Shown: positions 1 to 64,000 of the stretch, piece after piece | Position numbering within the stretch: position 1 is the first letter of the stretch | Layout of the letters: each line of letters begins with the position of its first letter | DNA from: a virus | Strand: one strand, 5' to 3' | Length of the DNA stretch: 64,000 nucleotides | IMG/VR virus record: IMGVR_UViG_3300049427_000004 | Location: 32,001-96,000 of that record | Made by a program: the position numbers and the translations under genes | Notes under the pieces: model-generated | Told to the model about the DNA's origin: nothing | Seen by the model: the letters and a program-made list of their open reading frames with translations, nothing else | The model's database searches: none

Positions 1-426
1 GAGATAATTTCACACATTTTTTCATCATCAAAGTTATAATAAAATGCCAAATCTAATATCCGTTCATAATCAACATACTCAAAGATATCTATTCCTTTAT
101 TGTCCCACATCCACTGCTCCTCTTCATATGTATGTTGTAGCCAACTAAAGTTGTAATAACCTTTCGGTACATATTTGAATGTCTGGATCAATTCATATAT
201 TTCTCTGCTGGTAAACCATTTATCATGTTGTTTTGTGTAATCATCTCTGTTTAAATTAACGACGATATCTCTTCCTTTGCTCATGAAATCCTTATATTGA
301 GCTTCACAAAGATAAAATTCAAATTCGTCAGCAACAAAATATTCTGCTTTCTGTCCAAAATCACCATTGATATAAAAACCGAATAAGTTCTCAGTCTCAC
401 CTGTAACATTGCATCTATCCATATAA

Positions 427-786
427 TTACCTCCGATTGGATAATTTATTTTTAATACGTGTTTCAATTTCTTGCTGTTTATCTATGTATTCGTCATCAC
501 CAAATGTTTTATATAAGTCTCTATAGTTCCTATACATATCAAGCAGCTCATCATATGTAAAATTACCTTTAACTTCTACGGTATCGGATGTGTCTTTAAG
601 TCGAACAAGACTGTGATCTACTTGCCATATAAAGCCATCCTTTCGCTTAATGGTATACATTATCGACTCTGCATATGTTCCATCTCGAATCACCGTTTTC
701 CAGCAATAACCTTCAATCGTAAATTCATCAAAATTGAAACTTTTTACAAGGATCGTCGAACCATTAGGATAAGGTTTTAGGCTCAT
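427..786 (-). CDS. Hypothetical phage protein
   Basis: 119-aa ORF in the co-directional minus-strand gene run; no motif recognised with confidence. Confidence 0.6.
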   Translation of the reverse strand: MSLKPYPNGSTILVKSFNFDEFTIEGYCWKTVIRDGTYAESIMYTIKRKDGFIWQVDHSLVRLKDTSDTVEVKGNFTYDELLDMYRNYRDLYKTFGDDEYIDKQQEIETRIKNKLSNRR

Positions 787-1045
787 AATTCACCATCTCA
801 TCAAACTTCTTTGACAACCGCTTGTAACTTTCGGTTGCTATGTATTTTAGAGCTTTAGCGACTTGCTCACCGTCATTCACACAAGGAAAATCTTCAGTGT
901 AACTGTTAAATTTATCTCTGTCGAAGTTATGCACATAATCAGAAATATCCCTATTTGTACCTTTAAGAAAATTACTAATCAAGCCTAAGATAATTGCATC
1001 CTTTTCATAGTTTCTCATATGCACCCTCCCTATAAATGAGATCAT
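764..1045 (-). CDS. Hypothetical protein (likely start MRNYEK at about 1018 after RBS GGGAGGG)
   Basis: ORF track; RBS-like AGGGAGGG inside the 5' end. Confidence 0.55.
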   Translation of the reverse strand: MISFIGRVHMRNYEKDAIILGLISNFLKGTNRDISDYVHNFDRDKFNSYTEDFPCVNDGEQVAKALKYIATESYKRLSKKFDEMVNYEPKTLS

Positions 1046-1209
1046 TTATCTAATAAATTCAACAAAAAGCTAAATACTAACCACAATATAATAAATATCA
1101 ACCACCCTATTTTAGTTTTAGGTGTTCCCTCTCTTACAAACTCCTTGTAAACTTCAGACCACTTTTTCAAAAACTCTCTTCATCTCCTCATTAAAATATC
1201 TTTTATCTG

Positions 1210-1752
1210 CTATTCCTTCCTCGACAATTTTGGTTGGTTAACTCTAAACCGTTCAATAACTTCATCGATGCTAATTGGCGTGTAGTTAATGTTCTCAACT
1301 GACACACATTGGTATTTCGCTTGATCAAAACCATCAATTTGGGAATGAACATGACCATGAATGTTAAATCTGATTCCAGATGCGTTTAAATGATTCATAT
1401 TGTCTTCCGAAACAGGTTCATGGGTTAGTAGGGCATTATTATATTGCAACATCTTATACGGCTTAAATCCTAGTTTAATGAACTTTCCATTAGTAATATC
1501 TTTATCGTGATTTCCTCGAATCACAATATTTCTTCCTTTGCTTACTCGTTGAGCTATGTATTCCATCCTAGCTGCTTTACAGAAAAACATATCACCCAAC
1601 CAATAAACCGTGTCACCTTCAAAAACAACTTTTTTGTAATTTTCGATGATTACATTGTCCATATGTTCTGTATCAATGAACGGTCTGGATTCATATTTCA
1701 TGATGTTTTTGTGGCTGAAATGTGGATCGGAAATAAACCAATCTTTACTCAA
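1210..1752 (-). CDS. Calcineurin-like metallophosphoesterase
   Basis: Motifs SDPHFSH, LGD, GNHD, THEP and HGHVH in canonical order. Confidence 0.9.
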   Translation of the reverse strand: MSKDWFISDPHFSHKNIMKYESRPFIDTEHMDNVIIENYKKVVFEGDTVYWLGDMFFCKAARMEYIAQRVSKGRNIVIRGNHDKDITNGKFIKLGFKPYKMLQYNNALLTHEPVSEDNMNHLNASGIRFNIHGHVHSQIDGFDQAKYQCVSVENINYTPISIDEVIERFRVNQPKLSRKE

Positions 1753-1971
1753 AATAACACCTCCTCACACAAATGGTTTAATAATTTCGTCTTTGTATTC
1801 TGGAAATCTACGTTCAATCGCCTCTTGCACTTTCACGATATCCGAATCAATAAATTTTCCACCATAGTTCATTTTCATTTCTACATAAATAAAATTGTAC
1901 ATCCAATTTAAAAGTCCAACCTGCTTTTCGTCCATTTCTCACACTCCTTATGAATCTGTTATTTCGTTGCC

Positions 1972-2292
1972 TTATTTATACATTTCCTGAATTTGTTCTT
2001 CATATCTTTTCCAATCATCTTCATCGAAGCAGTTTCTATATGCAAGTAGTTCGTGCCCATCGTTTTCAATAATGTCATTAAGCTCTATTGCAATTGTATT
2101 CTCAAACATTCTTACTTCTAAGCCGCCTTCATCGAATGGGGAACTACCTACAATTTTGACGAAATCACTTAAATCAAAATGCCACACATGAACATAAGTA
2201 TAAACTGTTTTATCTTTTTCATAGTTTTTGGTGTATAGTCCAGTTTCATTGTTTCTTAGAAATTCATATAAATCAGCATCAACTAATTTCAA
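1972..2292 (-). CDS. Hypothetical phage protein
   Basis: 106-aa ORF; its start overlaps the end of the upstream ORF. Confidence 0.6.
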   Translation of the reverse strand: MKLVDADLYEFLRNNETGLYTKNYEKDKTVYTYVHVWHFDLSDFVKIVGSSPFDEGGLEVRMFENTIAIELNDIIENDGHELLAYRNCFDEDDWKRYEEQIQEMYK

Positions 2293-2457
2293 CTGCCCAT
2301 TCTCCCTTCTTCTCTACATCTGTCATTCCAAACGTTTTAAATGACGCATAATGCTCTCCAAACCATTTAGGCTGCAACATATCATATGTATAAGTTCGAC
2401 CTGTACAGGAGACAATTGTGGCTCCCTGAGATAGTTTAGTGATTGCTTTGTTAAGGT

Positions 2458-2772
2458 TCATTTTGACAGTTCCTCATATTGATTTAGATAAACTGGATCT
2501 ATGTATTGTAAAAACTCTGTTGCAAATGTACCACTAAAACCTTCTAGAAATACTACGCCATGTTCACCATTTCCGCGCTCATATTCATCTGAGCCACAAA
2601 TCCACACTCTGCCGAAGTACTTAGGATTATCATGCTCCATGCATGTGTGCATAACCACAGGATCACCTTTTTTAAGTCGATATTCTCCTCGCCTCAATGA
2701 ACTTACCTCCCAATGAAAATCATGTTTTATTAGCTTACATCCATATGATATTTCCTTCTTTGTGATAGACAA
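2458..2772 (-). CDS. Hypothetical phage protein
   Basis: 104-aa ORF, coupled overlaps with neighbours. Confidence 0.55.
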   Translation of the reverse strand: MSITKKEISYGCKLIKHDFHWEVSSLRRGEYRLKKGDPVVMHTCMEHDNPKYFGRVWICGSDEYERGNGEHGVVFLEGFSGTFATEFLQYIDPVYLNQYEELSK

Positions 2773-3211
2773 TATCGTCGTTTAGCATTTTCATCCACTC
2801 ATCTTTTGTAGCCATGTAATCAGCAAAAGTTGATACATTATCCGCTGCATACTCACACAATTCATCCAATGTCTCAAAAACTGGAGTCATAGGATGCCCC
2901 TCAGAAGTAGTGCTCCAAATTTGAAATCCTTCTCCCACAGGAGGTTCATAATACCAATGTTTCTTTAATTCTGAATTATTCCATACGCAATATCTTGCTT
3001 CTTCATCACAATTATTAAAAATTCGGTCACATTCTTTGCAAATAATTCCATCATACTGTAAAATTTCAGGAACTTGTTTGGTGATTTCCTTCATATGCTG
3101 GAAATCATCGAGAGTCGGAGCAAATCCCTTCCATACCTCTCCAATCTCATACTCGTAATCCAATGGAACTCTCTTCAATTCTCTTCCCATTTCATTTATC
3201 TCCTTTGCCAA
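2735..3211 (-). CDS. Hypothetical phage protein
   Basis: 158-aa ORF with GRELKRVPLD and GEGFQIWSTTSEGHPMTPVF segments typical of conserved phage hypotheticals. Confidence 0.6.
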   Translation of the reverse strand: MAKEINEMGRELKRVPLDYEYEIGEVWKGFAPTLDDFQHMKEITKQVPEILQYDGIICKECDRIFNNCDEEARYCVWNNSELKKHWYYEPPVGEGFQIWSTTSEGHPMTPVFETLDELCEYAADNVSTFADYMATKDEWMKMLNDDIVYHKEGNIIWM

Positions 3212-3950
3212 TCAAATCATTGTTTTATTACTTCTCACTTCATAAAGAATTCCATGTCATAGAAATTATCAAAGTTATCCATTCGAATATAGTTAACGAA
3301 GCCATCAGGAAATTCAACTTTATATCTAGGAATTGTTTTTGCAGCCACAGATGCATCTAACAAAGTAACTAAGCCGACAATAATTGGTGATCCTCCGTGA
3401 TTGGCATGAAAGTCATTTAGCTCCCACAAGGCATTATTCGCCTCAAACTCTTTTGAATCGTCACGATTTAACATAGGTTTTTTAGCTACTACTTTAATTT
3501 TTCCTTCTCTCATTTTATTTCCTCCTTCGATTTCAGACTATCGGTATCAATCTGTTCTTTATAAAGTTTCTCATAATCCTTAATCATAGCGTCTACATAT
3601 CTCCAGCTGCATTCATCATCACTGTTCCAAAAATCTTTAATTTCGTTATAGTATTTCTGCCTGTATCCATGTTGCAATACATATTCTTGAATCACATAAA
3701 TACTTTCTTCTGGGTCTTCATAAGAGCCGTTATGTCGATAAATTAAAGGGAGCAAAATTTCTGCATCTTCAGTTTTCAACTCTCCAAGATTGTCAATAAT
3801 CTCTAAACTACCGACATCGATTCTTGAATCATTCCAATGGGATTCAATAACTTCGATGATATCTCCTTTCGAATCTGTAATTACTCTTGCAAAACCATCA
3901 ATATTAACCATTAGCGTATCACCTTTCTTTGAAATCGCCGTTTGATTGGC

Positions 3951-4379
3951 TTATACATTTAAAACTTTCCACTTGCTATCTCTGAGTGTTAAGTAAACCT
4001 TGTCACCGTGTAAGAAGGTTGTAACTGCTCTATTATGCTTTTTAAGTTTTATGTAGATAGAGCCACCATGAACCACAATGATTTCACCCATTCTGCAATA
4101 TGCACCTGAATTAACTTTGATTCCTAATTTAAGAAGAGCCTCGATTTGTATATGTATGTTTTCATTTAAGATACCGTGTTTCTCTAGAAATTCAATAGCC
4201 AATTTATCTTCTTCTTTTCGCTTATTTTCATAGAAATCACTATACATCTTTGATTGAACATCGTTTAACTTATTTTTCAGAACCCTCCCGTCTACAACAA
4301 ATGTGTGACCATCAATATGTAAATTAACCAAACATTGACTCTCATCAATACAATTCTCGCTAAACTCAATATTTTGTAT
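3951..4379 (-). CDS. Hypothetical protein (probable ATA start at 4379)
   Basis: The frame of ORF 3951..4331 stays open to ATA at 4379, 6 nt after RBS GGAGGAG. Confidence 0.55.
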   Translation of the reverse strand: MQNIEFSENCIDESQCLVNLHIDGHTFVVDGRVLKNKLNDVQSKMYSDFYENKRKEEDKLAIEFLEKHGILNENIHIQIEALLKLGIKVNSGAYCRMGEIIVVHGGSIYIKLKKHNRAVTTFLHGDKVYLTLRDSKWKVLNV

Positions 4380-4415
4380 AACAAACTCCTCCTAATGAAA
4401 ACTCAATTTACCCCA

Positions 4416-4877
4416 TTACCAACTACTGACTTTCTCAAGTCTCCCTTTTCTACAGTGAATGCAAGTTGACCTTTTTATTTCTTTACTTGAACCAGTTACT
4501 GTTTTACATGAGAGACAAGCATATCTGTAATCTAGAGATAGTTTTCTAACTTGATCTAATTGCCTCTGGCGACTTGTTCTTTCAGATTTCTCTCTTGCTT
4601 CATTATCAGATACGCACAATTTTCCACTGCGTCCTGCAAAATAGGGCGAATATTTCGCTCTGCCAGCCTCTTGTAACTTCTCATCTAATTCAAAACTAAT
4701 TTCATTTCGTGGAACACGTACTCCGTCCAATTGAACCAATTCGGTTTCTCTTTTTGATTTAACTGTTGCGTAGCCTACTATTTCACGCTCATGCAGATAG
4801 ACAGGAATTACTTGCTCCAACACATATGTATGATTTTGCCCCAAGCAAAAATTCGCAGTACTTAATTGGTTTTTCAT
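4416..4877 (-). CDS. Hypothetical protein with C-terminal CxxC...CxxC zinc ribbon
   Basis: CLSC...CIHC near the C-terminus; RBS AAGGAGTG. Confidence 0.55.
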   Translation of the reverse strand: MKNQLSTANFCLGQNHTYVLEQVIPVYLHEREIVGYATVKSKRETELVQLDGVRVPRNEISFELDEKLQEAGRAKYSPYFAGRSGKLCVSDNEAREKSERTSRQRQLDQVRKLSLDYRYACLSCKTVTGSSKEIKRSTCIHCRKGRLEKVSSW

Positions 4878-5192
4878 TGTATCACTCCTTATAAAACTCT
4901 TTTTGTTCTAATAGTCTGCATTCCAATTCATTAGAGAATCTGTAAACCAACTCACAAATATTCTCCATAGAAGAATTGGTAAACCAATAGGATTTCCTCC
5001 CATTACAGTTATGATAAACAACATTGTAATGAATCCTAAAATCAATGCAATCTGTGTTTCTTGTTTTCTAGTAAACAGAAAAACTAACACTAAAACAGTC
5101 ACTATAGTGTGCCATATATACATCCATACGGTTTCGATAATTCCGTTTAACTCTTCTCCTAATAAAAACTCTCTTTCGTCGTGTCACAGACT

Positions 5193-5588
5193 CTATTTGC
5201 TTGTCTGCAAATCTATGTCTGGAATGATGGATTCAGGACGAAACACCATACGGTAATGAAATGGGTCTGCATTAATTGCATCAGTTTGCTCCACAAGAAA
5301 ACTAACGTTGTCGCTTAATCCCAGATAGTGTTTCTTGTATGAATTTTCCCCCACCTTACAAGTGACGCTCAGTCTCCTTGGATCGTCGTTATTTCCTAAT
5401 GCGCAAAGTCCCTCAACTGTAAGCAAATATTTGTCAGTAATGCCGTTGAAAAATACGATCCTACGTTGTACTTCAAATGAATCAGCAGACTTTGAAAGGT
5501 TTTGTGACACTGTATCTGCTTCTGTTGTACACGCTGCTAATAAAATTACCATAATACTTACAAGAATGATTGCTAGTTTCTTTCTCAT
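5193..5588 (-). CDS. Phage lipoprotein
   Basis: MRKK, hydrophobic stretch and lipobox LAAC; RBS AAGGGAG. Confidence 0.75.
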   Translation of the reverse strand: MRKKLAIILVSIMVILLAACTTEADTVSQNLSKSADSFEVQRRIVFFNGITDKYLLTVEGLCALGNNDDPRRLSVTCKVGENSYKKHYLGLSDNVSFLVEQTDAINADPFHYRMVFRPESIIPDIDLQTSK

Positions 5589-5897
5589 TTATTATCTCCC
5601 TTTCTTGGTTCGCAATATATTTTTTAAATGTTGGCGCGTATCTTTTATTCAAAAACAATAAATTTCGTTTTCTGTAACTTATCCCATTCAGTAAACCGCT
5701 TTTCTTTCTCAATTTTCAATAATTTAAAAGCCAATGAATTTGCATCCACCTCATTCATAGCTTCTTCAAATTCGTTCATTTCCAACTTCAATCGATCCAT
5801 TTCCCAATGAATATAATACCCTGAATATGTCTTTTCTTTTTCCATCTCCTTGAACCTCCCCTCCTCTCCCACCCAATAATTCTAATATTTCAAGTGC

Positions 5898-7724
5898 TTA
5901 CGCTACAGCCAAAGTGTTGATAATACATCCATATAAATCATCTGGTTTGTCAAAATTCATCAAATTTAGCTCTCTAACAATCTCTTTTAAATTCAAGAGA
6001 ATAAATTTGTAATCCTCTAGATCTAAATTTTCGTCCAAGTCGATTCGTAGCTTTCCTTTATCGATAGTTGTTCTATCTATGTATATTTTATCGTTTGCAA
6101 AATCATGTATTGCGACAAACTCATCTTCAATTTTTTCGATTGTGTGATTTAACACTTCAACTGACGTTTCCTTAAGAACCATCAAATCTCCTACCGCAAA
6201 TACATTGCGAGTAAATCCAACAATTCTACTAATCATATCGAGCAACATCATAGCACGTTGTTCCTTATTGGAGAGTTCAGTGTTTGATATGGTTGCTTTG
6301 ATTTTAGTTTTTTCTGTTAGTGCTGAGATATGTACAATATTCTGTTCCATTCCTAGCATTTCAAGTACGCTGCTTTCAAACTTGTTGCGAGATACAATAA
6401 TTTTTAATTTATAGTGCTTTGCAATATTGAATTTTGCTTCTTGTTCTATTACCTCATCGAACCCTAACCAGAATACAGGCTCAGAGTCAAAGTCGATTTG
6501 TTTACCTCGTCTCTCATTTAGTCGCTCTTCATCTATCTCGGGTTCTTCATATCCACCAGAACTTCCCCCACTTCTACTCCATGAAGAAATTCCTTCTGCA
6601 TTTGGCGCTCTTTCTTTTACATCATTTTCAATTGACACTTCAGTAAAGTTAGATTCAGTCTGTTTGGACGCACTAGATTTGACAAATACTTCGTAATCAT
6701 TCAATGTTCTCATCTCTTTATTGTCTCGTTTAGCCAACGCAATACCGTTCAGATACTTGGAATCATTCTCTTCCTCTGTATCGAAAATTAGAAATGTCAT
6801 TTCATTTTTTAGTTTATTTTTGTCTGCGTAGTATGAAATCGCATCAATATGGCGGTTAATATCTTTCTGATTTCCTGTTAGAAAACTTGTGTTAGCTAAT
6901 TTCTCAATACACTTTTTCACACTGTTGATGAAGTCAAAATATTTATTGTCTCGAATGATATCCTTGCGATCAGGAGAAGTCAGATTTAATGCTTTGTCAG
7001 TTATATGTATGTCACCTTTTAAATAATACAGATTATCTAGTTTTGTAACCAATCGACCTTTATAGAAAACTTTTAAATCCTGACTAAAACCTGTGTTAAG
7101 CGCAATCCATCCCTTGAATGTCGATCCATCTTCAATCTTAGTCATGAAAACACTATCGTCGCCTTCAGTTAAATCTTTCTTCTGCTGCAACACATCGTCA
7201 CAGTAGATGTCGAGTTCGTGTATATACTTACCTAGAATTTGAACTCTTTCACGGATTAAACCAGATGATACTTGGTCGAAATCAAAATTATTCAGAACTA
7301 ATTTAAATCCTTCACATTTATCCTCTACTTCATATACTTCGATGTTTGTATTATTACTTTGAATCATCTCAGCAACGTTGAATACAATATGCTTGTTTCC
7401 AGAATAAACCTCGATATTGTCACTAACAGTTATATTGCTGAAGAAACCCATTCCAAAAGGTGATTCAGTTCTTTGGATATCTTCATCCCATTTCGATTCT
7501 GCAATTGAAAATAATGCTTGTGGATTCTGAAGTGTTTTACCGTTATTTTCAATGGTCACTCGCTTATTAGAGTAATCGATATTAACATCTACTCTTGATG
7601 ATTTAGCCCTCTGAGCATTCTGAATATCTTCATCTAAAAATGATAGTTTATCTTTGAATGTGCTTTGTCGAAGTAGCTTTAGTTGGTTGATTACATTCAC
7701 CTGAACCTTTACTTGGTTATCCAT
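5898..7724 (-). CDS. GHKL (HSP90/MutL-like) ATPase-domain protein
   Basis: EDIQNAQRA (motif I E...N), IENNGKTL (DxGxG-like), PFGMGFFS (G-rich motif III); long C-terminal region of unknown fold. Confidence 0.75.
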   Translation of the reverse strand: MDNQVKVQVNVINQLKLLRQSTFKDKLSFLDEDIQNAQRAKSSRVDVNIDYSNKRVTIENNGKTLQNPQALFSIAESKWDEDIQRTESPFGMGFFSNITVSDNIEVYSGNKHIVFNVAEMIQSNNTNIEVYEVEDKCEGFKLVLNNFDFDQVSSGLIRERVQILGKYIHELDIYCDDVLQQKKDLTEGDDSVFMTKIEDGSTFKGWIALNTGFSQDLKVFYKGRLVTKLDNLYYLKGDIHITDKALNLTSPDRKDIIRDNKYFDFINSVKKCIEKLANTSFLTGNQKDINRHIDAISYYADKNKLKNEMTFLIFDTEEENDSKYLNGIALAKRDNKEMRTLNDYEVFVKSSASKQTESNFTEVSIENDVKERAPNAEGISSWSRSGGSSGGYEEPEIDEERLNERRGKQIDFDSEPVFWLGFDEVIEQEAKFNIAKHYKLKIIVSRNKFESSVLEMLGMEQNIVHISALTEKTKIKATISNTELSNKEQRAMMLLDMISRIVGFTRNVFAVGDLMVLKETSVEVLNHTIEKIEDEFVAIHDFANDKIYIDRTTIDKGKLRIDLDENLDLEDYKFILLNLKEIVRELNLMNFDKPDDLYGCIINTLAVA

Positions 7725-8267
7725 ATTGTCCTCCTTTTAATGGTCTTGAATGTGATATTTCATCGGTGTTCATACTTATTAATCATTAATTCCGTCAATT
7801 TCTTCTTTACAGGAGGGGCAAACGTGGGTGGCGCAATCTCTATATTCGGGATCTGATACACTTCCAATCTCACCTTTAAAAACTTCATTCGTCGCTCTGT
7901 CCCATTCTCGATTCCAGTTCTTAACTCCGCATTTTGGACATTTCGCTTTTAGCTTCATTCATTCTCCTCCTTATTTCCTTCAGTATTCATTCAGATACTT
8001 GAGCCAATTTCTCTTCAAGTTCTGATACTGTCGATTCCAACATTTCAATATCTTGAGTCAGTACCTTAATTTTCGACACAAGATGGTTCCATATCTCCTG
8101 TAGTTCTTCGCATTCTTGTTCCATGCCAGCAGAATAGATAATCTCTGTTAAGTTTGCGAATCTTTCTGTCATATCTTTCATTTCTTATCTCCTCCTTTAA
8201 TATAAAAATATCGTATTCAATATTTCTCTTATATCTTTCACTCGGTATATCCTTTGAAATTTAGTTT

Positions 8268-8705
8268 TTATGAGCCTGTTGGCTTCCATTCTGGATACTG
8301 TTTGTAGAACTCAGCAATGTACTTCTTGAAATATTCATCCATTCCTGTGCGCTTTAAGCAATCAACGGATTGAACATCTGACCCACAAAAATATTCCCAA
8401 TTTAAGTATAAGTCAACTTGTGCAGCCCTAGTACGCTTGATTCGTTTACAGTCATATAATTTTTCGAGAATTTCAATAACCTCTTCTTGATCGATTGAAT
8501 AAGATTGTTCTATTTCAGAACATTCAAATTGAATATATGCACAAATTGCTTCAAATTCATCTGCGTCATAAGGTGCTTCAATATATGACCTTCGCTTAGT
8601 TTCATCGTATGTATGAGTAAGACAATATTGATGATTGAAAGTTGATCTTGGTAATTGATTAACTTCTTTTAGCTTAGCTACAATTTCTTTTTCGTATTTC
8701 CCCAT
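8268..8705 (-). CDS. Hypothetical protein
   Basis: 145-aa ORF flanked by 18-bp sites at 8254 and 8732. Confidence 0.6.
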   Translation of the reverse strand: MGKYEKEIVAKLKEVNQLPRSTFNHQYCLTHTYDETKRRSYIEAPYDADEFEAICAYIQFECSEIEQSYSIDQEEVIEILEKLYDCKRIKRTRAAQVDLYLNWEYFCGSDVQSVDCLKRTGMDEYFKKYIAEFYKQYPEWKPTGS

Positions 8706-8748
8706 TTTTCATTTCTCCTTTTTATTAGGCTTTAAATCCTACATTTCA

Positions 8749-9477
8749 TTACCCAATCCTCTCAAGATTTCCGTTGCGCTCCATCTTAAACTTTGCTACC
8801 TCATCTTTATCTGTACCAGTGAACATCTTACGTGCTTTATTGAACAAGTTCATAATTGTATTGTTTTCATTCATATATTCTTCTTTTTCATTTTTAAGTC
8901 TTTCATTTTCTTTTTTATAGTGAGTAATCATAGCTTCTGATCCATCAAGTTTTTCTTGTAATTTCTTCAATTTACTTTCATGTATTTCCTTTTGGCTTTC
9001 AAGCTTTCGATTCTCTTCTATGTATTTTGTTTGTTCACTCATTGATGTTTCAACTAATGCAGCAAACTGTTCAACCTGATATTCAAGATTCTCTCTGTCA
9101 TTGTTATTTTGAGAAAGCTGGAACTCAAGATCAAAAATCGTTCCTTCCTTTTCCCTAACTAATGTAGTTAACTCTACAACTTGAGCAGTTTTAAATTTAT
9201 TGTCCTCAATAATTTTATTTATTTCTGAGATTACATCATATTCAACTTTAATTTCAGTTGAAGTAGCATCTTCAACAATTGCTTCTATTGATCCTTGAGT
9301 ATCAAAAAAGTTTTCTGGCAAATCCTTTTTCAATACTCTCCAGCGTTCTGCACAAGCTCCCTCCGATCTCTCAATTTTCTTGGACGTGTTTACAAATGCC
9401 TCAATTCTTGTTGCTGCATTTTTAATATTATCAAGTAGAGTATTATCTTCTTTTGTAGTCCACACTTTAACTTTCAT
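8749..9477 (-). CDS. RsfA/YlbO-like transcription regulator (Myb-like N-terminus, coiled coil)
   Basis: N-terminal WTTKEDNTLL...RSEGACAERW and C-terminal FKMERNGNLE resemble RsfA-family hallmarks. Confidence 0.6.
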   Translation of the reverse strand: MKVKVWTTKEDNTLLDNIKNAATRIEAFVNTSKKIERSEGACAERWRVLKKDLPENFFDTQGSIEAIVEDATSTEIKVEYDVISEINKIIEDNKFKTAQVVELTTLVREKEGTIFDLEFQLSQNNNDRENLEYQVEQFAALVETSMSEQTKYIEENRKLESQKEIHESKLKKLQEKLDGSEAMITHYKKENERLKNEKEEYMNENNTIMNLFNKARKMFTGTDKDEVAKFKMERNGNLERIG

Positions 9478-9528
9478 AATATCATCTCCCTTTTAATTTT
9501 TACTTTTTATTCATCAATTTTTATGTAT

Positions 9529-9831
9529 TTACCAAGCATTTGCAGCCATTTTTACTTGTTGATTGTATTTTTCTTTAACTGATTCATCTATTTCAACTGT
9601 TTTCTTTTCTCTAAATATTTGCATATTTACGATTACATTCTTATGTACGGTGAAATCAAAATCATAGTACCTCACTACTAATGTATCTCCGCCGTTTTGA
9701 ATATCTGTTACTTGACCAAGAGTAACTGCTCTATGTATTTTAAAATTAACTTCTTCATTATTATTACATTTGGATGCACTAACTGAACAAAACTTTTTGT
9801 ATTGTTCGACAACACATGATTTAATTTTCAT
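9529..9831 (-). CDS. Hypothetical protein
   Basis: 100-aa ORF. Confidence 0.55.
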   Translation of the reverse strand: MKIKSCVVEQYKKFCSVSASKCNNNEEVNFKIHRAVTLGQVTDIQNGGDTLVVRYYDFDFTVHKNVIVNMQIFREKKTVEIDESVKEKYNQQVKMAANAW

Positions 9832-10176
9832 TTTTCATTTTCACCTTTTCGTTATGTATTTTTCTTATCTTCTTCCTTGAGACTTTTATGTAAGCAAGCG
9901 CAATGAGCGATAATGTAGTATAGATAATGCAAGAAGATACTAACACACTTATACCAATCAACTCCTTGTTATATTTCCATTTTTTACTTTGTGAGATTAT
10001 GATAGCATGGCTATACAGAAAAACGCAAGTACAATTTTTAATATTTTGCACTTGCGTCTGGATTCTGATCATTTTTACAAATTTCTGAAATTTGACCTTA
10101 AAAAAAGCTAGTGTTTATAAGGGTTTTTTAGTGCCAATTTCCCCATGAAAGGGTAGTTTTATCGGATGGGCGGTTT

Positions 10177-11259
10177 TTAAGTCATACGGTGCTGAAAACA
10201 GGTGTTATAGAGCTTCAGGAACGTCTCTACACCATTATCAACTGGAGACTGCTTTAATTCCTTAGAGAGCAAATTGTGAGTGTCATAAAGCGCATAAACC
10301 TGCCGAGATTGCCCAAACTTCCTCCCCTGTTTCTTGAATTCATCTACTGTCTTATCTTTATCAAGGGCAACGATGATTTTTATTTCGATTCCTAAATCCT
10401 TAATCATCTTTACTTGAAATTCACTTAGATCATCACCACTGATTGCGATGCAATTTAAGAATCCAAATTGAGCAGCCCACCAACAAGATTTTTCCCCTTC
10501 AAAAATGATTACTTCCTTTTTTTCAAGTATGTAATATAGAGCATTATGCCAGTTATAAATCTCAATCATTTTATTAAAGCCATAGAGGTATATGAATTTA
10601 TATATCCTCTTCTCTTTATACATTGGATCAGTAGTTCTACCTTTGACAGAAATGATATCTCCGTATTGATTATGTATAGGATAAATCACTCGCTCTGAAT
10701 GAACATCGAAACCAACTTGAAATTCAACTTGAGTCTGATAATCTAAACCTTGTTCTATGTATTGATAGTAAGGATACATAACAAATTGATTCATAATCGA
10801 ATCAGGAAATATTTCATTTTGACTGAATTCTCGTAGCGACTGCTTATTCCTTTTTTTCTTCAAATCCTTAAGCCATTGCAAAGGGTCTTCTTTCTTTGTC
10901 TCTCTGTTACCATTAGTCACCAAAAATTCAGTATAACCAAGTATCTCACATATCCATTTTTTAGATTTAAATAAATTATTAGTATGTAGTGACTCATCAT
11001 AGATATCAAATACCAAAAAAGACACAAGTCCGTATATGTCTATGTTGGTCATACCCATATTTCTGATTCTGCATGATAAATACTCATTTAGATAAATTTG
11101 TACGGCTCTTGGATTATTCGAGTCAAACTTAACAGGGAGTTGAGCTTCGTATCTGTTAGACTTGGGTTTGACTTGTTGGCAATTCATTGCATTTAATAAA
11201 TCTTCAACTTTTCCTTCTTCAAGAATCTTCTGTTTAATGTCCCACAGGTCATTGCTCAT
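10177..11259 (-). CDS. DNA primase (TOPRIM domain), SPbeta-type
   Basis: IYPIHNQYGDIISVKGR, EVIIFEGEKS and VALDKD TOPRIM motifs; follows the helicase gene. Confidence 0.8.
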   Translation of the reverse strand: MSNDLWDIKQKILEEGKVEDLLNAMNCQQVKPKSNRYEAQLPVKFDSNNPRAVQIYLNEYLSCRIRNMGMTNIDIYGLVSFLVFDIYDESLHTNNLFKSKKWICEILGYTEFLVTNGNRETKKEDPLQWLKDLKKKRNKQSLREFSQNEIFPDSIMNQFVMYPYYQYIEQGLDYQTQVEFQVGFDVHSERVIYPIHNQYGDIISVKGRTTDPMYKEKRIYKFIYLYGFNKMIEIYNWHNALYYILEKKEVIIFEGEKSCWWAAQFGFLNCIAISGDDLSEFQVKMIKDLGIEIKIIVALDKDKTVDEFKKQGRKFGQSRQVYALYDTHNLLSKELKQSPVDNGVETFLKLYNTCFQHRMT

Positions 11260-11276
11260 CTAACCTCCTCTCCTTC

Positions 11277-12782
11277 TTACTTGTTAAAGCCGTTATTTTT
11301 CACCTTGGCATAACAAACTTCTTCCCAAACATTTAAATCAGAAATAACTCTAAAAACAATCTGCTCATCTTCGGAGCCTTCACGGTTTTTTGGTAAGAAG
11401 AGAATCAGATATTTCTTCTCTGGATCTAATTCAAATTCTTTTTTTTGCCATTTCCCATGAGAATCTTTTTCATAGTTAAAGCAAAAAACCTTGTTCTTCC
11501 CTTCGAATTCATCATCGAACATTAATCTTCCTGCCATTACAACAGCTGCTACTTCAACAATTTCCATGGATTTACCAATGCTGTCCAAGTCAAGATAACG
11601 AAACTCTTTACCTATTTTCATTTGAACTGTTGCTAGTGTTGCACAGTTGTAATTTTCGTCCTTAATACAATCATGCAAGTCTTGAGCTGAATTAGAGAAA
11701 GCCAGCCATCTATCTGTTTGTTGAGACAAGTCAGGTTTGAAGGTATCAAAATAAATATGAGCGTAACCAAGTGGTCTATGTAATTCGATATTACTAATAA
11801 CATCCTCGATGCGATACTTTTTTAGAACAACTAATTTAATAAAGTCAGGTTGGTTTTGTTTTAACCATTTAGCTGCTTTAACAAGTGTTTTTCTATGTTC
11901 AGGACTGTATTTTCCTTTATTAACTACATCTCTCGCTATTGGCTCTTTAAGTATTCTTGAAGCAACAGTAGCCAAAAGCCTTGCTTGCCAACGTTTTTTC
12001 CCTTCCTCGTTTACAAAGATAAGTGCCTTTTCAAAATCCAAATCATTATCAGGATCTAATGCCTTTACATTGTGATCAAAAATAGAAAGAACAAATTTTT
12101 CAGTTACGATACTACTTTTACCAACACCTGATGAGAGGACTAAATACATCAGGTTACCTAGTTTCTGACCATTAATCCTCTTGGTTAATCGTGGAGAATC
12201 GAACAGAGGCAAGCCAACTTCTTCCCCTTGATCAAGCTCATCAATCACTTCCTCTATATCTTCAGTAAGATTGTATATAATTACATCGCCTGAATTGATA
12301 TGAGAAAAGGATGTCTTAAACTTATGCTGACAGAAAGTGTGTAATTGTTTTAAGTTCATGTTCGCAAGTTTTTTAATAAATTCTGTGCTATGTATATTCA
12401 ACAAGTTTTCATCCTGTAATATCCGTAAGCTTTCATACTTTTGGACTTCACTAAAATGATAGTCATCATTACTACTGTCTTTAGTACATTCGTTCATTAG
12501 ATCCTGAATCGTTGCAAAGCCGCCAGATTCATCATAAAATTCGAAATATGATTTTTTATTTTGTTCCTTTGGCTTAGTTGTTAAGTATGAATAGACCGAT
12601 GTATCTTCAAAACTTCGGATGCTATTGTCGTACATCTCTTTACCGATATGATAATAAAAGTACCAGATAGGTTTCGTAAATGTGCCTTGCTCAATTTTAT
12701 GAGACTTGTATTTTGAATACAGATTAGGGTTTTTCCACAGGTTCCCTACAAACAAACTTTCGTGAACCTCAGATGGTAACAC
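11277..12782 (-). CDS. DnaB-like replicative helicase (possible ATT start at 12809)
   Basis: Walker A SSGVGKS, FVNEE, IYFDTFK (Walker B), LATVQM, KNREG arginine-finger motif. Confidence 0.85.
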   Translation of the reverse strand: MLPSEVHESLFVGNLWKNPNLYSKYKSHKIEQGTFTKPIWYFYYHIGKEMYDNSIRSFEDTSVYSYLTTKPKEQNKKSYFEFYDESGGFATIQDLMNECTKDSSNDDYHFSEVQKYESLRILQDENLLNIHSTEFIKKLANMNLKQLHTFCQHKFKTSFSHINSGDVIIYNLTEDIEEVIDELDQGEEVGLPLFDSPRLTKRINGQKLGNLMYLVLSSGVGKSSIVTEKFVLSIFDHNVKALDPDNDLDFEKALIFVNEEGKKRWQARLLATVASRILKEPIARDVVNKGKYSPEHRKTLVKAAKWLKQNQPDFIKLVVLKKYRIEDVISNIELHRPLGYAHIYFDTFKPDLSQQTDRWLAFSNSAQDLHDCIKDENYNCATLATVQMKIGKEFRYLDLDSIGKSMEIVEVAAVVMAGRLMFDDEFEGKNKVFCFNYEKDSHGKWQKKEFELDPEKKYLILFLPKNREGSEDEQIVFRVISDLNVWEEVCYAKVKNNGFNK

Positions 12783-12821
12783 AAACTCATCAATATATTT
12801 CGTGCTAATATGACCACTCCT

Positions 12822-13400
12822 CTATAGTAGATGCGAAATATCTCCATTGTCTTTTTTTCTTTTAGTTTTAATTGGCTCATCAATTGACATATCGGTGTCA
12901 ATTAATCTAGTCATTTCTTTTTGTAAATGCAGCTCTTGCTTCAATTTAATTTGTCGATTTTGCCATGCAGTATTTAATCCATTTAGCATCATCGAAATAC
13001 ATTTATTAATGTCGCTTGCGTCTTTACCATCATTCAGCACATCTTTAATGAACCATTTAATCTTATCTTCTTGAAGTTTGTAAGCTTCCAGCATCAAGTC
13101 AAACTCTACGCCAATTCGGTAACGCTGATATTTTTTTCCTTCTTTTATGTCAAACCCACCACGCAGCTCTTGAAGTCGTTTAATATTACGTGTAGGAATA
13201 ACAATAATCTCGTGCAGTTCTTTTATGTATTCAAATAAATCAGACCACTTTTTATTCTCTTGCTTTTGGTATTCCTGTTGCTCTATGTATTTTTGATGGC
13301 ATATTTCAATATGGTAGAACTTTTTATCGGTTTCTTGTGTCATTGTGGATTTTATTCCAAATTGCTCACATATCTGACACTTAACTTTCCTTTCAGCCAC
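12822..13400 (-). CDS. Zinc-finger protein, putative helicase loader/replication accessory
   Basis: CQIC...HIEIC N-terminus; position immediately upstream of the helicase. Confidence 0.45.
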   Translation of the reverse strand: MAERKVKCQICEQFGIKSTMTQETDKKFYHIEICHQKYIEQQEYQKQENKKWSDLFEYIKELHEIIVIPTRNIKRLQELRGGFDIKEGKKYQRYRIGVEFDLMLEAYKLQEDKIKWFIKDVLNDGKDASDINKCISMMLNGLNTAWQNRQIKLKQELHLQKEMTRLIDTDMSIDEPIKTKRKKDNGDISHLL

Positions 13401-13409
13401 TTAATCACC

Positions 13410-15431
13410 TCAAATGTAATCCTGAATAAACCTTGACGGTATAGCAACTTTTCCTCGATATGTATTAACGTAACTCAAATTCAACTGTTCTTCTGCTCTA
13501 GTCATTAATACGTAGGCGAGTCTTCGCTCCTCCTCCAAAGCCTCGTTAACCCCATTTCCTATATTGTCAGAGCATGGTTCTAGAGAAGATTTATGAGGTA
13601 GCAAACCGTCGTTCACAGTCAGTGCAAAAACCACAGGAAACTCCAATCCTTTCGACTTATGAATAGTCATCAGCTTAACACCATTAGAATTGTTTTTACT
13701 TTTATTTTCTTTCTGAATTTTCGCCTGTTTAATAATTCTTTCAATGTGTCGTACATACTCACCAATCTCATTGAACTTTTTCGAACTATTCTCAAGTTCA
13801 TTCAATGTTTCTCTAATAATTTCTCGATGTAAACTTGTCGATTCACTTTCTGCTGCATCACCAATTAAATATGATTCATAATCCTCACGTAATGCACGAA
13901 TAGCCAACATCGGTCTAAGTCCTGCAATACGTTTCATATGATTAATTTTTTCTGCAATTTTTCGTTTCTGGTAAGCACTACTCACTATGTCACTTGCATA
14001 TTCAATCGGATTTGCAATTGGATTCGCTTGTTGTAACTTACCTAATTCTTTCAATTTATCTTTAGCTATGTATAGAGTTGGAAGCACATCTCCCATTGAA
14101 CTAAAGTCATATGGATCAACAATTATACGTAAATATGAAAGTATCGGCTTGACTGTTCCATTGTCGTAGAATACTTCTCCTCCTGAGAAACTTGTGAATG
14201 GAACCTCATTCAAAAGAAGTGACTCAAAGATTGACCTAGAGATTGAGTTTGTTCTATACAGAACAGCAAAATCAGAGTATTTTCGTTTTTCTTGCTTAAC
14301 TTGACTCTTTATGTATTCAACAATTGCCTCTGCTTCATCCTCTGTTGTTTCATATTTATTAATGACAGGATATAAATCAGATTCTTTAATTGCAAATGAT
14401 TCTTTTGGAATTCTCAGTATATTTTTCTTAATTGCATCATTTGCCATGCCTAAAATTGGTGATGTACAACGATAATTAACTTTTAACTCAATAGTTTTCA
14501 CGTTTTCATACTTCTTGGGAAACTCTAAAATATTATTTAGTTTGGCTCCAGAAAAACTGTACACGCACTGGTCAGCATCTCCAATTATACAAATGTTATT
14601 TCTAGGATGGGCTATCATTTCGATGAGTTTAAATTGTAGATCGGAGGTGTCCTGAGCTTCGTCTACCATGATGTAATGCCATCTATCTCTTACAGATTCA
14701 AGCAAATCTTCATCATCGGATAGTTTCTGATATGCAAGAAGTAACATGTCATCAAAATCAATCAATGATTTATCATTCTTGTGGGCCTCATACTGCTGCC
14801 ATATTTCATGAAACTCTTTATCATACTTATCCGAATATCTATAATCAAATACATCGATTGCATTTTGCTTATAATGTGAAATCAACGCAAGAATATCCTC
14901 GGGGCGATGTTTTTTGTCTATTTTCATTGCTCTCAAAATAGTTTTAATAGTAATTTGGCGACCTTTATCGCTTGAGAATACCTCTCTGTCTTCTCCATTT
15001 TCACGTAGAATATCTAAAAACACTTTATGAAATGTTCCTGCTGTAACTTTTTTTAATTTATCTTTACTGGTCATTCCAAGTTTTGATGCTTTAGCCAACA
15101 TCTCTTCCGCTGCTTTACTGGTAAAGGTTATGAGTAGTACTTTTTCAAGGTCTATTTTATGCACTTGGTCTAGATATGACAGTCTCGCCACTACAGAGGA
15201 TGATTTACCTGCTCCTGCTCCGCTGTTAACCTGAGTGGCTCCTTCTTTGTGGCGTACCAAAATAATCTGATCTTCGTTAAGTTTTACCCCTTTCTCTTCG
15301 AGTTTTCTGAAGAAAAAGGAATCACTCATTGAATCTGAAACTAATTCAATTGATGTCAGATTGCTTGCTATTTTAGCTTTAGTGTAATTCAATTTTAATA
15401 TTTCACCTCTTAAATTTATTTTTATACCCAA
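13410..15431 (-). CDS. UvrD/PcrA-like SF1 DNA helicase
   Basis: AGAGKS, TFTSKAA, GTFH, VDEAQD, GDADQ, VNYRC, YRTN, TIHKSKGLEF, EERRLAYV motifs. Confidence 0.95.
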   Translation of the reverse strand: MGIKINLRGEILKLNYTKAKIASNLTSIELVSDSMSDSFFFRKLEEKGVKLNEDQIILVRHKEGATQVNSGAGAGKSSSVVARLSYLDQVHKIDLEKVLLITFTSKAAEEMLAKASKLGMTSKDKLKKVTAGTFHKVFLDILRENGEDREVFSSDKGRQITIKTILRAMKIDKKHRPEDILALISHYKQNAIDVFDYRYSDKYDKEFHEIWQQYEAHKNDKSLIDFDDMLLLAYQKLSDDEDLLESVRDRWHYIMVDEAQDTSDLQFKLIEMIAHPRNNICIIGDADQCVYSFSGAKLNNILEFPKKYENVKTIELKVNYRCTSPILGMANDAIKKNILRIPKESFAIKESDLYPVINKYETTEDEAEAIVEYIKSQVKQEKRKYSDFAVLYRTNSISRSIFESLLLNEVPFTSFSGGEVFYDNGTVKPILSYLRIIVDPYDFSSMGDVLPTLYIAKDKLKELGKLQQANPIANPIEYASDIVSSAYQKRKIAEKINHMKRIAGLRPMLAIRALREDYESYLIGDAAESESTSLHREIIRETLNELENSSKKFNEIGEYVRHIERIIKQAKIQKENKSKNNSNGVKLMTIHKSKGLEFPVVFALTVNDGLLPHKSSLEPCSDNIGNGVNEALEEERRLAYVLMTRAEEQLNLSYVNTYRGKVAIPSRFIQDYI

Positions 15432-16564
15432 CGAAATTTAAGTTTCGTTGCCTTTTTCACTCTGTTCGAACCTGCTATTCAATATTTCATTTTGTATGTA
15501 TAGCATCTTAGCATACTCTTGTAGTAGCACTATGTCCTGTGTAAACGTCTTAACGCTCACTTTTGCCCATCCTTTAGGACTTCTGTTTATTAACTCCTGA
15601 ATTCTTGGTAACATATTTCACCTCATATTCGTTGCCTTATTTAGAAGTTTTGGCTTATAAATAGATTTATCATACAAAACACACTGGCCTGTTTCCAAAA
15701 TTTCTTCTATGTATGACCAACTACTTACTAAATATTGACTTCCATTCGAATAGTATAGTTTAATACCATCTGTTACATTTCGGATTTTGACACCTTTTAG
15801 TTTTGCAATTTTTCTAATACTCTTTTCTCTCTCATCTAACATTCCAATAATCGTATACATTCTATTGTATCTCCTTTCTAATCAGCCCCTCAATATTCTT
15901 AGGATCATACCAATCAATAACCCAATGCACACCAAAAGGCGATGCAGCATTATGCATAATACCCACTCGTTTGCCTGATTTAGACCACGAATGAAATGAT
16001 GCTTCATGTAGTTTTTTATTTTTATGTTTTACAGATTGTTTTGGATAGTATGTATTATTCATTTATTATCAACCCCTATCTTAAATCCATGTATTTTACA
16101 TATCTAGTAATTGTCTTCGAAACCAGATACCTATTCCCTTTAGAGCTTTTAGGAGCCAACTTCACTTCTGCGATGTCTTGCTCAGTTTTCAAGTCAACTG
16201 CATAAGCAAAATATTCCTCTCCAACATTTAACTCTTTTCTAACTCTTTGTTCCAACTTATCCCATAGATTCATTTACAATTCTCCTCCTCATGAAAGACT
16301 TCTTTTATGACCTATTAATGCTCCAATTCTTGGTATGATCATCTAACCATTCTTTTAATTCGTTCTCATTTTCTATGTACTTCACATCAATCAGTGAAAC
16401 TTTTTCTCCTATATCCCAACTGAATGACTTTATGGATTTGAATTTAATATTTTCTATTTTTGAACTTTTCCCCACTTCTTTAGCATATACCACTTGCTCA
16501 CTTGTTGTTATATTTCTCATAACATAAACTGCATAGTTGCTTGGATATTTCAAATTTTCTCACC

Positions 16565-17020
16565 TCATCCATTATATTTGTATAAAGTTACTTCATAATC
16601 CTCAAACACTTTGTCGATTATTCCATATACTTCATTCCAGTCTGCCCCACCTCTATCACTGCCAATTTTATATGGAAGAGCAACGGAATATTTGTGATCA
16701 ACTGCAAAACTTTTAAGTAAACCAAGAGACTCTTTGATTGCAGTGTAACTTGTGAATTGACCATTATAGCCATAATCGAGTTGACCAAATAAGTTAGCAA
16801 TGATTTTACCATCGACTACAGAAACGAAGAGACATTTGCCCAATGCATACTTACCATAACCATATGTGTTCAAATAGGCTTTATACTCTCTAAATAAGCC
16901 ACCGTACTTATCTCTTAGTTGTTTAGCTACACCAGATCCCATAACACCCTTGCAGTTCACTTGATGACCAATAATGTCTTCTGTTGCATCGAGCAAGTTT
17001 CCTTCAACCACTTTAATCAT
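16565..17020 (-). CDS. Macrodomain protein (ADP-ribose binding/hydrolase, Poa1p-like)
   Basis: GNLLD, HQVNCKGVMGSGVA, ANLFGQ, ALPYKIGSDRGG; start at 17020 after RBS GAGGAG. Confidence 0.9.
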   Translation of the reverse strand: MIKVVEGNLLDATEDIIGHQVNCKGVMGSGVAKQLRDKYGGLFREYKAYLNTYGYGKYALGKCLFVSVVDGKIIANLFGQLDYGYNGQFTSYTAIKESLGLLKSFAVDHKYSVALPYKIGSDRGGADWNEVYGIIDKVFEDYEVTLYKYNG

Positions 17021-17105
17021 ATATTTTCTCCTCTTGTATGCCATTGAAAAGATTGTTTTATTTCCTATTGCTTGGGTAATAGCATATTTCGCATTGTTTC
17101 GACAA

Positions 17106-17987
17106 TTAAGCAGCTTGACGTTCATTCAAAATAGACTTAACAATCACAGGCAACTTCTTTCCAATGCATTTACGAATGTCTTTTTCTTCATATGTATTAA
17201 GTGAATCTGACTCTTCTTTCATGATATCATCATAAACTCGATTGCCAAGATGTTTCAGAATCAATCCCATATCTTCAATCCCAAATTGTTCATCAAGAAT
17301 ATTTTCATCAACCAGCTTATATAGTAATTTTTCTACTCTTGCCTTAGTCATACACTCATTAATAAATGTCATCTCAACTGATTGAAAATTAGGATCTTTA
17401 GGAGCTTTCTGTTTTTGGACTTCTCTGAAACCATCAGAAACTAATTTAACAAAACATTGTTTTTCATATCTATCTTTATAATTTACGTTTTTAACAACTA
17501 CTCCTTCGCCCTCAGAACCTAGAACTGACTGACCGACAAATGATTGCAGATGTTCAAATGATTGATATTTACCCTCGTAGAATAATGGAATCAAGTTCAT
17601 AGAAAGTCGATGCGACTCATCTTTTACCATAGAGAAGTTAACATACTCTCCAATAAATTCATTGTAAATATCGAATAGGTAAAATTGATTCATATTGCTA
17701 CCATAATCCAACTTGTGTTTAACTAGCCATTCTCCATAATAAATTACACCATCAAGCAATTTCGCAGGATTTAGCGTCTGTGTCCATTCGTAAAAACCTC
17801 TGAGATTGTTTTCGGCACTAAGATGAGTATTACGAGAGAATGCCAGAATAGCACCTTCATGCAGCTTAAATGACGCATTGGCTCCATCCAACTTTTCTTG
17901 AATTACAATGTCGTCACCTTCATTTAGTACCCCTACTGTTGTCTTATGGCCTAGACGAATAATATCAGTATACTTCTTCATTTCCAT
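17106..17987 (-). CDS. RNA ligase, Rnl2 family
   Basis: QEKLDGANAS (KxDG), YGEW, FYLFDI, EGVVVK, VKLVSDGFRE nucleotidyltransferase motifs. Confidence 0.85.
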   Translation of the reverse strand: MEMKKYTDIIRLGHKTTVGVLNEGDDIVIQEKLDGANASFKLHEGAILAFSRNTHLSAENNLRGFYEWTQTLNPAKLLDGVIYYGEWLVKHKLDYGSNMNQFYLFDIYNEFIGEYVNFSMVKDESHRLSMNLIPLFYEGKYQSFEHLQSFVGQSVLGSEGEGVVVKNVNYKDRYEKQCFVKLVSDGFREVQKQKAPKDPNFQSVEMTFINECMTKARVEKLLYKLVDENILDEQFGIEDMGLILKHLGNRVYDDIMKEESDSLNTYEEKDIRKCIGKKLPVIVKSILNERQAA

Positions 17988-18339
17988 TTTGTATATCTCC
18001 TTTTTATTTTTTTGTTTTATAATCAATGAATTGATGATTTCGCCACCTTAAGCAAATAATTCATATTCTTCATCTCGCTCATCTTTTGTTTCATCGACGT
18101 ATTCTACATTTTTATTTTTATCCAGCCACTCTATATGAGCATCACACTGTTCAGGAGTTAAAAACTTCACTTCATCTAGACCGACAACAACCCAACCTTT
18201 ACCTGCACTCACTTTATACATGGATTTTTCTCTGTCGTATTCATGCAACTCACCAATTGTACTAGAGAAAAATCCAACCTCAACACTGACCAATTTACCT
18301 AAATAGTCATCATAATTATTAACTATATTAATCACCTCC

Positions 18340-18723
18340 TTATGGATCAGTTAGTTGATCAGATTCATCTATATTTAAATACAGTCCTACCCTTTTATCT
18401 ATATCTGCTTTCAAGTGCTTAATCAGAATATTCATCTCTTGTTGATATCCTCGACACATAAATGAGATGGTTATTCTGTCTTCAACACGTTTATCTTCAA
18501 TTATTTTAATTCCATTATTCCACATCAATTTTTTATTGTTTGTGAAACTCTCGGATACTTTATTCTGTATGCTTCTAAGATGTCTAGCATAAAGATTTCC
18601 CATTTTCATATCGGATTTCGTCATTATTTTAATGTCATGTTCAATTGTACTATATAAGCAAGGTAGCAATATTGCTTCTCTGACAAGATTGAAATCGTCG
18701 TCTCCAACTGGCTTCGCTGTCAT
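18340..18723 (-). CDS. Hypothetical protein of the uvrX-yolD operon
   Basis: 4-nt overlap with the YolD-like gene. Confidence 0.6.
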   Translation of the reverse strand: MTAKPVGDDDFNLVREAILLPCLYSTIEHDIKIMTKSDMKMGNLYARHLRSIQNKVSESFTNNKKLMWNNGIKIIEDKRVEDRITISFMCRGYQQEMNILIKHLKADIDKRVGLYLNIDESDQLTDP

Positions 18724-19055
18724 AGTAATGTCACACTCACAACTTCAGAATAATCCACCCATTCGAACCCATCATCAAACTCAACTTTGAACTTTTTCTG
18801 ATATTGATTGAATGCTGTGACAACGCCAACAACTTCACGAAAATTAAACTTCCCAAACAACTCGACCTTGATTTCATCCTTTTGAATATACGACTGATTC
18901 AAATTGGAAAGCATTATTTCCCATTCATCTTCATGAATCTCTGGTCGTGTTTTTAGTTTATGATCACCCAAATATTTATTGATAGTCTCTTTATGTTCTG
19001 GTAGCATCATTCTGCTGCTCTCCCACAGACCATTTCCAGTTAGCTTTTTACTCAT
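18720..19055 (-). CDS. YolD-like protein (mutagenesis accessory)
   Basis: GNGLWESSRMMLPEHKE motif; coupled to the Y-family polymerase. Confidence 0.85.
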   Translation of the reverse strand: MSKKLTGNGLWESSRMMLPEHKETINKYLGDHKLKTRPEIHEDEWEIMLSNLNQSYIQKDEIKVELFGKFNFREVVGVVTAFNQYQKKFKVEFDDGFEWVDYSEVVSVTLL

Positions 19056-20293
19056 TTGTAATGTCCTCCGATTTTAGCGTTTCTGTCTACCGCTTGACCA
19101 GCGCTGGTTAATGAACTTGCTCTCAGTATTGACACTTCTCCGAATCGATCTTTGATGTCATCCATAACCTTATCAACAGCTCTCTTCTTCTCAGTGTCAT
19201 CAAACAAGGAAAGTTGATAAGTGTCAGCACTAGTCAAGTTGGAGATTGCAACGCTTAACCTTCGAACAGGCATTCTATCCCAATGAGTGTAAAAAAGTTT
19301 CTTTACAGCAGCATAGACATCTACCGTAACGTTCGTAGGATCGACTAACTTCATTTGTCTGCTGAATCCAGTAGGATTATCCCAGTCTGCTCCAGACAGC
19401 CCCATTGATACGACAGAACCCATTAAACCCTTTTCTCTCGTCCTTCTACAAATCTGTGAGCATAAATCCAGTAACACCACTTCAATCTCCCATGCTTCCC
19501 TGTAGTCCCTAGGAAGCGTCATACCATTGCCAATTACCTTCTGATGGCTATGAGTGCTTGGAGTCACTGGTGAGTCATCTATGCCGTTCGCAACCCTCCA
19601 GATGACCTGACCATTAACACCCCATTTGCTGAGTCTTTTTATTGGAGTCTTGGCTAAATCACCAATTGTTCTGATTCCCATTCTTAGGAGGTGCTGCTCC
19701 ATCCTTGATCCAATGCCCCACATATCTCGAATCGGATTATCCCAAATATGTTTATCTAGCTCATCTTTCTTCAGATAAAAAAATCCATCAGCATTCTTCT
19801 TAGCTATCATGTCACAGCAAAGTTTTGCAATTACCTTGTTTTCTCCAATTCCAGCTCTTGCATATATTCCAGTTTCGGTCATGATTCTTTTCTGAATGAG
19901 CTTTGCCATTTCAGTTATCGAATTTCCAAACAAATGTAACGAACCAGAGCAGTCAACAAATAATTCATCTATACTATATGGTTCAACCAAATCACTGTAA
20001 GTCTCAAGAATTCGGGTGATTTGCATAGAAACTTTAATGTATTGCTCCATATGTGGTCGAACAATAACCAAATCAGGACACTTTTTCAAAGCTTGCCATA
20101 GAGCTTCAGCTGTAGTAACACCAAACTTTTTTGCAAGTGGGCATGCCGCCAAGACAATTCCACTGCGTCTTTCTGGATCTCCAGCTACTACAAGAGGTTT
20201 GTCTTTATACTCAGGGTAGTTTGCCTTCTCGACAGACGCATAAAAACTTTGCATGTCGATTAGCATAATGGATCGTTTGTTTTTCTGAGTCAC
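19052..20293 (-). CDS. uvrX: Y-family translesion DNA polymerase (UvrX/DinB-like)
   Basis: LIDMQSFYASVE, YSIDELFVD, NKVIAK, MWGIG; GTG start at 20293 after GGAGG. Confidence 0.9.
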   Translation of the reverse strand: MTQKNKRSIMLIDMQSFYASVEKANYPEYKDKPLVVAGDPERRSGIVLAACPLAKKFGVTTAEALWQALKKCPDLVIVRPHMEQYIKVSMQITRILETYSDLVEPYSIDELFVDCSGSLHLFGNSITEMAKLIQKRIMTETGIYARAGIGENKVIAKLCCDMIAKKNADGFFYLKKDELDKHIWDNPIRDMWGIGSRMEQHLLRMGIRTIGDLAKTPIKRLSKWGVNGQVIWRVANGIDDSPVTPSTHSHQKVIGNGMTLPRDYREAWEIEVVLLDLCSQICRRTREKGLMGSVVSMGLSGADWDNPTGFSRQMKLVDPTNVTVDVYAAVKKLFYTHWDRMPVRRLSVAISNLTSADTYQLSLFDDTEKKRAVDKVMDDIKDRFGEVSILRASSLTSAGQAVDRNAKIGGHYK

Positions 20294-20310
20294 ATTGATT
20301 CCTCCGAATA

Positions 20311-20357
20311 AGAACATTTGTTTGCGTAATAGCTATTATACTACAAACATACGTTCG
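20311..20357 (-). promoter_or_regulatory. Two LexA (SOS) boxes in the uvrX promoter region
   Basis: AGAACATTTGTTTG (20311-20324) and CAAACATACGTTCG (20344-20357) match Firmicute CGAAC-N4-GTTCG; TATAAT at 20335-20340 on the minus strand. Confidence 0.8.
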
Positions 20358-21936
20358 TTATGCAAGAGAAATAATTTTACAGCTTCATTTATTTAAATAT
20401 ATATGTATTTTTAATTTTTTTGTTTATAAAATCATGCTTTCGTTGGCTACCATTCGCCTGTTTCATGAAATTCATCAATGCACGGATAGCAATAAATCAT
20501 ATCCTCATTTTCGTCGGATGAATATGGAGCTTTTGATTCCATATTTTTCGGTTCTAAACAATGGTCGCAAATAAAATCATACTTCTTATTCTTCTCATTT
20601 AAGTATTTGTCCTTATTATTTTCGATATAATTCATTGTTTTTTTAATACTCATAACTCGTCACCTCCTCATGAAAGCTATGTTTTATCATCTATAAGTCC
20701 TTCAATTTCAATTATGAAATCATCGGAATATTTTTCGAAAAATGATAATTCATATTTATATCTAGTCCTCTCCCAAAACGGGCATTTAATTACACCAGCA
20801 AAATATGTCCCTCTGTATTGGGCAGCTTCTTTGTTTTTACACCACCAAGTACCAATTCCGCCTTCGCAATGAAGACAATCATAACATGATTTCTTATTGT
20901 TATCTGCCTTGCCATTTACAATCACTTTTTTAAACGTTTTCTTCCCCCTATTAAATTGTGCTAAATATATAATCTGTCTTCAGTTACCATATCAGATAAA
21001 CTAACTCCGTCAACCAACAATTTATCCAATAATGCTCTTGCTTCTTCAATGCGTAAGGATTTAGTCTCTTTGTTTTGTCGGTAAGTATATTTCTTCTGAA
21101 GGTTTTGCTTAGATTGGTTTAGAAATTCAGGTATATTATTCATCATTTCACCGACACTCCATCCTCATGAAACATTCATTTGCTACTTCCAACGATCAAT
21201 CCACTTATAGAAATCCATGATGTTGCAAATTCCTAAAATGTGTCCACCGTCTGGATTCTCAATGTACTTCAAGCTATCAGTTTTGAGTGAGATATCCTCG
21301 ATACGTCTGATTGAAATTCCATCTGTATATGATTCGCCAACTACTAAGTCAAATGGTTCTGTGTATGGCATTTTTTCACCTTCCTAATGAAACAGAGTTT
21401 TTAACCGATGTATTTGTGCCATAGCGCAGCAAATGTTTTTGACCATTTACCATTTTTAAATTCATATCCATCAATGTATATTTTATTATTAATTGTTGTA
21501 ATGCTGAAACCCATCATATTTTCATGAAACGGAATTATCTTATCACCAAACACAACAACTCTTTTGTGCTGATTAACAAAAACTGATCCATTAATAAAAG
21601 CACCCACTTTACACCTCGATCCCAATTAATAAGTTTTTATGATCTCATTTTATCTCAAATGATATTGCTGCTGGCTTATTGCTCTCATACAGTTCCATGT
21701 GTTGCTCAACAAATTTATCCCATACTGTAGCCGTTAGTTCATATTGCCCATCTACTTCTTCTGCATCAGTAACAATACCAATCGCCTTGGAATTATCGTT
21801 AATATCTGCACTGAATCCAAAGCCCTTAACAGTTTTGTCTAGAACAGGAAGATTGATATAATCTCTCAGACTTCCATTTTTATTAACCTTCACTTTAATT
21901 ATCATGTACACTTCCCTCTCTACATGAAACCGATAT

Positions 21937-22587
21937 TTAATATGTTTTTATATATTTTCTTTTTATGTATTTTTTAACATCAAATCTTATCCATTGATAA
22001 ATTGCCAGATATCTTTCTCTAACAAAGAATGATTGGGTTTTATACCATTCGTTGAGTGTGTATTCTCCTTTTGAACTGTTACAACTATTACAAGCAGGAA
22101 TGCAATTTTTCAGGTCGTTCCTACCGTCAAAAACAACATGATCTCTATGTAAATCTTTATTCGTTTCTTTTTTATTTTCTTCCCAAGACTTGCCACAATA
22201 GGCACATCTGAAATTGAAGTACAATCTGCAATCATACCATTCTCTATCGGTTATCTTGTGTACCTTTGGCTTTCTATCTTTTGTATATTGTCTAGTCTTA
22301 TCTCTGTTGTTTTGCTGCCAATTTAAATATTTTCCACTTTTCCTGTGCTCTTCATTTGCTTTTTTATGTATAATTTTATGCCTTGGGTCTTTATTTCTTT
22401 TTGAATAAATCGTTTTCCATTTTTCAGGATTTCTCTCAATCCATTTAGATGCTTTCATGGCGGTACACTTCTTACATTCGGGATGATAATAGATATACTC
22501 GCCTTTAACTGTAGAATTTTTCTTGTAAGAATAAAAGTCTGATAATTTTTTGTGAGTGCCACAAACTGAACAATTTTTTGATTCTAT
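21937..22587 (-). CDS. HNH endonuclease with N-terminal zinc finger (probable ATA start at 22587)
   Basis: CAYC...RDHV...NCIPACNSCNSSKG; the frame stays open upstream through CSVC...CKKC to ATA at 22587, 9 nt after AAGGAG. Confidence 0.8.
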   Translation of the reverse strand: MESKNCSVCGTHKKLSDFYSYKKNSTVKGEYIYYHPECKKCTAMKASKWIERNPEKWKTIYSKRNKDPRHKIIHKKANEEHRKSGKYLNWQQNNRDKTRQYTKDRKPKVHKITDREWYDCRLYFNFRCAYCGKSWEENKKETNKDLHRDHVVFDGRNDLKNCIPACNSCNSSKGEYTLNEWYKTQSFFVRERYLAIYQWIRFDVKKYIKRKYIKTY

Positions 22588-23824
22588 TTTTCATCTCTCC
22601 TTTCGTGATCCAATAATAGATTTATTTCAACTGAATCCTATCGTCGCATTTATTTATCAAATTGTTAAGTTGTTCTTAATAATTAGTACAATCCCTGTGC
22701 CAGACATCCAATTCTTCATGTGACATTTCAGTATCTGGGTTTTGAAAATATATAAACAAGTGACGTAACCTTCTTAAAGTTGTATCGATTTCAGTAAAAA
22801 ATTTTTCATCTGTGTTTACAGTGAACATCGAACTTACCTCCCTTCTTTACCCCATTAAACACTTGATTTATAGCCTTTCTGTCCACACAAATCGCTTACC
22901 TTTGCATTTTAATGCTTGTCGAATCCATGTCTCCGAATCTCTTCTAGAATAAATATTATGACTATTCTCAAAGATCGCTTCATCACCTTTTAAAATTTCT
23001 AAATCGAATAGATGTTCACTTACTGCTGGAGAATATCTACGATTTAAATTAATGATATAAGTAAGTCCTTTGACAACTATCTCTGATTTCCATCTATCCA
23101 TGCTCTCACTCCTTTTAAAGTTGTTGTTTCGTTACGAATGATACTTCTCTGTTGGTTCATTTAAAACCCATTCCAGAATGTCGATTTGAAGTCTGATTTC
23201 TTCCATATTAAATTTCTTCTGTAGCTCTTTAAGTTGAATCAGTTTTGTTTTAACTTGATCCGCAGTTCTCATTACTTATTCACCTCATGAATTTATCTTC
23301 TCATTAATAATCCATTTCGATTATTACTAATGCGTATGAATAAATATCCCCATCTTTTATAATCTGATTATATTTGATGTCAATCAATTTGAACTCATTT
23401 TCATTCTCATGGTTACTGAGAAATATGTTAATATCATCATGTATTCCTCTTCCATACTTGCTCACAAATTCCTTAGTCCTAATTCTTTTCATATCATTCT
23501 CTCCTTCATGAAATTAACCATTTATCGCCTCTAGTCTCTTACTAATTCAGATATTTCCCCTAGGTCTGCTCCATTCATAACTGCCTCTATTGCCATTATT
23601 AGTGCATCCCAATCATAATTTCGTTGAACGGTGTCAATAATTAAATCTTGGAACTCACTACCTTCTGTTTCGTCATATGCTTCATGAGTGTAACCCTTTT
23701 TTATAAGATAGTCTTCAAGTTCTTTAACCATTTGATTCGATTTTTGAGCGTGTTCTGTCATTTTGCGAATATGAATTCTCCATGATTCAGGTAGTTGTTT
23801 CATTTAATTATCCTCCTTATAAAA

Positions 23825-24187
23825 CTAGTCTTTCATTGCCTTATTTTCATCCACTATAGCCTTAATTTTTCTTAGCTGTTCTAAAGTGTATTTTGATTTT
23901 CCATAACCACTGAATGCTGTCCTAATGTCTGAATGCAGATCGTTAGATTCATCTTCATCTAAGATGTCTTGTTTTGAAAGATACAAAGTCCAATCGGCAA
24001 TATAGCCACCCATTTCTTGACTAAGGTCTTCAATATGAAACTTCAGAGGCCTATATCCATTCCCAACTTCAAAGTACTTTCGTCCGACTTTTGAAATAGT
24101 TTCTTCTCTGATAAAGACTTCCTTTCGACCTCTGGCATTATTGCCCACTGCTTTTAAAAAAACCTGTTGCCCTACTTCAAGTTTCAT
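23825..24187 (-). CDS. Hypothetical phage protein
   Basis: 120-aa ORF with RBS GAGGGAG. Confidence 0.6.
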   Translation of the reverse strand: MKLEVGQQVFLKAVGNNARGRKEVFIREETISKVGRKYFEVGNGYRPLKFHIEDLSQEMGGYIADWTLYLSKQDILDEDESNDLHSDIRTAFSGYGKSKYTLEQLRKIKAIVDENKAMKD

Positions 24188-24607
24188 ATATGTTCACTCC
24201 CTCATAAAATAACCATTTCAAGACCTTTTTTCACCTATATATAGTTAATATTCATATTGATATAACTACATATAGTATGTCTTTTGTTTATTTACTGCTT
24301 ATGTTCTTCTCTAAACTTTCTGATGCACTCCAGCAGCTGACTCTCTTCCATATTCCAAATTTCAGTTCGAGTTTTTCTATTGTTGTATATGAAAATATTG
24401 TCCATCAATTGACCGAATCTCATGTCAGGGAAGTCTCTCCAACACTCTTCAATTGCTTTAGTTACGGCATGAATCCGCTCAGGATCGCGCATATGTATTA
24501 CCTCCAAAAACTGAATGTGCTACAATTTCCCTTATTCGTAAGTTCATTGTAGCACATCGCTGTTTATATGGTCAATAATTATGTATTTGTTTTTGATAAT
24601 TTATTTA

Positions 24608-25231
24608 TTATTCTTTGTTCAATGTCCAGTCACATTTCTCAGGACGTTCAATAAGTTGAATAAATTCTAATGGTTGACCAGCGTCATCCACATAAAACAG
24701 TTTACCATCAATATTAGTCTGTTTCAGAATTTTTTTGTAATCTCCCCATCTAACTTCTTCTTTAATGAAGTCAGGGCTGTTTTCTTTTACAAACTGTACA
24801 AAACTAGGATCGTCTTTAGCTTTGGATACTTCTTTACCGTTAACAAGAATCTCTGGCTGTTGTTTTTTGAACGTTAAGCTGCGAGTGGGTAATTTAATCG
24901 TAGAACTAATTTTCTTAGCTTTATTCGCTTTCTCCTCATCAATGACTCGCAGTTGATAAGCATGAAGGTGCTGTTTGAAAAACTCAATATCATTCACATG
25001 CTTTTTAGCAGCTGACTCTTTCCATAGATCCATCTTTGCTTTAAACGAATCCATACGCTCATTGTAAATTTGCTCAATTTCTTCTACTTTCTTTTCTTTC
25101 TCGACTAGGATTCCATCTACCCAAACAGCCATTCCATAATCATAAACTCCCCATGCTTGATCTTGTTGCAGTTGGTAAACCTCATCGTCCTCAAGTAGTG
25201 CTTCTTCAATTTGTTGATTGTAAGTTGTCAT
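24608..25231 (-). CDS. gam: Host-nuclease inhibitor Gam-family protein
   Basis: Coiled-coil N-terminal half, then STIKLPTRSLTFKKQQPE and FIKEEVRWGDYKK typical of Firmicute phage Gam-like proteins. Confidence 0.7.
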   Translation of the reverse strand: MTTYNQQIEEALLEDDEVYQLQQDQAWGVYDYGMAVWVDGILVEKEKKVEEIEQIYNERMDSFKAKMDLWKESAAKKHVNDIEFFKQHLHAYQLRVIDEEKANKAKKISSTIKLPTRSLTFKKQQPEILVNGKEVSKAKDDPSFVQFVKENSPDFIKEEVRWGDYKKILKQTNIDGKLFYVDDAGQPLEFIQLIERPEKCDWTLNKE

Positions 25232-25806
25232 AATTTATTAATCTCCCTTTTTTTTGTTTTCATCATAATACTCTCGTTTCAAGACCTTTGCGATTCAATA
25301 AATTTCTTGATTTCTGTCAATTCTCTCATATTTCTTTTATAGAGCAGTGCAACGCACGCATCATGTATAGCATTAAGTTGTTCTTCAAAGTCTTTTCTTA
25401 GTGAAGAAGGACAGTCTAATTGATCTGGAGTAGCACAGTGAAATGCTTCTTCACTATCGGTACAACATGTTCCTTCATAATTCCAGTAGCATAAATCATT
25501 AGCGCAATTCATTTATTTTCTCCCTTCGAAATTACAATTTTAAAAGCTCTATCTATTATCTTTCAGTGTAAAAGAATCGCATGTGTCTGCTTCCACTAGT
25601 GTGTTCAATGCAAACTTCAATTCTCCACAGTATGGGACAAATGTATTCTCGTTCCCTGTATTCCTGATTCTTACCCAAGTTGAGTGAATACAATCGGAAC
25701 ATTCTTTCTTTGCAGCTTCATCTGGAAAGTTCTTTGTAAACTCCTGCTGGAGTAATTCCCAATCACTTAACTCTTTCATTTTACATCTCCTAATAAATTC
25801 ACGATT

Positions 25807-26166
25807 TTAAAGTAACTTTTCTTGTACTATTTCCCATGCTTTAACTCCATCTTCATATGCATTTGGATAATTTTGTGCGTAGAGGGAATTATCTCGTTTA
25901 ATTCCATCGAATCCAGCAGCAAAAGATTGAACGTAATTGTCGGTTAGTTCTTGTTCTAAATAATCTTCGACATAGCGTCCGTCTTCGCACATAAATTGAT
26001 AAACTGCACCCAAAGCACAAGCACATCCTTCCTTTGGAAAGAAATCTCCACGCATTGGTTTTAATCCTGTAGCCCTGTACGCTTCAATCACTAGCTCTGG
26101 ATAGACTTGTTTCATATTTTCATCTCCCTTTGAATTTCTCATTTTATAGGCTTTTCGAAATAGCAT
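25807..26166 (-). CDS. Hypothetical protein
   Basis: ORF; CACALGA motif. Confidence 0.55.
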   Translation of the reverse strand: MLFRKAYKMRNSKGDENMKQVYPELVIEAYRATGLKPMRGDFFPKEGCACALGAVYQFMCEDGRYVEDYLEQELTDNYVQSFAAGFDGIKRDNSLYAQNYPNAYEDGVKAWEIVQEKLL

Positions 26167-26701
26167 TTTTACGTTTTATCAATTCCTCTATTTGACCATC
26201 AATGAAATTGATCTGTTCGAGAATATGTTCATTCTCATTGATGCCAATTTCTTTATTCCATTCTTCTTCTAGTCTCCAAAGGTCTCTTTCTAGACCTAAA
26301 AATGTTCCATGAGCTACATTTTTAGTTTTTGAAACATTAAATGAAGGGGTGTAAGAGTCGCAATGAATCCCACAGCAATTATGGATTGGATTATATTCTT
26401 TATCAGATGAGCTACAATCGCAATAACTACCACTCATATTATTACTTGATAATGAGATATGATAATTGAACCTATCTTGATTTGTGTCCATATAGTAAAT
26501 TGAGACAGTGCCATCACTATACCCTTCTGACTGATCAGGTTCATAATGAAAATAGCAGTCATTTGATTCATATGTATTAATTAATTCCTCTAATTTATCT
26601 ATGTTTTGCTCTATGGTGTAAAAATAAGGATACATATCTACCCTTTCATCTTTCTGAACTTTAATCATAAAAGACTTCAAGTGTGTTAAAAATTTAGTCA
26701 T
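26144..26701 (-). CDS. Hypothetical Cys-rich protein
   Basis: 185-aa ORF, YCDC...HNCCGIHC. Confidence 0.55.
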   Translation of the reverse strand: MTKFLTHLKSFMIKVQKDERVDMYPYFYTIEQNIDKLEELINTYESNDCYFHYEPDQSEGYSDGTVSIYYMDTNQDRFNYHISLSSNNMSGSYCDCSSSDKEYNPIHNCCGIHCDSYTPSFNVSKTKNVAHGTFLGLERDLWRLEEEWNKEIGINENEHILEQINFIDGQIEELIKRKNAISKSL

Positions 26702-27432
26702 TCAATCTCTCCTTTGGAATGGAAATTTTTCTTTGCTCTTTCACTAGCTGCAATCCTATTCTTCTCGCTCATTACTCGTTTTTTACCTGATCTGAATGAA
26801 ACTTGACTAAAGTCCAACTCATACTTGTGTTGACCATCACTCAAAATCTCTATAGGCTCAACATTAACTCGCTTCAATTTATTGATAACTTTAGATTGAT
26901 AAGTACTTAATTTCCAAATTCCTGATTCATCGTCTGACTGGAGTACACTTTCACGCTCTGCTGCTGAATATGAAATAATAATCACCATTCCTTTGAAATG
27001 TCGTTTTTATGGCCTATTTGAAAGCCTTAAATCCTAATGTGAAACTCCAGTATAGGAAATTAATATATAGATAAACCTCTTTGTAATGCCCATAGTCCTC
27101 AGATGCTATATTTCCACCAAATGACCATCTATCAAAATTATGATCGCATCTTTGAAAATTAATGATTGGTTCAAATTTCAACTCGTATTACCTCCATTTT
27201 TTATTTATTAAAACTACCTATTTTACGTCTTATTGTAAAATCTCTTTTTTCAAGCAGCTTAAACTCTCAGTTCGTTCCTTAGTTTCTCGATCCAATTAGT
27301 CACCTCGTTTTATATTTTTGGTTTTAATGAATTTGAAGCACCATTTTCCGTTATCTTTGAGAAGTAATGATTTATCTCTTATGTATAGTCCTAATGCTAT
27401 GCAACTTATTCCCACCAAAGTCCAAGCAGCCA

Positions 27433-27777
27433 TTATGATACCTCGATTCCTTCAGCTTTCAGTAACAATTCACAAATGTTTTGAGATGTTGCTTCACTTA
27501 TATAATGCTTTCCATCATATAGCTTATCTAGCTTATCAATTAATTCAGGGTTAATTTCTTTTATAATATTGATCATTTTATAGCAGTCCTTAATATCTGT
27601 TGCCGGATTCCAAAAGTTAACTGGCTCAATGGCGATTCCTTGCTCATCCAACCAATATTCAGCAAAGTAAGGCAGTCCTCTATCATTGTTCTGAATTGTA
27701 GCTTTAGTCCATTTCATTAGCTTTTCACTTAATAAGTTATGAATTAACTTATAGTCGGTTTCCAATTCAATTGTCAT
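27433..27777 (-). CDS. Phage ABA-sandwich (BC1872-like) domain protein
   Basis: WNPATDIKDCYKMI and ICELLLKA resemble the family motif. Confidence 0.45.
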   Translation of the reverse strand: MTIELETDYKLIHNLLSEKLMKWTKATIQNNDRGLPYFAEYWLDEQGIAIEPVNFWNPATDIKDCYKMINIIKEINPELIDKLDKLYDGKHYISEATSQNICELLLKAEGIEVS

Positions 27778-28273
27778 CTCCTTATGAAAATGTGAATTTA
27801 TTTAGATTTCACTACTTCTAATTCTGAAATTTCTCTTTTGTTTAATGGTAAAACATGCTGTTCATATACGTTTCCGATGTCGTAATCAAATCCATACCTT
27901 TCACCACACACTTTACACTCCATAAAGGTTTCTTGCCCTGTTCCATCGCTGTCATAGTGTTCAAGTGAACCATCATCATTTACGTAATATTGATGTACTA
28001 CGCCATCAACTATGTGTAGCACCAGCCTTATGTCTTCTTCATTATGTTCATGTAGTATTTTACACCTTTCATTTTGACACGAAAATTTACTCATGATTCA
28101 CCTTACTTTCAATATTTATCTTACTATCAAAATATTCTTTTCCAGGGATTTCGTTAGAAGTGGCTTTACCACATTTTAAGCATCTGCTAATCGATCCTGA
28201 TTCAAATATGTCTTCGTTGCATATTATACATTTATCATTCAATTAAATACCACTTCCTCATAAATGTTCTCTT

Positions 28274-28690
28274 TCATCGAGCACTTTTTAATTTTTCAAT
28301 CTTATTGACCACTGCTTGAATAGATTCTTCTGATTCACGTTTAATTTCATCTAATTCATTTTCCAATTCTTTAATCTGTTTTGCGAAATGGAAATCAGGA
28401 TCAATTGTTACTGTATAGTATTTTTCATTTTCTGGTTTGATTTCTGCAAGAAATTCCAAGTTAGTAGCTCCATATTTAATTTGATTGAAATTTCCAAAAA
28501 GATAAGAATGACTGCTTATATTCTCTTGTTTTCGATCAATAGTTAGAGATGGCTGCTGCATAAAGGGAACGTCTATCGTACAAGGCTCACCGTTCCACAG
28601 TCCTCTAGCCTTAAGCGTGAAACCTTTTCCATCAACTCTTTTAGTGATATGTATTTCTTCAAATCCTACTCCACTATTATCTATGTTCAT
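28274..28690 (-). CDS. Hypothetical protein
   Basis: 138-aa ORF bounded by 18-bp sites at 28260 and 28705. Confidence 0.6.
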   Translation of the reverse strand: MNIDNSGVGFEEIHITKRVDGKGFTLKARGLWNGEPCTIDVPFMQQPSLTIDRKQENISSHSYLFGNFNQIKYGATNLEFLAEIKPENEKYYTVTIDPDFHFAKQIKELENELDEIKRESEESIQAVVNKIEKLKSAR

Positions 28691-29976
28691 ATGTCATTCT
28701 CCCTTTAAATTCCATCATTTATTTGATACTGTAAAGACTTAATAATTCATATTTAGTTTTAATCTGCATCTCATTTTTCCCTGCTCTATTCCAACTAAGA
28801 GCATCTTCCTCGCTCATTCTATTTCCTTCGCCATTATCCCATTCATGCAATCGTTGTTCTCCGTATTCCCTTTTGTACCATTCGCGATATGCTTCTAATG
28901 GCAAGGCATATGTAATCGGTGCATCAATTACACTTGACCAATGTAAATACAAATCTTCTTTAGTAACATCATCTTTTAAAACAAGTGTATATCTAGGCAT
29001 TTCCTCTTCTCCTTCCTGCCCAATGAATCCCGTATTTCTTCGGGTTAAATTTCCTCAGAATCAATTTCTATTTCGTCATTCTCACTTACCACTATAAGAT
29101 TTATTCCTTTTTCAATATATTGTGACCCTGACTCAGTGAAGCATGGCATTTTTCCATTTTGCATGACGTATCCATATCCTTCATAGAAATCATGACCATA
29201 ATGTGCTCTATTCCATGCAATATTTGCAGCATGGTCTTTTAGCGTTTTTAAATTTGTGAAATCCTCACGATAATCTTGCATCCACTTTTCATTTATTACA
29301 TTTTCATCAATTTCTATAATGTACTCATTAGTAGTAGTTACCACGCATTTAAAATTTTTCATTTAATCCTCCTGATATTTTCTTCTTTAAATCTTTACTC
29401 ATATCCTCAAAATAGTACCGTTGGTAATGAGAGTGGATTGTAATAATATCTTTCAACAATAATTCCTTCTTCATTTCGTCTGGTTCATTTAAGTAATCCT
29501 CACGTATTCTATCTAACATCTCTTGAGCAGTGATGGTCAATTTACCACTCCATTCTCCCTATAAATTCTTCATTTTATCTTCTAAATCTCCACAATCTTA
29601 ATTGCTTTTCCTTCAAATTTCATAATAAGAGAAACGGCATCCTCATTTCCAACCATATAGCAGCCGTCATATGCATCATATCGCACCACATTATCATCGG
29701 GATACTCTGGTTCTGTAGGCCATTCATCGTTATGTGATTTGCACTCACAAACTTCATTTTCTGTCTCATTAATAAAATCATAGTGACCGTGAGGAATATG
29801 GTATAATGTACTTTCTGTTGGATTACTGGCATTCATTCCAACAATAGTTCCATCAACAAGAATTCCACAAACATCAATTAATCTGCCTGATGGTAAACCA
29901 GATTGAGGTATAGTTACTTTTACTTGCTTGCTGATATTATCATCTCCATTCCCAATTAAATTTCCATTTCGTTGCC

Positions 29977-30270
29977 TTATTTAGACTGATTATATTGACT
30001 GATAATTTCTTCTCTAGATTTACCTAGCAGATCAAGGCAATGGTTGAGTAAAGTTAAATCAGAATGCTCTTCTTTTCTACAAAATCCACAACTGGTCTCC
30101 TGACTCCATCGGGAGCCTTCTGGAGTGTATCCCTCTTCCTCTCGTCTATATCCTTCTGATTCAGCACATTTGTCACTACACCAGTGTTCACCACATTCGC
30201 AGCCTACGTAATCACCACAATCAGGAAACGTATCGCTACATTTACTACACGCATACCAATCTACTCCCAT
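29977..30270 (-). CDS. Cys-rich hypothetical protein
   Basis: CSKC, CECG, CSDKC, CGFC. Confidence 0.6.
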   Translation of the reverse strand: MGVDWYACSKCSDTFPDCGDYVGCECGEHWCSDKCAESEGYRREEEGYTPEGSRWSQETSCGFCRKEEHSDLTLLNHCLDLLGKSREEIISQYNQSK

Positions 30271-30319
30271 TTACCTATCTCCTCTCATATTTACCTAATA
30301 AACTTCCAGTTTCAATGCC

Positions 30320-30808
30320 TTAATAATTGTACATTTTCCAAATTACATCCATTCTGTTCTTATCATTAATCTCTGAATTATTTAAAACATCTTCAACTTT
30401 TTTATTTTTATTAATAACCAAGAATAGATCTCCAAACTCATTCTCATATGTATTTTGACATTCATTTGAGTAATCCAATTCGCCTTCCCATGGCACATAG
30501 AAATCTTCACTAGTACCATCCTCGTAATGAACACCAACTGAGACAATATCTCTGGATTGTGTTATGCGTTCAAATTTATTCATCTCCCATTCTTCTTGAT
30601 CAAATGGCAGATATGATATATTATCATTCCTATTTATTGAAAGTGAAAAGTGTTCACAGCATCTCATTTTGCTAACTGAATTTACTGCAATCCTTCGAAT
30701 GCTGTCTTTGATTTCATCAATATGCAGATGACCTATTGACTTGCAGTCAATGGACATCACCTCGCAATTTTCAAACCCTAAATCGATATTTTTTATTTGT
30801 TTAAACAA
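30320..30808 (-). CDS. Hypothetical phage protein
   Basis: 162-aa ORF with RBS GGAGG. Confidence 0.6.
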   Translation of the reverse strand: MFKQIKNIDLGFENCEVMSIDCKSIGHLHIDEIKDSIRRIAVNSVSKMRCCEHFSLSINRNDNISYLPFDQEEWEMNKFERITQSRDIVSVGVHYEDGTSEDFYVPWEGELDYSNECQNTYENEFGDLFLVINKNKKVEDVLNNSEINDKNRMDVIWKMYNY

Positions 30809-30853
30809 TATTTATTAGCCTCCTTTTTCCTCATAAATGTCAAGTTTCATTGC

Positions 30854-31405
30854 TTATTCTTCAAGCTTCTTAAGTACTACTGGAAACATAAAGGTTGCAA
30901 ATTTCTCCGAATATAGCTCTTGAAAATGATACTTATGTTCTGCATTAATTTCCGAATTACCTTTGAATATGATGTCTAGGAAATGATTGTTGATCTCATC
31001 TAATTTTAGAATACTTGCATATTCGCCTGAATCTTGTTTAAATTCCTCATAAAGTAGAATATGCCCTAATTCATGAATGAAATTATAAATAAGTAATGTT
31101 CCATCTGAAAATTCAACATCTATAGCTTTGAAAAATGCTAATACTTCTTCATTTGAGCCTGTGTATATTTCATCTCCAAAATATTCAAACATATTGGAGA
31201 ACAGCATAATTTCGTAAGAAAATGACTTATCTCTTTTAGTTTTAGGCCTCTTGACGGACATTTGAGCAAAAGGAGGATTAGATTTATTACTGTCATACCT
31301 CTGCTCTTTAGGATATTCATAAACGCCATAAGTTATATTTGCTTCCTGAAGGATAGGTTTTATTTCTCTTATTTGCTTTAAGACATTATCTAATACTGGT
31401 GTCAC
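30854..31405 (-). CDS. HExxH metallopeptidase (ImmA/IrrE-like)
   Basis: FIHELGHILL with downstream SEKFA third-ligand motif. Confidence 0.55.
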   Translation of the reverse strand: MTPVLDNVLKQIREIKPILQEANITYGVYEYPKEQRYDSNKSNPPFAQMSVKRPKTKRDKSFSYEIMLFSNMFEYFGDEIYTGSNEEVLAFFKAIDVEFSDGTLLIYNFIHELGHILLYEEFKQDSGEYASILKLDEINNHFLDIIFKGNSEINAEHKYHFQELYSEKFATFMFPVVLKKLEE

Positions 31406-33624
31406 TCGATCCCCTCTTTCTAATCCATATGAAAGACAAATTTTATCACCTAAAAATAAGAAACAATCCTCCTGCTGATATTGCGGTAAAAAGGAATCCT
31501 AAAAACAAACCTTCTAATAATCCCTTGGCATGAGCTTGATGTTCGGTGAAAGTCCAATCTTCTATTTTCTTAATCAAACAAACTCCTCCATTCCACGCCA
31601 TAATACGTGATCATCTTCAACACATCTAAAATACTCATTCAGGGGTGCATGATCATTCAACGAACATGAAATTCGATCTCCCCAATATTCACTTACGTTC
31701 ATGGCAACTAATACATCAGCAATAGATTCTCTGCCATAACTGTCTACACATATAATCTTCATAAGTGCATCTCCTTTTAAAATTGATGATTCAACGCCTC
31801 TTCTTCATACGACCAACATAATCCAAGGCAATAAATACCCAAAAGAAACTCCACAAAATTATCTTATTTCTAATTCCGATATTAAACACTTCTGAGTCGT
31901 CCTTGGTGGTTCGTTTAAAATGCCAACTTAGAATGCTCATAACGATCCAACCAAGGGCAATGTATGCTACTACATTGACTGCAATATTAATTAATATGGA
32001 TATCATATTTTCACTTTCTCCAATCCTGATAAATGGTTCGATTTATTGGCTTTGATTCGGAAAGAAACTATCTAACTTGCTATGTTCTTCGCAAGCTACC
32101 ACTGGTATGAAGGTATCTTTAGCATTTTCGCTTTCGTAGTGTCCATAAGTACAACCGCTAACCGTTGCTTCATTTTGACACTTTCCATAATTGCATCTTT
32201 CCATTTTTAATTCCTCCTGTTTTTCCGATGAAAAGTTAGTTTTATGCTCTATAAAGTCTTTACATTTAAACTTTCTCTGTCTTCCTTTTCATAACATATT
32301 TAACTACCATGTAAGCACCAAAGAATATAACTACGTAGGATATGGAACCAGACAATTCAATAACTGTATGAAGTAGCGGATGTGCGTCTGCCCACTTCCA
32401 GAAATAAAAAGTCTCCATGTTACTTTCTTTACCGAGATCACCAATCAATTTTTCTAACATTTAATAATCCTCCTCATTATCTCTTGATAACAACTCAATG
32501 AGGATATATTCTGTTGTGATTAAGAGAAAATGAGTACTGTAACTGAGTCGATCAATTCATATGTATTTTATATTTTTACTTTTTTACGTTCTTCTAATGT
32601 CTTCAAATAATAATCTTGATTCAAGCAGCCTCTACTTATCAACTCATCGACCATTGCTATGTATGTTGGTGCGTTATTCAAGTATTTAATACCTTTGTTA
32701 CCCTCTCTACGTTCGCAGAGATGAATACAATTCAGTAAGTGACTGTCCTCCATATTATGTGGTTCATAAACCACTCCAGTTGATGTTGTCCATGTGGCTT
32801 TTTTCTTTTGATTGAATTGATTAAACTTTGGATATTTACTACCATCAAGCATCCTATCTATGTAATGATCGGCTATTTCTCCCATGTGATTAAAGATCCC
32901 TCCTTTCTATGGGTAATGAATGATGACTTTCAAGGACAGTTAATGACTCAAATGTTCATGCATTCCTTGACTAAAACAAGCAGCAGGATCATCGTCATAT
33001 CTTGGATGTTCATCTAGGAAATTAATTGCTGCATTCACACAATCATCAATTGTGAAACCTTGTAACAAATAATAAGATACATCACTTTCAATTGAGTCGA
33101 AATCCCTGTCATTAACTGAGTATGGATACTTTTCCGTTAAGACATCATATAACGTTTTCCTCAATAACTCACCCCATAGTAAATAATTTTCATTGCCTAT
33201 GCATTAGTCTCCAACTGGCTTAAATTCCTTTATGTAATCCACTTTAAGAGAATCACCCTCGCGAACACGATAGTGATTCATATGGCGTTCTAGAGCTTTA
33301 TGCGCTGCCTCAGAACTAACATCCTCGATAAACTTGTGAATGTTGATATTTTCTTCATCCACTTCTGTATGAATGATATTTGTTGTTACTTTTACATCTT
33401 TTATATCTTTATGTGTAATGGAAACTTCGTACTTCATCTTCTCAACTCCTTTAGTAATCAATCATCTCTTCTCGGCCATTTTCAGTCAAAGCAAGATGTT
33501 CATCATATTTGAATTCTCTGGCTTTGTAGTCTTTCTTTGGCTTAGTGAATTTACCACTTGTGAATTTACGATCCTTCTGCATATATTGTTTCTTATTACG
33601 TTCGTCTTGTTTCATATTTCCTCC

Positions 33625-34152
33625 CTAGACTCCAAAAAAGTTAGCAATGTCATTCCAGTTTTTCACTCGCTTAAAACGATTTTCATCTTTATTATGAGAA
33701 GCATCAAAAAGAAGTTTATTATCTCCCTTAAAGGTCTCTAAGTTGTGAGGCGCATCATCGATTAGGCTATCAGCCAAACAAATGCTTTTATTAACTGCAT
33801 AGACTACATTCTCTCTTTTTATGAATGGAAAATGTGTTTTGATCCATTTTGCTTTTGCAGGAATAACAGAAGCATTCCTTGCTGCTGTGACAATAAAGAC
33901 GTCATATTTTTCAGTAAGTTTTTTTACAATTTCTTGTGAGCCGTGAATCACAGGTAGGTTTTCAAACATATCTGGAGTTAGCATCTGATAAATCTTCTTC
34001 CCACACTCAGGCCTTGTAAGTACATGCCAATCCCACATCGTAATATCAGACACGTTTAAAGTATCATTGTATGTATTGTTATATCTATCAACCCAAGGTG
34101 TAATTAAATCAGCTAAGACATGATCTTGATCAACACAAATTCTTTCTTTCAC
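33625..34152 (-). CDS. 5'(3')-deoxyribonucleotidase (NT5C, HAD family)
   Basis: CVDQDHVLAD, FIVTAA, KAKWIKTHFPF, LIDDAPHNL. Confidence 0.85.
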   Translation of the reverse strand: MKERICVDQDHVLADLITPWVDRYNNTYNDTLNVSDITMWDWHVLTRPECGKKIYQMLTPDMFENLPVIHGSQEIVKKLTEKYDVFIVTAARNASVIPAKAKWIKTHFPFIKRENVVYAVNKSICLADSLIDDAPHNLETFKGDNKLLFDASHNKDENRFKRVKNWNDIANFFGV

Positions 34153-34154
34153 TT

Positions 34155-34694
34155 TTAACCTCCAATAATATCTCTGACATCCTCAACAGCATCCTCTAGA
34201 AATCCTAGTTTGTTTGTCACAACATAGTCATAGTACACAAGATTATTAACTTCATCGTCGTATGTTTTAAGACGTTTAGATATATCTTCTTCTGTATCTC
34301 CTCGTTGTCTCATATTGGACTCTACTGTTTCACGATCACAATAAATGAAAATTGACACGCAATTACTATGTATAGCTTTCATTTGACGCATTCCTTTGTT
34401 ATCACAGATGAAAAATGTATCGCCTTTTCCTAATTTGGATTCATATTCTTCACGAGTTACTCCATAAAAATTTCCACTATAATTTGTATGTTCAATCAGT
34501 CCATTATTATTGAGCAGTCTATCGAATTCAGATTGTTCTATGAAGATATAATCTACTCCATCAATTTCACCTTCGCGTGGCTTTCTGGTTGTGAAAGAAA
34601 CAATTTCTCGATCCATGATAGATCGTAGGACTGTTGTTTTGCCTGAACCAGATGCTCCTGAAACTAAGATTAGCTTATTCTGCAAGAAGTTCAC
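34155..34694 (-). CDS. Guanylate kinase-like nucleotide kinase
   Basis: GASGSGKT, SFTTRKPREGEIDGVDYIF, YSGNFYG. Confidence 0.9.
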   Translation of the reverse strand: MNFLQNKLILVSGASGSGKTTVLRSIMDREIVSFTTRKPREGEIDGVDYIFIEQSEFDRLLNNNGLIEHTNYSGNFYGVTREEYESKLGKGDTFFICDNKGMRQMKAIHSNCVSIFIYCDRETVESNMRQRGDTEEDISKRLKTYDDEVNNLVYYDYVVTNKLGFLEDAVEDVRDIIGG

Positions 34695-35446
34695 CCTTTC
34701 ATTTGTGAGATGATATTAGAAATGTCAACACTATCATCATAATTAACCTCATAATATCTGTTGTTTAAATTAATTTGCAGGACTAAGCTTCTCGATATTC
34801 TATATTGCCTTGCAATTACTTTTTGATAATAACCTAACTTAAGCAACTTCTTTATTTCTTTGACTTGAACATTGGTGAGAACAGCATCACTTCTCTTATT
34901 TTTTCTGTTATCGATATAAGGGATTTCGATGTCATCATCTGACATAACACTAGTCCAACTAATATTATTGTTGATTGAATTGATTGCACTTCTTGATACA
35001 TTAAAATGTTCAGCAATTTTATGTTGCTTGAAACCCTGTTTTAATAGCTTTCGTATCTTCTTGACCGATTCTTCATTCAATATTGACTGTGCGCACTCTC
35101 CCCCCACTGGAGTCAAACCAATTTGATGTTGATGTTGTGAATTTTCAGATAGAGACATACCTTCCAAATTGTTCATAAGATTATTTAACTTGTTACCATC
35201 AATATGGTTGACACTCTCATATTTTACTAATTCATTTACTCCAAAATAATAGGCGAACAATACTTGATGAAGATACACTTTTTTACTATTGATACTTAAT
35301 TGAACGTATCCATTCTTGCCAACATATCCTATTGAACGCCTTTTTTTGTTAACAAGTTTCCCATTTTCAACAATATATTGGCAGCTATCTATCAAGTCTA
35401 AATATAAATTAACTGTTTTTATCGTACTTTCTTTAATTCTTTTCAT
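34691..35446 (-). CDS. Free-standing HNH homing endonuclease with tandem C-terminal HTH repeats
   Basis: YLHQVL...VNHIDGNKLNN..NNLE; two similar repeats (LNEESVKKIRKLL... and LTNVQVKEIKKLL...). Confidence 0.85.
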   Translation of the reverse strand: MKRIKESTIKTVNLYLDLIDSCQYIVENGKLVNKKRRSIGYVGKNGYVQLSINSKKVYLHQVLFAYYFGVNELVKYESVNHIDGNKLNNLMNNLEGMSLSENSQHQHQIGLTPVGGECAQSILNEESVKKIRKLLKQGFKQHKIAEHFNVSRSAINSINNNISWTSVMSDDDIEIPYIDNRKNKRSDAVLTNVQVKEIKKLLKLGYYQKVIARQYRISRSLVLQINLNNRYYEVNYDDSVDISNIISQMKG

Positions 35447-35717
35447 TGGTTTCCTTTTTCAATTCAGTAAGCAATAGCATTGCATATCCACACAAGTCAA
35501 GACAGGTATCTTCTGAACTTTCTTTAACTTTTATTTCAGATCCTTTTATAATGTTCTTCAGACGTTTAATCTTATCGTCCATACGCATTACGCCAGAAAC
35601 GATGCCATACTCCTTGTATGATTCACTGAAAGAAGATCCATAATCATGATCTTTCTTAATCAATAATTCAATTACTTCTTGACCTACTTCGCGAATCCAT
35701 TCTTCTTGAGTTTTCAA
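35433..35717 (-). CDS. Nucleotide modification-associated domain 1 (DUF1599-like) protein
   Basis: KKDHDYGSSF...RMDDKIKRL...DTCLDLCGYAML. Confidence 0.75.
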   Translation of the reverse strand: MKTQEEWIREVGQEVIELLIKKDHDYGSSFSESYKEYGIVSGVMRMDDKIKRLKNIIKGSEIKVKESSEDTCLDLCGYAMLLLTELKKETNEKN

Positions 35718-35725
35718 ATATACAC

Positions 35726-36295
35726 CTAGCTTTCATTTTTCTTTATTACTTTTACCACTAATTTTTTTCTACCAAACTCCAGCGCCTCTTCAACTGTTTC
35801 CATATAAATATCTAATTTACCAGCCTTAATTGCCCCTCCACGGTCTTCACAGACGAATGTGGTGTCAAAGTAAGGTACGAATAGCTCAGTGCCAAATGGC
35901 ATTGATTTTGGGCAAGCAGCTGTGTGCATTGCTTTGGTTTTAACTCCACTCGCAGTGATACCATAGCCCTTTTCACCTTTGCGCTTTTGTGTGCTCTCAT
36001 ATCCGTTTGTGTAAGCCGTTAAAACATATATTTCAAAGCCCTTTTCATCCTCAAACCTGAGAATTTTGACCTCTGATTTAACTTTTAAGTCTAATCTCTC
36101 TTTAAGAAAACCTCTTTTTATTGCATTATGTATTTTCACATTTCTTTTTTTAATACCCTCGATCAATTGAACAGTGAATATAGATGAATCTTTATATGTA
36201 TGTGTATTTGCCTCAATACTCACATTGCTGGTTTTAACATCTGAGAATGAAGTTAAGACAACCAACAGGAATATTGAAAGAATAACTCTTCCCAT
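35726..36295 (-). CDS. Exported 3D-domain (MltA-like) cell-wall protein
   Basis: N-terminal signal peptide; LTAYT, GITASG, PFGT, CEDRGGAIKAGKLDIY. Confidence 0.9.
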   Translation of the reverse strand: MGRVILSIFLLVVLTSFSDVKTSNVSIEANTHTYKDSSIFTVQLIEGIKKRNVKIHNAIKRGFLKERLDLKVKSEVKILRFEDEKGFEIYVLTAYTNGYESTQKRKGEKGYGITASGVKTKAMHTAACPKSMPFGTELFVPYFDTTFVCEDRGGAIKAGKLDIYMETVEEALEFGRKKLVVKVIKKNES

Positions 36296-36876
36296 TCATA
36301 CCTCCTAGATATTCGTATTAATAAAGATACCTCCAGAGTATTGCTTATTATGACTTTCCTCTGGAGGTTGACTGTATAACTTATTAATTTAATTATTCTT
36401 CCACTTCTACTGACCCTATCTCTTTAACAATAATTGTAACATTTTCAATTGAAAGATCGTTTGCAATAAGATATTTATGCGCAACTTCAAATTCTGCACT
36501 TTTTGCGTTTTTAGCAACAACCTTTTTGTCTACCAAAATTTCTCGTCTCTTACCTACTACAAGCACGTTATACAATGTTTCCATATTGTCTTCAGTCTCC
36601 TTTTTTAATTTACTTTCATACAAGCGTAAACGTAAATTTTTAATAAAGTTCTGTTCTCTGCTAAGTGGCATAGTATCACTTTCTTTCAAGTAACTTAAAC
36701 CTATTATCACTGTATTGACTGGTAGTGGTTTAGCTAAGCTATGTATATCAGTATTTTTACCTATGATCTCCATAAAATCCTCCAATCATTAAAAAACTAG
36801 ACTCTGAAAAGTCAATGTTTATATAGGTTTTTCAGAGTCTGTAAGGCATTAAAATATCTCTTTCATGACCTATGTA

Positions 36877-38133
36877 TTAAACAGTTACTTTAGGTAGTTC
36901 TTTCACATAATTAAGCCCAACGGTTAATTTATCTACGTCTTCAACTTTTCGATAATCTCCCCCAAAGATCTCTTTGAATTTTGGCACAATAACTTTATTA
37001 ATAGTTACACCATCAAACAATTTAATCTCAGCAGTGATTGTTTCAATCAATTCTTTTGCAGTCTCAATCAATGCCTGTGCTTTTTCTTCTTCTTGCTCTT
37101 GCTCAATCTCTTTGATCACTTCTTCAGAAAACGCTTGAGCCTTTTCTTCACGTTGCTCAATCTCAACTTTACGCAATTCCTCAATGGATTCATTACCATC
37201 CAACTGACCTTCAACAGCTTCCTTAAACACATCTACAAACTCTTTGATGCCATAGGGAACTTTTTCAGGAAGATTTACAAAGCGACCACCAGCAATACTG
37301 ATGTAGTTTGACTCACGGAAATACATGAATGTTTGAGACTCATGGAAATTAGTTGCGATCTCTTTACCGCTTTTACTTTCAGCATTTTTCGTGAGCTCTT
37401 TCCCTGTTTTATCAGTAGCTTTAACTTCGTTATGCAAGCAGCAAATCAAGTCAGCCTGAGATTGAAAAACTTTACGACAAGTAGCATTCATCATAAGCTC
37501 GATTGAGTTGTATTTTACTCCATCAATCAATTCAGTAGTTTTCTCTTTAGTCCATGCCAAGTTAATAATACCGTAGCCTGAACCTCGAAGATTATCTACA
37601 GGACGCTTCAACTCATCATAAAGGTTGTTCCAAACGTTCTCCTTGTAGATCTTTGATTCTGATAGCTCTTGAATAGAAGTAAACCCATTGTTTGGATACT
37701 TGATATTCGCTTCGTTTACAATATAAGCTGAAGCACAATCGATTAGTCTATCTACTGTATCGAATCCAATAACTTTTGATGTTCTACCTTCTTTAGATTC
37801 CTGAACCAAACCACCAACAATATCCTTTTTGAAATAAACCCATTTGTCTGCGTCCATCTCGATTTCTGTCTTAACTTTTACCTTTCCGTTTCTACCGATC
37901 TCATCAGGTGCTCTATACTCAGCCATATCGATGAATGATTTCAACTTCCATGATTTATAACCTGTTTCAAAAGCAATTAGCAATCCAGCATCAGGTTCAT
38001 CAGGATACATGTATTCGAGCAGCTCTTTCCAAAGTCGTGTTTTACCAGCTTTATAAGTACCTGCGATAAGAAGAATATACGATTGTAAATCTACACGCGG
38101 AATATTTTGTTTAACATTTTTACGAAATGACAT
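36877..38133 (-). CDS. AAA ATPase (Sak4/AAA_24-like recombination protein, SPbeta YorG-like)
   Basis: Walker A AGTYKAGKT, IGFDTVD Walker B; adjacent to SSB-like gene. Confidence 0.7.
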   Translation of the reverse strand: MSFRKNVKQNIPRVDLQSYILLIAGTYKAGKTRLWKELLEYMYPDEPDAGLLIAFETGYKSWKLKSFIDMAEYRAPDEIGRNGKVKVKTEIEMDADKWVYFKKDIVGGLVQESKEGRTSKVIGFDTVDRLIDCASAYIVNEANIKYPNNGFTSIQELSESKIYKENVWNNLYDELKRPVDNLRGSGYGIINLAWTKEKTTELIDGVKYNSIELMMNATCRKVFQSQADLICCLHNEVKATDKTGKELTKNAESKSGKEIATNFHESQTFMYFRESNYISIAGGRFVNLPEKVPYGIKEFVDVFKEAVEGQLDGNESIEELRKVEIEQREEKAQAFSEEVIKEIEQEQEEEKAQALIETAKELIETITAEIKLFDGVTINKVIVPKFKEIFGGDYRKVEDVDKLTVGLNYVKELPKVTV

Positions 38134-38237
38134 TTTTATTAAATCTCTCCCTTAAGTTAAGTTTTTTTGTCTGCACCTATTTCTAGATGCAGAACGTATT
38201 ATATGTATTTCATTTTTTATTAATATGTATTTAATTA

Positions 38238-39347
38238 TTAAAAAGGAAGGCTATCTTCTGCAAATGGATCTGAGGAATCAGAAGCAAATGGATCAGAACT
38301 CTCATTTACAAACGGACTATCTTCTTTAGGATTAGACATTTCTTCATCCTTTAGATACTCGATTAGTTTTGTCTTTTGCACATAGCTAACAATTTCAAGA
38401 CCTTTCTTTTCTCCAGTCACAACTTTTTCTTGGCGAATTGTTTTATCGCCTTCTTCAATGTCTGCGAATGGATCATCACTTTCGAAACTATCAACTACAT
38501 CAACATAACTAATAATTGCACGATTGTTATCTGCTCCGATTACTTCAATAAAGTCACGATATTCAAGTGTTGCGAATGCATCTGCAAGTGATTTTTTACC
38601 TTCTGCCACTTCTTTCTGATATACAACAAGTTCAGCGTCTTCGACCTTACTACGTTCTTTTCCATAAGAAAGCACTACTGCTTTCACTGTTGTATTACCA
38701 GTGTTCTCATTCTGTGTTGCACTTTTAACTCCAATTTGCAAATTAAAATAATTTACTTCTTTGAAATCAGGTGAATTGAAGTCACAGACATAGTTAACCT
38801 TAGTATCTTTATCAATTTTAATTTCTTGACCGTCTTCTACAGCATTGAGACTCTTAATCATGCGCTTAGTGATGATCATTGGAGTGCCATCATCTGTGGT
38901 GAAGCTGCTGAATTCATAGAACCCTTTTACTTCAACCCATTTGTCTGTATCAACGAGTTTTCCATACTCTTCTGTATTATCCCAATCCGTACCACCCAAA
39001 ACGTTATATGTATTGTCAGGAAACTTTTCTTTGTCAAAGCGGTCAGCCCAAGGCACTTCAACTGATTTACCAGTTGCACTACTATAAGGATATACAGACT
39101 TCATTTCCATTCCGTTTAGTTCAAGCTTCAGATCGTTACTATAAGCTGTCTCTAGGCTGAATGTTAGAACTCGACGAGGTTTCTTGGTTTGTGTAAGGCT
39201 TTCTTTAAAGTAAGGAACATCTTGCCACTCTTTATTCTCATCTTGCTTACGAACTGGTTTTACTTTACCTACAAAATGAAAATAATTTTTAAACTCTTTG
39301 CCACCATGTTTCTTATTCAACTTCACCAACGGTTTTTCTTTAGCCAT
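38238..39347 (-). CDS. Putative single-stranded DNA-binding protein
   Basis: beta-rich sequence with acidic tail ending DPFAEDSLPF; synteny with the Sak4-like ATPase. Confidence 0.65.
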   Translation of the reverse strand: MAKEKPLVKLNKKHGGKEFKNYFHFVGKVKPVRKQDENKEWQDVPYFKESLTQTKKPRRVLTFSLETAYSNDLKLELNGMEMKSVYPYSSATGKSVEVPWADRFDKEKFPDNTYNVLGGTDWDNTEEYGKLVDTDKWVEVKGFYEFSSFTTDDGTPMIITKRMIKSLNAVEDGQEIKIDKDTKVNYVCDFNSPDFKEVNYFNLQIGVKSATQNENTGNTTVKAVVLSYGKERSKVEDAELVVYQKEVAEGKKSLADAFATLEYRDFIEVIGADNNRAIISYVDVVDSFESDDPFADIEEGDKTIRQEKVVTGEKKGLEIVSYVQKTKLIEYLKDEEMSNPKEDSPFVNESSDPFASDSSDPFAEDSLPF

Positions 39348-39511
39348 TATTATTATCTACTCCCTTATTTTTGTTTCTAATTTTTTATGTATAACACTAT
39401 TATGAGGTAAGGGAGTAACAAGGTGGATCTCGACCATAATCTATGGTTCATCACATCCTTTCAATATTGCGTTTCTATGTCATCACTCAGTTTCAAGTGT
39501 TGATTTATTAA

Positions 39512-39589
39512 TGGTGGACTCTGTGGGGCACGATCCCACAACCTACCGCTTATGAGACGGTTGCTGCTAACCAGTTGAGCTAAGAGTCC
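39512..39589 (-). tRNA. tRNA with CAU anticodon, most likely Ile2 (lysidine type), CCA encoded
   Basis: GGACTCT/AGAGTCC acceptor stem, A73 and CCA; anticodon arm ACCGT-CTCATAA-GCGGT; 5' GGAC..TAGCTCA resembles Bacillus tRNA-Ile2; T-loop is atypical (ATCGTGC). Confidence 0.85.
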
Positions 39590-39595
39590 TTAATT

Positions 39596-39689
39596 TGAGG
39601 ACGGAAGGGATTGAACCTTCCCAACGCACCAGCGTCAATACAGGATTCGAACCTGAGTGATCCGTCGATCTTGGCCTTCCAGCATCCTC
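39596..39689 (-). ncRNA. 94-nt tRNA-like RNA (class II-like; possible Ser(CGA) or double-T-loop RNA)
   Basis: GAGGATG/CGTCCTC 7-bp acceptor stem, T-arm GAAGG-TTCAATC-CCTTC, hairpin CAGG-TTCGAAT-CCTG, long variable arm GACGC-TGGT-GCGTT; abnormal D region; no CCA. Confidence 0.55.
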
Positions 39690-39763
39690 ATGAAATGTAC
39701 GATTTATTATCTTTTGCTTTATAAGATGCAGCTACATCTCAATCAGCTCCTTTCGGTAGGATC

Positions 39764-39793
39764 AATTTATCACTTTGAATTAATAATTGTCAA
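39764..39793 (-). promoter_or_regulatory. SigA-type promoter for the tRNA/SSB transcript
   Basis: TTGACA-N18-TAAATT with extended TG. Confidence 0.6.
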
Positions 39794-40083
39794 CGTTTTT
39801 ATTTTTTCTTTTTATTATCTATACTTCAACCTTTTACACTCAGATGCTTCTAGATAATAATGACACGAAACACTCCTTCAATCAGTTCCACTTCTTTTTT
39901 CTCAATATCAGAAACGAAAGTAATCCAACTCCTATATGCCTCTGATTCAAACACTTCACCATACTGCTTCAGAGTTTCAATATCTATGGTATATACTCTG
40001 TAACGATGACTCATGCGTGAATCCTCCATTCTCTTAAGGCTTCCTACCTATGCAGAGAAGCCTTGTAATTGAAATAAAATTGT

Positions 40084-40308
40084 TTAGCTTTTAACTGACA
40101 TGTATTCATTTGTAGTCGATTCAATTGCATCTATATCACCTCTGAAAACAGTGATCCATTTCGATAATTCATGCATATTTATTACATTTTCTTTTAAAAC
40201 TGAGTATGTATTTGAAGCTTTATCAATTCCACAGCAATGTTCAATCCACAACAGAAAGCTATCAGGATCATCTTCCCATTTCTCTAGTAAATCATCAATA
40301 TTAATCAA
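40084..40308 (-). CDS. Hypothetical protein downstream of the LytTR gene
   Basis: TTG start at 40308 after RBS GAGGGGG. Confidence 0.55.
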   Translation of the reverse strand: MINIDDLLEKWEDDPDSFLLWIEHCCGIDKASNTYSVLKENVINMHELSKWITVFRGDIDAIESTTNEYMSVKS

Positions 40309-40438
40309 AATTGCTTCCCCCTCTGAATTCACTAGACAATATTTCCTATATATGTAGTATATAAGATCTATATATGGAAATGAATGATCAATTGCTATTA
40401 AAATTATGTATTGACACATAAGCATTTTTTTGCTCTTG

Positions 40439-40508
40439 TGTCGACAAAAAAAGGATAAAGTGTCGAAAAAGACTCAATCCATTGTAATGAACAGAATACT
40501 TTGTCGAA
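40439..40508 (+). promoter_or_regulatory. Cluster of Spo0A-box-like direct repeats
   Basis: TGTCGAC (40439), TGTCGAA (40461), TGTCGAA (40502); 0A consensus TGNCGAA. Confidence 0.5.
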
Positions 40509-40567
40509 TACTGTAGATTACTGATATTTTTCTTTTGTGATCACGCAAATCCAACGCAAAAACTAAA

Positions 40568-41071
40568 CTATCTGCTCCCTAATGGCGAATATTCAAATAC
40601 GTCTCTTACTGACTTATTGAGGTATAGATCTCTTTCTTTACCTAATTCAGATTTTAGTACACCTCTAATCGCAGCTCCAGATACAGGAATAGAATGCTCT
40701 TTTGTGAAGTAAACACGATGTAAATTAGAGTGATACCATTGAATCATTTTCATATTAACCAATAATCCATTATCTAATTTCTTAAACTTGAAATTATCTA
40801 CAAGATGATCCTGCATGAACTCTAGATTCACATTAGAAGTTATCACCTCTCCAGTAACGAGAAAGATATTCGTTACATTATTTTTAGGATTGATAGCGTA
40901 TAGAATGGCTTCTACATCTACATTTTTTGCTCTATCTATTTTAACGGGAATGGAAATAAATTGTCCATTCTCCAGATTTTCCGAAATCCAATCACCTAAC
41001 TCCGCAAACTCATACTGCATAAAATTCTGCTCGTTGATTGTTTCTTTAATAAAATCTCTTCTAGTTTTCAT
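40568..41071 (-). CDS. LytTR DNA-binding domain protein without receiver domain
   Basis: NVDVEAILY...NLEFMQDHL..FKKLDNGLLVNMKMI...RVYF...IPVS follows the LytTR pattern; no REC-sized N-terminus. Confidence 0.65.
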   Translation of the reverse strand: MKTRRDFIKETINEQNFMQYEFAELGDWISENLENGQFISIPVKIDRAKNVDVEAILYAINPKNNVTNIFLVTGEVITSNVNLEFMQDHLVDNFKFKKLDNGLLVNMKMIQWYHSNLHRVYFTKEHSIPVSGAAIRGVLKSELGKERDLYLNKSVRDVFEYSPLGSR

Positions 41072-41181
41072 TAAAGTACACCTCATTTCGTTTAATTGAT
41101 GTTAATCGGGTTGTGATTTGCTTGAGTGTACCCCATAAGGCACACCCAAGCATAGTTATGTATTGTTATAAAAATTATGTA

Positions 41182-41286
41182 TTACTTACGCGGATCTAAA
41201 AACCAAACAATTTTTGATGTTGTGATGACAGTTGGGATTGCTAGAATGAGCGCTAACAAAGCTGTTGCGACAGATGACTTTTTAAT
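41182..41286 (-). CDS. AgrD-like (cyclic lactone autoinducer) propeptide, about 34 aa
   Basis: (M)KKSSVATALLALILAIPTVITTSKIVWFLDPRK; RBS GGAGGTG 8 nt before an in-frame ATT (ATG at 41301 is an alternative start); same operon as AgrB. Confidence 0.6.
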   Translation of the reverse strand: MKKSSVATALLALILAIPTVITTSKIVWFLDPRK

Positions 41287-41308
41287 ATTTCTCACCTCCA
41301 TTATAAAA

Positions 41309-41977
41309 TTAACGATACTCATAGTTATCTCTTCTAAAAGAAAGATATAGCAGAATGAGAGTTGAAACAATTAATACGAAAACAAAGATAAGTATTAAGT
41401 GAACATTATTATCATGATGCATACAAATATAGAGAACTCCACTTATAATTAAGATCAATGATACAGTAGCTGTTAGAAATTTTGTGTGTCCACCTTTATC
41501 CAAAGTAAAAGAAAAACCACTTTTACTCCAAATAATGTACAAAGATATTGTTGTTATAAGTGCAGCGTTAATGCTTTGTGTGAAGTAAGCTTTAGTTGAA
41601 AAGGAAGACATTAAATCATTTTCCGTTAGAACTCCGTAATGTAAAAATAATAATACAAGTACTGTTTGAATTAATGTAACTATAACTATTCCTACAGAAG
41701 AAGTGATAAGCATATGTAACTTCTTTTTCTTTGTGATTATAAACAAGAGAATCCAAATTATAAGAAGGTTTATGATTATTGGAGAGACAAAATCGTAAAC
41801 ATTAAATACTACTAGAAGGTATGTGAGAAATGTTGAACCGAGTGTGAGTATTACTAGTTCTTTTTTATAATAAGCAGGATACATATTAAAAAACGCTAAG
41901 ATAAAGAGAAACAAACTAAAATACTCTAGAGAGCTAAAAAACATATACCCTGCAAAATTCACAAAATGATCAACCAT
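41309..41977 (-). CDS. Polytopic membrane protein resembling the AgrC sensor domain, with no kinase domain
   Basis: About 7 hydrophobic segments over 222 aa; the ORF stops just after the last TM with no H-box or HATPase motifs. Confidence 0.7.
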   Translation of the reverse strand: MVDHFVNFAGYMFFSSLEYFSLFLFILAFFNMYPAYYKKELVILTLGSTFLTYLLVVFNVYDFVSPIIINLLIIWILLFIITKKKKLHMLITSSVGIVIVTLIQTVLVLLFLHYGVLTENDLMSSFSTKAYFTQSINAALITTISLYIIWSKSGFSFTLDKGGHTKFLTATVSLILIISGVLYICMHHDNNVHLILIFVFVLIVSTLILLYLSFRRDNYEYR

Positions 41978-41983
41978 CTTCTT

Positions 41984-42508
41984 CTACCGCCTCTTCACTC
42001 TTATTAAATCAAACCCTAAAACTAACCACATTGAAAGAAGGATTTCATTAACATAAAACGACATAACACAAAGTAATAAAGATATTATTTTCTTTGTGTA
42101 GAAGTGTTTTGATTCGTCATTGAAAGGTGCAAATATACTGTGCAAAACAATTGCAGTTATGAATGAAATAGTTGGATAATCTTGAACTATGTAGGATAAT
42201 GGAATCACTCCTAGTATAACTCCTATAGTTAAAAAGTAACAGATATCAACTGAAAAATGATGCCCACCATTCCACCATCTAATAAATGCAAATGAGATAA
42301 ATGACAAGAAAAGCTCTAACCATAATCCTGTTATCCACCCAAAGATTAAAAGTGTTAATGTAACTGCTATGTATAGAAGAATAATTTTCAATCTGTTTTG
42401 AATTTCCGTTAAGTCATTATTTTGTTTTTTTATATTTTCTTTTGTTTCATTTTCTAATTGATTCCAGATCCAACTTCCTATGTGTAAAGCTGCTCTTTTT
42501 AGTAGCAA
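41984..42508 (-). CDS. agrB: AgrB-family peptide-processing membrane protease
   Basis: FIRWWNGGHHFSVDIC (conserved R..GG.H...C catalytic His/Cys) and FAPF motif; multiple TM helices. Confidence 0.8.
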   Translation of the reverse strand: MLLKRAALHIGSWIWNQLENETKENIKKQNNDLTEIQNRLKIILLYIAVTLTLLIFGWITGLWLELFLSFISFAFIRWWNGGHHFSVDICYFLTIGVILGVIPLSYIVQDYPTISFITAIVLHSIFAPFNDESKHFYTKKIISLLLCVMSFYVNEILLSMWLVLGFDLIRVKRR

Positions 42509-42533
42509 TTTTGCATCCCCTTCCGATGTACCT

Positions 42534-42563
42534 AATATATCATGTATTTACTATTCAAGTCAA
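42534..42563 (-). promoter_or_regulatory. SigA-type promoter of the agrB operon
   Basis: TTGACT-N18-TATATT with extended TG; the spacer contains AATACATG. Confidence 0.65.
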
Positions 42564-42611
42564 CGTTTTTTATTTAAATATATCATATTTTGTTTATATA
42601 AAAAAAGAAAA

Positions 42612-42631
42612 CCCTAGATCAATATCTAGGG
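42612..42631 (-). terminator. Hairpin terminator at the end of the YopR-like gene
   Basis: CCCTAGAT-attg-ATCTAGGG followed by a T-rich run on the minus strand. Confidence 0.6.
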
Positions 42632-43600
42632 CAATTGATAAACACTTTTCAGAACTTCTTCATTTAAAACGTCCTGTTTTAGACGATATAAATCACCCTC
42701 GGTCTTGTCGTTAAATCGATCCATAATCATGTCATAGTGCTCATCCACTATTTGATTATTATTGGACACGTATAGCTCTTTTAAATAATAGAGCATACCG
42801 CTCTTCGCAATATTAGCTGGTGTGAATGCAGGTTCGTCGATGCTTTTTGCAATTCTAGCCAGTGCGCTATATACAATGCTTACTCTGGCTTCATTGAAGC
42901 TTTTTACGCGAGTTTTTGCTGTACGAATTATATAATTATTTTCAACTAAAGTTGTGAATTCTGACTTTATATCAGCTGCTGGATCTCCATTTGCTTTGTG
43001 ATACCGTTCTTCATTGTAAGCGTTCATACAGATATCAATAGTTTCTTCTGGAACAGGTATGGTTCTACTAAGAGTGTTATCATCATGTAGATGAAGTCTG
43101 TGATTCGCAATATCTATGCTTTCTCTTTGTAAATTTAGTAATTCAGAACCACCTGTGCCCATCACGCCCTGAAAAATCAATTCAATTATCGCTTTATCTC
43201 GATGATTTACTCTGCCTCTGATTATTTTATTGATTTCGTCTCTAGTCCAAAACCTTTTCAGTACTTTGTTCGCGAACATTTGCTTCCACTCAGTATCAAC
43301 GAAGTCTAAAGGGTTAGTTCCAGTCTTATATCCAAGTTCTAAATTCCAATCAATATATTTCGATACATATGCTACGTTTGCCCCACTGGAAGCTTTTGTG
43401 GCTGGTCTAAAGAGATAAAATAGCTTCAATAGATCATCACGATTGAAATCAGCTAAGTCCTTATCGAGTTGTTCTTCAAGAGGTTGAGACACTTTAAAGA
43501 TTCTTGCGTTAATTTCTCTCGTTCCCTTGCTTTTAGTTGCCAGATATTCAAATTTGCGGTCTTGATTATATAGTCGGTCTTCATAGACAACATTAGACAT
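42626..43600 (-). CDS. SPbeta YopR/SroF-like master repressor (catalytically degenerate tyrosine-recombinase fold)
   Basis: 324 aa; YIDW, DKAIIELIFQGV, SELLNL, LVENNYIIRT and TPANIAKSG match my recollection of YopR; catalytic R and HxxR absent; follows a YopQ-like gene. Confidence 0.75.
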   Translation of the reverse strand: MSNVVYEDRLYNQDRKFEYLATKSKGTREINARIFKVSQPLEEQLDKDLADFNRDDLLKLFYLFRPATKASSGANVAYVSKYIDWNLELGYKTGTNPLDFVDTEWKQMFANKVLKRFWTRDEINKIIRGRVNHRDKAIIELIFQGVMGTGGSELLNLQRESIDIANHRLHLHDDNTLSRTIPVPEETIDICMNAYNEERYHKANGDPAADIKSEFTTLVENNYIIRTAKTRVKSFNEARVSIVYSALARIAKSIDEPAFTPANIAKSGMLYYLKELYVSNNNQIVDEHYDMIMDRFNDKTEGDLYRLKQDVLNEEVLKSVYQLP

Positions 43601-43621
43601 TTAAATTTCTCCTCACGAAAT

Positions 43622-44968
43622 TTATTCAAACATGCTTCTTAATTCTTCTTGAAAATACTTTCTAATCAATTCTTTACTTTGGTTGGAATTTCTATTTCCT
43701 TGCTCTAGCATAATTTTGTCTAGTTTATTACCAGTTCCTTTTGTATAGTCAATCGTTTCAATTCCTTGAGTAATTAGACTAACAGGAAATTCTAATGATC
43801 CATTATATTTGTCGTAAATCAATTTTGCTAAAATCATAAATCCGCAGTGCATATTGTGATGATTAAACCAGCTTACAGAACGTCTTTTTTTCATGTCTGT
43901 TTTAAAATCTTCTGGGTATGCAGACAAGAAATATCCATAAAACTTTTTCAAGAAATCAGAAATCTCATACATCTCTTTTGTGCTTTCTGGTTTAAAGGTA
44001 ATATTTATTGAGTCAGCAAGTATTGAGTAGTTTGTGATCATATTCAAAGTCTTGCTTACAGTAGTCTTATCTGTTTCTACTCTATCTCTTAGTTCTGGAA
44101 TTTGAATCAAGTTTTTGGTTACTAGACCACCGAAAGAGTCATCTGTATTAAATCTTACTAAGTTCTTATCAAAGCGATTGACAGTATTCAATAATCCGAT
44201 ATGGTAACGAGCCATATTTAAATCATAATTACGAATCGAAACTTCAAATGATCCTTCTAAATCAGGATTCTCTTCCAAAGCTGCCATGGTTCCCATCAAA
44301 CGGTGCATGCCGTCTACAATGTTGAGGTTCGTTCCCTCTTCAATAATCAAATCCCCATCTTCGTATTCATAATTGTCATTTCCATCTGCAAGTATGTTGA
44401 AAGTTAATGTTGACTTAAGAAATTTACCTTCAAGCATTAATCTTGCGATATTATTCACGCTCTTTTTTATTACTGTAGGAGTTTTTTTGATGTTTCCTTT
44501 TGCCATTAACTTTTTCTTAGGTGCTCTTTGTGTTTCATAGTTATACGTCAAAAGACCTGCGTTCCATATCTTTTTAAGTTCTTGGTAAGTGATTAATGTT
44601 AAAAATTCATTGTGAGATGCTCTCAGTACACCTTCAATGACATAGGGAAATTCAAACCTGTCCTCTTGTTTCAGTTTAAGTTTTAATCCTTTTTGAATTT
44701 CTTTCTCGCTAAAAAATAATGTTGGAGCAATTCTTTCGTCTTTAGCAATCACATGCATTGCATGAATAATACAAATTAATTCTTCTTGGGTCAAGAAATT
44801 CAGTTTTTCATTATCATTCATGACTTGATCAAAAGTACCAAAAGTCATTTTGTGCTTCTGTGCGAGATATTCATCGATTTCTCTCAATTTGTCCTTATCT
44901 TTTGTCAAATCTGCAAACACTTCATTTATTGATTCTAAGATGTCTTTCTCTTGTGCTACTTCGCTCAT
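43622..44968 (-). CDS. DGQHR/DndB-domain protein, SPbeta YopQ/SroE-like
   Basis: YNYETQR, IVDGMHRL, IGLLNT; 448 aa; synteny with the YopR-like gene. Confidence 0.75.
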   Translation of the reverse strand: MSEVAQEKDILESINEVFADLTKDKDKLREIDEYLAQKHKMTFGTFDQVMNDNEKLNFLTQEELICIIHAMHVIAKDERIAPTLFFSEKEIQKGLKLKLKQEDRFEFPYVIEGVLRASHNEFLTLITYQELKKIWNAGLLTYNYETQRAPKKKLMAKGNIKKTPTVIKKSVNNIARLMLEGKFLKSTLTFNILADGNDNYEYEDGDLIIEEGTNLNIVDGMHRLMGTMAALEENPDLEGSFEVSIRNYDLNMARYHIGLLNTVNRFDKNLVRFNTDDSFGGLVTKNLIQIPELRDRVETDKTTVSKTLNMITNYSILADSINITFKPESTKEMYEISDFLKKFYGYFLSAYPEDFKTDMKKRRSVSWFNHHNMHCGFMILAKLIYDKYNGSLEFPVSLITQGIETIDYTKGTGNKLDKIMLEQGNRNSNQSKELIRKYFQEELRSMFE

Positions 44969-45217
44969 TTAAACATCTCCTCTGGTTTCACATTTATACG
45001 TTCATTAAACTGCGCAAACATTCTTACTTTAAATATTAACATATTAAGTGCAAAAAATACATAGCTGTTGCTTTGATTAAAAGCAAAAACTACATATTCT
45101 CTAACCACACATTCATTTTTGAGTCTTATACATAAAGTCCTAAAAAGTAACTCTGATAAAGTCAATGTTTATTAAGGGTTTTACGAAGACAAAAAGACGA
45201 TGAATTTCCTCTTTCAT

Positions 45218-46072
45218 CTACTCAAGAAACTCCACAAACACTGGAGTCATCATATTCCCACTTCTCAAAAATCCTCTATGCTTTACTCTACACTTTATCA
45301 CTGGTTGAATCCAAACACTATTTTCGTTCTCACCAGTTTTCAATGTTTCAGCTAAAGGATAAAACTCCTTTTTCTGTTTTGGCGAAATTCCAAACTCAAC
45401 AAAACCTTTTCCTTCATCATTTTTTAGATACCAACCTACACTATCTTTCCTATAACCAGTTATTACACAGTCTGAGTAATACCAGTTAATAATCTTGTAG
45501 AAAACGTCTTTTGGTCTTTTACCAGCCTGATATCGTGAATCTAGACGTTTGGCTACCATACCCTCCAGTTCATGCTGTTTGATTATCTCAAAAAGTATTT
45601 TCCCTTTCTCTGCTACATAAACAACTTTAGTCATATGTGGTTGATTCTCAACAACTTTATCTAAAATTTGTTTGCGCTCCAATAAAGGTAAATTCAAAAT
45701 AGACTTATTTTTATTAAATAGAATATCAAAAACAATAAATGTCGTTGGAAACTTTTTTACTGCAAATTCAACACTGATACTCTTCTTACTTGTTATTCGA
45801 CTCATTACAGCTTCGAAATCCTCTTTTAATGGGTTTTCTGGATCATAACAGACTAATTCTCCATCCAAAATAATACCCTTATCAACCTTAAGAGAAGTGA
45901 TTTCAGGTAAACTTGAAGTTATGTCATTACCATGACGAGTAAAGAGTTTAATTCCATTTTCAGAACTAATCAATTCCAGTCTAACTCCATTTGCTTTGGG
46001 TTCAAAAATAAATTTACTTGAATCAAAAGGAGTTTCACGACTATCAAGTAGCATAGGTTCAATGAACTTCAT
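45218..46072 (-). CDS. ATP-dependent DNA ligase (minimal, LigD ligase-domain type)
   Basis: EPKANGVR (KxxG), ILDGELV, FIVFDIL, EGMVAK, YKI motifs. Confidence 0.9.
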   Translation of the reverse strand: MKFIEPMLLDSRETPFDSSKFIFEPKANGVRLELISSENGIKLFTRHGNDITSSLPEITSLKVDKGIILDGELVCYDPENPLKEDFEAVMSRITSKKSISVEFAVKKFPTTFIVFDILFNKNKSILNLPLLERKQILDKVVENQPHMTKVVYVAEKGKILFEIIKQHELEGMVAKRLDSRYQAGKRPKDVFYKIINWYYSDCVITGYRKDSVGWYLKNDEGKGFVEFGISPKQKKEFYPLAETLKTGENENSVWIQPVIKCRVKHRGFLRSGNMMTPVFVEFLE

Positions 46073-46908
46073 ATAGTTGCTTTCCTTTGTGTTAATTTCT
46101 TCTTAGTTCTTGGCGCTGTTTCTTCAGAAGGGACTATGAGAGGTTTCTTTGTTTTTTCAATTGAAGCCTGAAGCATATCCATTAAATTCGAACCTTCAGA
46201 CTCATTAGAACCAATTTTATCGACTTGATCATCTTCAATTTTTGCATTAATCAAAGTCATCAAATCTGACCTATATTCATTTTGATATTTTGTTGGATCA
46301 AATGAAACTGTCAGCTGCTCTATTAATAACTTTGCTACACTAAGTTCTCTTTCATCAACAGCTTCCTCGGAAATGTTAGGTACATTCTCTACTGGTCTTA
46401 CTTCATCTGGAAAATGAATGGTTTCTAGAATGATTGATTTTTTATATGTCCGTATAACGGCTAGTTGCTGATTTGAGCGCATTGTAATCTTGGCTATACC
46501 AACCTTGTTTGTGTCAGTTAAAACTCTCCTCAAGAGCGAATAGGCACGTTTATGACCATCTTCTGGTGATAGGTAATAACTGTTGTTGAAGTATATAGGA
46601 TCGATCTCTTCAATTTTAATAAAATCAACAACTTCTACATTCTTAGCCTCATATTTATTTTTAAGTTCTTGAATCTCACTATCATCAATAACAACATACT
46701 TATCTTTTGCATATTCATATCCTTTAACTACATTTCCGTCAGCAATAATTATATCTTTTTCAGATGTGGTTTTTACTTGTTTTATTGGTTCGAGCGTGTC
46801 CTTTTGGAGATTTTTAAATTTTATGTCCTTGTCCTCAACAGCACTATGTAACTTCACACTTATGTTTAGAAGACCAAAAGAAATATTCCCTTTCCAAAAT
46901 GTGTGCAT
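46069..46908 (-). CDS. ku: Ku protein (NHEJ DNA-end binding)
   Basis: MHTFWKGNISFGLLNISVKLHSA, KGYEYAKDKYV, IDPIYFNNSYYL, FPDEVR. Confidence 0.95.
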   Translation of the reverse strand: MHTFWKGNISFGLLNISVKLHSAVEDKDIKFKNLQKDTLEPIKQVKTTSEKDIIIADGNVVKGYEYAKDKYVVIDDSEIQELKNKYEAKNVEVVDFIKIEEIDPIYFNNSYYLSPEDGHKRAYSLLRRVLTDTNKVGIAKITMRSNQQLAVIRTYKKSIILETIHFPDEVRPVENVPNISEEAVDERELSVAKLLIEQLTVSFDPTKYQNEYRSDLMTLINAKIEDDQVDKIGSNESEGSNLMDMLQASIEKTKKPLIVPSEETAPRTKKKLTQRKATI

Positions 46909-47020
46909 AAAAATACCACCCTTCAGTTTTACATTTAGGATGGTCTGGTTTTTTATCAAATATTCAATTACGCCTTTATTAATTCTTAATACATTTCTTT
47001 ATTTCAAAGTTACTCAAATA

Positions 47021-47857
47021 TCAATTACTTTGGAAAAAAGTAAAAGAATAATCTGGCTTATTCTTAAAGTTCTTTTTATCGTTCTTCTTTAAGTGTTCCC
47101 AATCCTCGTTCGGATAGAGAAAATTCAAAACTTTGAAAGGGCTGCCTCGGAAAAAATAATGATAAAATTGACTAAGGCCATTTTCTTCAAACACTCTTTT
47201 GGTTGTTCCTGTTTTAATTTGGTCATCTGTCCAAATTAACTTTTCCTTAAATAGCCAGTGAAGTGCCGACTTAATATCTTCTTCACTCCAGTGTTCCATT
47301 GTACCACCAGTGAATTCCCAAATTTTTAGATGGTACTCGGGAAAACAGTATATGAGTAATGAAAATGCACTTGAGCGCATTCTGCCAGTTGCTTTATAGA
47401 GTTCCTGTTTTCTAAATTGAACCATTGCCTCATTGTAGCGTGTTTCTTTTATCATTCCACTATTGAAATTTTCAACTAAATCCTCTCGACTCCACTTCAA
47501 TTCCTCAACAATAAAAAACCTAATAGCTTCTTTAATTGTATTCTCATCCCAGTAAGTTGGGGGAACAGCTCTCAATTCCCAAGCCTTAATTTCCCACTCT
47601 GGAAAAACATCATTTACAATATTTAATGTGTGGTAATTGTAAAATATTTGAGCAGGAGTTGCCAGCCTCCACTTTTTTAAAAATTGGAAGCTCATTTCAT
47701 TAACAAATTCATTTCTGTCATATTTCAACTTCTCAAAAACAAGATATCGTAAACATCTATGAAAATTATCAAGCCCCCCATTTTCCCAAGTTCCCTGAGT
47801 AAATTTAATTCGCTCTTTGTTTATTATTTGCTCGTACATATCAATTAAAGTTAACAT
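47021..47857 (-). CDS. DUF4046-like repeat protein
   Basis: Repeated units RYLVFEKLK, RFFIVEELKW, HWLFKEKLIW and SPFKVLNFLYP. Confidence 0.55.
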   Translation of the reverse strand: MLTLIDMYEQIINKERIKFTQGTWENGGLDNFHRCLRYLVFEKLKYDRNEFVNEMSFQFLKKWRLATPAQIFYNYHTLNIVNDVFPEWEIKAWELRAVPPTYWDENTIKEAIRFFIVEELKWSREDLVENFNSGMIKETRYNEAMVQFRKQELYKATGRMRSSAFSLLIYCFPEYHLKIWEFTGGTMEHWSEEDIKSALHWLFKEKLIWTDDQIKTGTTKRVFEENGLSQFYHYFFRGSPFKVLNFLYPNEDWEHLKKNDKKNFKNKPDYSFTFFQSN

Positions 47858-49236
47858 ACATATTCGCTCCCAACACGAACTACTTCGTCATTTTATTCAA
47901 AGTAATCATCTAGAGCATTTTTGATTACATTCATAGCCTCTTTTATAGACCTCTGTACGAGAAGATTTGATTTCATTTCTTCATAATCTTCTCCGCAATA
48001 TTCAACTTGAATTTGCCCCTTATCATTTCGAACTACTCCTGATACTGTCGCGACAACTTCCCAATTTTCATTAAATCTCGTCCAGTTTTCATGCTCTATA
48101 TCACATTCTTCATCATATATTTCCCATGCCTGTATCGCAATAGAACATTTGAATTCAAACTCATCTGATTCACTATAGTAGTCTAGTGAATCAGATATTT
48201 CAACTTTAGTCCATACTTTCAAATTATTTCCTCCTACGAAATCATCGTTTCAACAACTTCTAATTGAGTCTAGAATTATCATACTCCCTCCAAAAGCATC
48301 CATATCATCGTCCCAATAGATAGCACCAATTTTTGTTTCATTTTCCCAAGCCTCAATGCTAAAATTACATTCTTTTTCTAAAACACTCATTTTCATTGAT
48401 AGAGCCTTTGAGATATCTTTTGTCACTAGTTCAATAAAAGTCTCATCTGCTCCGTCCGCTCTTACTAAGTAAATCAATATTATCACATCCTATAAATCCG
48501 TTATTTAATTGCCTGTATGTTTGTGACTGACAAAATAAAAGCAGCATAATTAAATATTCGATTCTTCTGTTCAGGGCTGATAGATTTTCCTTTATAGGAA
48601 AAATTAATATGAGTTACAGGTGTAGATAATTCACTATGACCCTGTGCTTCCACAACTTTAAAATCATCAAGTGATTCAATAAATCTGTATCCATTGTCAT
48701 ATAGTTTGTCAAATGATTCTAACAACAGGTCATCACTCATATGATCACTCCTTCTTCTTTCTTGGTTTCTTAAATAATGTTTTAGATAAGTCATACGGAT
48801 CGACATCTCTTCTCGTTGTCTTGTGATCTTTTGTATAAATCAAAAGTTTCATCTCACAGTTAATTACTTTCACTTGAAATTCACTCATATACTTCTTACA
48901 CCAAATAAGCCCTGATTCTTCCCTTGGGTTATAGTGTGTTGTAATTTTAAAGTCATTGACGTAAATTTCAAATCTCAAGTTGTAATTAAAACTCAAATTA
49001 CTATTTCCTCCTTGGAGCTTCGTCGCGAATTTATTATGCAATCCTTGATTCTATTTGATTAAATTACGCAATTGATTTATACTACTATACGCCACTCTCG
49101 TCTGAGAGCCGCCAAAAGATTTTTCCATACTACCATAAGCCATGGTTATGGTTTTTATCCTTTTGGAAAGTTAGCTGGGTTGCAGATAAGTTGCAATCTG
49201 GCTTTCTTTTATTATTGGAAGTTCTATCTTAAAGCT

Positions 49237-49731
49237 TTACAATTTTTTAAGTAGATAATTTTGCTGACTAACTGGCATATTCTTAAATAATGTAACCAGA
49301 AGTTTTTTCATTTCTTCTGTGTCCATTTTTTCTACGTTTTTAGTAAACAGATTATGATTAATCTCTCTTTGTTTAGAATTTGGTGCTATCTCTCCTAAAT
49401 CGAAATAATTTAAAATGTGGTTAATGATTAATGTCTGTGCTCCTTCTCCTATTGATCTAAGACGCACCAAATCAAAAAATCTAAGGTTTAATAATCCTTC
49501 TAGAGTTTTAACAGGTTGGACATCATTGACTCCAGACATGAGTGAACCTAGTGCTCGATTTTCATTTGGTGTTCTATTTTCACCAAACAAGTCAACCAGA
49601 GTAATATGTGAATATTCTCCTTGTATATCCAATAGCTCTTTAAATGTTTTATTATCGTAGTTCTTATAAAAATAATTAAAAGTGTAATTGCCCAATGTTG
49701 TCATTCTCCTTTGAATAAAATTCATAATCAT
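49237..49731 (-). CDS. Protein with RNA polymerase alpha-CTD-like motif
   Basis: TLEGLLNLRFFDLVRLRSIGEGAQTLI resembles the alpha-CTD helix-hairpin (TxxDLxxxxxxDLLKxxNxGxKS). Confidence 0.4.
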   Translation of the reverse strand: MIMNFIQRRMTTLGNYTFNYFYKNYDNKTFKELLDIQGEYSHITLVDLFGENRTPNENRALGSLMSGVNDVQPVKTLEGLLNLRFFDLVRLRSIGEGAQTLIINHILNYFDLGEIAPNSKQREINHNLFTKNVEKMDTEEMKKLLVTLFKNMPVSQQNYLLKKL

Positions 49732-49987
49732 TTAATTTTTCAAGAACATCATCAAGATTTTTCGAATCATTCATAGCTGCTTTCATTGAAAGTCAGTTAT
49801 TAATGCACATTACGTTGAGATCCCTGCAAATTCTTAATCTCAAGATTCAGTTGTTTTACACGTTCGTTGATCAATCGTTCGATATATATGTTATCATGCT
49901 TGAAATTAATTAGTGAGTCCAATTCTCTTAGGCATTCATTTAATTTAACTTGCGTATAATTTATGCTCATTCTGTCACCTCGTAAAT

Positions 49988-50431
49988 TCAGGTTTTCTTT
50001 TGTTTAGACAATTCAAGTAGAATATTGTCATATATATTTCTTAGTCTTACCGAGTTGTAAGCTGGATAAGATTCAAAGTCATTTTTACTCTTATTTTGTA
50101 TTGCTATAGCATCATACCAATTCCTACGTTTGGTTATTACGACTTCTTCATTTACATCTGGAAATTGATCGGCAGTCAAATCTATAATAATATCATGATA
50201 CTCAAGCCATGCATGCGACTGTTCTCCTTTAAATCCCCAGACATAAATCACTTCAATTCCCTTTGAATTTAGATATTTAGAAAATAAATCACTTGTGTCA
50301 CCGCAGCACCCACGAGGATAATTATTGAACCAAGATGAATTGATAAACTTCTCTGATGGAATAGAAAGAATTGCTCTACGGAATGATATCCCTAACTCTC
50401 TTAAAGATTGAATTGTTACTTCATTGTTCAA
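49988..50431 (-). CDS. Transglutaminase/papain-like fold protein
   Basis: YPRGCCGDTS...SHAWL...IIDLTADQF (Cys-His-Asp triad order). Confidence 0.55.
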   Translation of the reverse strand: MNNEVTIQSLRELGISFRRAILSIPSEKFINSSWFNNYPRGCCGDTSDLFSKYLNSKGIEVIYVWGFKGEQSHAWLEYHDIIIDLTADQFPDVNEEVVITKRRNWYDAIAIQNKSKNDFESYPAYNSVRLRNIYDNILLELSKQKKT

Positions 50432-50981
50432 TATTGATCAGTCCTCTTTTTGTACTGATAAAACAACTCATTTATTGTAACTTTTTAATTGCTCGATAAT
50501 TCCAGCTATCTCATTTTGTAATGACAGGAAGTCATTCAAATCCCCAGTCAGAGACACTGTACCATCTTCCAAGATTTTAAGTTCAGCAGCATTGATATCG
50601 AGATAGTTGTCAGTATTAACATTCAAATATGTAATATCATAATCTGCATGATTCAGTTCAACTTTTACTTTCATTTTTCCATCCTCCTTCCTCATGGAAC
50701 TAGTATTTCATTCAGATTCCTCATTGTTGGAATCGATATCAATCTTTACTTGTCGTTTCAACCAATCCAAAACTTTTCTGCCATCAGATGCTTTGTAGAA
50801 ATCTAGAAAATCATCAATTTGAACATGGAAAAAATGATCATTAAGATACTCTTCCAGTTTGGAAGCTGTAATATAAAAATAGAAGTCACTAAATTGATTG
50901 TTCGCTATTAACTGGATCTTATCTGACTTATTTCTGCCCATGTTGTTATGTATCTCCCTGTTGTCAGTAATGAAACCTTTT

Positions 50982-51413
50982 TTATGTACTTCCATTATTA
51001 TTACGAACATAATTGTATAATATTTGAGTCTGCCTTTTAGTTAATTTTCTAATACCACACATCAACTGCTCTTGATTGCATAATTCCATGTAATTAATCA
51101 TTTCTTCGTAAGACGCAGGTAGTAGTTCTTCTTTCTTAAATGTAATATGTTTAGATAACTTTGAATAAACTGAATCTCTTTTACTAGTAAGTATTGCATA
51201 GACTCTTCCACTACTAAGATTACAGATCCTTGATATCTCATCAACCGATTTGCATTCAATATAATATAGCCTAAGAATTCCTCTTTGCTCTTCGCTTAAA
51301 TAATCGTTGAAATAGAACAAGTTAATTTGCATTTCATCCCAGTAACGATTGATTAAATTTTGAACCGATCCTAACATCCTACCTTTAGTCTTTCTTCTCA
51401 TGTCTGGGTTCAT
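50982..51413 (-). CDS. Sigma-70 region-4-like HTH protein
   Basis: LSEEQRGILRLYYIECKSVDEISRICNLSSGRVY. Confidence 0.6.
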   Translation of the reverse strand: MNPDMRRKTKGRMLGSVQNLINRYWDEMQINLFYFNDYLSEEQRGILRLYYIECKSVDEISRICNLSSGRVYAILTSKRDSVYSKLSKHITFKKEELLPASYEEMINYMELCNQEQLMCGIRKLTKRQTQILYNYVRNNNGST

Positions 51414-51996
51414 GTTGACTTCTCCTTAAATAATCATTTCCTACCTTTGAAATCCGTGTTTTATCGTATTTTAAATTCTCTATAAAAAGGCCTGCTTGTT
51501 CGCCAGAAACCTTCCATTCCAGAACAAGTGATGAATAGTCCTTCAGTCCGCTTCTCCATTGAAATTCCGAAAATGTAAAAAATAATATTGAACATTTTAA
51601 TCATATCTTTATCACACCTTTTAATCAGATAAATTCAGACTTTTAACCACTCATCTAATGAGTCTTTAACTCCCACTATATAAAGCTGTATCACTTCTTA
51701 AATCAATATCGAGTTCAACTTCACCTTTGTAAAAATCCTTCTTGGTCTTCTTATCCGTCAAATACATTTTAATTGTGCTTCCCTCTCTTACTATGAATAG
51801 ATCATAACCACGCTCACTGAAGCCATCTTCTAACTCATCTAAATCTTTTCCTTTATGCAAAACTCCTAGATTATTTGCCCATCTCCTCAAGTTCTTCATC
51901 ATTTCTTTTTCTAGCTTCTTTAAACTGCTTTCCATTCTTGTTGTCATATAAACATCTCCTCAAATTTAAGTGCATGAAATTAGGTTTTCATTATCC

Positions 51997-52218
51997 TTAA
52001 TTCTCATTAATTTCTGGTGGTGCTTCTGGATGTGCTTTGATAAAAGCAATGTAACGCTCGATCTTATCTTCAGCCATCGGTGCCTTTGACCGTTCGTACA
52101 TATTTATTAGGTTATATGTGCAGCCAACGTATTTGTTAAGATCCCCTCTTAATGGAATTTCCTTTTCTCTTCTTATTTTTCTCCAATAAACATTATCGTA
52201 CTTTGGTGTTTCGCTCAT
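51997..52218 (-). CDS. XRE-like HTH protein
   Basis: WRKIRREKEIPLRGDLNKYVGCTYNLINMYER. Confidence 0.45.
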   Translation of the reverse strand: MSETPKYDNVYWRKIRREKEIPLRGDLNKYVGCTYNLINMYERSKAPMAEDKIERYIAFIKAHPEAPPEINEN

Positions 52219-52346
52219 GTCGTTTACTCCTATTTCTAATATCCTCATATTACCACTTTATACATATAAAACGCAAGAAAAAGATTGCGAATTTTTTAAA
52301 GATTTTTATATTTTATTTTAATATTCGACAACCGCTTTATAAAAAG

Positions 52347-52388
52347 CGAACATGCGTTCTTGATATTTAAAATACCCTATGCTATACT
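52347..52388 (+). promoter_or_regulatory. LexA box plus SigA promoter
   Basis: CGAACATGCGTTCT (52347-52360) abutting TTGATA-N17-TATACT with extended TG. Confidence 0.85.
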
Positions 52389-52443
52389 CTGTACATCGCT
52401 AGTCCTTCACAAAACACATACGTCATTGGGAGATGATACTGGA

Positions 52444-52653
52444 ATGGAAAGAAAAATGTATACAGTAAAAGGAACACTTTCGCTGCCTCTTGAATTTATG
52501 GTAAAAGCAGATTCTCAACAAGCAGCGAATGAATACGCAGAAACAATTTTTAACGATGAATCAATTGCAAAAATGGAAGCAGATTTATATGATAAGAGAG
52601 ATAAAGTACATTATCTACTAGCCGATTCTTGTAAATTCTCTTGGTTTAAATAA
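52444..52653 (+). CDS. Small SOS-regulated hypothetical protein (69 aa)
   Basis: RBS GGGAG, ATG at 52444; own promoter and terminator; opposite strand to its neighbours. Confidence 0.7.
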   Translation: MERKMYTVKGTLSLPLEFMVKADSQQAANEYAETIFNDESIAKMEADLYDKRDKVHYLLADSCKFSWFK

Positions 52654-52665
52654 TCCATCTCCCCA

Positions 52666-52701
52666 ACCTGTTATGAGTCGCCCTACTCTGACAGGTTTTT
52701 T
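52666..52701 (+). terminator. Intrinsic terminator
   Basis: ACCTGTTA...TGACAGGT followed by a T run. Confidence 0.65.
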
Positions 52702-52975
52702 ATCGTTTATAGACTACTTCACCCGTTTCCCTGTTAAAAACCCTTTGGTTTCTCGCGCATATTATTTTTAACGCTTCTAGGTCATTACTACACCTTTTTG
52801 TATTTATCCAAATGTCTAATCGAGCTTTTTCATCTTTCTCCAATCTCTGAATGCAATACTTCAATTGCTTATTCATCTTCTCGCCCACTTTCTTTAGTCT
52901 TATCTAGGCTGACTGTTGTTATGTATAAAGTAGGTAATTTAATGGAATTAATTTTAATATTTCATTTAATTGTGA

Positions 52976-53437
52976 TTAAAAAATGACAGCTTTAAACACT
53001 TCTAATACTACGTTTGTCATTCCGTCAGCGAATGTTTTAATGTACTTTAAGGCTTCCTGTGGGTCAATATAGCGACCAATAGTATTAATCACACTAAGAT
53101 GCAAATGACTTCCAAAACTTCTGCCACTAGCCCCACAAAGCCCAATAATATCACCTTTATCAACAACTTCTCCAACCTTGACAGTAATCTTAATCAAATG
53201 ACCATATATAAATTGATAACCCTGATCTGTTTTAATGAAGATTCCATTACCAAGGCCGACACCTTTAGGGGTGTTTACTATCTTATCAACAATTCCATTA
53301 GTAAGAGAATGGATCGGATTTCCTGTTTTGCAAGCAAAATCTATTCCTTTATGCCCATAAGGATGATACTTATCTATTGAACCCCATTCCGAGGTAACTG
53401 TGCCAGTTGGTGATAAAATAAACTTCATCTCAGTCAC
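52976..53437 (-). CDS. M23-family peptidoglycan endopeptidase
   Basis: HKGIDF (HxxxD), YGHL, GSHLHL (HxH). Confidence 0.9.
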   Translation of the reverse strand: MTEMKFILSPTGTVTSEWGSIDKYHPYGHKGIDFACKTGNPIHSLTNGIVDKIVNTPKGVGLGNGIFIKTDQGYQFIYGHLIKITVKVGEVVDKGDIIGLCGASGRSFGSHLHLSVINTIGRYIDPQEALKYIKTFADGMTNVVLEVFKAVIF

Positions 53438-54865
53438 CTCTTATTCTAATTTTTCCGTTATGATAATTCATTTTTAATATTTTCACTTGATGGAAAGTAT
53501 ACCTGTAACTACACAAGCCGTAATTAGAAACCCAAAATTCTTCGCCCAAATCATCAATAATTGCAAATTCATACTCATCATCAAAGAAATCAAAATCCAC
53601 AACTCGATAAATTCTATCATTAGAAATAAACTTTTCTTTTGATCCATTGTAAACATCTCTAAAAGCTTTAAAGAAAGGCATACTATTGTCACCCTTTCCC
53701 TATTAAATGTGTCATTTATTTGGTTAGAGGAATACCTTTTTCTATTTTCATTTGAATAATTTTATTTTAAATTTCTTTATACCCCTTTGCTCTCCACCTA
53801 ACAACTTCAGAATTCCCATCGGTGTCCTCTGCTTCTGCAAGTGCTTCACAGGTGTGCTGAATATCATCCAAGATATCTGCATATGACTGCAATTCTTCGT
53901 AAGTTTCCTGTACTTTTTCTGGCATATTTTCTCCTCTCGAAATGCGGATTTCATTTGCTAATCTGCCGCGACATGTGCCGAAAGTTTGTAGTCGAATGCC
54001 TGAATGACTAAATTAGAACCATCCTTAAAACTTATAACTATTGATCGTTTCTCAATATTAATGTTATCGATAGTTGCATTTGTTAAATGGTCAATGATTT
54101 CTTGGTTATCTTCAATTCTGAACATAGTTTCCTCCCTATTAAATACCGATTTTAACACCTTATTTTTCAGAATGGGCAATCAGTTTGCCAAGAATACCGC
54201 CAGCCCAATGTATGTTGCTTTTCAATTGTTCGTTATGCATGTCATCAATTACCTTCAGACGATCTTGCAACCTTCTATTTTCTCTTCGCAGTCTAACATT
54301 TTCCTCAATCATACTTACAGTTGCAGTTGCATTAATATACAGCTGCTCTTCATCTGGTGTTAACTCCATAGAATCAATAATATCGTAACGGTTTAATTTG
54401 AACATTTTCATTTCTCCTTTTTTATAAATTATTGTTGTATGATTCGATTAGTCCATTAACAATTTCTCGTTCTTTAATCCAATTTCTTATCTCTTGACCA
54501 GTGTGCTCACACAGATCACAGGTTTCTTCATCTTCTGGGATTCCTCCGTATGAACATGCTTGACAATTCCAAGTTTGAGGTAATTTAAATCTTATTCTCA
54601 TGTCAATTCTCCTTATAAAGTAGTGATTTCATCTAAACAGAATCTCTTGCCTTTTTCACTGCTGAGTATACATCAAATGCATAATCATCTTTCATATCTG
54701 AGTACCCCCACGTTCTCTCATCCAGCATATCTCTAGCCAGCTCAAGACATTTGCTAAGTTTTTCGCGTAATTCGTTTCTTCTTTCATCATAACTCGTTAC
54801 AACACCCATTTGCCTTATCTCCTTTTGTATATTAATTTAGTGAATAAAAGAACAATTTTAATACC

Positions 54866-55102
54866 TTATTCCGTTGCTTCCATTGATTCTTCTTCGATTA
54901 TTTCAAGACACAAACCAACGCACTCATTGCAAATATACACGTTGTTTCCTGCGACTAATTTCTTAACATCGTTCTGCGTTTTGCCGCAAAAAGAACATCT
55001 TAGTAAATCATCGGGAATAAGAAAAGTTAATTTATCATACTTCTTTGCTTTCTCAATTGATTCGTAAAATTGATCCAACATTTCTTTGCTCATCTTAGTC
55101 AT
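54866..55102 (-). CDS. Stand-alone ClpX C4-type zinc-binding domain protein
   Basis: [35 protein letters not shown] closely matches the ClpX N-domain; no AAA+ module. Confidence 0.9.
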
Positions 55103-56985
55103 CTCCTCTCTCTTTTAACAAGCTACAGGGCTATTCTGACACTCTTTCCATTTCGTATAGATATCTAACACCATTTTGACTTCATGAGTCGCTGGTTTCA
55201 ATTTAGGATGCCATGCGTCTGAATCATTCTCAAGAAGCACTAGCAAATCAAGTTGAAAGTTAGAAATGGATACTTTTAATTCAGTTTCAGCAAATTTGAT
55301 AATATTCATTTTTATTAATTCCCCATTCGTTTTATGATAATTAGTTTTAATGTAGTGTTTGGTATTTGCCAGTGTTGTTATCATAATTCATATCGTACAA
55401 TTTATCCTTGATCTTTTTGATACATGCAGCCACTCGCTCATCTATGCTTTGTTCTTTTTCAAGTTCCTTTCGGGCTTTTTCTTGTGATACTGAAATCAAT
55501 GTCGCTTGGCTGATGTAGAAATCAAAAGCAAATGTATTGAGATCATCTACTGTTATCTTAGTGTTTGTGATATTATCGAAAATTTGTGTCGCAAAACCTT
55601 TACCAAATGGATAGAAAACAAATGACACATCGCATAATTCATTTTGTTCAGCAAGGATTAAATCAATTTCTACTTCGGTTATGTATTTGTTTTCTGCTTT
55701 GATTTTGTTCCGTAAGAAGTCCTCTTCAATAAATCTTACACGCATTCCGAAATCACTAACTTTCATTGTTATCATCTCCATTTTTATTTTTAAAGTACTT
55801 GAAAATCACTATTTATTGCTCTTCTCGTTGCATCTCAAGCCATTTACTATATCGGATACATCTCGTTTCTGCGTTTGAACCAATAAAAACTAAGTCACCC
55901 CAATTTTTAGACAATGGCTCAATCCCTTTAGGAACTTGCTCTGTGAACACTTGCCATTTGCCATCAATCAAAGCTTCATTGACTGCTTCATCTTCCCAAC
56001 TTTCAACCTTTAAAAACTGAAAAGCATTATTTGAATAATAGAAATTCTTTTCTTTAGTCACTGTAAACTCATCTCCTTTTAATTCTGCTTTTCATTTACT
56101 GCTTCAAGATTGCTCTTGCATGTAGGACTTCATAAAATTTTACCTCAGTAATTTCTTCAATCTCAATTAATTCATTTTTATAATTCCAAAATCCATCAAC
56201 TTTATCGTGCCAGATGCAGCAAATAGCTCTGTTGAATTCGTCCTTTGAATCAAGAAAATAGGTAAGTCCATTATCAGAACTTAACTTGAATCCCCTACAT
56301 TCTTTTTCAAGATAACGCTTTTGATTGTGTGTTTGATTTAGATCCCCTTTTATATAATAATTCATGTTTATTCCTCCTCTTACAATCGCTCTTTCATAGT
56401 CTGTTATTCATATCTGCTTTGGATCTTCCATCCAGTTAATTGACCTTCCCTATACAAAGGTAACGCCTCATTGTAATTATGTGGTAACTTTTGAACATTT
56501 AGTTTAAAATCGTCTTCTTCACTTCTGTTATATTCTCTTTTGATAATCACTACTTATCTACCCCCTTATCCGATAAATGACTTATTTCATCAGGATTGCA
56601 TCAATAATTTTCTGACAAGAATTATTGTAATGCGCCTGAGCCAGTTCCATACTTTTCTCTAAAGTATACACATCTCTCGCAATATCATTACCATCAAACC
56701 AAATCATATATGTATCATTATTTCCTTTTGAAATGAGATAATGACTTCTCTTAATTCAAAAGTCAACCCATGTCTCGTATTTATGTAACAAGGTTGGCTT
56801 AAGCTCCAATTTCTTAAACATATTATTTTCTCCTTTTCACTTTAAAATAAAATACTTCTTTTATCACCCTACACATATTCATTTTCAATTACCTTCACGA
56901 TAACTATCTTCCCATCTACTCCTACTGCTTTGAATCCGAGTGTTTTCATTTTTCTCATCTCCTATTATATGAATCCTTTCATTAC

Positions 56986-57585
56986 CTAACAAGCAAACTT
57001 ATTTTTCCATCTTTCTGTAAATATTACAGCCATATGATGAATAGACCCAATACTATTCAGACCGCTCAAGCACTGTCCGATTATATAACCAGCGAAATTT
57101 CCCTTGTCTTCTTCATTGAAATTTTCTTTGGTGTTCATGTTAGCTTCGTACCCATGCTGTTCAAAACCATTAATTACTGCTTCTCTATCAAATAATACAC
57201 CAATTCGATCAGACAAAGGCTGTAATTTAACCAGCCACTCAAGAACACAATTCAGATCCGAAAAGTCTAAGGAGTTAATACTTTCTACATGATGCTGTGC
57301 CTCGATACTCATTTTTTTAACTTCTTCTTCACGCTTACGCTCTCTTTCTTTGTATTCTGGGGAGTTAACCCATGCTTCTCGACGCTGCTCACACTGATTA
57401 TCATAATCTTTCAAAATTTCTTCAACAGTTGTTTGTGTAGTGACTTTCATGACAACTTCATTAAATTCGCCTTCAATGTCATGATTTTTATTTTTCCGAA
57501 TTTCAACCAACCGATTCGCAAAATCGGAAATGTGATCTCCAATCATACCACTAAATCTAACGTTTTTCATATTTATCATTATCAT
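56986..57585 (-). CDS. Hypothetical phage protein
   Basis: 199-aa ORF. Confidence 0.6.
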   Translation of the reverse strand: MIMINMKNVRFSGMIGDHISDFANRLVEIRKNKNHDIEGEFNEVVMKVTTQTTVEEILKDYDNQCEQRREAWVNSPEYKERERKREEEVKKMSIEAQHHVESINSLDFSDLNCVLEWLVKLQPLSDRIGVLFDREAVINGFEQHGYEANMNTKENFNEEDKGNFAGYIIGQCLSGLNSIGSIHHMAVIFTERWKNKFAC

Positions 57586-58444
57586 TTATCATTATCACCT
57601 TTCTGCTATTAGTTATAAAATATTCATTTTATGTACTTAGTAAACTGCTCAGTCACTTCATTTCCTTTATCGAAAATCGCTCCATTCTCCTTCACCTCAA
57701 AACCAGATAATTTGAGCAATTCAATAATTTCATCCTTTGTTTTACTAAAGTAAAAATCATCAGTGTCTTTTTGGAACTTTTCTAATTTTGATGACACACT
57801 TACCACCACCTTATGAAAGGATCAATTTATTAGCCGATAGCAACAATTTGTCTAACTAAGTTCATTCTATAATTCGGTTCGCTCCACATAATTTTTTTTC
57901 TTTCTTCTACCTCATATTCAGCAGCATCTTTTTCTTCTTTCAGTTTATCAATATTATCATTCAGTATCATGTAATTTCGTTGAATCTCCAGAAAGATTTC
58001 TTCCAACTCTGAGTTAGGATTTTTGAGTACAAACGATTCAAGTTTATCAATTGATTGTTCTAACTTCATCATATTCAACCCCCAATGAAAATATAGATTC
58101 ATGTGCTTTCTTTATGTATTACTGCTTCTTTTTGATAAGTTCATCTTATCATTTATATATGTAAACTGCAACAACTATTTTACATTTTTTCGTTTTGTTA
58201 TTGATATATAAAAAAGTCCAACATGATCACTCGGATCATACTGGACTATGTGGGTTCATTCTTCAGAATGTTTCTCATATTTTAAAGAGCATAACTTTTT
58301 TATCACCGATCTTCACACTGGCCTTTCTTGTTCTTTCAGCTTCAGTAAGTATTGATATCACATTACCAAATCCCAAATTTTCAAAAAATTCCGCAATGCC
58401 TTCTTTGCTAAACATTGCATCACGAGTACCCCAAATTTTATAAC

Positions 58445-58870
58445 TCATCTATATATCCCCTCTTTTATTAAATTTTTTATGTATTGTATTTTTTCTTCCG
58501 ATTTAAATATATCCAGTAACCCAGATGAGACTAAAAGCGCAAGATCTACTTTCATCATATCTTCATCATCTAATACTGTTATTTTATTTTCATAATCTAA
58601 ACGTTCTTTGTCTACAGTCCTCACTTGCTCCAGAAGGATAACTGAGTCACGTTCAATTTTGTATTTTTCAGTTTTTATTTCAACATGAGTTGGAAGTTTA
58701 GCTTTTTGTATCTGAGAAGTAATAGCTGCCACTGCTACAGTAGGACTAAATCGGTTTCCAACGTTATTTTGATACACGAGTACAGGTCGTAGCCCACCTT
58801 GCTCTGATCCCGTTACAGGAGATAAATCTGCTAAGTAAATATCCCCTCTTTTAATCCATGAAGACGACAT
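58445..58870 (-). CDS. mazF: MazF/EndoA (PemK-family) endoribonuclease toxin
   Basis: [56 protein letters not shown]...[14 protein letters not shown]; catalytic Arg and Thr retained. Confidence 0.95.
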
Positions 58871-59043
58871 CTCTCTCACTCCTCAAAATACTATTAATTT
58901 TAATTTTATATAATTCCCTTTATTGTTCACTATTTAAATTCAATGTAATTAGACCATTCGAACAAACTACTTTATTTGGCATTCGTATAATTCACTTTTT
59001 ATCTTATAAATGAATTATAAGACTATGTACCTAATACTACAAG

Positions 59044-59057
59044 CGAACATACGTTTC
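59044..59057 (-). promoter_or_regulatory. LexA box upstream of mazF
   Basis: CGAACATACGTTTC matches CGAAC-RNRY-GTTYC. Confidence 0.7.
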
Positions 59058-59230
59058 ATTTCACAACTTTATTTAAATTACAAGCAATAATTTTTCAGCA
59101 AATCTTTACTTGACAGGCTGTTAATTTTGTGTTTAATTCGATTATTTGTTTTTATGTATATTGTCAGTATGCACGTCTTATTCTTATTTTATACAAAAAA
59201 ATAGAAAACGAAACAAAAAGAAGCCTATCT

Positions 59231-59440
59231 CTACTGAGAAGGCTCCTTTATCGTCCATATTTCGTACACAGTAACCCCTAGAGCCTCTGCAATCAAATAT
59301 GCCCTATATAATGATGGTTCACTATTGTTGTTCGCCAGCATCGTTATGGTCGTTCTACTGATCCCTGTGAGCTGTGCTAACGTCTTCTGATCCATCTTAT
59401 TGCGCCAAAGCAGTATCTTAAGATTGTTTTCAATTTCCAT
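59231..59440 (-). CDS. XRE-family HTH regulator
   Basis: IENNLKILL...MDQKTLAQLTGISRTTI...PSLYRAYLIAEALG. Confidence 0.85.
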   Translation of the reverse strand: MEIENNLKILLWRNKMDQKTLAQLTGISRTTITMLANNNSEPSLYRAYLIAEALGVTVYEIWTIKEPSQ

Positions 59441-59538
59441 TGACTCACCTCATTCTAAGTTGTTAACAAAATTCAATTCAACTTTGCACAATTCAGGATG
59501 CTTTGCATATGTTATGGTATGAGACACGAAGAAAGGAT

Positions 59539-59733
59539 ATGACAAACAAAATGAAGAAATGTGACTATTGCAATGAAGTGAAAGTTGTAAATTTAACCGA
59601 CGAGGAACATGACTTATGTTTAAACTGCTTAGAGGGATTACAAATTAATTGGCTGGAGGTGATTGAGATTGATGCACATACATTGGAGATTAGCGGAGTT
59701 GTGGACAATACAATTAAAAAGAGAATTATCTGA
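59539..59733 (+). CDS. Small zinc-finger-like protein
   Basis: CDYC...CLNC; RBS AAAGGA. Confidence 0.5.
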   Translation: MTNKMKKCDYCNEVKVVNLTDEEHDLCLNCLEGLQINWLEVIEIDAHTLEISGVVDNTIKKRII

Positions 59734-59926
59734 AAATGAATTAGAGGAAATGAAACTGTGTATGCAATTGAATGCTTCTTTTGCTTACAAAATGGCTGAT
59801 CTCTACAATTTAGCGCTAATTGCTAATATGACTGATGACATAGATTATTTACATGAGGTTTGCAGCTCAATAGATAAACTGGAGATTGAATACAAATTAA
59901 AGAAGCCAACGCTTAAGGAACGTTGA
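59672..59926 (+). CDS. Hypothetical protein (MHIHWRLAELW family)
   Basis: RBS GGAGGTG; followed by a terminator. Confidence 0.65.
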   Translation: MHIHWRLAELWTIQLKRELSENELEEMKLCMQLNASFAYKMADLYNLALIANMTDDIDYLHEVCSSIDKLEIEYKLKKPTLKER

Positions 59927-59964
59927 CTTCGTGAGAAAAGGATAAGTCGAATATAATATATGCG

Positions 59965-59992
59965 CCTTCATTGAAATTGATGAAGGTTTTTT
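59965..59992 (+). terminator. Intrinsic terminator
   Basis: CCTTCAT...ATGAAGG followed by TTTTTT. Confidence 0.65.
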
Positions 59993-60231
59993 GTAATTGA
60001 AATCAACATTTCAATGACCTTATTCGTATCCTAGCTCAATGATTCCAACAACACTTCCTAAAGTGTCGCCTGCGACATCTAAAGCGGTTCGTATGTCAAC
60101 AGCCTCCACTTCATCCTCTTCAAAAATAATTGCGTTTTCCAATGTTCCATCTTGGTTAAGTGGTACTTTGAAATAAGTAATCTTGAATTTTTTCATATTT
60201 AATTTCACCTCCTTTAATTTGCAAACAACAG

Positions 60232-60510
60232 TCATTTTATTATCTCATCAATTTCATCAGCCTCTATATACTCCCATTCATATAAATCTCTAGGATTGCA
60301 GTTAAGAGCATCTGAAAGGCAAACTGCTACAGATAATGTCATATTATCTCTTCGACCAGTACAATAAAATGATATTATTCTGAAATCAATTCCTGATTTA
60401 TGAGCCAACATAGTCTGGTTCATGCTTCTTGATTTGATTACTTCTTTGAGGAGACACTTGCCTTGAACCAATTTCTTCATAATTGTCACCTCATAAATTA
60501 CTTGATTCAT
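60232..60510 (-). CDS. XRE/Cro-like HTH regulator
   Basis: LKEVIKSRSMNQTMLAHKSGID...LSDALNCNPRDLYEW. Confidence 0.8.
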   Translation of the reverse strand: MNQVIYEVTIMKKLVQGKCLLKEVIKSRSMNQTMLAHKSGIDFRIISFYCTGRRDNMTLSVAVCLSDALNCNPRDLYEWEYIEADEIDEIIK

Positions 60511-61005
60511 TAGCTCTTTGAATGTGATATTAATTCTACTTTGTTAAATCCCGATCTTTTTAGTTCACTTAGATCTATAAATTTATGATTCGTTGTAGGT
60601 TTAGGACATTCTTCTGTTGGCATTAATTCAACTGGGATATAATTAAAATATTGTTTAACCTTTGTCTCAAAACCAAGTTCGCACCGATCACCATCGTAAG
60701 CCCTACATCCATTACATGATTTTTTCATTGGCTTTTTATTCTCTTTCGATGTTCTCTGCGTTTCTTTAGACTGTATGAGTGGACTATATTATGCTTTGTC
60801 TCCCATTCCTTTTCAAACATTTCAGCACCTGCTTTAGTACAGTAATGTGATTCAACCTCATTTCCTTCATCAGTCATTAATTGAGCCACATACATACGTT
60901 CACTTCTGTTGTACCAGATTTCAACCCATGTAGGAGTGTTATCGACTGTTGTATAAGGTAATTGAAATTTGAACAATTGAAACACCTCCTCTTGAAAGAC
61001 TGGTT

Positions 61006-61452
61006 TTAACGTCTTAGAAAATTATATGCCTTGGATCGAATTGTACTATAATCTTTTTCATTACACACTGCACTTGAATTGACACAATCATTAAGTATTT
61101 CTTTAGCCAGCTTTAATTCATCTAGAAGAGTATTAATGTGCTCGATATACTCTCTTTGAGTTAAAAGTACATTACTTCCTAACCCTTTTTCATCTAATTT
61201 TTCAACATGATCCTGACTGATTTTAGCTATGCGCTCAATCTCACTGATTGCAGTCATCTCTTCATCTCCCTTTAACTTTCCGAATATATTCTCCATACCT
61301 TCTCGTGTAACTGCCCAACTTGTTCCGATTTTACGTATGCTGCCTTCTGGAAAATCATCTTTCCGTTTACGTAGCGTTGAATCATCAATACCCCATTTTG
61401 TGACAGCTTCTTTTGAGTCCATGATGTCAGGATCGTTTAAGTTGATTCTCAT
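61006..61452 (-). CDS. HTH-domain protein
   Basis: DIMDSKEAVTKWGIDDSTLRK...RKIGTSWAVTREGMENIFG. Confidence 0.65.
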   Translation of the reverse strand: MRINLNDPDIMDSKEAVTKWGIDDSTLRKRKDDFPEGSIRKIGTSWAVTREGMENIFGKLKGDEEMTAISEIERIAKISQDHVEKLDEKGLGSNVLLTQREYIEHINTLLDELKLAKEILNDCVNSSAVCNEKDYSTIRSKAYNFLRR

Positions 61453-61486
61453 TTAAGTCACCTCGTAATGTTTATCTCTTGATCTC

Positions 61487-61516
61487 ATTATAGCATTCAC
61501 GCCAGCGTGATGTCAA
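61487..61516 (-). promoter_or_regulatory. Consensus SigA promoter with internal palindromic operator
   Basis: TTGACA-N18-TATAAT with extended TG; the spacer holds TCACG-N4-CGTGA. Confidence 0.8.
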
Positions 61517-61891
61517 TACATAAAAAATTAAAAATCATCCTATAGACTTACAATAAAGCAAGGCTATAACATAATCATTTTAACTTACTCTTCATCAATC
61601 CTTAGGGTGCTCATATCTGCTTCTCTAACATTCAAAGTCTTAAGAACACCTTTTACCAGCTCAACTTCTGTTGATGCATACGTGCCATGATTTACTCCAT
61701 CAATGTAAAGAACAGCCCCACCATCTTTCTTGATTAGCAACTGAACTTGTTTCATAAACTTACACCTCCCTCTTTAATTCTATAATTGTATTATACCACA
61801 ATTTTCAATTTTTCTCAACTGAACACAATCATAATGATTATTTGGTTTTAAAGTAACGGTGATGAAACGGCTCTTTAATTGGGTAAAAGAA

Positions 61892-61925
61892 AAGCCCTGA
61901 GTTAAGCCCTCAGAGCCGCTCTAAC
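61892..61925 (-). terminator. Intrinsic terminator after a small basic ORF (about 61902..62069)
   Basis: GCTCTGAG...CTCAGGGC followed by TTTTCTTTT on the minus strand. Confidence 0.55.
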
Positions 61926-62142
61926 ACGGTAAACCAGTGTTCTCCATACTTTACGCATAGAGCGTTTCTTCTCCGTTCTAAAGACTACTACAACCTTCGT
62001 AGGGCACGAAATAACGACTGGCTTACCTTTTTGCATTTCAATTATGACTCTCTTCAAATCTATCAACTCCTCTTGTGTTATTGATAGATTATATGCTAGA
62101 GTTGATTTTATTATTCATCAAATTATATTTTTCATTTTTAAT

Positions 62143-62541
62143 TTACATTTGAAGCAACTTTATTAAAATATCTCGGCTAACTTTTGATGTGCAATTCTTG
62201 ATGTTTTCAGTTATCAAGAATGTTAAAAATGATTTAATGTGCGCTGCCTTATTTCCTTTTGTAACACTATTGTCATATGACGAAAGAAAAGTATCAATAT
62301 CTTCTCGTTTGCACATGGCAACATCTTTTCCTAAACCCTCTAGAAAATTGCTTATTGTACATTTATATTGGTAATAAGATGAACGTTGACTCTTATTGTT
62401 ATCGATATCTGGATACTTGGCAGTTTGGAAAGAATCTAAGTAAGATCGGTTAAGTTCAGAAATTTTGTAAACTTTCATTTTGCTTACTTTGCTATCCAGC
62501 GTTTCAACATCATCGATTGACATTTGAATCAACTCTCCCAC
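62143..62541 (-). CDS. Stand-alone integrase core-binding (SAM-like) domain protein
   Basis: YKCTISNFL...KREDIDTFL...KGNKAAHIKSFLTFL resembles the phage-integrase N-terminal SAM-like domain; no catalytic domain follows. Confidence 0.5.
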   Translation of the reverse strand: MGELIQMSIDDVETLDSKVSKMKVYKISELNRSYLDSFQTAKYPDIDNNKSQRSSYYQYKCTISNFLEGLGKDVAMCKREDIDTFLSSYDNSVTKGNKAAHIKSFLTFLITENIKNCTSKVSRDILIKLLQM

Positions 62542-62729
62542 AATATTACCTCCAATTCAACCTATGTATTTTTAATTTCGTTATAAAGTTCAATTGCTAA
62601 TTTGAAGTCAATCAAATTTCCATTACGAGTAATGATGTAAGGTTTTCCCTGAACAACACGAGCTTTCATCAATTTTACCTCCTTTATTAATGAATTAGTG
62701 TTTAAAACAATATTTTCATCGTGATAAAA

Positions 62730-63074
62730 CTAACAAGCTAAAGCTATTTGATTATTTCCTATAACAGAAATTGCTCCCTTGGTAACAGCGTGAACAGACT
62801 TTACATTGAATTGAGAGAAATCAAATATGAATCCTTCATGAATAAAAGTAGGTTTGATTTCTGATACTTGGCTCAATTTATTTAGAAGCTTGTAAAGATT
62901 TTTGAATGATACACAGCTAATCACACTCATTCCTTCTTCAAACTCTTGAGTTATTGGTTCTCCGATAATTGCAGAGGGATCAATATGAAGCAGCTTCAAT
63001 GTTATAGCTAGAGGACTTACAAGAATAGTTCCATGTCCGAAGATAATTTTGTTTCCTTCAATCATTTTTATCAC
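62730..63074 (-). CDS. Hypothetical protein
   Basis: 114-aa ORF between 18-bp sites at 62702 and 63097. Confidence 0.55.
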   Translation of the reverse strand: MIKMIEGNKIIFGHGTILVSPLAITLKLLHIDPSAIIGEPITQEFEEGMSVISCVSFKNLYKLLNKLSQVSEIKPTFIHEGFIFDFSQFNVKSVHAVTKGAISVIGNNQIALAC

Positions 63075-64000
63075 TCCATTATTTTATAATTTATTGATAA
63101 AATAGATATTTTACTGGCTGTATTTTATGAGATGTGCGTAGTATTCATAATCATTGTCAGTCGCACTCATAATGCAAGAATTAACTTTCATTCTTCTAAC
63201 TTTCCCATTGTCTACCCAACCTTCCTTACTTAAAGCTTCTACATGATTATCTCGTTCTTCAATGGTGCCATATGTGTATTCAACTACCTCATAATTATTT
63301 ATCTTTTTCATCTTATTAATCTCCTTTTAGGTATTGAAATGGTCATTTGATTACCCTATAACTTGCTGCCACTCGTCAACACATTCAGAACATTCTTTAG
63401 TCTCTTCGATTACTTGACCTTTGCTATTTACAGTGTATTTAATTGTAGAGTGTACACCACAAATATAGCACTTTCCGAAACCTTCTTTTTGCTCATACTC
63501 TCCTGTAAATATGGAGACATCTGGTTCAATAATTATGATTGACACATACATCATCCTTCCATAGATATGTGTATTTAGACCGTAAACCTTTGTCAAATAT
63601 ACGGTCTTGTTCCCTTAAGCCATTTGAGCCTTAATGAATGTCCCTGTAATCATTCCAGCCTGTTCGGTAGCAGCTTCTTCTGTCATTTGCAGTCTAACCA
63701 TTAAATCATTTTTTAGTTTGTTGAACAGTTTATCAGCGTTCAATTTTTTAACCTCTGTTACAACGTTTTGATTTTTCATTCATCATCGCTCCGTTTCGGT
63801 CGTTTTGTATATCCTTATTCTAATACTTTACATATATAAAGTCAACTGAATTATTAAAATTTCTATTTTTATCTTTTACCCTATAAAGTCTTAGTTTCAA
63901 GGGCTATGAGGCCACGATATTTAAGTGCTGCTGTTATAGTGAAATCTTGAACACTCAAAAAAAGTCGCCGTGATTAAAAGTGTCGGCTGTTATAGTAAAG

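Follow-up and report, generated by a model that had tools for sequence, protein, structure and literature searches.

The genome of a large SPbeta-like phage (179 kb) carries an array of 18-bp palindromic elements at its gene junctions. We propose that these sites are addressed crossover joints for gene swapping that depend on the identity of the spacer, a reading to which we assign a probability of roughly 0.55. The six bases at the centre of each site are position-specific and conserved between genomes, yet unique and non-palindromic within a genome, which is the signature expected of a reaction that requires spacer identity. Judged from its sequence, the element is a site on duplex DNA for a protein with two-fold symmetry, which presumably grips the arms ATRAAA and TTTYAT. 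A literature search found no publication describing the 18-bp junction palindrome. Throughout, the window is the 64-kb stretch of this genome that was analysed.

The palindrome and its placement at gene junctions

The strict motif, WYRAAW-N6-WTTYRW, was counted in the window and in 100 dinucleotide shuffles of it. A preliminary description had put the element at about 50 copies and the chance rate at about 10 random matches; we count 57, and the shuffles give a mean of 12.35 (maximum 20), close to both figures. The fixed 6-bp spacer that it described also holds: N6 is the sole enriched spacer, other lengths from 0 to 14 giving 4-22 matches each, and the reversed, non-complemented motif matches once. 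An iterated PWM scan of the whole genome yields 104 sites, 67 of them in the window, vs about 7 in local shuffles. The refined core is ATRAAA-N6-TTTYAT, with A rare at position 7 and T rare at position 12. The same N6 peak is present in SPbeta, in Tsamsa, and in most of 11 related IMG/VR loci.

Conservation covers just 6-7 bp in each arm, and there is no dyad symmetry outside the 6-bp arms. At the variable positions 3 and 16 there is no base-pairing covariation between the arms (A:C 26, G:T 19, A:T 17, G:C 18). The half-sites are thus independent, which indicates a protein on duplex DNA rather than an RNA hairpin.

The concentration at junctions claimed from inspection survives comparison with shuffled DNA: intergenic segments of the minus-strand gene block (+8 nt) hold 63 strict matches vs 3.6 in shuffles of the identical segments, and other spacer lengths give 3-12 there. 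Of the 104 PWM sites, 92 lie between genes or across a gene edge, and 83 of the 184 same-strand junctions in the genome have a site. The array spans genome positions ~5-114 kb, beyond the window; nearly all of its sites are at junctions of early genes, and it is sparse among late genes. On the transcribed strand the usual order is stop codon, site, and RBS, as had been described, and the example at 20670 reads as claimed; 51 of the 67 window sites have an SD-like tetramer no more than 16 nt downstream, and a median of 15 nt separates the site edge from the start codon. Around the sites we found no excess of promoters or terminators, and an Rfam search at the sites returned no match. A promoter-like repeat follows the sites at 10145, 36849, and 45200.

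Sites in the window (coordinates, strand, description; "strict" denotes a strict-motif match, and G and L numbers are handles for other genomes and contigs)
1032..1049 (-) gene-edge junction site; strict, PWM 12.5
1950..1967 (-) junction site; strict, PWM 16.1; centre also in G001, off collinear chain
2713..2730 (-) junction site; strict, PWM 18.6
3211..3228 (-) junction site; PWM only, 16.9
3929..3946 (-) junction site; PWM only, 16.2
5162..5179 (-) junction site; strict, PWM 14.3
7746..7763 (-) junction site; strict, PWM 18.3
8254..8271 (-) gene-edge junction site; strict, PWM 16.2
8732..8749 (-) junction site; strict, PWM 14.9
10145..10162 (-) junction site, then promoter-like repeat; strict, PWM 22.6
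15431..15448 (-) gene-edge junction site; strict, PWM 15.6
16291..16308 (-) junction site; strict, PWM 19.6
17044..17061 (-) junction site; strict, PWM 15.3
20426..20443 (-) junction site; strict, PWM 15.7
20670..20687 (-) junction site, stop within, RBS after; strict, PWM 17.9
21387..21404 (-) junction site; strict, PWM 15.3
21924..21941 (-) weak junction site; PWM only, 11.4
22613..22630 (-) junction site; PWM only, 13.1
22854..22871 (-) junction site; PWM only, 14.0
23508..23525 (-) junction site; strict, PWM 15.4
23819..23836 (-) junction site; strict, PWM 19.2
24204..24221 (-) junction site; strict, PWM 18.7
25526..25543 (-) junction site; centre in order in G003, G001; flanking genes unrelated
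25793..25810 (-) junction site; centre in order in G003, G002; flanking genes unrelated
26130..26147 (-) junction site; centre common to G003 (L009 ~1524), G005
26993..27010 (-) junction site; strict, PWM 16.9
27784..27801 (-) junction site; strict, PWM 11.6
28260..28277 (-) junction site; strict, PWM 17.0
28705..28722 (-) junction site; strict; centre in G003, G005, non-collinear
29023..29040 (-) junction site; PWM only, 15.8
29561..29578 (-) junction site; strict, PWM 14.1
29955..29972 (-) junction site; PWM only, 14.9
30298..30315 (-) junction site; PWM only, 13.9
30833..30850 (-) junction site; strict, PWM 17.4
31429..31446 (-) junction site; strict, PWM 17.0
31777..31794 (-) junction site; strict, PWM 15.1
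32029..32046 (-) junction site; strict, PWM 16.9
32228..32245 (-) junction site; strict, PWM 13.9
32916..32933 (-) junction site; strict, PWM 15.2
36019..36036 (-) candidate site within ORF call (189-aa 3D-domain gene); strict, PWM scan
36849..36866 (-) junction site, then promoter-like repeat; strict, PWM 18.1
39690..39707 (-) site in non-coding stretch near tRNA-Met; strict, PWM 16.0
42031..42048 (-) candidate site within AgrB-like ORF; strict
45200..45217 (-) junction site following ligase gene, then promoter-like repeat; strict
48236..48253 (-) junction site; strict, PWM 15.6
48492..48509 (-) junction site; PWM only; centre in order in G002
50458..50475 (-) junction site; strict, PWM 16.7
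50694..50711 (-) weaker site; PWM 10-11; centre in order in G001
51447..51464 (-) junction site; centre in order in G001
51974..51991 (-) junction site; strict, PWM 11.7
53702..53719 (-) junction site; PWM only, 13.2
53937..53954 (-) junction site; strict, PWM 17.0
54138..54155 (-) site within ORF call; PWM only, 14.5
54615..54632 (-) junction site; PWM only, 12.5
54844..54861 (-) site, ORF context doubtful; strict, PWM 12.3
56380..56397 (-) weak junction site; PWM only, 11.4
56573..56590 (-) junction site, downstream end of best-studied slot; centre in order in G001, G002, G003, at least 8 more viral contigs
56847..56864 (-) junction site, upstream end of same slot (6 unrelated fillings); centre in order in G001, G002, G003, more contigs
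57615..57632 (-) junction site; centre in order in G002, G005, L115, L132, L147
57813..57830 (-) junction site; centre in order in G003, G005, L115, L132, L155
58085..58102 (-) junction site; centre in order in G003, L123, L140, L155
59997..60014 (-) junction site; strict, PWM 13.6
60493..60510 (-) junction site; strict; centre in order in L147
60992..61009 (-) junction site; centre also in G001, L147, G009
61862..61879 (-) junction site; PWM only, 17.8
63097..63114 (-) junction site; PWM only; centre in order in G001
63334..63351 (-) junction site; PWM only; centre in order in G001
63883..63900 (-) junction site; PWM only, 15.7

Six-base centres: unique within genomes, ordered between them

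Across 424 sites in 5 genomes there is 1 pair of duplicate centres vs 12.3 expected, 3 inverted pairs vs 15.7, and no palindromic centre vs 10.2. This genome alone, with 116 sites, has no duplicate pair (3.9 expected, P=0.015), in keeping with the earlier remark that spacers nearly always differ. Between genomes, the same centres recur in the same order. G003 and G002 have 28 centres in common, 26 of them in one collinear chain, vs chains with a mean of 8 and a maximum of 15 when centres are shuffled; all 24 centres common to G003 and G005 are collinear, as are 15 of 17 between G005 and G002. The signal of this genome is strong only vs G003 (8 of 9 common centres in chain, equalled in 0 of 500 shuffles) and borderline vs G001 (7 of 12) and G002 (6 of 9), with P ~0.05 for each. 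Reverse-complemented centres, used as a control, give 0-7 in common and chains of at most 3.

The 40-nt flanks of matched sites are ~30% identical, and identity ends at the site edges; for 68 of the 86 matched sites, tblastx (E<1e-3) gave no match in the 450 nt to either side. Spacing between adjacent common centres varies widely between genomes (e.g., 272 vs 1047 nt), and the window genes between three consecutive common centres are unrelated to their L009 counterparts. At matched sites all six centre bases are identical, and the free arm positions are not unusually alike (positions 3 and 16 agree in 47% and 51%, vs 44% and 42% of random site pairs). Since the centres hold map order while genes change, they are part of the backbone rather than of the cassette. 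The preliminary description had read spacer variability as pointing to Tn916- or integron-style recombination; position-specific spacers, perfectly conserved between genomes, contradict this. Its idea of gene-cassette shuffling is broadly supported by the unrelated genes between ordered centres and by the SPbeta-group breakpoints described below, without the premise that recombination is free of spacer homology.

Viral contigs were also scanned for one window centre. The window's five-centre run (58085 to 56573) recurs in the same order in at least 8 independent contigs, and the slot 56847-56573 has 6 unrelated fillings, of 162-811 nt, across 10 contigs. Eight inter-site segments are homologous between genomes; both flanking centres are common in none of these and neither in 5, so genes are not strictly tied to slots.

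Homology breakpoints in the SPbeta group

Breakpoints were mapped on SPbeta, phi3T, SPR, and Goe11. Fifteen of 88 fall within 12 nt of a site centre; random placement would give 1.1 and an intergenic null 4.5 (P=4e-5). Breakpoints are thus enriched at the sites, yet 73 of 88 lie away from detected sites, which can therefore be no more than one source of mosaicism. Twelve sites have a homologous flank on one side and an unrelated flank on the other; in 11 of them the centre is identical, and 4 of 5 arm differences are on the unrelated side. In Goe11 an extra 1.2-kb unit, with a centre of its own, occupies the exact boundary of left arm and centre in the corresponding SPbeta site.

A proposed mechanism and its candidate enzyme

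Each 6-bp centre would be an address specific to one map position. Breakage and rejoining, at or in the centre, would be restricted to pairs of sites with the same centre, and the partners would be two SPbeta-like genomes in the same cell, either those of co-infecting phages or those of a phage and a resident prophage. Crossover in register would be possible even without homology in the flanking DNA, and repeated exchange would reassort the small genes between sites while site order is kept. We infer all three elements from sequence comparison: recombination at the sites, the need for centre identity, and the identity of the enzyme.

The leading candidate for that enzyme would be a conserved, catalytically intact tyrosine recombinase of the YopP/SroD type. 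Intact tyrosine recombinases, anticipated outside the window, do exist there and include a YopP homolog of this genome (G000 113156-114217) with R, K, HxxR, H, and Y intact. SPbeta and 8 related phage records (G001-G003, G005, G007-G010) have homologs and all bear the motif, and the single record lacking the motif has none; this co-occurrence is confounded by phylogeny. In SPbeta's own YopP, Lys replaces the second catalytic Arg.

The phage repressor

42626..43600 (-) MrpR/YopR/SroF-family repressor homolog; Pfam MrpR_N_CB + MrpR_C_cat

The phage encodes further HTH proteins besides this repressor. The sites had been suggested to form a stoperator-like array for it. SPbeta MrpR gives 10 ChAP-seq peaks, on SPBRE (PMC10516654), and SroF acts as a monomer on a 24-nt motif (bioRxiv 10.1101/2025.11.27.690993). 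Located in the SPbeta sequence, SPBRE is a promoter-embedded motif that differs from the junction palindrome, as does the SroF motif; SPbeta has the palindrome too. We reject the repressor as the palindrome binder: in SPbeta its operator is a different, asymmetric element bound by a monomer.

Alternative explanations

All of the comparative support for addressed joints would be explained just as well by cut-and-rejoin or short-homology joints made without a tyrosine recombinase, which we consider unlikely; in-register exchange would be the same and the chemistry would differ. A dimeric nuclease might recognise the interrupted palindrome and cut in its centre, so that the ends form the address and the phage ATP-dependent ligase joins them in order, or the 10-18 identical bp that matching sites share might suffice for phage annealing or end-joining functions. 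A homolog of the ligase is conserved in G001, G002, G003, G005, and SPbeta, genes for Ku, a Sak4-like annealase, and an HNH endonuclease also lie in the window, and 6-bp arms are closer to restriction-type recognition than to recombinase arms. However, no nuclease conserved family-wide was found, the HNH-HTH_7 gene and Ku having no homologs in the relatives searched; cleaving a genome at ~100 places would be hazardous, and purely homology-driven exchange leaves the dyad symmetry and exact 6-bp spacing unexplained. It is improbable that a phage or host dimer at every junction serves regulation with no role in recombination, be it as a stoperator-like block to read-through, for silencing of the early region in lysogens, or for early-gene timing. 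Repressor sites at gene junctions have a precedent in the L5 stoperators, and here dyad-symmetric sites, confined to the early gene block, lie just upstream of the RBS in a phage with an MrpR-family repressor and further HTH proteins. Such an array leaves unexplained why centres keep their positions across genomes with unrelated flanks and why they are unique and non-palindromic within each; the lack of promoter or terminator excess counts against it, as do the distinct MrpR/SroF operator and the mere 10 in vivo peaks in palindrome-bearing SPbeta.

We strongly doubt an integron-like process, in which gene plus site would be a mobile unit, excised as a circle and inserted elsewhere without spacer homology. 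The units do take the form RBS-ORF-site, the Goe11 insertion within an SPbeta-equivalent site brought its own centre, and in a few cases the centres that flank a homologous gene differ between genomes. Yet accretion of this kind would leave duplicate sites or sites tied to their genes, and we see neither: no centre is duplicated in this genome and centre order is kept while genes change. Pairing covariation is absent, unlike in folded attC sites, and no integron-type integrase with attI and a common promoter was seen. Least probable of all is an RNA or translation signal, such as a weak A/U hairpin, a processing site, or a ribosome standby element before the RBS. The near-constant distance upstream of the SD and the A/T-rich sites would suit it, but the variable arm positions do not covary (A:C is the commonest combination), Rfam offers no match, a dimer-type inverted repeat is meaningless on single-stranded RNA, and the position-specific conserved centres are left unexplained.

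Comparison with known systems

Inverted arms around a 6-bp overlap would best fit a tyrosine recombinase, the chemistry that we favour for the addressed joints. The arms known for tyrosine recombinases are ~9-13 bp; those of the junction sites, at 6-7 bp, are shorter. The nuclease version of cut-and-rejoin, for its part, would resemble ordered ligation with interrupted-palindrome restriction sites.

The phage and its early genes

The record is an IMG/VR virus of 178,866 bp, 93% complete, with a G+C content of about 33%. The genes from about 5 to 114 kb of the genome are mostly small, and nearly all are encoded by the minus strand. Among deposited phages, the closest relatives of its MrpR/YopR-family protein are found in Tsamsa-like Bacillus phages, at 31% identity, and in SPbeta-like phages, at 29%; we therefore regard the phage as a distant member of the SPbeta/Tsamsa large temperate siphoviruses. 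A DndB-like YopQ homolog is encoded immediately upstream, matching the order of SPbeta yopQ-yopR. Arbitrium genes are usual near the position downstream of this pair in SPbeta-like phages; here, an AgrB-like gene and a LytTR-domain gene follow the pair directly. At the DNA level the phage stands apart: 6 kb of the window, searched as nucleotides against the phage collection, gave zero matches, and within 25 kb the sole similarity to 11 related viral loci is a Y-family polymerase gene, whose surroundings differ in all 11.

Features of the window, all on the minus strand
19052-20317: Y-family (ImpB/UmuC-type) polymerase gene
39512-39589: tRNA-Met (CAT), in a non-coding gap within the early block
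40568-41086: LytTR-domain gene
41984-42508: AgrB-like gene
42626-43600: MrpR/YopR-family ORF, 324 aa (Pfam MrpR_N_CB and MrpR_C_cat)

A palindrome at the gene junctions

The preliminary description drew attention to the pattern WYRAAW-N6-WTTYRW, 2 inverted 6-bp arms around a 6-bp centre, as a recurrent mark of gene junctions. Its recurrence was borne out: the window holds 57 matches against 12.35 in shuffles, and enrichment is confined to a 6-bp centre (57 matches versus 4 to 22 at spacers of 0 to 14 bp, and 1 in the reversed control). Between the genes of the early block there are 63 matches, versus 3.6 when those segments are shuffled. An iterated weight matrix detects 104 sites genome-wide, 67 of them inside the window, versus about 7 in local shuffles; 92 of the 104 lie between genes or on a gene edge, and a site is present at 83 of 184 same-strand junctions. 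The order described for the coding strand also holds: stop codon, site, Shine-Dalgarno, start. A Shine-Dalgarno-like tetramer lies at most 16 nt past the site in 51 of 67 cases, and the median distance from site to start codon is 15 nt. SPbeta and Tsamsa carry the same dyad, directly after stop codons and ahead of the ribosome-binding site.

The core reads ATRAAA-N6-TTTYAT, and its symmetry ends with the 6-bp arms: complementarity at outer positions 1 to 9 beyond the arms is 23% to 30%, which equals chance. The variable arm positions do not covary. At positions 3/16 the pairings are A:C 26, G:T 19, A:T 17, and G:C 18, and covariation is likewise absent at positions 1/18; selection is thus not maintaining a stem, in RNA or as a cruciform. 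Each half-site acts, independently of the other, as a copy of a single recognition sequence, and this indicates that a protein with two-fold symmetry binds the DNA duplex. An RNA hairpin or REP-like repeat was rejected on the same absence of compensatory stem changes, and on the Rfam search of the region, in which the tRNA alone matched and no family fell at the sites. Neither promoters nor terminators are in excess in the region: there are 79 sigma70-type promoter-like matches versus 87 expected, and 3 terminator-like matches versus 6.9 expected, with 0 on the coding strand.

Two observations concern the distribution of the dyad. A junction-type site at genome positions 144497-144514, outside the window (at coordinate 112497 on its scale), overlaps the stop codon of a tyrosine recombinase of the structural module, among late genes where junction sites are otherwise rare. 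One provirus that has the polymerase gene in common (G006, locus L004; 58.7 kb, 43% G+C) has 0 matches to the dyad and no homolog of the SPbeta recombinase YopP; it is the only 1 of 10 records with neither.

Centres keep their order between phages and are unique within them

The centres are shared between relatives in map order. Collinearity was tested in 4 whole related proviruses (G001, G002, G003, and G005), with shuffled centres as the null. G003 and G002 have 28 centres in common, 26 of them in a single chain, where shuffled chains average 8 and reach at most 15; for G003 and G005, all 24 of 24 common centres are in chain, and for G005 and G002, 15 of 17. The present genome shares 9 centres with G003, with 8 in chain, a length reached by 0 of 500 shuffles. 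It shares 12 with G001 (7 in chain) and 9 with G002 (6 in chain; P about 0.05 each). The control with reverse-complemented centres gave chains of at most 3.

This order persists where the DNA around it does not. At matched sites, those with the same centre in 2 genomes, identity is limited to the 18 bp; it drops to about 30% in the 40-nt flanks, and at 68 of 86 matched sites translated similarity is absent within 450 nt on either side. The centres of the consecutive window sites 26130, 25793, and 25526 recur in order at 3 sites of a locus in G003, with unrelated genes of different lengths between them. When viral contigs were scanned for the centre of site 56573, at least 8 independent contigs proved to have the window's run of 5 centres (58085 to 56573) in order; across 10 contigs, the slot between sites 56847 and 56573 holds 6 unrelated fillings of 162 to 811 nt.

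The arms carry no such signal. Their free positions are no more alike at matched sites than in random pairs of sites, and in distant genomes arm variants follow the homologous flank as a weak trend (right arm 42% versus 18%, left arm 40% versus 29%). Centres with 1 mismatch are no commoner than chance at syntenic positions, and sites sandwiched between anchors appear unrelated. In the few homologous inter-site segments of distant genomes, both flanking centres are never common.

Within a genome, centres avoid repetition. Among 424 sites of 5 genomes there is 1 pair of duplicate centres versus 12.3 expected, 3 inverted pairs versus 15.7, and 0 palindromic centres versus 10.2; the present genome alone has 0 duplicates versus 3.9 expected. 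Unique and asymmetric centres are what a reaction dependent on centre identity would require, since they would avoid intragenomic deletions and inversions. From these sequence patterns, we propose that the junction sites probably belong to the phage backbone, with their centres serving as addresses for in-register exchange; we give this reading a probability of roughly 0.55.

Homology breakpoints in the SPbeta group

For the window itself, the DNA-level similarity of relatives is limited to the Y-family polymerase gene; with no relative near enough for direct breakpoint mapping, SPbeta, phi3T, SPR, and Goe11 were compared instead, over the yopS-yorK region. Here the proposal that genes are exchanged at the sites is supported in outline. 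Fifteen of 88 homology breakpoints lie at most 12 nt from a site centre, where random placement predicts 1.1 and an intergenic-only null predicts 4.5 (P = 4e-5). They involve 7 of the 17 SPbeta sites; most breakpoints fall away from detected sites. Of 12 sites where one flank is conserved and the other unrelated, 11 have an identical centre, and 4 of 5 arm differences are on the unrelated side. Such a footprint is what joining within or next to the centre would leave. Goe11 has 1 extra unit, with its own centre, between an arm and a centre, so insertion of units happens as well. Joints at sites were not seen in contigs of the sole sequencing run with this DNA, the probable source metagenome; RNA runs that contain it are not listed.

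The cassette reading of the preliminary description thus survives in part. The sites are probably where genes exchange; recombination without spacer homology does not stand, because the centres are position-specific and collinear.

The repressor and its operator

An alternative had been that the palindromes form a binding array for the YopR-like repressor. The operator of this protein family argues against it. In SPbeta, MrpR gives 10 ChAP-seq peaks on the element SPBRE (PMC10516654), and the MrpR homolog SroF is reported to bind, as a monomer, a motif of 24 nt (bioRxiv 10.1101/2025.11.27.690993, 2025 preprint). Like the dyad, SPBRE recurs within genomes of this phage family, and its binder is a recombinase-fold protein with a homolog in the window. 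It differs in sequence, symmetry, and copy number: SPBRE is an asymmetric element of 15 to 24 nt, monomer-bound, in about 10 copies inside promoters, whereas the dyad is symmetric and lies outside promoters in about 100 copies. We found SPBRE upstream of 7 named SPbeta genes, asymmetric, inside promoters, and unlike the dyad in sequence. Since SPbeta and Tsamsa also carry the dyad, it is a separate, family-wide feature. A role as promoter for the YonO polymerase was rejected because YonO initiates the late operon of SPbeta at one site only (PMC5467207). The second binding candidate, a 132-aa ORF at window positions 62143-62541, has a sub-threshold SAM-like match alone and no clear relation to recombinases.

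Other repeated elements are present in these phages. The SPbeta entry has 2 annotated "palindrome" features, at 17857-17872 (upstream of yopM) and 22395-22412 (between yopR and yopS), whose sequences differ from both SPBRE and the junction dyad. In several longer gaps of the present phage, junction sites are followed by a repeat of about 22 nt that ends with a good -35 hexamer, with a consensus near AAAACCCTTATAAACATTGACT. This repeat may serve the phage as an early promoter or operator of its own, the counterpart of SPBRE.

Promoter-like repeat of about 22 nt
About 45160-45181, 36810-36831, and 10106-10127 of the window, minus strand; also at about 153613, 141495, and 103597 of the genome

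Candidate enzymes

The large serine recombinase of the genome is presumably the phage integrase; 2 phage-integrase-family proteins are also encoded, both outside the window. One of the latter, at genome positions 113156-114217, is an intact tyrosine recombinase of the kind that the preliminary description proposed to look for beyond the window: a homolog of SPbeta YopP/SroD in which the catalytic R, K, HxxR, H, and Y are all kept. A PDB sequence search with it gave zero matches. YopP homologs occur in 8 of 8 related motif-bearing records and in SPbeta, and are missing from the sole record without the motif. A YopP-type protein is the lead candidate for the enzyme, as a clue more than an established connection. 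The other protein is of the Tyrovirus gp50 type and belongs to the structural module. It was rejected as the enzyme: SPbeta is without it, and the sequence after the gene in Thrax4 is not junction-type.

Nuclease and ligase genes of the window, all on the minus strand
34691-35446: HNH endonuclease fused to a resolvase-type HTH_7 domain
45218-46072: ATP-dependent DNA ligase gene, adjoining the Ku gene
46069-46959: Ku gene, adjoining the ligase gene

Ku and the ligase form a phage-borne end-joining pair. The HNH-HTH_7 protein looks like a free-standing homing-type nuclease, and no homologs were found among the relatives searched. In-register joints made by a nuclease plus a ligase, or by short homology, would dispense with a tyrosine recombinase; the ATP-dependent ligase is conserved across the phage family, as this route would have it, but Ku and the HNH endonuclease are not, and we consider it unlikely.

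Implications for phage mosaicism

Phage genomes are mosaic, and a long-standing question is whether modules are exchanged by chance illegitimate joins or through dedicated linker sequences. The junction sites look like unusual dedicated linkers: a common handle combined with an address specific to the map position, retained among phages with little other DNA in common. If exchange through addresses is correct, large temperate Bacillus-type phages would keep a fixed plan yet turn over dozens of small accessory genes, defence and counter-defence genes included, and YopP, an orphan recombinase, could gain a function. Ordered DNA assembly, too, could make use of about 100 natural recombination addresses that are mutually exclusive. 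The sites are present in SPbeta and phi3T, both genetically tractable, so the idea is directly testable.

Comparison with known systems

We found no description of the junction element in the literature, the Tyrovirus paper included. The nearest described systems are the T4-type PeSLs, pdif modules, and engineered heterospecific lox/FRT sites; a defining feature sets the junction sites apart from each of them. Two more distant likenesses were rejected. L5 stoperators are asymmetric 13-bp repressor sites of one conserved sequence whose orientation follows a rule; like the junction sites, they are numerous and occupy short gaps in one-directional gene blocks, but the junction sites have symmetric arms and a variable, position-specific centre. 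Integron arrays likewise consist of promoterless single-gene units with imperfect inverted repeats between them. Their attC sites act as folded single strands, move with the cassette, and require IntI; the junction sites have no R/L-box-type covariation, and their centres keep map order amid unrelated genes. An IntI integrase next to an attI and a common promoter was not noticed; the recombinases found are the large serine recombinase and the 2 phage-integrase-family proteins.

PeSL (promoter-early stem-loop) cassettes of T4-type phages combine sigma70 promoters with terminator stem-loops, recombine via common sequence, and are proposed drivers of modular shuffling (Arbiol et al. 2010, PMC2839356). 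The same study describes short repeats amid small non-essential early genes, where related phages differ by insertions, deletions, and replacements (PMC2839356), and this resembles the present case. In the SPbeta group, the junction sites too are located at points that distinguish related phages. The difference is that PeSLs carry promoter and terminator signals; junction sites have neither these nor a pairing constraint, mini-circles were not observed here, and the centre is unique to each map position and conserved by it.

The junction sites have the core-type geometry of tyrosine-recombinase sites, 2 inverted arms around an overlap of 6 to 8 bp: N6 alone is enriched and the weight matrix is symmetric. 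Arms of such sites are about 9 to 13 bp; here, 6 to 7 bp per arm are conserved. The dif/pdif sites of XerC/XerD have 11-bp arms of 2 kinds, a XerC side and a XerD side. Like the junction sites, those of Acinetobacter plasmids have inverted arms with A/T-rich inner parts and a 6-bp centre, and bound modules in varied contexts. To our knowledge, pdif centres are not position-specific addresses in fixed order, and the junction arm sequence is, we presume, unlike Bacillus dif.

Heterospecific lox/FRT sites (Cre/Flp) are man-made, with 13-bp arms and 8-bp overlaps, and few are used together. They share the common inverted arms and the short asymmetric overlap; identical overlaps are needed, and sites with different overlaps are hence independent addresses for in-register exchange. 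Here, by contrast, the arms are of 6 bp and about 100 natural addresses are predicted per genome. Tentatively, and with some doubt, an SPbeta-like phage could have a natural genome-wide heterospecific system, in effect a built-in grid for recombinase-mediated cassette exchange: about 100 sites with common arms and unique 6-bp overlaps, served by a conserved YopP/SroD-type recombinase and allowing in-register exchange of any slot without homology.

Follow-up and report, generated by a model that had tools for sequence, protein, structure and literature searches.

A kinase-less Agr-type cassette beside an MrpR-like repressor gene in a phage: a candidate phosphorylation-free quorum-sensing switch

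Several described systems share features with the locus analysed here. In the HdrRM and BrsRM systems of Streptococcus mutans, a membrane partner is thought to keep a LytTR regulator that has no receiver domain inactive, and the account of these LytTR Regulatory Systems names no activating signal (PMC6193735). Clostridioides difficile phage phiCDHM1 is reported to carry homologues of agrB, agrC and agrD and no AgrA (PMC3901668). In SPbeta, MrpR acts as a repressor (PMC8612738, PMC10516654). In a full-text search of the literature, incomplete in its coverage, neither an Agr cassette lacking a kinase nor Agr genes beside MrpR were found described. Such a cassette is present in the phage DNA examined here. 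On balance, it is probably a self-contained phage quorum-sensing module, built as a phosphorylation-free membrane sequestration switch and placed beside the master repressor gene.

The stretch of DNA that was analysed (the window) is 64,000 nucleotides long and covers positions 32,001 to 96,000 of IMG/VR virus record IMGVR_UViG_3300049427_000004. The record comprises 178,866 bp and contains SPbeta/Tsamsa-like genes, which agrees with the earlier statement that the cassette is phage-borne. All four genes named in the preliminary description were found on the minus strand with unchanged coordinates. They are an agrB homologue, a gene for a 222-aa sensor, a 34-aa peptide gene and a gene for a 172-aa LytTR protein, i.e. 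in the order B, sensor, D, regulator. An identical four-gene order recurs in at least seven divergent loci, and the arrangement is therefore not due to chance. A stable hairpin of 15 bp that lacks a U-tract (41119..41152, minus strand; -24.9 kcal/mol, z -4.8) separates the peptide gene from the LytTR gene, and hairpins of different sequence occupy the matching place in loci L006, L007, L008 and L009.

The gene immediately 5' of the cassette (42626..43600, minus strand) encodes an MrpR (YopR)-like master repressor with Pfam matches to MrpR_N_CB (E 3e-22) and MrpR_C_cat (E 1.5e-19). Along 96% of its length, this protein shares 29% identity with the protein of phage Goe14 annotated "yopR: prophage repressor". 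Ahead of the repressor gene, at the YopQ position, lies a DndB/DGQHR-like gene (43622..44968, minus strand; Pfam DndB, E 4.4e-17). A gene of this kind likewise precedes the MrpR-like gene in related loci, and the SPbeta-type phage Goe14 has an unnamed gene of ~460 aa at the same position, just 5' of yopR. The mrpR-like gene ends in an intrinsic terminator (42611..42632, minus strand) made of a 9-bp stem followed by TTTCTTTTTT. A single promoter had been proposed ahead of the cassette, and it was found 3' of this terminator as a strong TTGACT-18-TGnTATATT (42534..42563, minus strand, reading 42563-42534), i.e. TTGACT, an 18-nt spacer and TATATT with an upstream TG. It is the top sigma-70-type match of the region, scoring 10/12 with an extended -10, and both TTGACT and the -10 element are kept in related loci. 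Searches of the whole 178.9-kb phage record returned no HATPase_c, HATPase_c_5 or Response_reg domain. No AimR was found in the phage either; model NF038310 gave a 19-bit partial match to a 144-aa frame (cut-off 70), and the Bacillus subtilis control scored above the cut-off.

The first gene of the cassette (41984..42508, minus strand; 174 aa, TTG start) encodes a predicted peptide-processing membrane cysteine peptidase. Profile search confirmed that it is an AgrB homologue, scoring 48.7 bits with Pfam PF04647, for which the cut-off is 23 (E 7.3e-13; match to positions 10-157 of the 185-position profile), and a six-frame genome search also recovers the AgrB match. The GGHH...C motif noticed earlier is present, and R77, G82, H84 and C90 fall in columns that are invariant in the family alignment. 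These residues correspond to R70, G75, H77 and C84 of Staphylococcus aureus AgrB, which are catalytic and essential residues (PMC10196373). The Arg, His and Cys are invariant across phage-type and kinase-linked AgrBs. The distance from His to Cys is 6, not 7, in the close clade of the window's protein; a connection of the shorter distance with Lys-type peptides (see below) was rejected, since L014 and L017 are of the Lys type and have normal spacing.

The gene at the position of agrD (41182..41286, minus strand) encodes a propeptide of 34 aa from an ATT start, with a predicted KIVWF core and an LDPRK tail. A Shine-Dalgarno site, GGAGGTGA, lies 6 bases ahead of the ATT at 41286, and orthologous peptide genes have ATG, GTG or TTG where the window has ATT; an alternative start at the upstream ATG at 41301 would give a product of 39 aa. 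The reading frame, the Shine-Dalgarno site and a C-terminal K-x-x-x-F-[C/L/I]-D-x-x-K pattern are kept in eight loci. This propeptide had been called AgrD-like, and the likeness holds for its slot beside agrB, its hydrophobic leader, its five-residue hydrophobic core and its acidic/Pro tail (L-D-P-R-K, where Asp occupies +2 and Pro +3). It does not extend to the ring-forming residue. The window peptide has no Cys, Ser is not conserved among orthologues, and the place of the AgrD Cys/Ser nucleophile is taken by a Lys that does not vary among 12 related peptides, in whose cores Cys is missing. Sister cassettes have canonical AgrDs, with Cys or Ser, in this slot. Two results count against the main reading here: the AgrD model TIGR04223 found no match at E up to 1 in either the 62-aa or the 38-aa reading, and the tail of the window peptide past the core has 5 residues only.

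The claim that the product is a cyclic peptide is unproven, because the invariant Lys, and not a Cys or Ser, sits at the ring position. This placement suggests that the signal is either a lactam or a linear peptide. Agr-type rings closed by a residue other than Cys occur in Enterococcus faecalis (GBAP) and in the Staphylococcus intermedius group; those autoinducers are Ser-lactones, and the sister cassettes here use Ser too. We know of no report, and found none, of a Lys-closed (amide) ring in a natural Agr-type peptide. A Ser/Thr lactone (S-K-I-V-W-F) was set aside since the orthologues put Ala, Asp or Leu in place of Ser and two are without Thr. A ring formed by Cys at tail position +1 was rejected since this position is Leu or Ile in the window and in L008 and the protein ends four residues on.

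A linear signal is a real possibility, even if it falls short of being probable. In that case AgrB, or signal peptidase alone, would do no more than cut and export the peptide, no ring would form because the ring-forming Cys/Ser is missing, and the pathway would otherwise run as in the main reading. The 12 Lys-type peptides without a conserved Ser and the absence of Cys from the window peptide fit a linear product, as do the very short tail beyond the core and a signal-peptidase-like A/S-x-A/S site that lies directly N-terminal to the Lys in most Lys-type peptides. The distant locus L009/L010, which has sensor, peptide and LytTR genes and no adjacent agrB, fits it as well and also counts against the main reading. 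However, nearly all Lys-type cassettes keep an AgrB with an intact catalytic motif, and the invariant Lys falls exactly at the nucleophile position of the sister peptides, as when the L051 sequence K-V-A-F-W-H-L-P is set beside canonical C/S-x-x-x-x-H-x-P. Chemically, a thioester acyl-enzyme can be resolved by an amine, a further point against a linear product. A Lys-closed autoinducer, if true, would be a new natural AgrB-made peptide chemistry, and would be hydrolytically stable, unlike the thiolactones.

The last gene of the cassette (40568..41086, minus strand) encodes a LytTR DNA-binding protein of 172 aa, with its LytTR domain at approximately residues 43-150 and low-confidence helices at residues 1-40. 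The Pfam LytTR match is 23.1 bits against a cut-off of 22.6, the family profile matches AgrA chains at E 6e-6, and with Foldseek the model matches the LytTR domain of AgrA (4g4k/3bs1, TM 0.84-0.85; for 4g4k, TM 0.85 and rmsd 2.1). The earlier reading that it has no receiver domain stands, given its length and the absence of Response_reg from the entire phage.

Just 3' of the LytTR gene are three direct TCGACA repeats at 40507-40502, 40466-40461 and 40444-40439 (40439..40507, minus strand), with spacing of 41 and 22 bp, which are putative LytTR boxes. This is the single phased TCGACA cluster in the 178.9-kb genome. A TCGACA pair by itself is only marginally unexpected in this genome (P ~0.06), which counts against the main reading, and the weight of the repeats comes from their conservation in six loci: L002, L003, L005, L006 and L008 have TCGACA repeats at the same place with spacing of 21-22 bp. 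TTCGACA is also found 3' of the LytTR gene in further MrpR-linked cassettes. The promoter 3' of the boxes has a -10 element, CATAAT (40403..40408, minus strand), which can be read from the DNA within a conserved TCAATACATAA motif, 30 nt downstream of the proximal repeat; a recognisable -35 was not found in the sequence. The cassette's own promoter has no TCGACA/LytTR box, which counts against the main reading, and an agr-type autoinduction loop is therefore absent.

The promoter with the CATAAT element is followed by gene X (40084..40308, minus strand), which encodes a conserved small acidic protein of 74 aa with a W-E-D motif. Its TTG start was chosen by the Shine-Dalgarno site GAGGGGGAA together with the aligned W-E-D motif. 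In L002, L003, L005-L008 and L033 a homologue, 77-83 aa long, comes after the LytTR gene, and no Pfam or PHROG family matches the protein. Gene X is the likely output of the switch.

The design extends beyond this phage and is widespread in chromosomes and prophages of the Paenibacillales. Of 301 genomes sampled from the Paenibacillus order, 212 (~70%) carry the sensor family, often in several copies per genome, and among 40 loci examined the sensor gene usually adjoins agrB and often a receiver-less LytTR gene as well. Cassettes that adjoin an MrpR-like gene number at least 15 by distinct locus, and this form occurs in SPbeta-like prophages. Isolated phage genomes (50,697 records) gave no DNA or protein match to the cassette, back-translated patterns found no close relatives of the sensor or AgrB in IMG/VR, and a pattern scan of genome contigs returned a single locus, L007. 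Locus L007/L011 belongs to a related prophage of the cultivable Paenibacillus xylaniclasticus NBRC 106381. The runs listed as carrying this sequence comprise one DNA run, from a freshwater metagenome that is probably its source, and no RNA sequencing run.

This distribution bears on whether the cassette serves phage-to-phage counting at all. The preliminary description had offered, as an alternative, a peptide sink or cross-talk device acting on host agr. The cassette could in this vein hear or jam the host's kinase-less Agr-type systems, with the phage sensor reading host peptides or the phage peptide acting on host sensors. Related signals and receptors do coexist in the host cell because genomes of the host order carry the same sensor family, often in multiple copies, and phage and chromosomal cassettes are homologous throughout. 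Nevertheless, such cross-talk seems unlikely to be the main role. The phage cassette is complete, with maker, peptide, sensor, regulator and candidate operator, and the cassette region has the sole phased TCGACA cluster of the phage genome. Lys-type peptides go with MrpR-linked phage-type cassettes whereas the chromosomal ones examined carry Cys/Ser, a pattern that argues for a private channel.

The second gene (41309..41977, minus strand) encodes a seven-helix sensor of 222 aa, predicted to have its N-terminus outside and its C-terminus inside the cell. An AF2 model shows the seven helices (pLDDT 94.8, pTM 0.91), and all 12 of the 12 loop Lys/Arg residues, as read from the sequence, fall on one side of the membrane. 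A multi-TM protein lacking a kinase had been proposed, and this is borne out: the protein ends at residue 222, where the kinase part of related kinases starts. It is not a broken or frameshifted agrC, since the genes for the peptide and for LytTR come straight after it and the length of the family is constant at ~220 aa; all 56 phmmer relatives are ~215-235 aa long, the exceptions being a few partials and one of 293 aa. The family profile aligns full-length with residues 1-215 of kinases that adjoin agrB/agrD. With hhalign, the match to these residues in a 458-aa HisKA-type kinase beside agrB/agrD has a probability of 99.5% (E 2e-22), and the match to a single AgrC-type kinase (SPOB_a + HATPase_c_5, beside agrB/agrD) has 83.6% (E 8e-6, 120 columns). 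These alignments identify it as a sensor without a kinase, homologous to the sensor domain of agrB/agrD-linked histidine kinases. Two points here count against the main reading: the relation to true AgrC sensors is no more than moderate, and the best-matching kinases are of the HisKA type with NarL-type regulators.

Structure searches were less informative. Foldseek found no solved fold at E <= 0.001, which is no sign that the fold is new, VIA-align matched generic helical hairpins only (Z <= 8.4), and the ESM Atlas returned unnamed clusters only. A word-indexed search found no long, fused relatives of the sensor, which is weak evidence; six-frame genome searches do recover fused forms. The sensor has no Pfam match and no His/Glu motif, and identity as an MroQ/CPBP-type protease was rejected on these grounds.

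A complex of the sensor with the LytTR protein was modelled. The ipSAE was 0.66 in three runs, and the best of 3 controls reached 0.00. Among solved complexes 58 of 80 attained the mark, as did 2 of 110 mismatched pairs; ipSAE is the model's own confidence and the alignments were self-made, so this calibration is only rough. The runs share at least 98% of their contacts, with a partner pLDDT of 70. On the sensor side the modelled interface comprises residues 30-37, 82-84, 151-158 and 217-222, of which 151-158 is a near-invariant G-F-x-F loop and 217-222 includes the invariant D217 and E220. On the LytTR side it comprises residues 67-71, 103-107 and 134-139. The middle stretch, 103-107, is the counterpart in the alignment of R198-S202 in the FFRCHNS motif of AgrA, in which R198, N201 and S202 contact DNA. 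The model thus puts the cytoplasmic loops of the sensor on the DNA-contact loops of the LytTR domain. The idea that the membrane protein controls the LytTR protein in a phosphorylation-free manner gains support from this predicted complex and from the conserved LytTR-type repeats.

The seven-helix protein might instead be an accessory that serves peptide maturation, export or immunity and is no receptor, with the LytTR protein an independent regulator. Its gene adjoins agrB in 35 of 40 loci, and there is a precedent in S. aureus, where AIP maturation is reported to require an additional membrane protein, MroQ (bioRxiv 10.1101/516914). We consider this role improbable, as the same domain is the N-terminal sensor part of histidine kinases, the protein has neither a protease motif nor a Pfam match, the complex model passed its controls, and the most conserved residues of the sensor are those of the cytoplasmic loops that contact LytTR in the model.

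Taken as a membrane sequestration switch, the cassette would work as follows. AgrB would process and export the 34-aa propeptide, giving a product made of the KIVWF core and a short N-terminal extension, possibly closed through the Lys side chain. The seven-helix protein, a kind of sensor domain otherwise fused to Agr-linked histidine kinases, would sense this peptide outside the cell. Inside, four cytoplasmic elements of the sensor would grip the receiver-less LytTR protein at its DNA-binding face, and binding of the peptide would alter this grip so that LytTR is either released or captured. Free LytTR would bind the phased TCGACA repeats and turn on the activator-dependent promoter of gene X, and early genes beyond gene X may be switched on as well. 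What the computation shows is the identity of the genes, an architecture without a kinase, the homology of the sensor and the fact that cassette, peptide and repeats are conserved; we infer the peptide chemistry, the binding of the ligand, the sequestration, the direction of the switch and its biological output. Because the cassette directly follows an MrpR-type gene in a phage without an arbitrium receptor, it most likely feeds the density of phage or lysogens into the lysis-lysogeny or induction decision.

About as improbable as the accessory role is that of a moron, in which the cassette would serve lysogenic conversion, with its LytTR protein acting on genes of the host, and would have no part in the phage life cycle. 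In favour, the membrane-protein family nearest to the sensor is classed by PHROGs as "moron, auxiliary metabolic gene and host takeover", and the cassette has its own promoter 3' of a terminator. Against it, many prophages have the cassette at one fixed place, with the master repressor gene on one side and early genes (YorF-like, Sak4-like) on the other, and the candidate operator, which is conserved, is within the phage itself, directly 5' of a conserved phage gene.

A density-sensing sequestration switch of this kind would have several consequences. Agr-type peptide signalling would be seen to work without a two-component phosphorelay, joining agr and the LytTR Regulatory Systems, fields that have so far been separate. 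A large unannotated class of signalling systems, common in the Paenibacillus order, would become interpretable. The lysogeny control region of SPbeta-like phages would be the site of a second phage communication system, with a different mechanism, and one could then test whether lysis-lysogeny decisions that depend on density have arisen repeatedly in evolution. In its widest form, the proposal is of a third route of peptide-quorum transduction in Bacillota, in which an Agr-made peptide acts on a kinase-less sensor that occludes the DNA face of LytTR, the phage AIP is a lactam, and lysis-lysogeny is controlled in a group of SPbeta-like phages without an arbitrium receptor. The LytTR Regulatory Systems would then also gain their first defined ligand. 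This full combination is offered tentatively and may well prove wrong in one part or another.

Compared with staphylococcal agr, the cassette has in common an AgrB homologue with the R/G/H/C motif, a polytopic membrane sensor and a small propeptide in which a hydrophobic leader is followed by a hydrophobic core of five residues and a tail that is acidic at position +2. The output is likewise a LytTR DNA-binding domain, with direct repeats ~21 bp apart. Unlike agr, the cassette has neither a histidine kinase part nor a receiver domain, and hence no phosphorelay. Its gene order (B, sensor, D, regulator) differs, Lys replaces the Cys/Ser nucleophile, its promoter is without LytTR boxes, and the closest kinase-fused relatives of its sensor are of the HisKA type and not of the AgrC subfamily. 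With phage phiCDHM1, as reported, the cassette shares Agr-type signalling genes on a phage, whereas it lacks a kinase and has a dedicated LytTR factor and a candidate operator.

The arbitrium system (AimR, AimP, AimX; PMC8612738) is similar in that a secreted peptide, predicted here, is encoded by an SPbeta-like phage near the YopQ/YopR (MrpR) lysogeny genes, and a transcription factor acts, again by prediction here, at one site just 5' of a small downstream gene. In contrast to arbitrium, this phage has no AimR-type intracellular TPR receptor, the peptide is proposed to be sensed at the membrane and not after import, and the cassette lies 3' of the repressor gene and not upstream of the operon. 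The LytTR Regulatory Systems (HdrRM, BrsRM) resemble the cassette in co-encoding a receiver-less LytTR regulator and a membrane protein in adjacent genes, kept across loci here, and in acting through direct repeats near a promoter, for which the cassette has candidate boxes. The membrane partner of the cassette is unrelated to theirs (no DUF2154, no Pfam match), its regulator gene is 3' of the membrane gene whereas theirs is 5', and its repeats are at a downstream gene whereas theirs are autoregulatory at the operon's own promoter. Unlike those systems, the cassette also has a dedicated AgrB/peptide pair, which is a candidate source of the ligand.

The most plausible reading of the four-gene cassette on the minus strand is a signalling switch of the Agr type that works without phosphorylation, is carried by the phage and has a single output, the promoter of gene X, a small gene lying directly downstream. 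A terminator ending the repressor gene (42632-42611, minus strand) is followed by a strong promoter (TTGACT, 18 nt, TATATT with TG; 42563-42534, minus strand). As proposed in the preliminary description, this one promoter precedes genes for an AgrB-like protein (174 aa), a membrane protein (222 aa), a small peptide and a LytTR protein (172 aa), the last of which indeed has no receiver domain. AgrB relatives (54-73% identity) on large contigs keep one gene order, namely DndB-like, MrpR-like, AgrB, membrane protein, a small gap, a ~180-aa protein and a ~80-aa protein. Relatives of the membrane protein show a matching order, including those in prophages within the chromosomes of Paenibacillus sp. 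and Paenibacillus xylaniclasticus. The distant pair L009/L010, on contigs of 140-158 kb, keeps the genes for the membrane protein, the peptide and the LytTR protein without an adjacent agrB; here a gene X homologue lies upstream of the sensor gene (L009/L010:3643-5303) and the peptide ends in K-L-W-W-F-C-D-P-Q-K. A 15-bp hairpin without a U-tract (41119-41152, minus strand; -24.9 kcal/mol, z -4.8) separates the peptide and LytTR genes, and hairpins of unrelated sequence occupy the same spot in four related loci (L006, L007, L008, L009). It may attenuate transcription or stabilise a 3' end, and in this way set the expression of the signal-making genes relative to the regulator.

The proposed AgrB homology is confirmed by profile search (Pfam, 48.7 bits against a cut-off of 23). 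The residues that S. aureus AgrB needs for peptidase activity (R70, G75, H77 and C84; PMC10196373) are retained in the phage protein as R77, G82, H84 and C90, and R, H and C are invariant across the AgrB alignment made here. AlphaFold2 models the membrane protein with very high confidence as a bundle of seven helices (pLDDT 94.8), and fold searches found no solved structure resembling it. All loop Lys and Arg residues lie on one side, which places the N-terminus outside and the C-terminus inside. The sensor family matches a HisKA-type kinase (hhalign 99.5%, E 2e-22) and, more weakly, a 469-aa kinase with the AgrC-like architecture SPOB_a plus HATPase_c_5 (83.6%, E 8e-6), which adjoins agrB and an AgrD-like gene. 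By this homology to Agr-linked kinases the phage protein corresponds to their sensor half, ending where the kinase half begins; the earlier suggestion that it stops where a kinase domain would start is thus borne out by alignment to the N-terminal ~215 residues of the HisKA-type kinases. A broken or frameshifted agrC can be rejected, as the relatives form their own family and are nearly all 211-240 aa long. A phmmer search of 1.84 billion representatives recovered 56 of them, and the outliers in length are one 293-aa protein and a handful of shorter, partial sequences. On sequence evidence the phage protein is read as a sensor that lacks the kinase part.

Within the Paenibacillus order this kinase-less arrangement is widespread. 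In the GTDB order of P. xylaniclasticus, 212 of 301 sampled genomes are positive for the sensor profile, several with multiple copies, and the matching frames are almost always 212-260 aa; in a whole-class sample the family occurs in only 32 of 301. The few longer matches are two-component kinases of 454-466 aa, in which the sensor domain forms the N-terminal 215 residues ahead of HisKA/HATPase_c; their neighbouring genes encode a receiver/GerE regulator, an AgrB and a small peptide. Across 40 loci from the order sample, agrB lies beside the sensor gene in 35 and a short LytTR gene (118-186 aa) in at least 22, a lower bound given a LytTR model built from the phage clade only and short flanks. 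The order agrB, sensor, peptide, LytTR is associated with an upstream MrpR-like gene and hence with SPbeta-like prophages. Loci ordered sensor, agrB, peptide, LytTR show no MrpR-like gene within the short flanks covered, beyond which one may lie. Some genomes of the order carry tandem arrays of 3-4 paralogous kinase-less sensor genes (G007:C17:60113-67766; G016:C332:2071-6478; G217:C35:1340-3675; G025:C93:1661-4029). A third architecture (L070:1649-3753, L072:2234-4346, L071:2433-3674) joins the sensor domain to an extra C-terminal domain of ~200 aa without a Pfam match, 413-421 aa in total, with AgrB and an AgrD-like gene downstream. In L070 a separate soluble HisKA/HATPase_c kinase (269 aa) precedes the extended sensor gene, and L072 has a candidate counterpart of 270 aa; the architecture may be a split sensor-kinase.

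The LytTR protein passes its Pfam threshold narrowly (23.1 bits against 22.6). A profile built from 14 proteins of its family matches AgrA LytTR chains (E 6e-6), and the AlphaFold2 model superposes on AgrA LytTR with TM 0.85 and rmsd 2.1. Two-chain modelling supports binding of this protein by the sensor, with an ipSAE of 0.66 in three runs, where three controls scored 0.00 at best. Among reference cases, 58 of 80 solved complexes score this high, as do 2 of 110 mismatched pairs; these counts apply only roughly, since custom alignments went into the model. At least 98% of contacts agree between runs, and the partner has a pLDDT of 70. The modelled sensor contacts are loop 1-2 (residues 30-37), loop 3-4 (82-84), loop 5-6 (151-158, with near-invariant G154, F155 and F157) and the C-terminus (217-222, with invariant D217 and E220). 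They coincide with all four cytoplasmic elements and with the best-conserved residues of the family. The LytTR side contributes residues 67-71, 103-107 and 134-139, the first and last of which align with AgrA loops containing H169 and R233, which are DNA contacts in the AgrA-DNA structure. Residues 101-107 correspond in the HMMER alignment to AgrA FFRCHNS (196-202), in which R198, N201 and S202 touch DNA (PMC4227749). The predicted effect is therefore that the membrane protein masks the surface with which the LytTR protein binds DNA; a rival reading gives the membrane protein an accessory role.

Three direct TCGACA repeats lie between the LytTR gene and gene X (40507-40502, 40466-40461 and 40444-40439, minus strand; spacing 41 and 22 bp). 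TCGACA recurs with 21-22 bp spacing in the same place in L002, L003, L005, L006 and L008, and AgrA boxes share a 21-bp period. Further MrpR-linked cassettes have TTCGACA 3' of the LytTR gene with a period of 11-12 bp. The TCGACA cluster next to gene X is the only phased one that the phage genome contains. LytTR operators are characterised by a period of 21 bp (PMC6193735), and the repeats are likely the target of the LytTR protein. A conserved TCAATACATAAT 30 bases downstream of the repeats holds a -10 (CATAAT) and no -35, and resembles an activator-dependent promoter. Gene X, which follows it, encodes a small, acidic, conserved protein that has a W-E-D motif and matched no known family. The start is most likely TTG at 40308 (window 40084-40308, 74 aa), given a Shine-Dalgarno site and orthologues of 77-83 aa. 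The alternative 113-aa ORF (40084-40425) is over-extended, its first 39 codons being promoter and 5' leader. No TCGACA box was found at the cassette's own promoter, and an autoinduction loop of the agr type is therefore absent. A further motif, TCAATACATAW (up to one mismatch), has 23 sites in the window against 8.3 expected, a count reached in 0 of 100 shuffles. The sites are mostly on the minus strand and include 40404-40414, 41156-41166 and 21 more; the motif includes the gene X promoter's -10 and may serve this phage as a general promoter or operator element.

The window peptide has a Shine-Dalgarno site GGAGGTGA, six bases and then ATT, where orthologues carry ATG, GTG or TTG, so the 34-aa reading is best; an ATG lies five codons further upstream and shares bases with the Shine-Dalgarno site. 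In eight close orthologues the C-terminus reads K-x-x-x-F-[C/L/I]-D-x-x-K-stop. L fills the variable position in the window peptide, so Cys is not required. Sister cassettes encode textbook AgrDs with a hydrophobic leader, C or S, four residues and then H/Y/F/N-x-P-x-x-P-x-E-L, e.g. C-F-G-I-W/F-E-P-E-A-P-K-E and S-N-F-F-F/H-Q-P-E-P-P-K-E-L-L-K-K. When both kinds are aligned on the tail Pro, the invariant Lys occupies the nucleophile position (window K-I-V-W-F/L-D-P, L051 K-V-A-F-W/H-L-P). The preceding residue is Ser in the window and Ala, Asp or Leu in other peptides. Twelve such Lys-type peptides were found, with an ambiguous Lys register in L017 and L019; most belong to cassettes close to an MrpR-like gene, as far as the length of flanking sequence allows one to be seen. 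The tail Asp at +2 resembles AgrD E34, a residue indispensable for cleavage (PMC10196373). A macrolactam, in which the Lys amine would resolve the AgrB thioester intermediate, and a linear peptide are the two candidate products, rated about equally likely. A peptide beside a kinase-fused sensor (L034:4097-4219) also lacks Cys, has no Ser where the canonical register would place one (…S-H-I-Q-K-G-I-L-G-E-P-E-I-P-K-K…) and scores 15.7 bits on the AgrD model, under the cut-off of 19; Lys-type peptides may thus extend beyond phages.

The virus record (178,866 bp, estimated 93% complete in IMG/VR) was matched by one sequencing run only, a freshwater metagenome; the window covers bases 32001-96000 of the record and has a GC content of ~33% and almost all of its genes on the minus strand. 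Directly upstream of the cassette are a DndB/DGQHR-like gene (43622-44968, minus strand) and an MrpR-like gene with both MrpR domains (42626-43600, minus strand), whose product shares 29-31% identity, in alignments covering 94-96% of its length, with gp94 of Tsamsa-type Bacillus phages and with the YopR proteins annotated "prophage repressor" in SPbeta-type phages. MrpR/YopR is the SPbeta master repressor (PMC8612738; PMC10516654). In L002 and L006, Ku and ATP-dependent DNA ligase genes (Pfam) lie just upstream of this pair; two ORFs at 45218-46959 (284 and 296 aa) resemble them by size and position. A small gene, a tRNA-Met, a YorF-like gene and a Sak4-like annealing protein gene lie 3' of the cassette. 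Response_reg, HATPase_c and HATPase_c_5 domains are absent from the whole phage by domain search. AimR is absent as well (best match 19 bits against a cut-off of 70, with the B. subtilis control above it), and the proposed switch adjoins the master repressor gene in a phage without the arbitrium receptor. Either direction can be envisaged: the peptide could release or capture the LytTR protein, and gene X could favour lysis or lysogeny. Rival readings of the cassette are host cross-talk, the linear signal and a moron acting on host genes.

Phage agr genes are already known from phiCDHM1 (PMC3901668; reviewed in PMC11945551), and canonical agr is known in Paenibacillus polymyxa (PMC12180512). 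Full-text literature searches, of incomplete coverage, found no description of a kinase-less Agr cassette of such design. In Tsamsa the interval from repressor to Sak4 contains two small genes only. In SPbeta-type Goe14, the arbitrium genes aimR and aimP precede yopR by ~3.7 kb. Occlusion as predicted here would be sequestration of the type proposed for HdrRM and BrsRM, two LytTR Regulatory Systems (PMC6193735).

Follow-up and report, generated by a model that had tools for sequence, protein, structure and literature searches.

Does a phage MazF toxin gene with no mazE in front of it stand alone, or does it come with a partner of another kind? The question is raised by a locus in a 64,000-nt stretch of viral DNA (hereafter the window), which belongs to an IMG/VR virus record of 178,866 bp with 34% G+C. 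The first-pass annotation had read this locus as an orphan toxin under a LexA box with no antitoxin gene, a reading that came from looking on the upstream side only. On the other side, a conserved ORF of 57 codons overlaps the mazF stop codon, and the locus is almost certainly a conserved two-gene operon fronted by a LexA box and not an orphan toxin. Our reading of the whole, to which we give a probability of roughly 0.6, is that of a LexA-repressed, toxin-first MazF-inhibitor operon of an SPbeta-like temperate phage, with a feedback exerted by self-cleavage of its own message.

The mazF gene and its product

The toxin gene, mazF, lies on the minus strand at 58445-58870 and encodes an EndoA-type PemK/MazF endoribonuclease of 141 aa when read from the ATG at 58870. 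The ORF finder had listed a slightly longer frame on the same strand (58445-58879, 144 aa) that opens with the GTG at 58879. The ATG is the likely start, since this GTG falls within the Shine-Dalgarno sequence GAGGAG (58884-58879), and the mazF start of a relative (L006) is in agreement with this choice. A near full-length match to EndoA with its catalytic residues had been claimed for the product, and this description holds. Indeed, the protein matches the Pfam family PemK_toxin (PF02452) with an E-value of 2.3e-33, residues 10-116 covering profile positions 1-106 of 109, as well as PHROG 1936 ('MazF-like growth inhibitor'), and the PDB entries that it matches best are 4hke (PemK of B. anthracis) and 4mdx, 4me7 and 1ne8 (EndoA/MazF of B. 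subtilis), all with E-values of ~1e-47 over residues 9-125. Residues R25 and T48 of B. subtilis MazF (BsMazF), which we take to be its catalytic residues, are aligned with R31 and T54 of the phage protein; R31 is invariant among the aligned MazFs, and T54 is changed to S-T in two relatives (L007 and L010). The alignment also contains the two-residue insertion reported relative to EndoA (DYENK against T--DK) and the C-terminal extension, reported at ~20 aa and seen here as ~20 residues past the EndoA end.

The dN/dS of mazF within the clade ranges from 0.13 to 0.29, and the phage protein shares 68% identity with the MazF encoded on the chromosome of Paenibacillus hosts. Its distance to the B. 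subtilis and B. anthracis MazFs is presumably about that between these two enzymes themselves. Judging from homology to enzymes that cut UACAUA, the phage MazF would cleave RNA, and its specificity is probably UACAUA, as for EndoA.

A LexA-box promoter in front of the operon

The LexA box claimed upstream of mazF was recovered as CGAACATACGTTTC at 59044-59057 (minus strand; GAAACGTATGTTCG on the operon strand), which matches exactly the Bacillota LexA consensus CGAACRNRYGTTYC and is the sole exact match in the 64 kb of the window. When one mismatch to CGAACRNRYGTTYC was allowed, the window contained 3 matches against 0.3 expected. This Cheo-type box directly abuts the -35 element of a putative sigma-A promoter (59014-59042, minus strand), composed of TTGTAG (59042-59037), a 17-nt spacer and the -10 element TATAAT (59019-59014). 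Note that this promoter was read from the sequence and that the automatic scan missed it because its -35 element matches at only 3 of 6 positions. The leader (5′ UTR) that would follow is ~130 nt long (58871-59007, minus strand) and ends in the Shine-Dalgarno sequence already mentioned; its start is conserved with L006, and an Rfam scan of the leader and the operon gave nothing near the gathering threshold. The stretch from 58880 to 59230 contains no ORF of at least 25 aa on this strand, which bears out the earlier statement that no MazE-sized ORF lies upstream. By eye, the upstream HTH gene (59231-59440) ends in its own hairpin and T run, which the automatic terminator scan did not list.

The promoter arrangement recurs beyond the window. 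Of the 11 partner-linked loci (described below) with enough upstream sequence, 9 carry the layout ata-GAAC-N4-GTTC-(g/c)c-TTGxxx-16/17-TATAAT-like at 74-205 nt upstream of mazF, a pattern whose background is 0.10 occurrences per kb, and the same arrangement of box and promoter is seen in L003, L004, L006, L010, L011, L012, L016 and L063. It is present in only 1 of 7 close MazF relatives that have no partner (Fisher p 0.009). In several loci, short inverted repeats were also noticed by eye over the -10 box.

Two further boxes, in front of genes of the host and of the phage itself, make LexA control of the mazF operon credible. The Paenibacillus host lexA carries a GAAC-N4-GTTC box ~45-55 nt upstream of its gene start, and the gene of a Y-family (UvrX-like) polymerase (19052-20317) has a second LexA box of the window (20344-20357) in its promoter spacer. 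The SOS control that had been suggested for mazF is thus supported by a box that abuts TTGTAG-17-TATAAT and that recurs with this promoter in partner-linked loci, and we infer from these sequence features that LexA would bind the operon and that DNA damage would induce it.

A 57-aa partner gene behind mazF

Directly downstream of mazF, the partner gene (58275-58448, minus strand) encodes a basic protein of 57 aa, the candidate cognate inhibitor (antitoxin) of the toxin, and its ATG overlaps the mazF TGA (ATGA). Its ribosome-binding site, AAAGAGGGG (58457-58465, minus strand), is located inside the last mazF codons with the right spacing for this function, and an intrinsic terminator with a 14-bp stem followed by a T run (58215-58247, minus strand) closes the two-gene operon. 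The two genes are therefore adjacent and co-oriented, overlap by 4 nt, and have a single promoter upstream and a single terminator downstream. The partner ORF encodes a real protein under strong purifying selection, with a dN/dS of 0.06-0.16 where dS could be computed, synonymous sites being otherwise saturated.

The AF2 model of the partner (pLDDT 90.9) displays a compact beta-alpha-alpha-beta-beta topology. The protein is predicted to be fully folded, its net charge is +3, and its family shares an invariant basic patch made of E-A-E-R-x-R-K and G-x-K-K. For the pair of L004, a single-chain model (in-frame read-through, with TAA as Q) gave a pLDDT of 89 and a pTM of 0.66, values that speak for the confidence of the fold only and not of the interface.

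No known family could be assigned to this protein. It had no match in Pfam, PHROG, NCBIfam or the PDB sequences, Foldseek of its model against the PDB returned nothing convincing (E above 3), VIA-align reached a best Z of 3.8 with scattered weak winged-helix-like rows at noise level, and the ESM Atlas held unnamed clusters only. Several candidate identities were tried and set aside: EF-hand-like hits in a PDB sequence profile were weak only (E of 0.13 or more), the single weak PADLOC hit to PbeC (E 0.004) was disregarded, and kinship with the SHOCT_2-type ORFs that follow mazF at other phage loci had an hhalign probability of 0.1. A MazE-type identity was rejected as well, since no MazE, RHH or AbrB profile matched the partner and the M-x3-Y-x-E-M helix is absent from it; as a positive control, the host MazE did match MazE models in the same profile scan.

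What, then, does the partner do? Its place in the operon suggests that it is probably the cognate inhibitor of the phage MazF, to which it would bind; what counts against this role is that it has neither the acidic or disordered toxin-binding tail nor the MazE-type helix typical of MazF antitoxins. If it is the inhibitor, the operon is most likely a toxin-first type II pair whose antitoxin family is new and unrelated to MazE. The 57-aa protein could otherwise be a small winged-helix-like nucleic-acid binder and not a stoichiometric inhibitor; it would then regulate the operon or the early genes of the phage, at the transcriptional or post-transcriptional level, or act as an adaptor by which the targeting of MazF is changed. 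Or else it could be an AimX/YosL-like blocker mainly of the host MazF. The basic and compact character of the protein, its weak structural likeness to DNA-binding WH-like domains, its invariant basic patch and the inverted repeats read by eye over the -10 box would all suit a regulator, and small MazF blockers are indeed encoded by SPbeta-family phages (PMC10769878). However, the structural matches are all at noise level, and the partner resembles neither MazE nor YosL nor AimX and is devoid of their helix. In addition, many antitoxins also bind DNA, so that a regulatory role overlaps with that of an inhibitor and does not exclude it. We therefore consider a role other than that of an inhibitor unlikely and retain the inhibitor reading.

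Linkage of the partner family to MazF

In all the collections searched, the partner family amounts to 14 loci, and in 13 of them the partner gene lies directly behind a MazF gene. This linkage, together with the overlap of the ORF with the mazF stop codon, makes the partner a strong candidate for an unannotated cognate antitoxin and goes against the orphan reading. A word-indexed search of 5.8 billion proteins retrieved five homologues only (57-86% identity), whose sources are two Paenibacillus genomes and three metagenome contigs. The gene directly upstream of each of them is a MazF homologue, including the mazF of L003 that was missed by the source annotation. Note that the five closest loci are phylogenetically non-independent. 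A scan of viral contigs added a 180-kb phage contig (L010) with the same gene pair, and an HMM scan of 80 IMG/VR mazF loci added L063. When 1.84 billion cluster representatives were searched with a profile, six remote members of 52-60 aa were recovered, five of which sit 40-50 nt behind a PemK_toxin gene; in L016, the window's DUF7667/HTH_3 neighbourhood is also found. Overall, the linked partners are located 0-50 nt behind the MazF gene. The sixth remote partner (L013/L014) stands alone with no MazF remnant at its locus, which fits an antitoxin that has outlived its toxin. The long repeat proteins P0008, P0010, P0014 and P0015 from the profile search were treated as spurious matches to helical motifs, with no informative Pfam family for the three that were tested (P0010, P0014 and P0015).

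Neither megablast of the region against GenBank phages nor tblastn of the partner against phages gave a match. With a single MazF query, the viral-contig scan yielded no confirmed locus, and an alignment-based scan succeeded. The identifiable relatives of the mazF-partner module are large Paenibacillus prophages, orthologous ones being carried by Paenibacillus sp. CGMCC 1.60092 and P. xylaniclasticus NBRC 106381. The B. subtilis setting of the first-pass annotation was apt in its link to SPbeta and to the host MazEF, and it did not stand as to the bacterium, the known relatives being in Paenibacillus and not in B. subtilis.

In a quick tree, 10 of the 11 partner-linked MazFs form one group (SH-aLRT 86), which also takes in one partner-less contig and is nested in a well-supported clade (96) that includes the host chromosomal MazF; the MazF of L063 falls outside the partner-linked group. 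Such a topology fits the capture of a chromosomal-type mazF followed by what may have been a single gain of the partner. Two close MazF relatives on other SPbeta-like contigs (L018 and L021) have no partner; such a MazF can thus do without it, for instance when the host MazE controls the toxin.

As a side observation on phage MazF genes in general, none of the 42 distinct upstream ORFs at 80 IMG/VR loci with an EndoA-like MazF matches a MazE-type Pfam family, and the downstream ORFs at these loci belong to several small families, including DUF6870, SHOCT_2 and a family of 112 aa. An ORF family of 32-38 aa was also noticed behind mazF in L019 and L022. MazE-less and possibly toxin-first MazF modules may thus be widespread among phages and other mobile elements.

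A MazF cleavage motif at the mazF-partner junction

UACAUA was described as the strict 6-nt cleavage motif of the B. subtilis, L. monocytogenes and S. aureus MazFs (bioRxiv 10.64898/2026.08.06.743204). By aligning the mazF-partner junctions, we found this EndoA-type motif at 58478-58483 (minus strand), 35 nt before the partner ATG, as its only copy in the operon. Of the 13 operons, 7 have the motif 28-45 nt ahead of the partner start, each time as the single copy in an operon of ~590 nt, and the other 6 lack it. Its coding context differs from locus to locus: it lies inside the MazF tail codons (Tyr-Ile) in the window, L003 and L006, it overlaps the mazF stop codon (ACA TAA) in L004 and L005, and it is found in the non-coding spacer of the remote loci L011 and L016. 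It is therefore the motif, and not the protein sequence, that seems to be conserved. As a control, TACATA was searched for between -45 and +60 of the mazF stop: of 48 further phage mazF loci, only 2 had it (Fisher p 1.2e-4), and the host chromosomal mazEF operons had none. No structure is predicted for the junction stretch (z +0.85). A feedback by self-cleavage at this site is what the arrangement suggests, and we hold it to be close to an even bet, leaning slightly to the doubtful side.

The junction also bears on the C-terminal tail of MazF, for which an autoinhibitory role had been put forward. The tail is conserved among the three closest loci only and is short or unrelated in the rest of the partner-linked MazFs. 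Its final codons in the window (I-K-E-G-I-Y-R) double as the ribosome-binding site of the partner and other tail codons contain the UACAUA; in L004, the homologous AAAGGAG sits in the non-coding spacer, after the mazF stop codon. The extension thus looks largely like a former spacer that the gene overlap pulled into frame. An autoinhibitory element was consequently rejected as unsupported, given that the tail varies between partner-linked relatives and partly encodes the ribosome-binding site of the partner.

These data can be set against the possibility that the phage MazF is after all a functional orphan, checked by the host MazE or acting itself on the host MazE-MazF balance, with the 57-aa protein as an unrelated co-transcript; titration of the host MazE and heterodimers with the host MazF had been suggested earlier as possible modes of action. 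Chance co-transcription is hard to square with a linkage in 13 of 14 loci over deep divergence, with the start/stop overlap and the shared terminator, and a conserved MazF motif placed exactly between the cistrons ties the expression of both genes. An orphan toxin would nevertheless find what it needs in Paenibacillus hosts, which carry a chromosomal mazE-mazF with a MazF closely similar to the phage copy; the partner-less relatives L018 and L021 exist, the upstream ORFs at IMG/VR loci indicate that MazE-less phage MazFs are common, and phi3T and SPbeta are known to manipulate the host MazE and MazF (PMC10769878). On balance, we regard a functionally orphan MazF as improbable, and the two-gene operon with an inhibitor as the partner remains our preferred reading.

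Phage and host context

The lysogeny control of the phage gives the operon its setting. A master repressor of the MrpR/YopR type with an integrase fold is encoded at 42626-43600 (PF22822 and PF22823), beside a DndB/YopQ-like protein at 43622-44968, and the phage can therefore be called SPbeta-like in its lysogeny control. The proposed link to SPbeta and host-MazEF biology is strengthened by this repressor and by the UACAUA-rich transcripts encoded in the window. The Paenibacillus hosts possess a canonical chromosomal mazE-mazF, the MazE of which has the MQRGYMEM helix in common with the SPbeta protein YosL. The 179-kb phage record yielded no protein resembling MazE, YosL or AimX; an L-x3-Y-x-E-M match inside the ORF at 50982-51413 was rejected as being at chance level.

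Avoidance of UACAU in the phage, as first expected, was contradicted by the opposite result. None of the 4096 hexamers is more over-represented on the sense strand of the phage ORFs than UACAUA, with 161 occurrences against 78 expected from synonymous-codon shuffles (z 11); its reverse complement occurs 56 times. Each of the three frames shows the excess, as do the genes of either orientation. In SPbeta, UACAUA likewise ranks first (116 occurrences against 58 expected), whereas 300 kb of the host chromosome displayed no excess (29 against 34.5 expected). That the transcripts of SPbeta and phi3T are enriched in MazF sites has already been published (Guler et al., bioRxiv 10.1101/2023.04.27.537455), and our result is an extension of that finding and not a discovery. 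Given this enrichment in the phage mRNAs, a MazF carried by the phage would find plenty of targets in the messages of its own phage.

It is very improbable that the phage MazF has fallen catalytically silent or has been re-purposed, for instance as a decoy for the host MazE or for phage anti-MazF factors, with the junction UACAUA as a target of the host MazF: the latter probably has the same specificity (bioRxiv 10.64898/2026.08.06.743204) and could use the UACAUA sites of which the phage genome is full, but the catalytic R/T positions are kept (apart from the S-T of L007 and L010), SEQGG-RP and N-x-GN are invariant across the clade, the dN/dS of mazF is 0.13-0.29, and nothing points to a loss of activity.

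Proposed mechanism

With an active MazF and an inhibitory partner, the operon would work as follows. In the lysogen, it would be held at a low level by LexA, and upon DNA damage the repression would be lifted and both MazF and the partner would be made. Free MazF would then cleave at UACAUA, the motif over-represented in the phage's own mRNAs, and it would also cut the single UACAUA located between the mazF coding core and the ribosome-binding site of the partner. Such a cut would leave a mazF message devoid of its stop codon or 3′ part and would release a separate partner mRNA that starts with a 5′-OH and ends at the terminator. The balance would consequently tip to the inhibitor, i.e., a negative feedback; a feedback that favors the partner makes the most sense if the partner is the inhibitor. 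A wider proposal can be put forward tentatively, as a possibility that we would not favor over its negation: the partner would represent a new antitoxin family for EndoA-type MazFs, and the module an SOS-triggered, self-limiting RNase switch that trims UACAUA-rich transcripts of the phage and the host, in other words a phage-internal version of the host MazEF checkpoint, which arbitrium phages are known to exploit.

Significance and comparison with known systems

The host MazEF was recently placed at the center of the lysis-lysogeny decision of SPbeta-family phages. In this context, our analysis describes an SPbeta relative that has taken on a MazF copy, put it under a predicted LexA control and paired it with an unrelated small protein. 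The conserved motif between the two cistrons would make a simple autoregulatory circuit, which is open to testing. More generally, most MazF genes on phage contigs have no MazE-type neighbor and are followed by diverse small ORFs, and 'orphan toxin' calls made from upstream inspection alone are unsafe.

Compared to B. subtilis MazEF (EndoA/NdoA with EndoAI/MazE; 4ME7 and 4MDX), the phage toxin is a close homologue with highly similar aligned blocks, the same fold family and the same catalytic R/T positions. In contrast, the phage operon has no upstream mazE, so that the canonical antitoxin-first order is not followed; its small protein is encoded downstream, is unrelated to MazE and has neither an RHH domain nor an MQRGYMEM-type helix; and the operon is phage-borne and stands behind a LexA box, not in the alr-mazEF-rsb context of the chromosome. 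The AimX/YosL/phi3T_93 network of SPbeta-family phages acts on the host MazE-MazF through small phage proteins that control how active MazF is when the phage chooses between lysis and lysogeny (Zamora-Caballero et al. 2024, PMC10769878; Guler et al., bioRxiv 10.1101/2023.04.27.537455). The present phage shares with them the MrpR/YopR repressor and the transcripts enriched in MazF motifs. However, those phages rely on the host MazF and on helices that mimic MazE, whereas this one has its own MazF copy and a partner without the mimic motif.

With a toxin gene first and a small partner tightly coupled downstream, the operon resembles higBA, mqsRA, hicAB and brnTA and differs from them in that its partner family is new. 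To our knowledge, no MazF/PemK system has been described in the toxin-first order, and a literature search for such systems found none; if the partner is the inhibitor, the pair would be the first toxin-first MazF module that we know of and would bring a new MazF antitoxin fold. Toxin modules under a LexA box exist in E. coli (dinJ-yafQ, yafNO, tisB/istR and symER). Unlike these, the module described here belongs to another toxin family and another host phylum, has a Cheo-type box and is carried by a prophage with SOS-dependent induction. Another MazF without a mazE gene is the solitary MazF-mx of Myxococcus xanthus, for which MrpC is a surrogate antitoxin (reviewed in PMC4803016). Both MazFs are paired with a protein unrelated to MazE, a candidate in our case, but the surrogate of MazF-mx is a transcription factor encoded by a distant gene, and the candidate found here is a dedicated small protein encoded in the same transcript. 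Altogether, what is new here is that an EndoA-type MazF is followed by a partner of a new family, with a predicted LexA control and a conserved internal MazF site.

Gene neighbourhood of phage MazF

None of the 42 distinct ORFs located immediately upstream of the EndoA-like phage mazF on the IMG/VR contigs (loci L018-L097) displayed a MazE-type Pfam match. The ORFs located downstream at the same loci belong to several small families, including DUF6870 (five occurrences), SHOCT_2 (four occurrences) and, at L076-L093, a family of 112 aa. MazF modules lacking MazE, and perhaps arranged toxin-first, seem to be common on phage contigs. On two SPbeta-sized contigs (L019 and L022), MazF carries a different C-terminal extension and is followed by a conserved ORF of 32-38 aa (L019:2926-3024 and L022:2893-3039; M-K-I-x-x-F-x-K-K-L-E-R-E-G-I...), which may represent another partner family. 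Among the homologues of the 57-aa partner protein, only one gene stands alone without an upstream MazF gene (L013:152-334 and L014:626-808); it adjoins a convergent gene with a NucS_C domain, and no MazF remnant was detectable at this locus.

In Paenibacillus sp. CGMCC 1.60092, the region around the orthologous module displayed 31-36% G+C throughout the 100 kb sampled (G001:C1:1400001-1500000, L120-L124), compared to 48% for the chromosome; since the low G+C extends across the entire sample, the prophage carrying this module is very large (>100 kb).

Promoter region and LexA-like boxes

An inverted repeat (CTTATAA-N5-TTATAAG, 59003-59021, minus strand) overlaps both the -10 box of the phage mazF operon and the site where transcription probably starts, and short inverted repeats of different sequence occupy the equivalent promoter position in the partner-linked relatives L003 and L004. 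These repeats could be candidate operators for autoregulation; note that short inverted repeats are frequent in AT-rich DNA. The mazF promoter spacer also contains a second TACATA (59024-59029, minus strand), presumably outside the transcribed part.

Two other LexA-like boxes, each with one mismatch, were found in the window. The first (20344-20357, minus strand) lies inside the spacer of the TTGCAT...TATAAT promoter of a phage-borne Y-family (ImpB/UvrX-like) polymerase gene (19052-20317, minus strand), a classical SOS gene, and the other is located at 52347-52360 (plus strand).

UACAUA abundance and comparison with SPbeta

On the ORF sense strand of the whole virus record, UACAUA ranked first of the 4096 hexamers by over-representation (161 occurrences for 78 expected), with density peaks at 10-50 kb and 120-130 kb in the coordinates of that record, of which the window is 32001-96000. 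It was also the most over-represented hexamer on the ORF sense strand of SPbeta (L098-L100; 116 for 58 expected), and this over-representation was absent from the 300 kb sampled of the Paenibacillus chromosome. UACAUA enrichment in SPbeta and phi3T was reported previously (Guler et al., bioRxiv 10.1101/2023.04.27.537455).

The Paenibacillus chromosome loci L104 (1507-2178) and L103 carry a canonical mazE-mazF, in which the C-terminal helix of the host MazE is SMQRGYMEMAKINLNM; the YosL motif of SPbeta, SMAQGYMEMGDINREI, is nearly identical to this helix.
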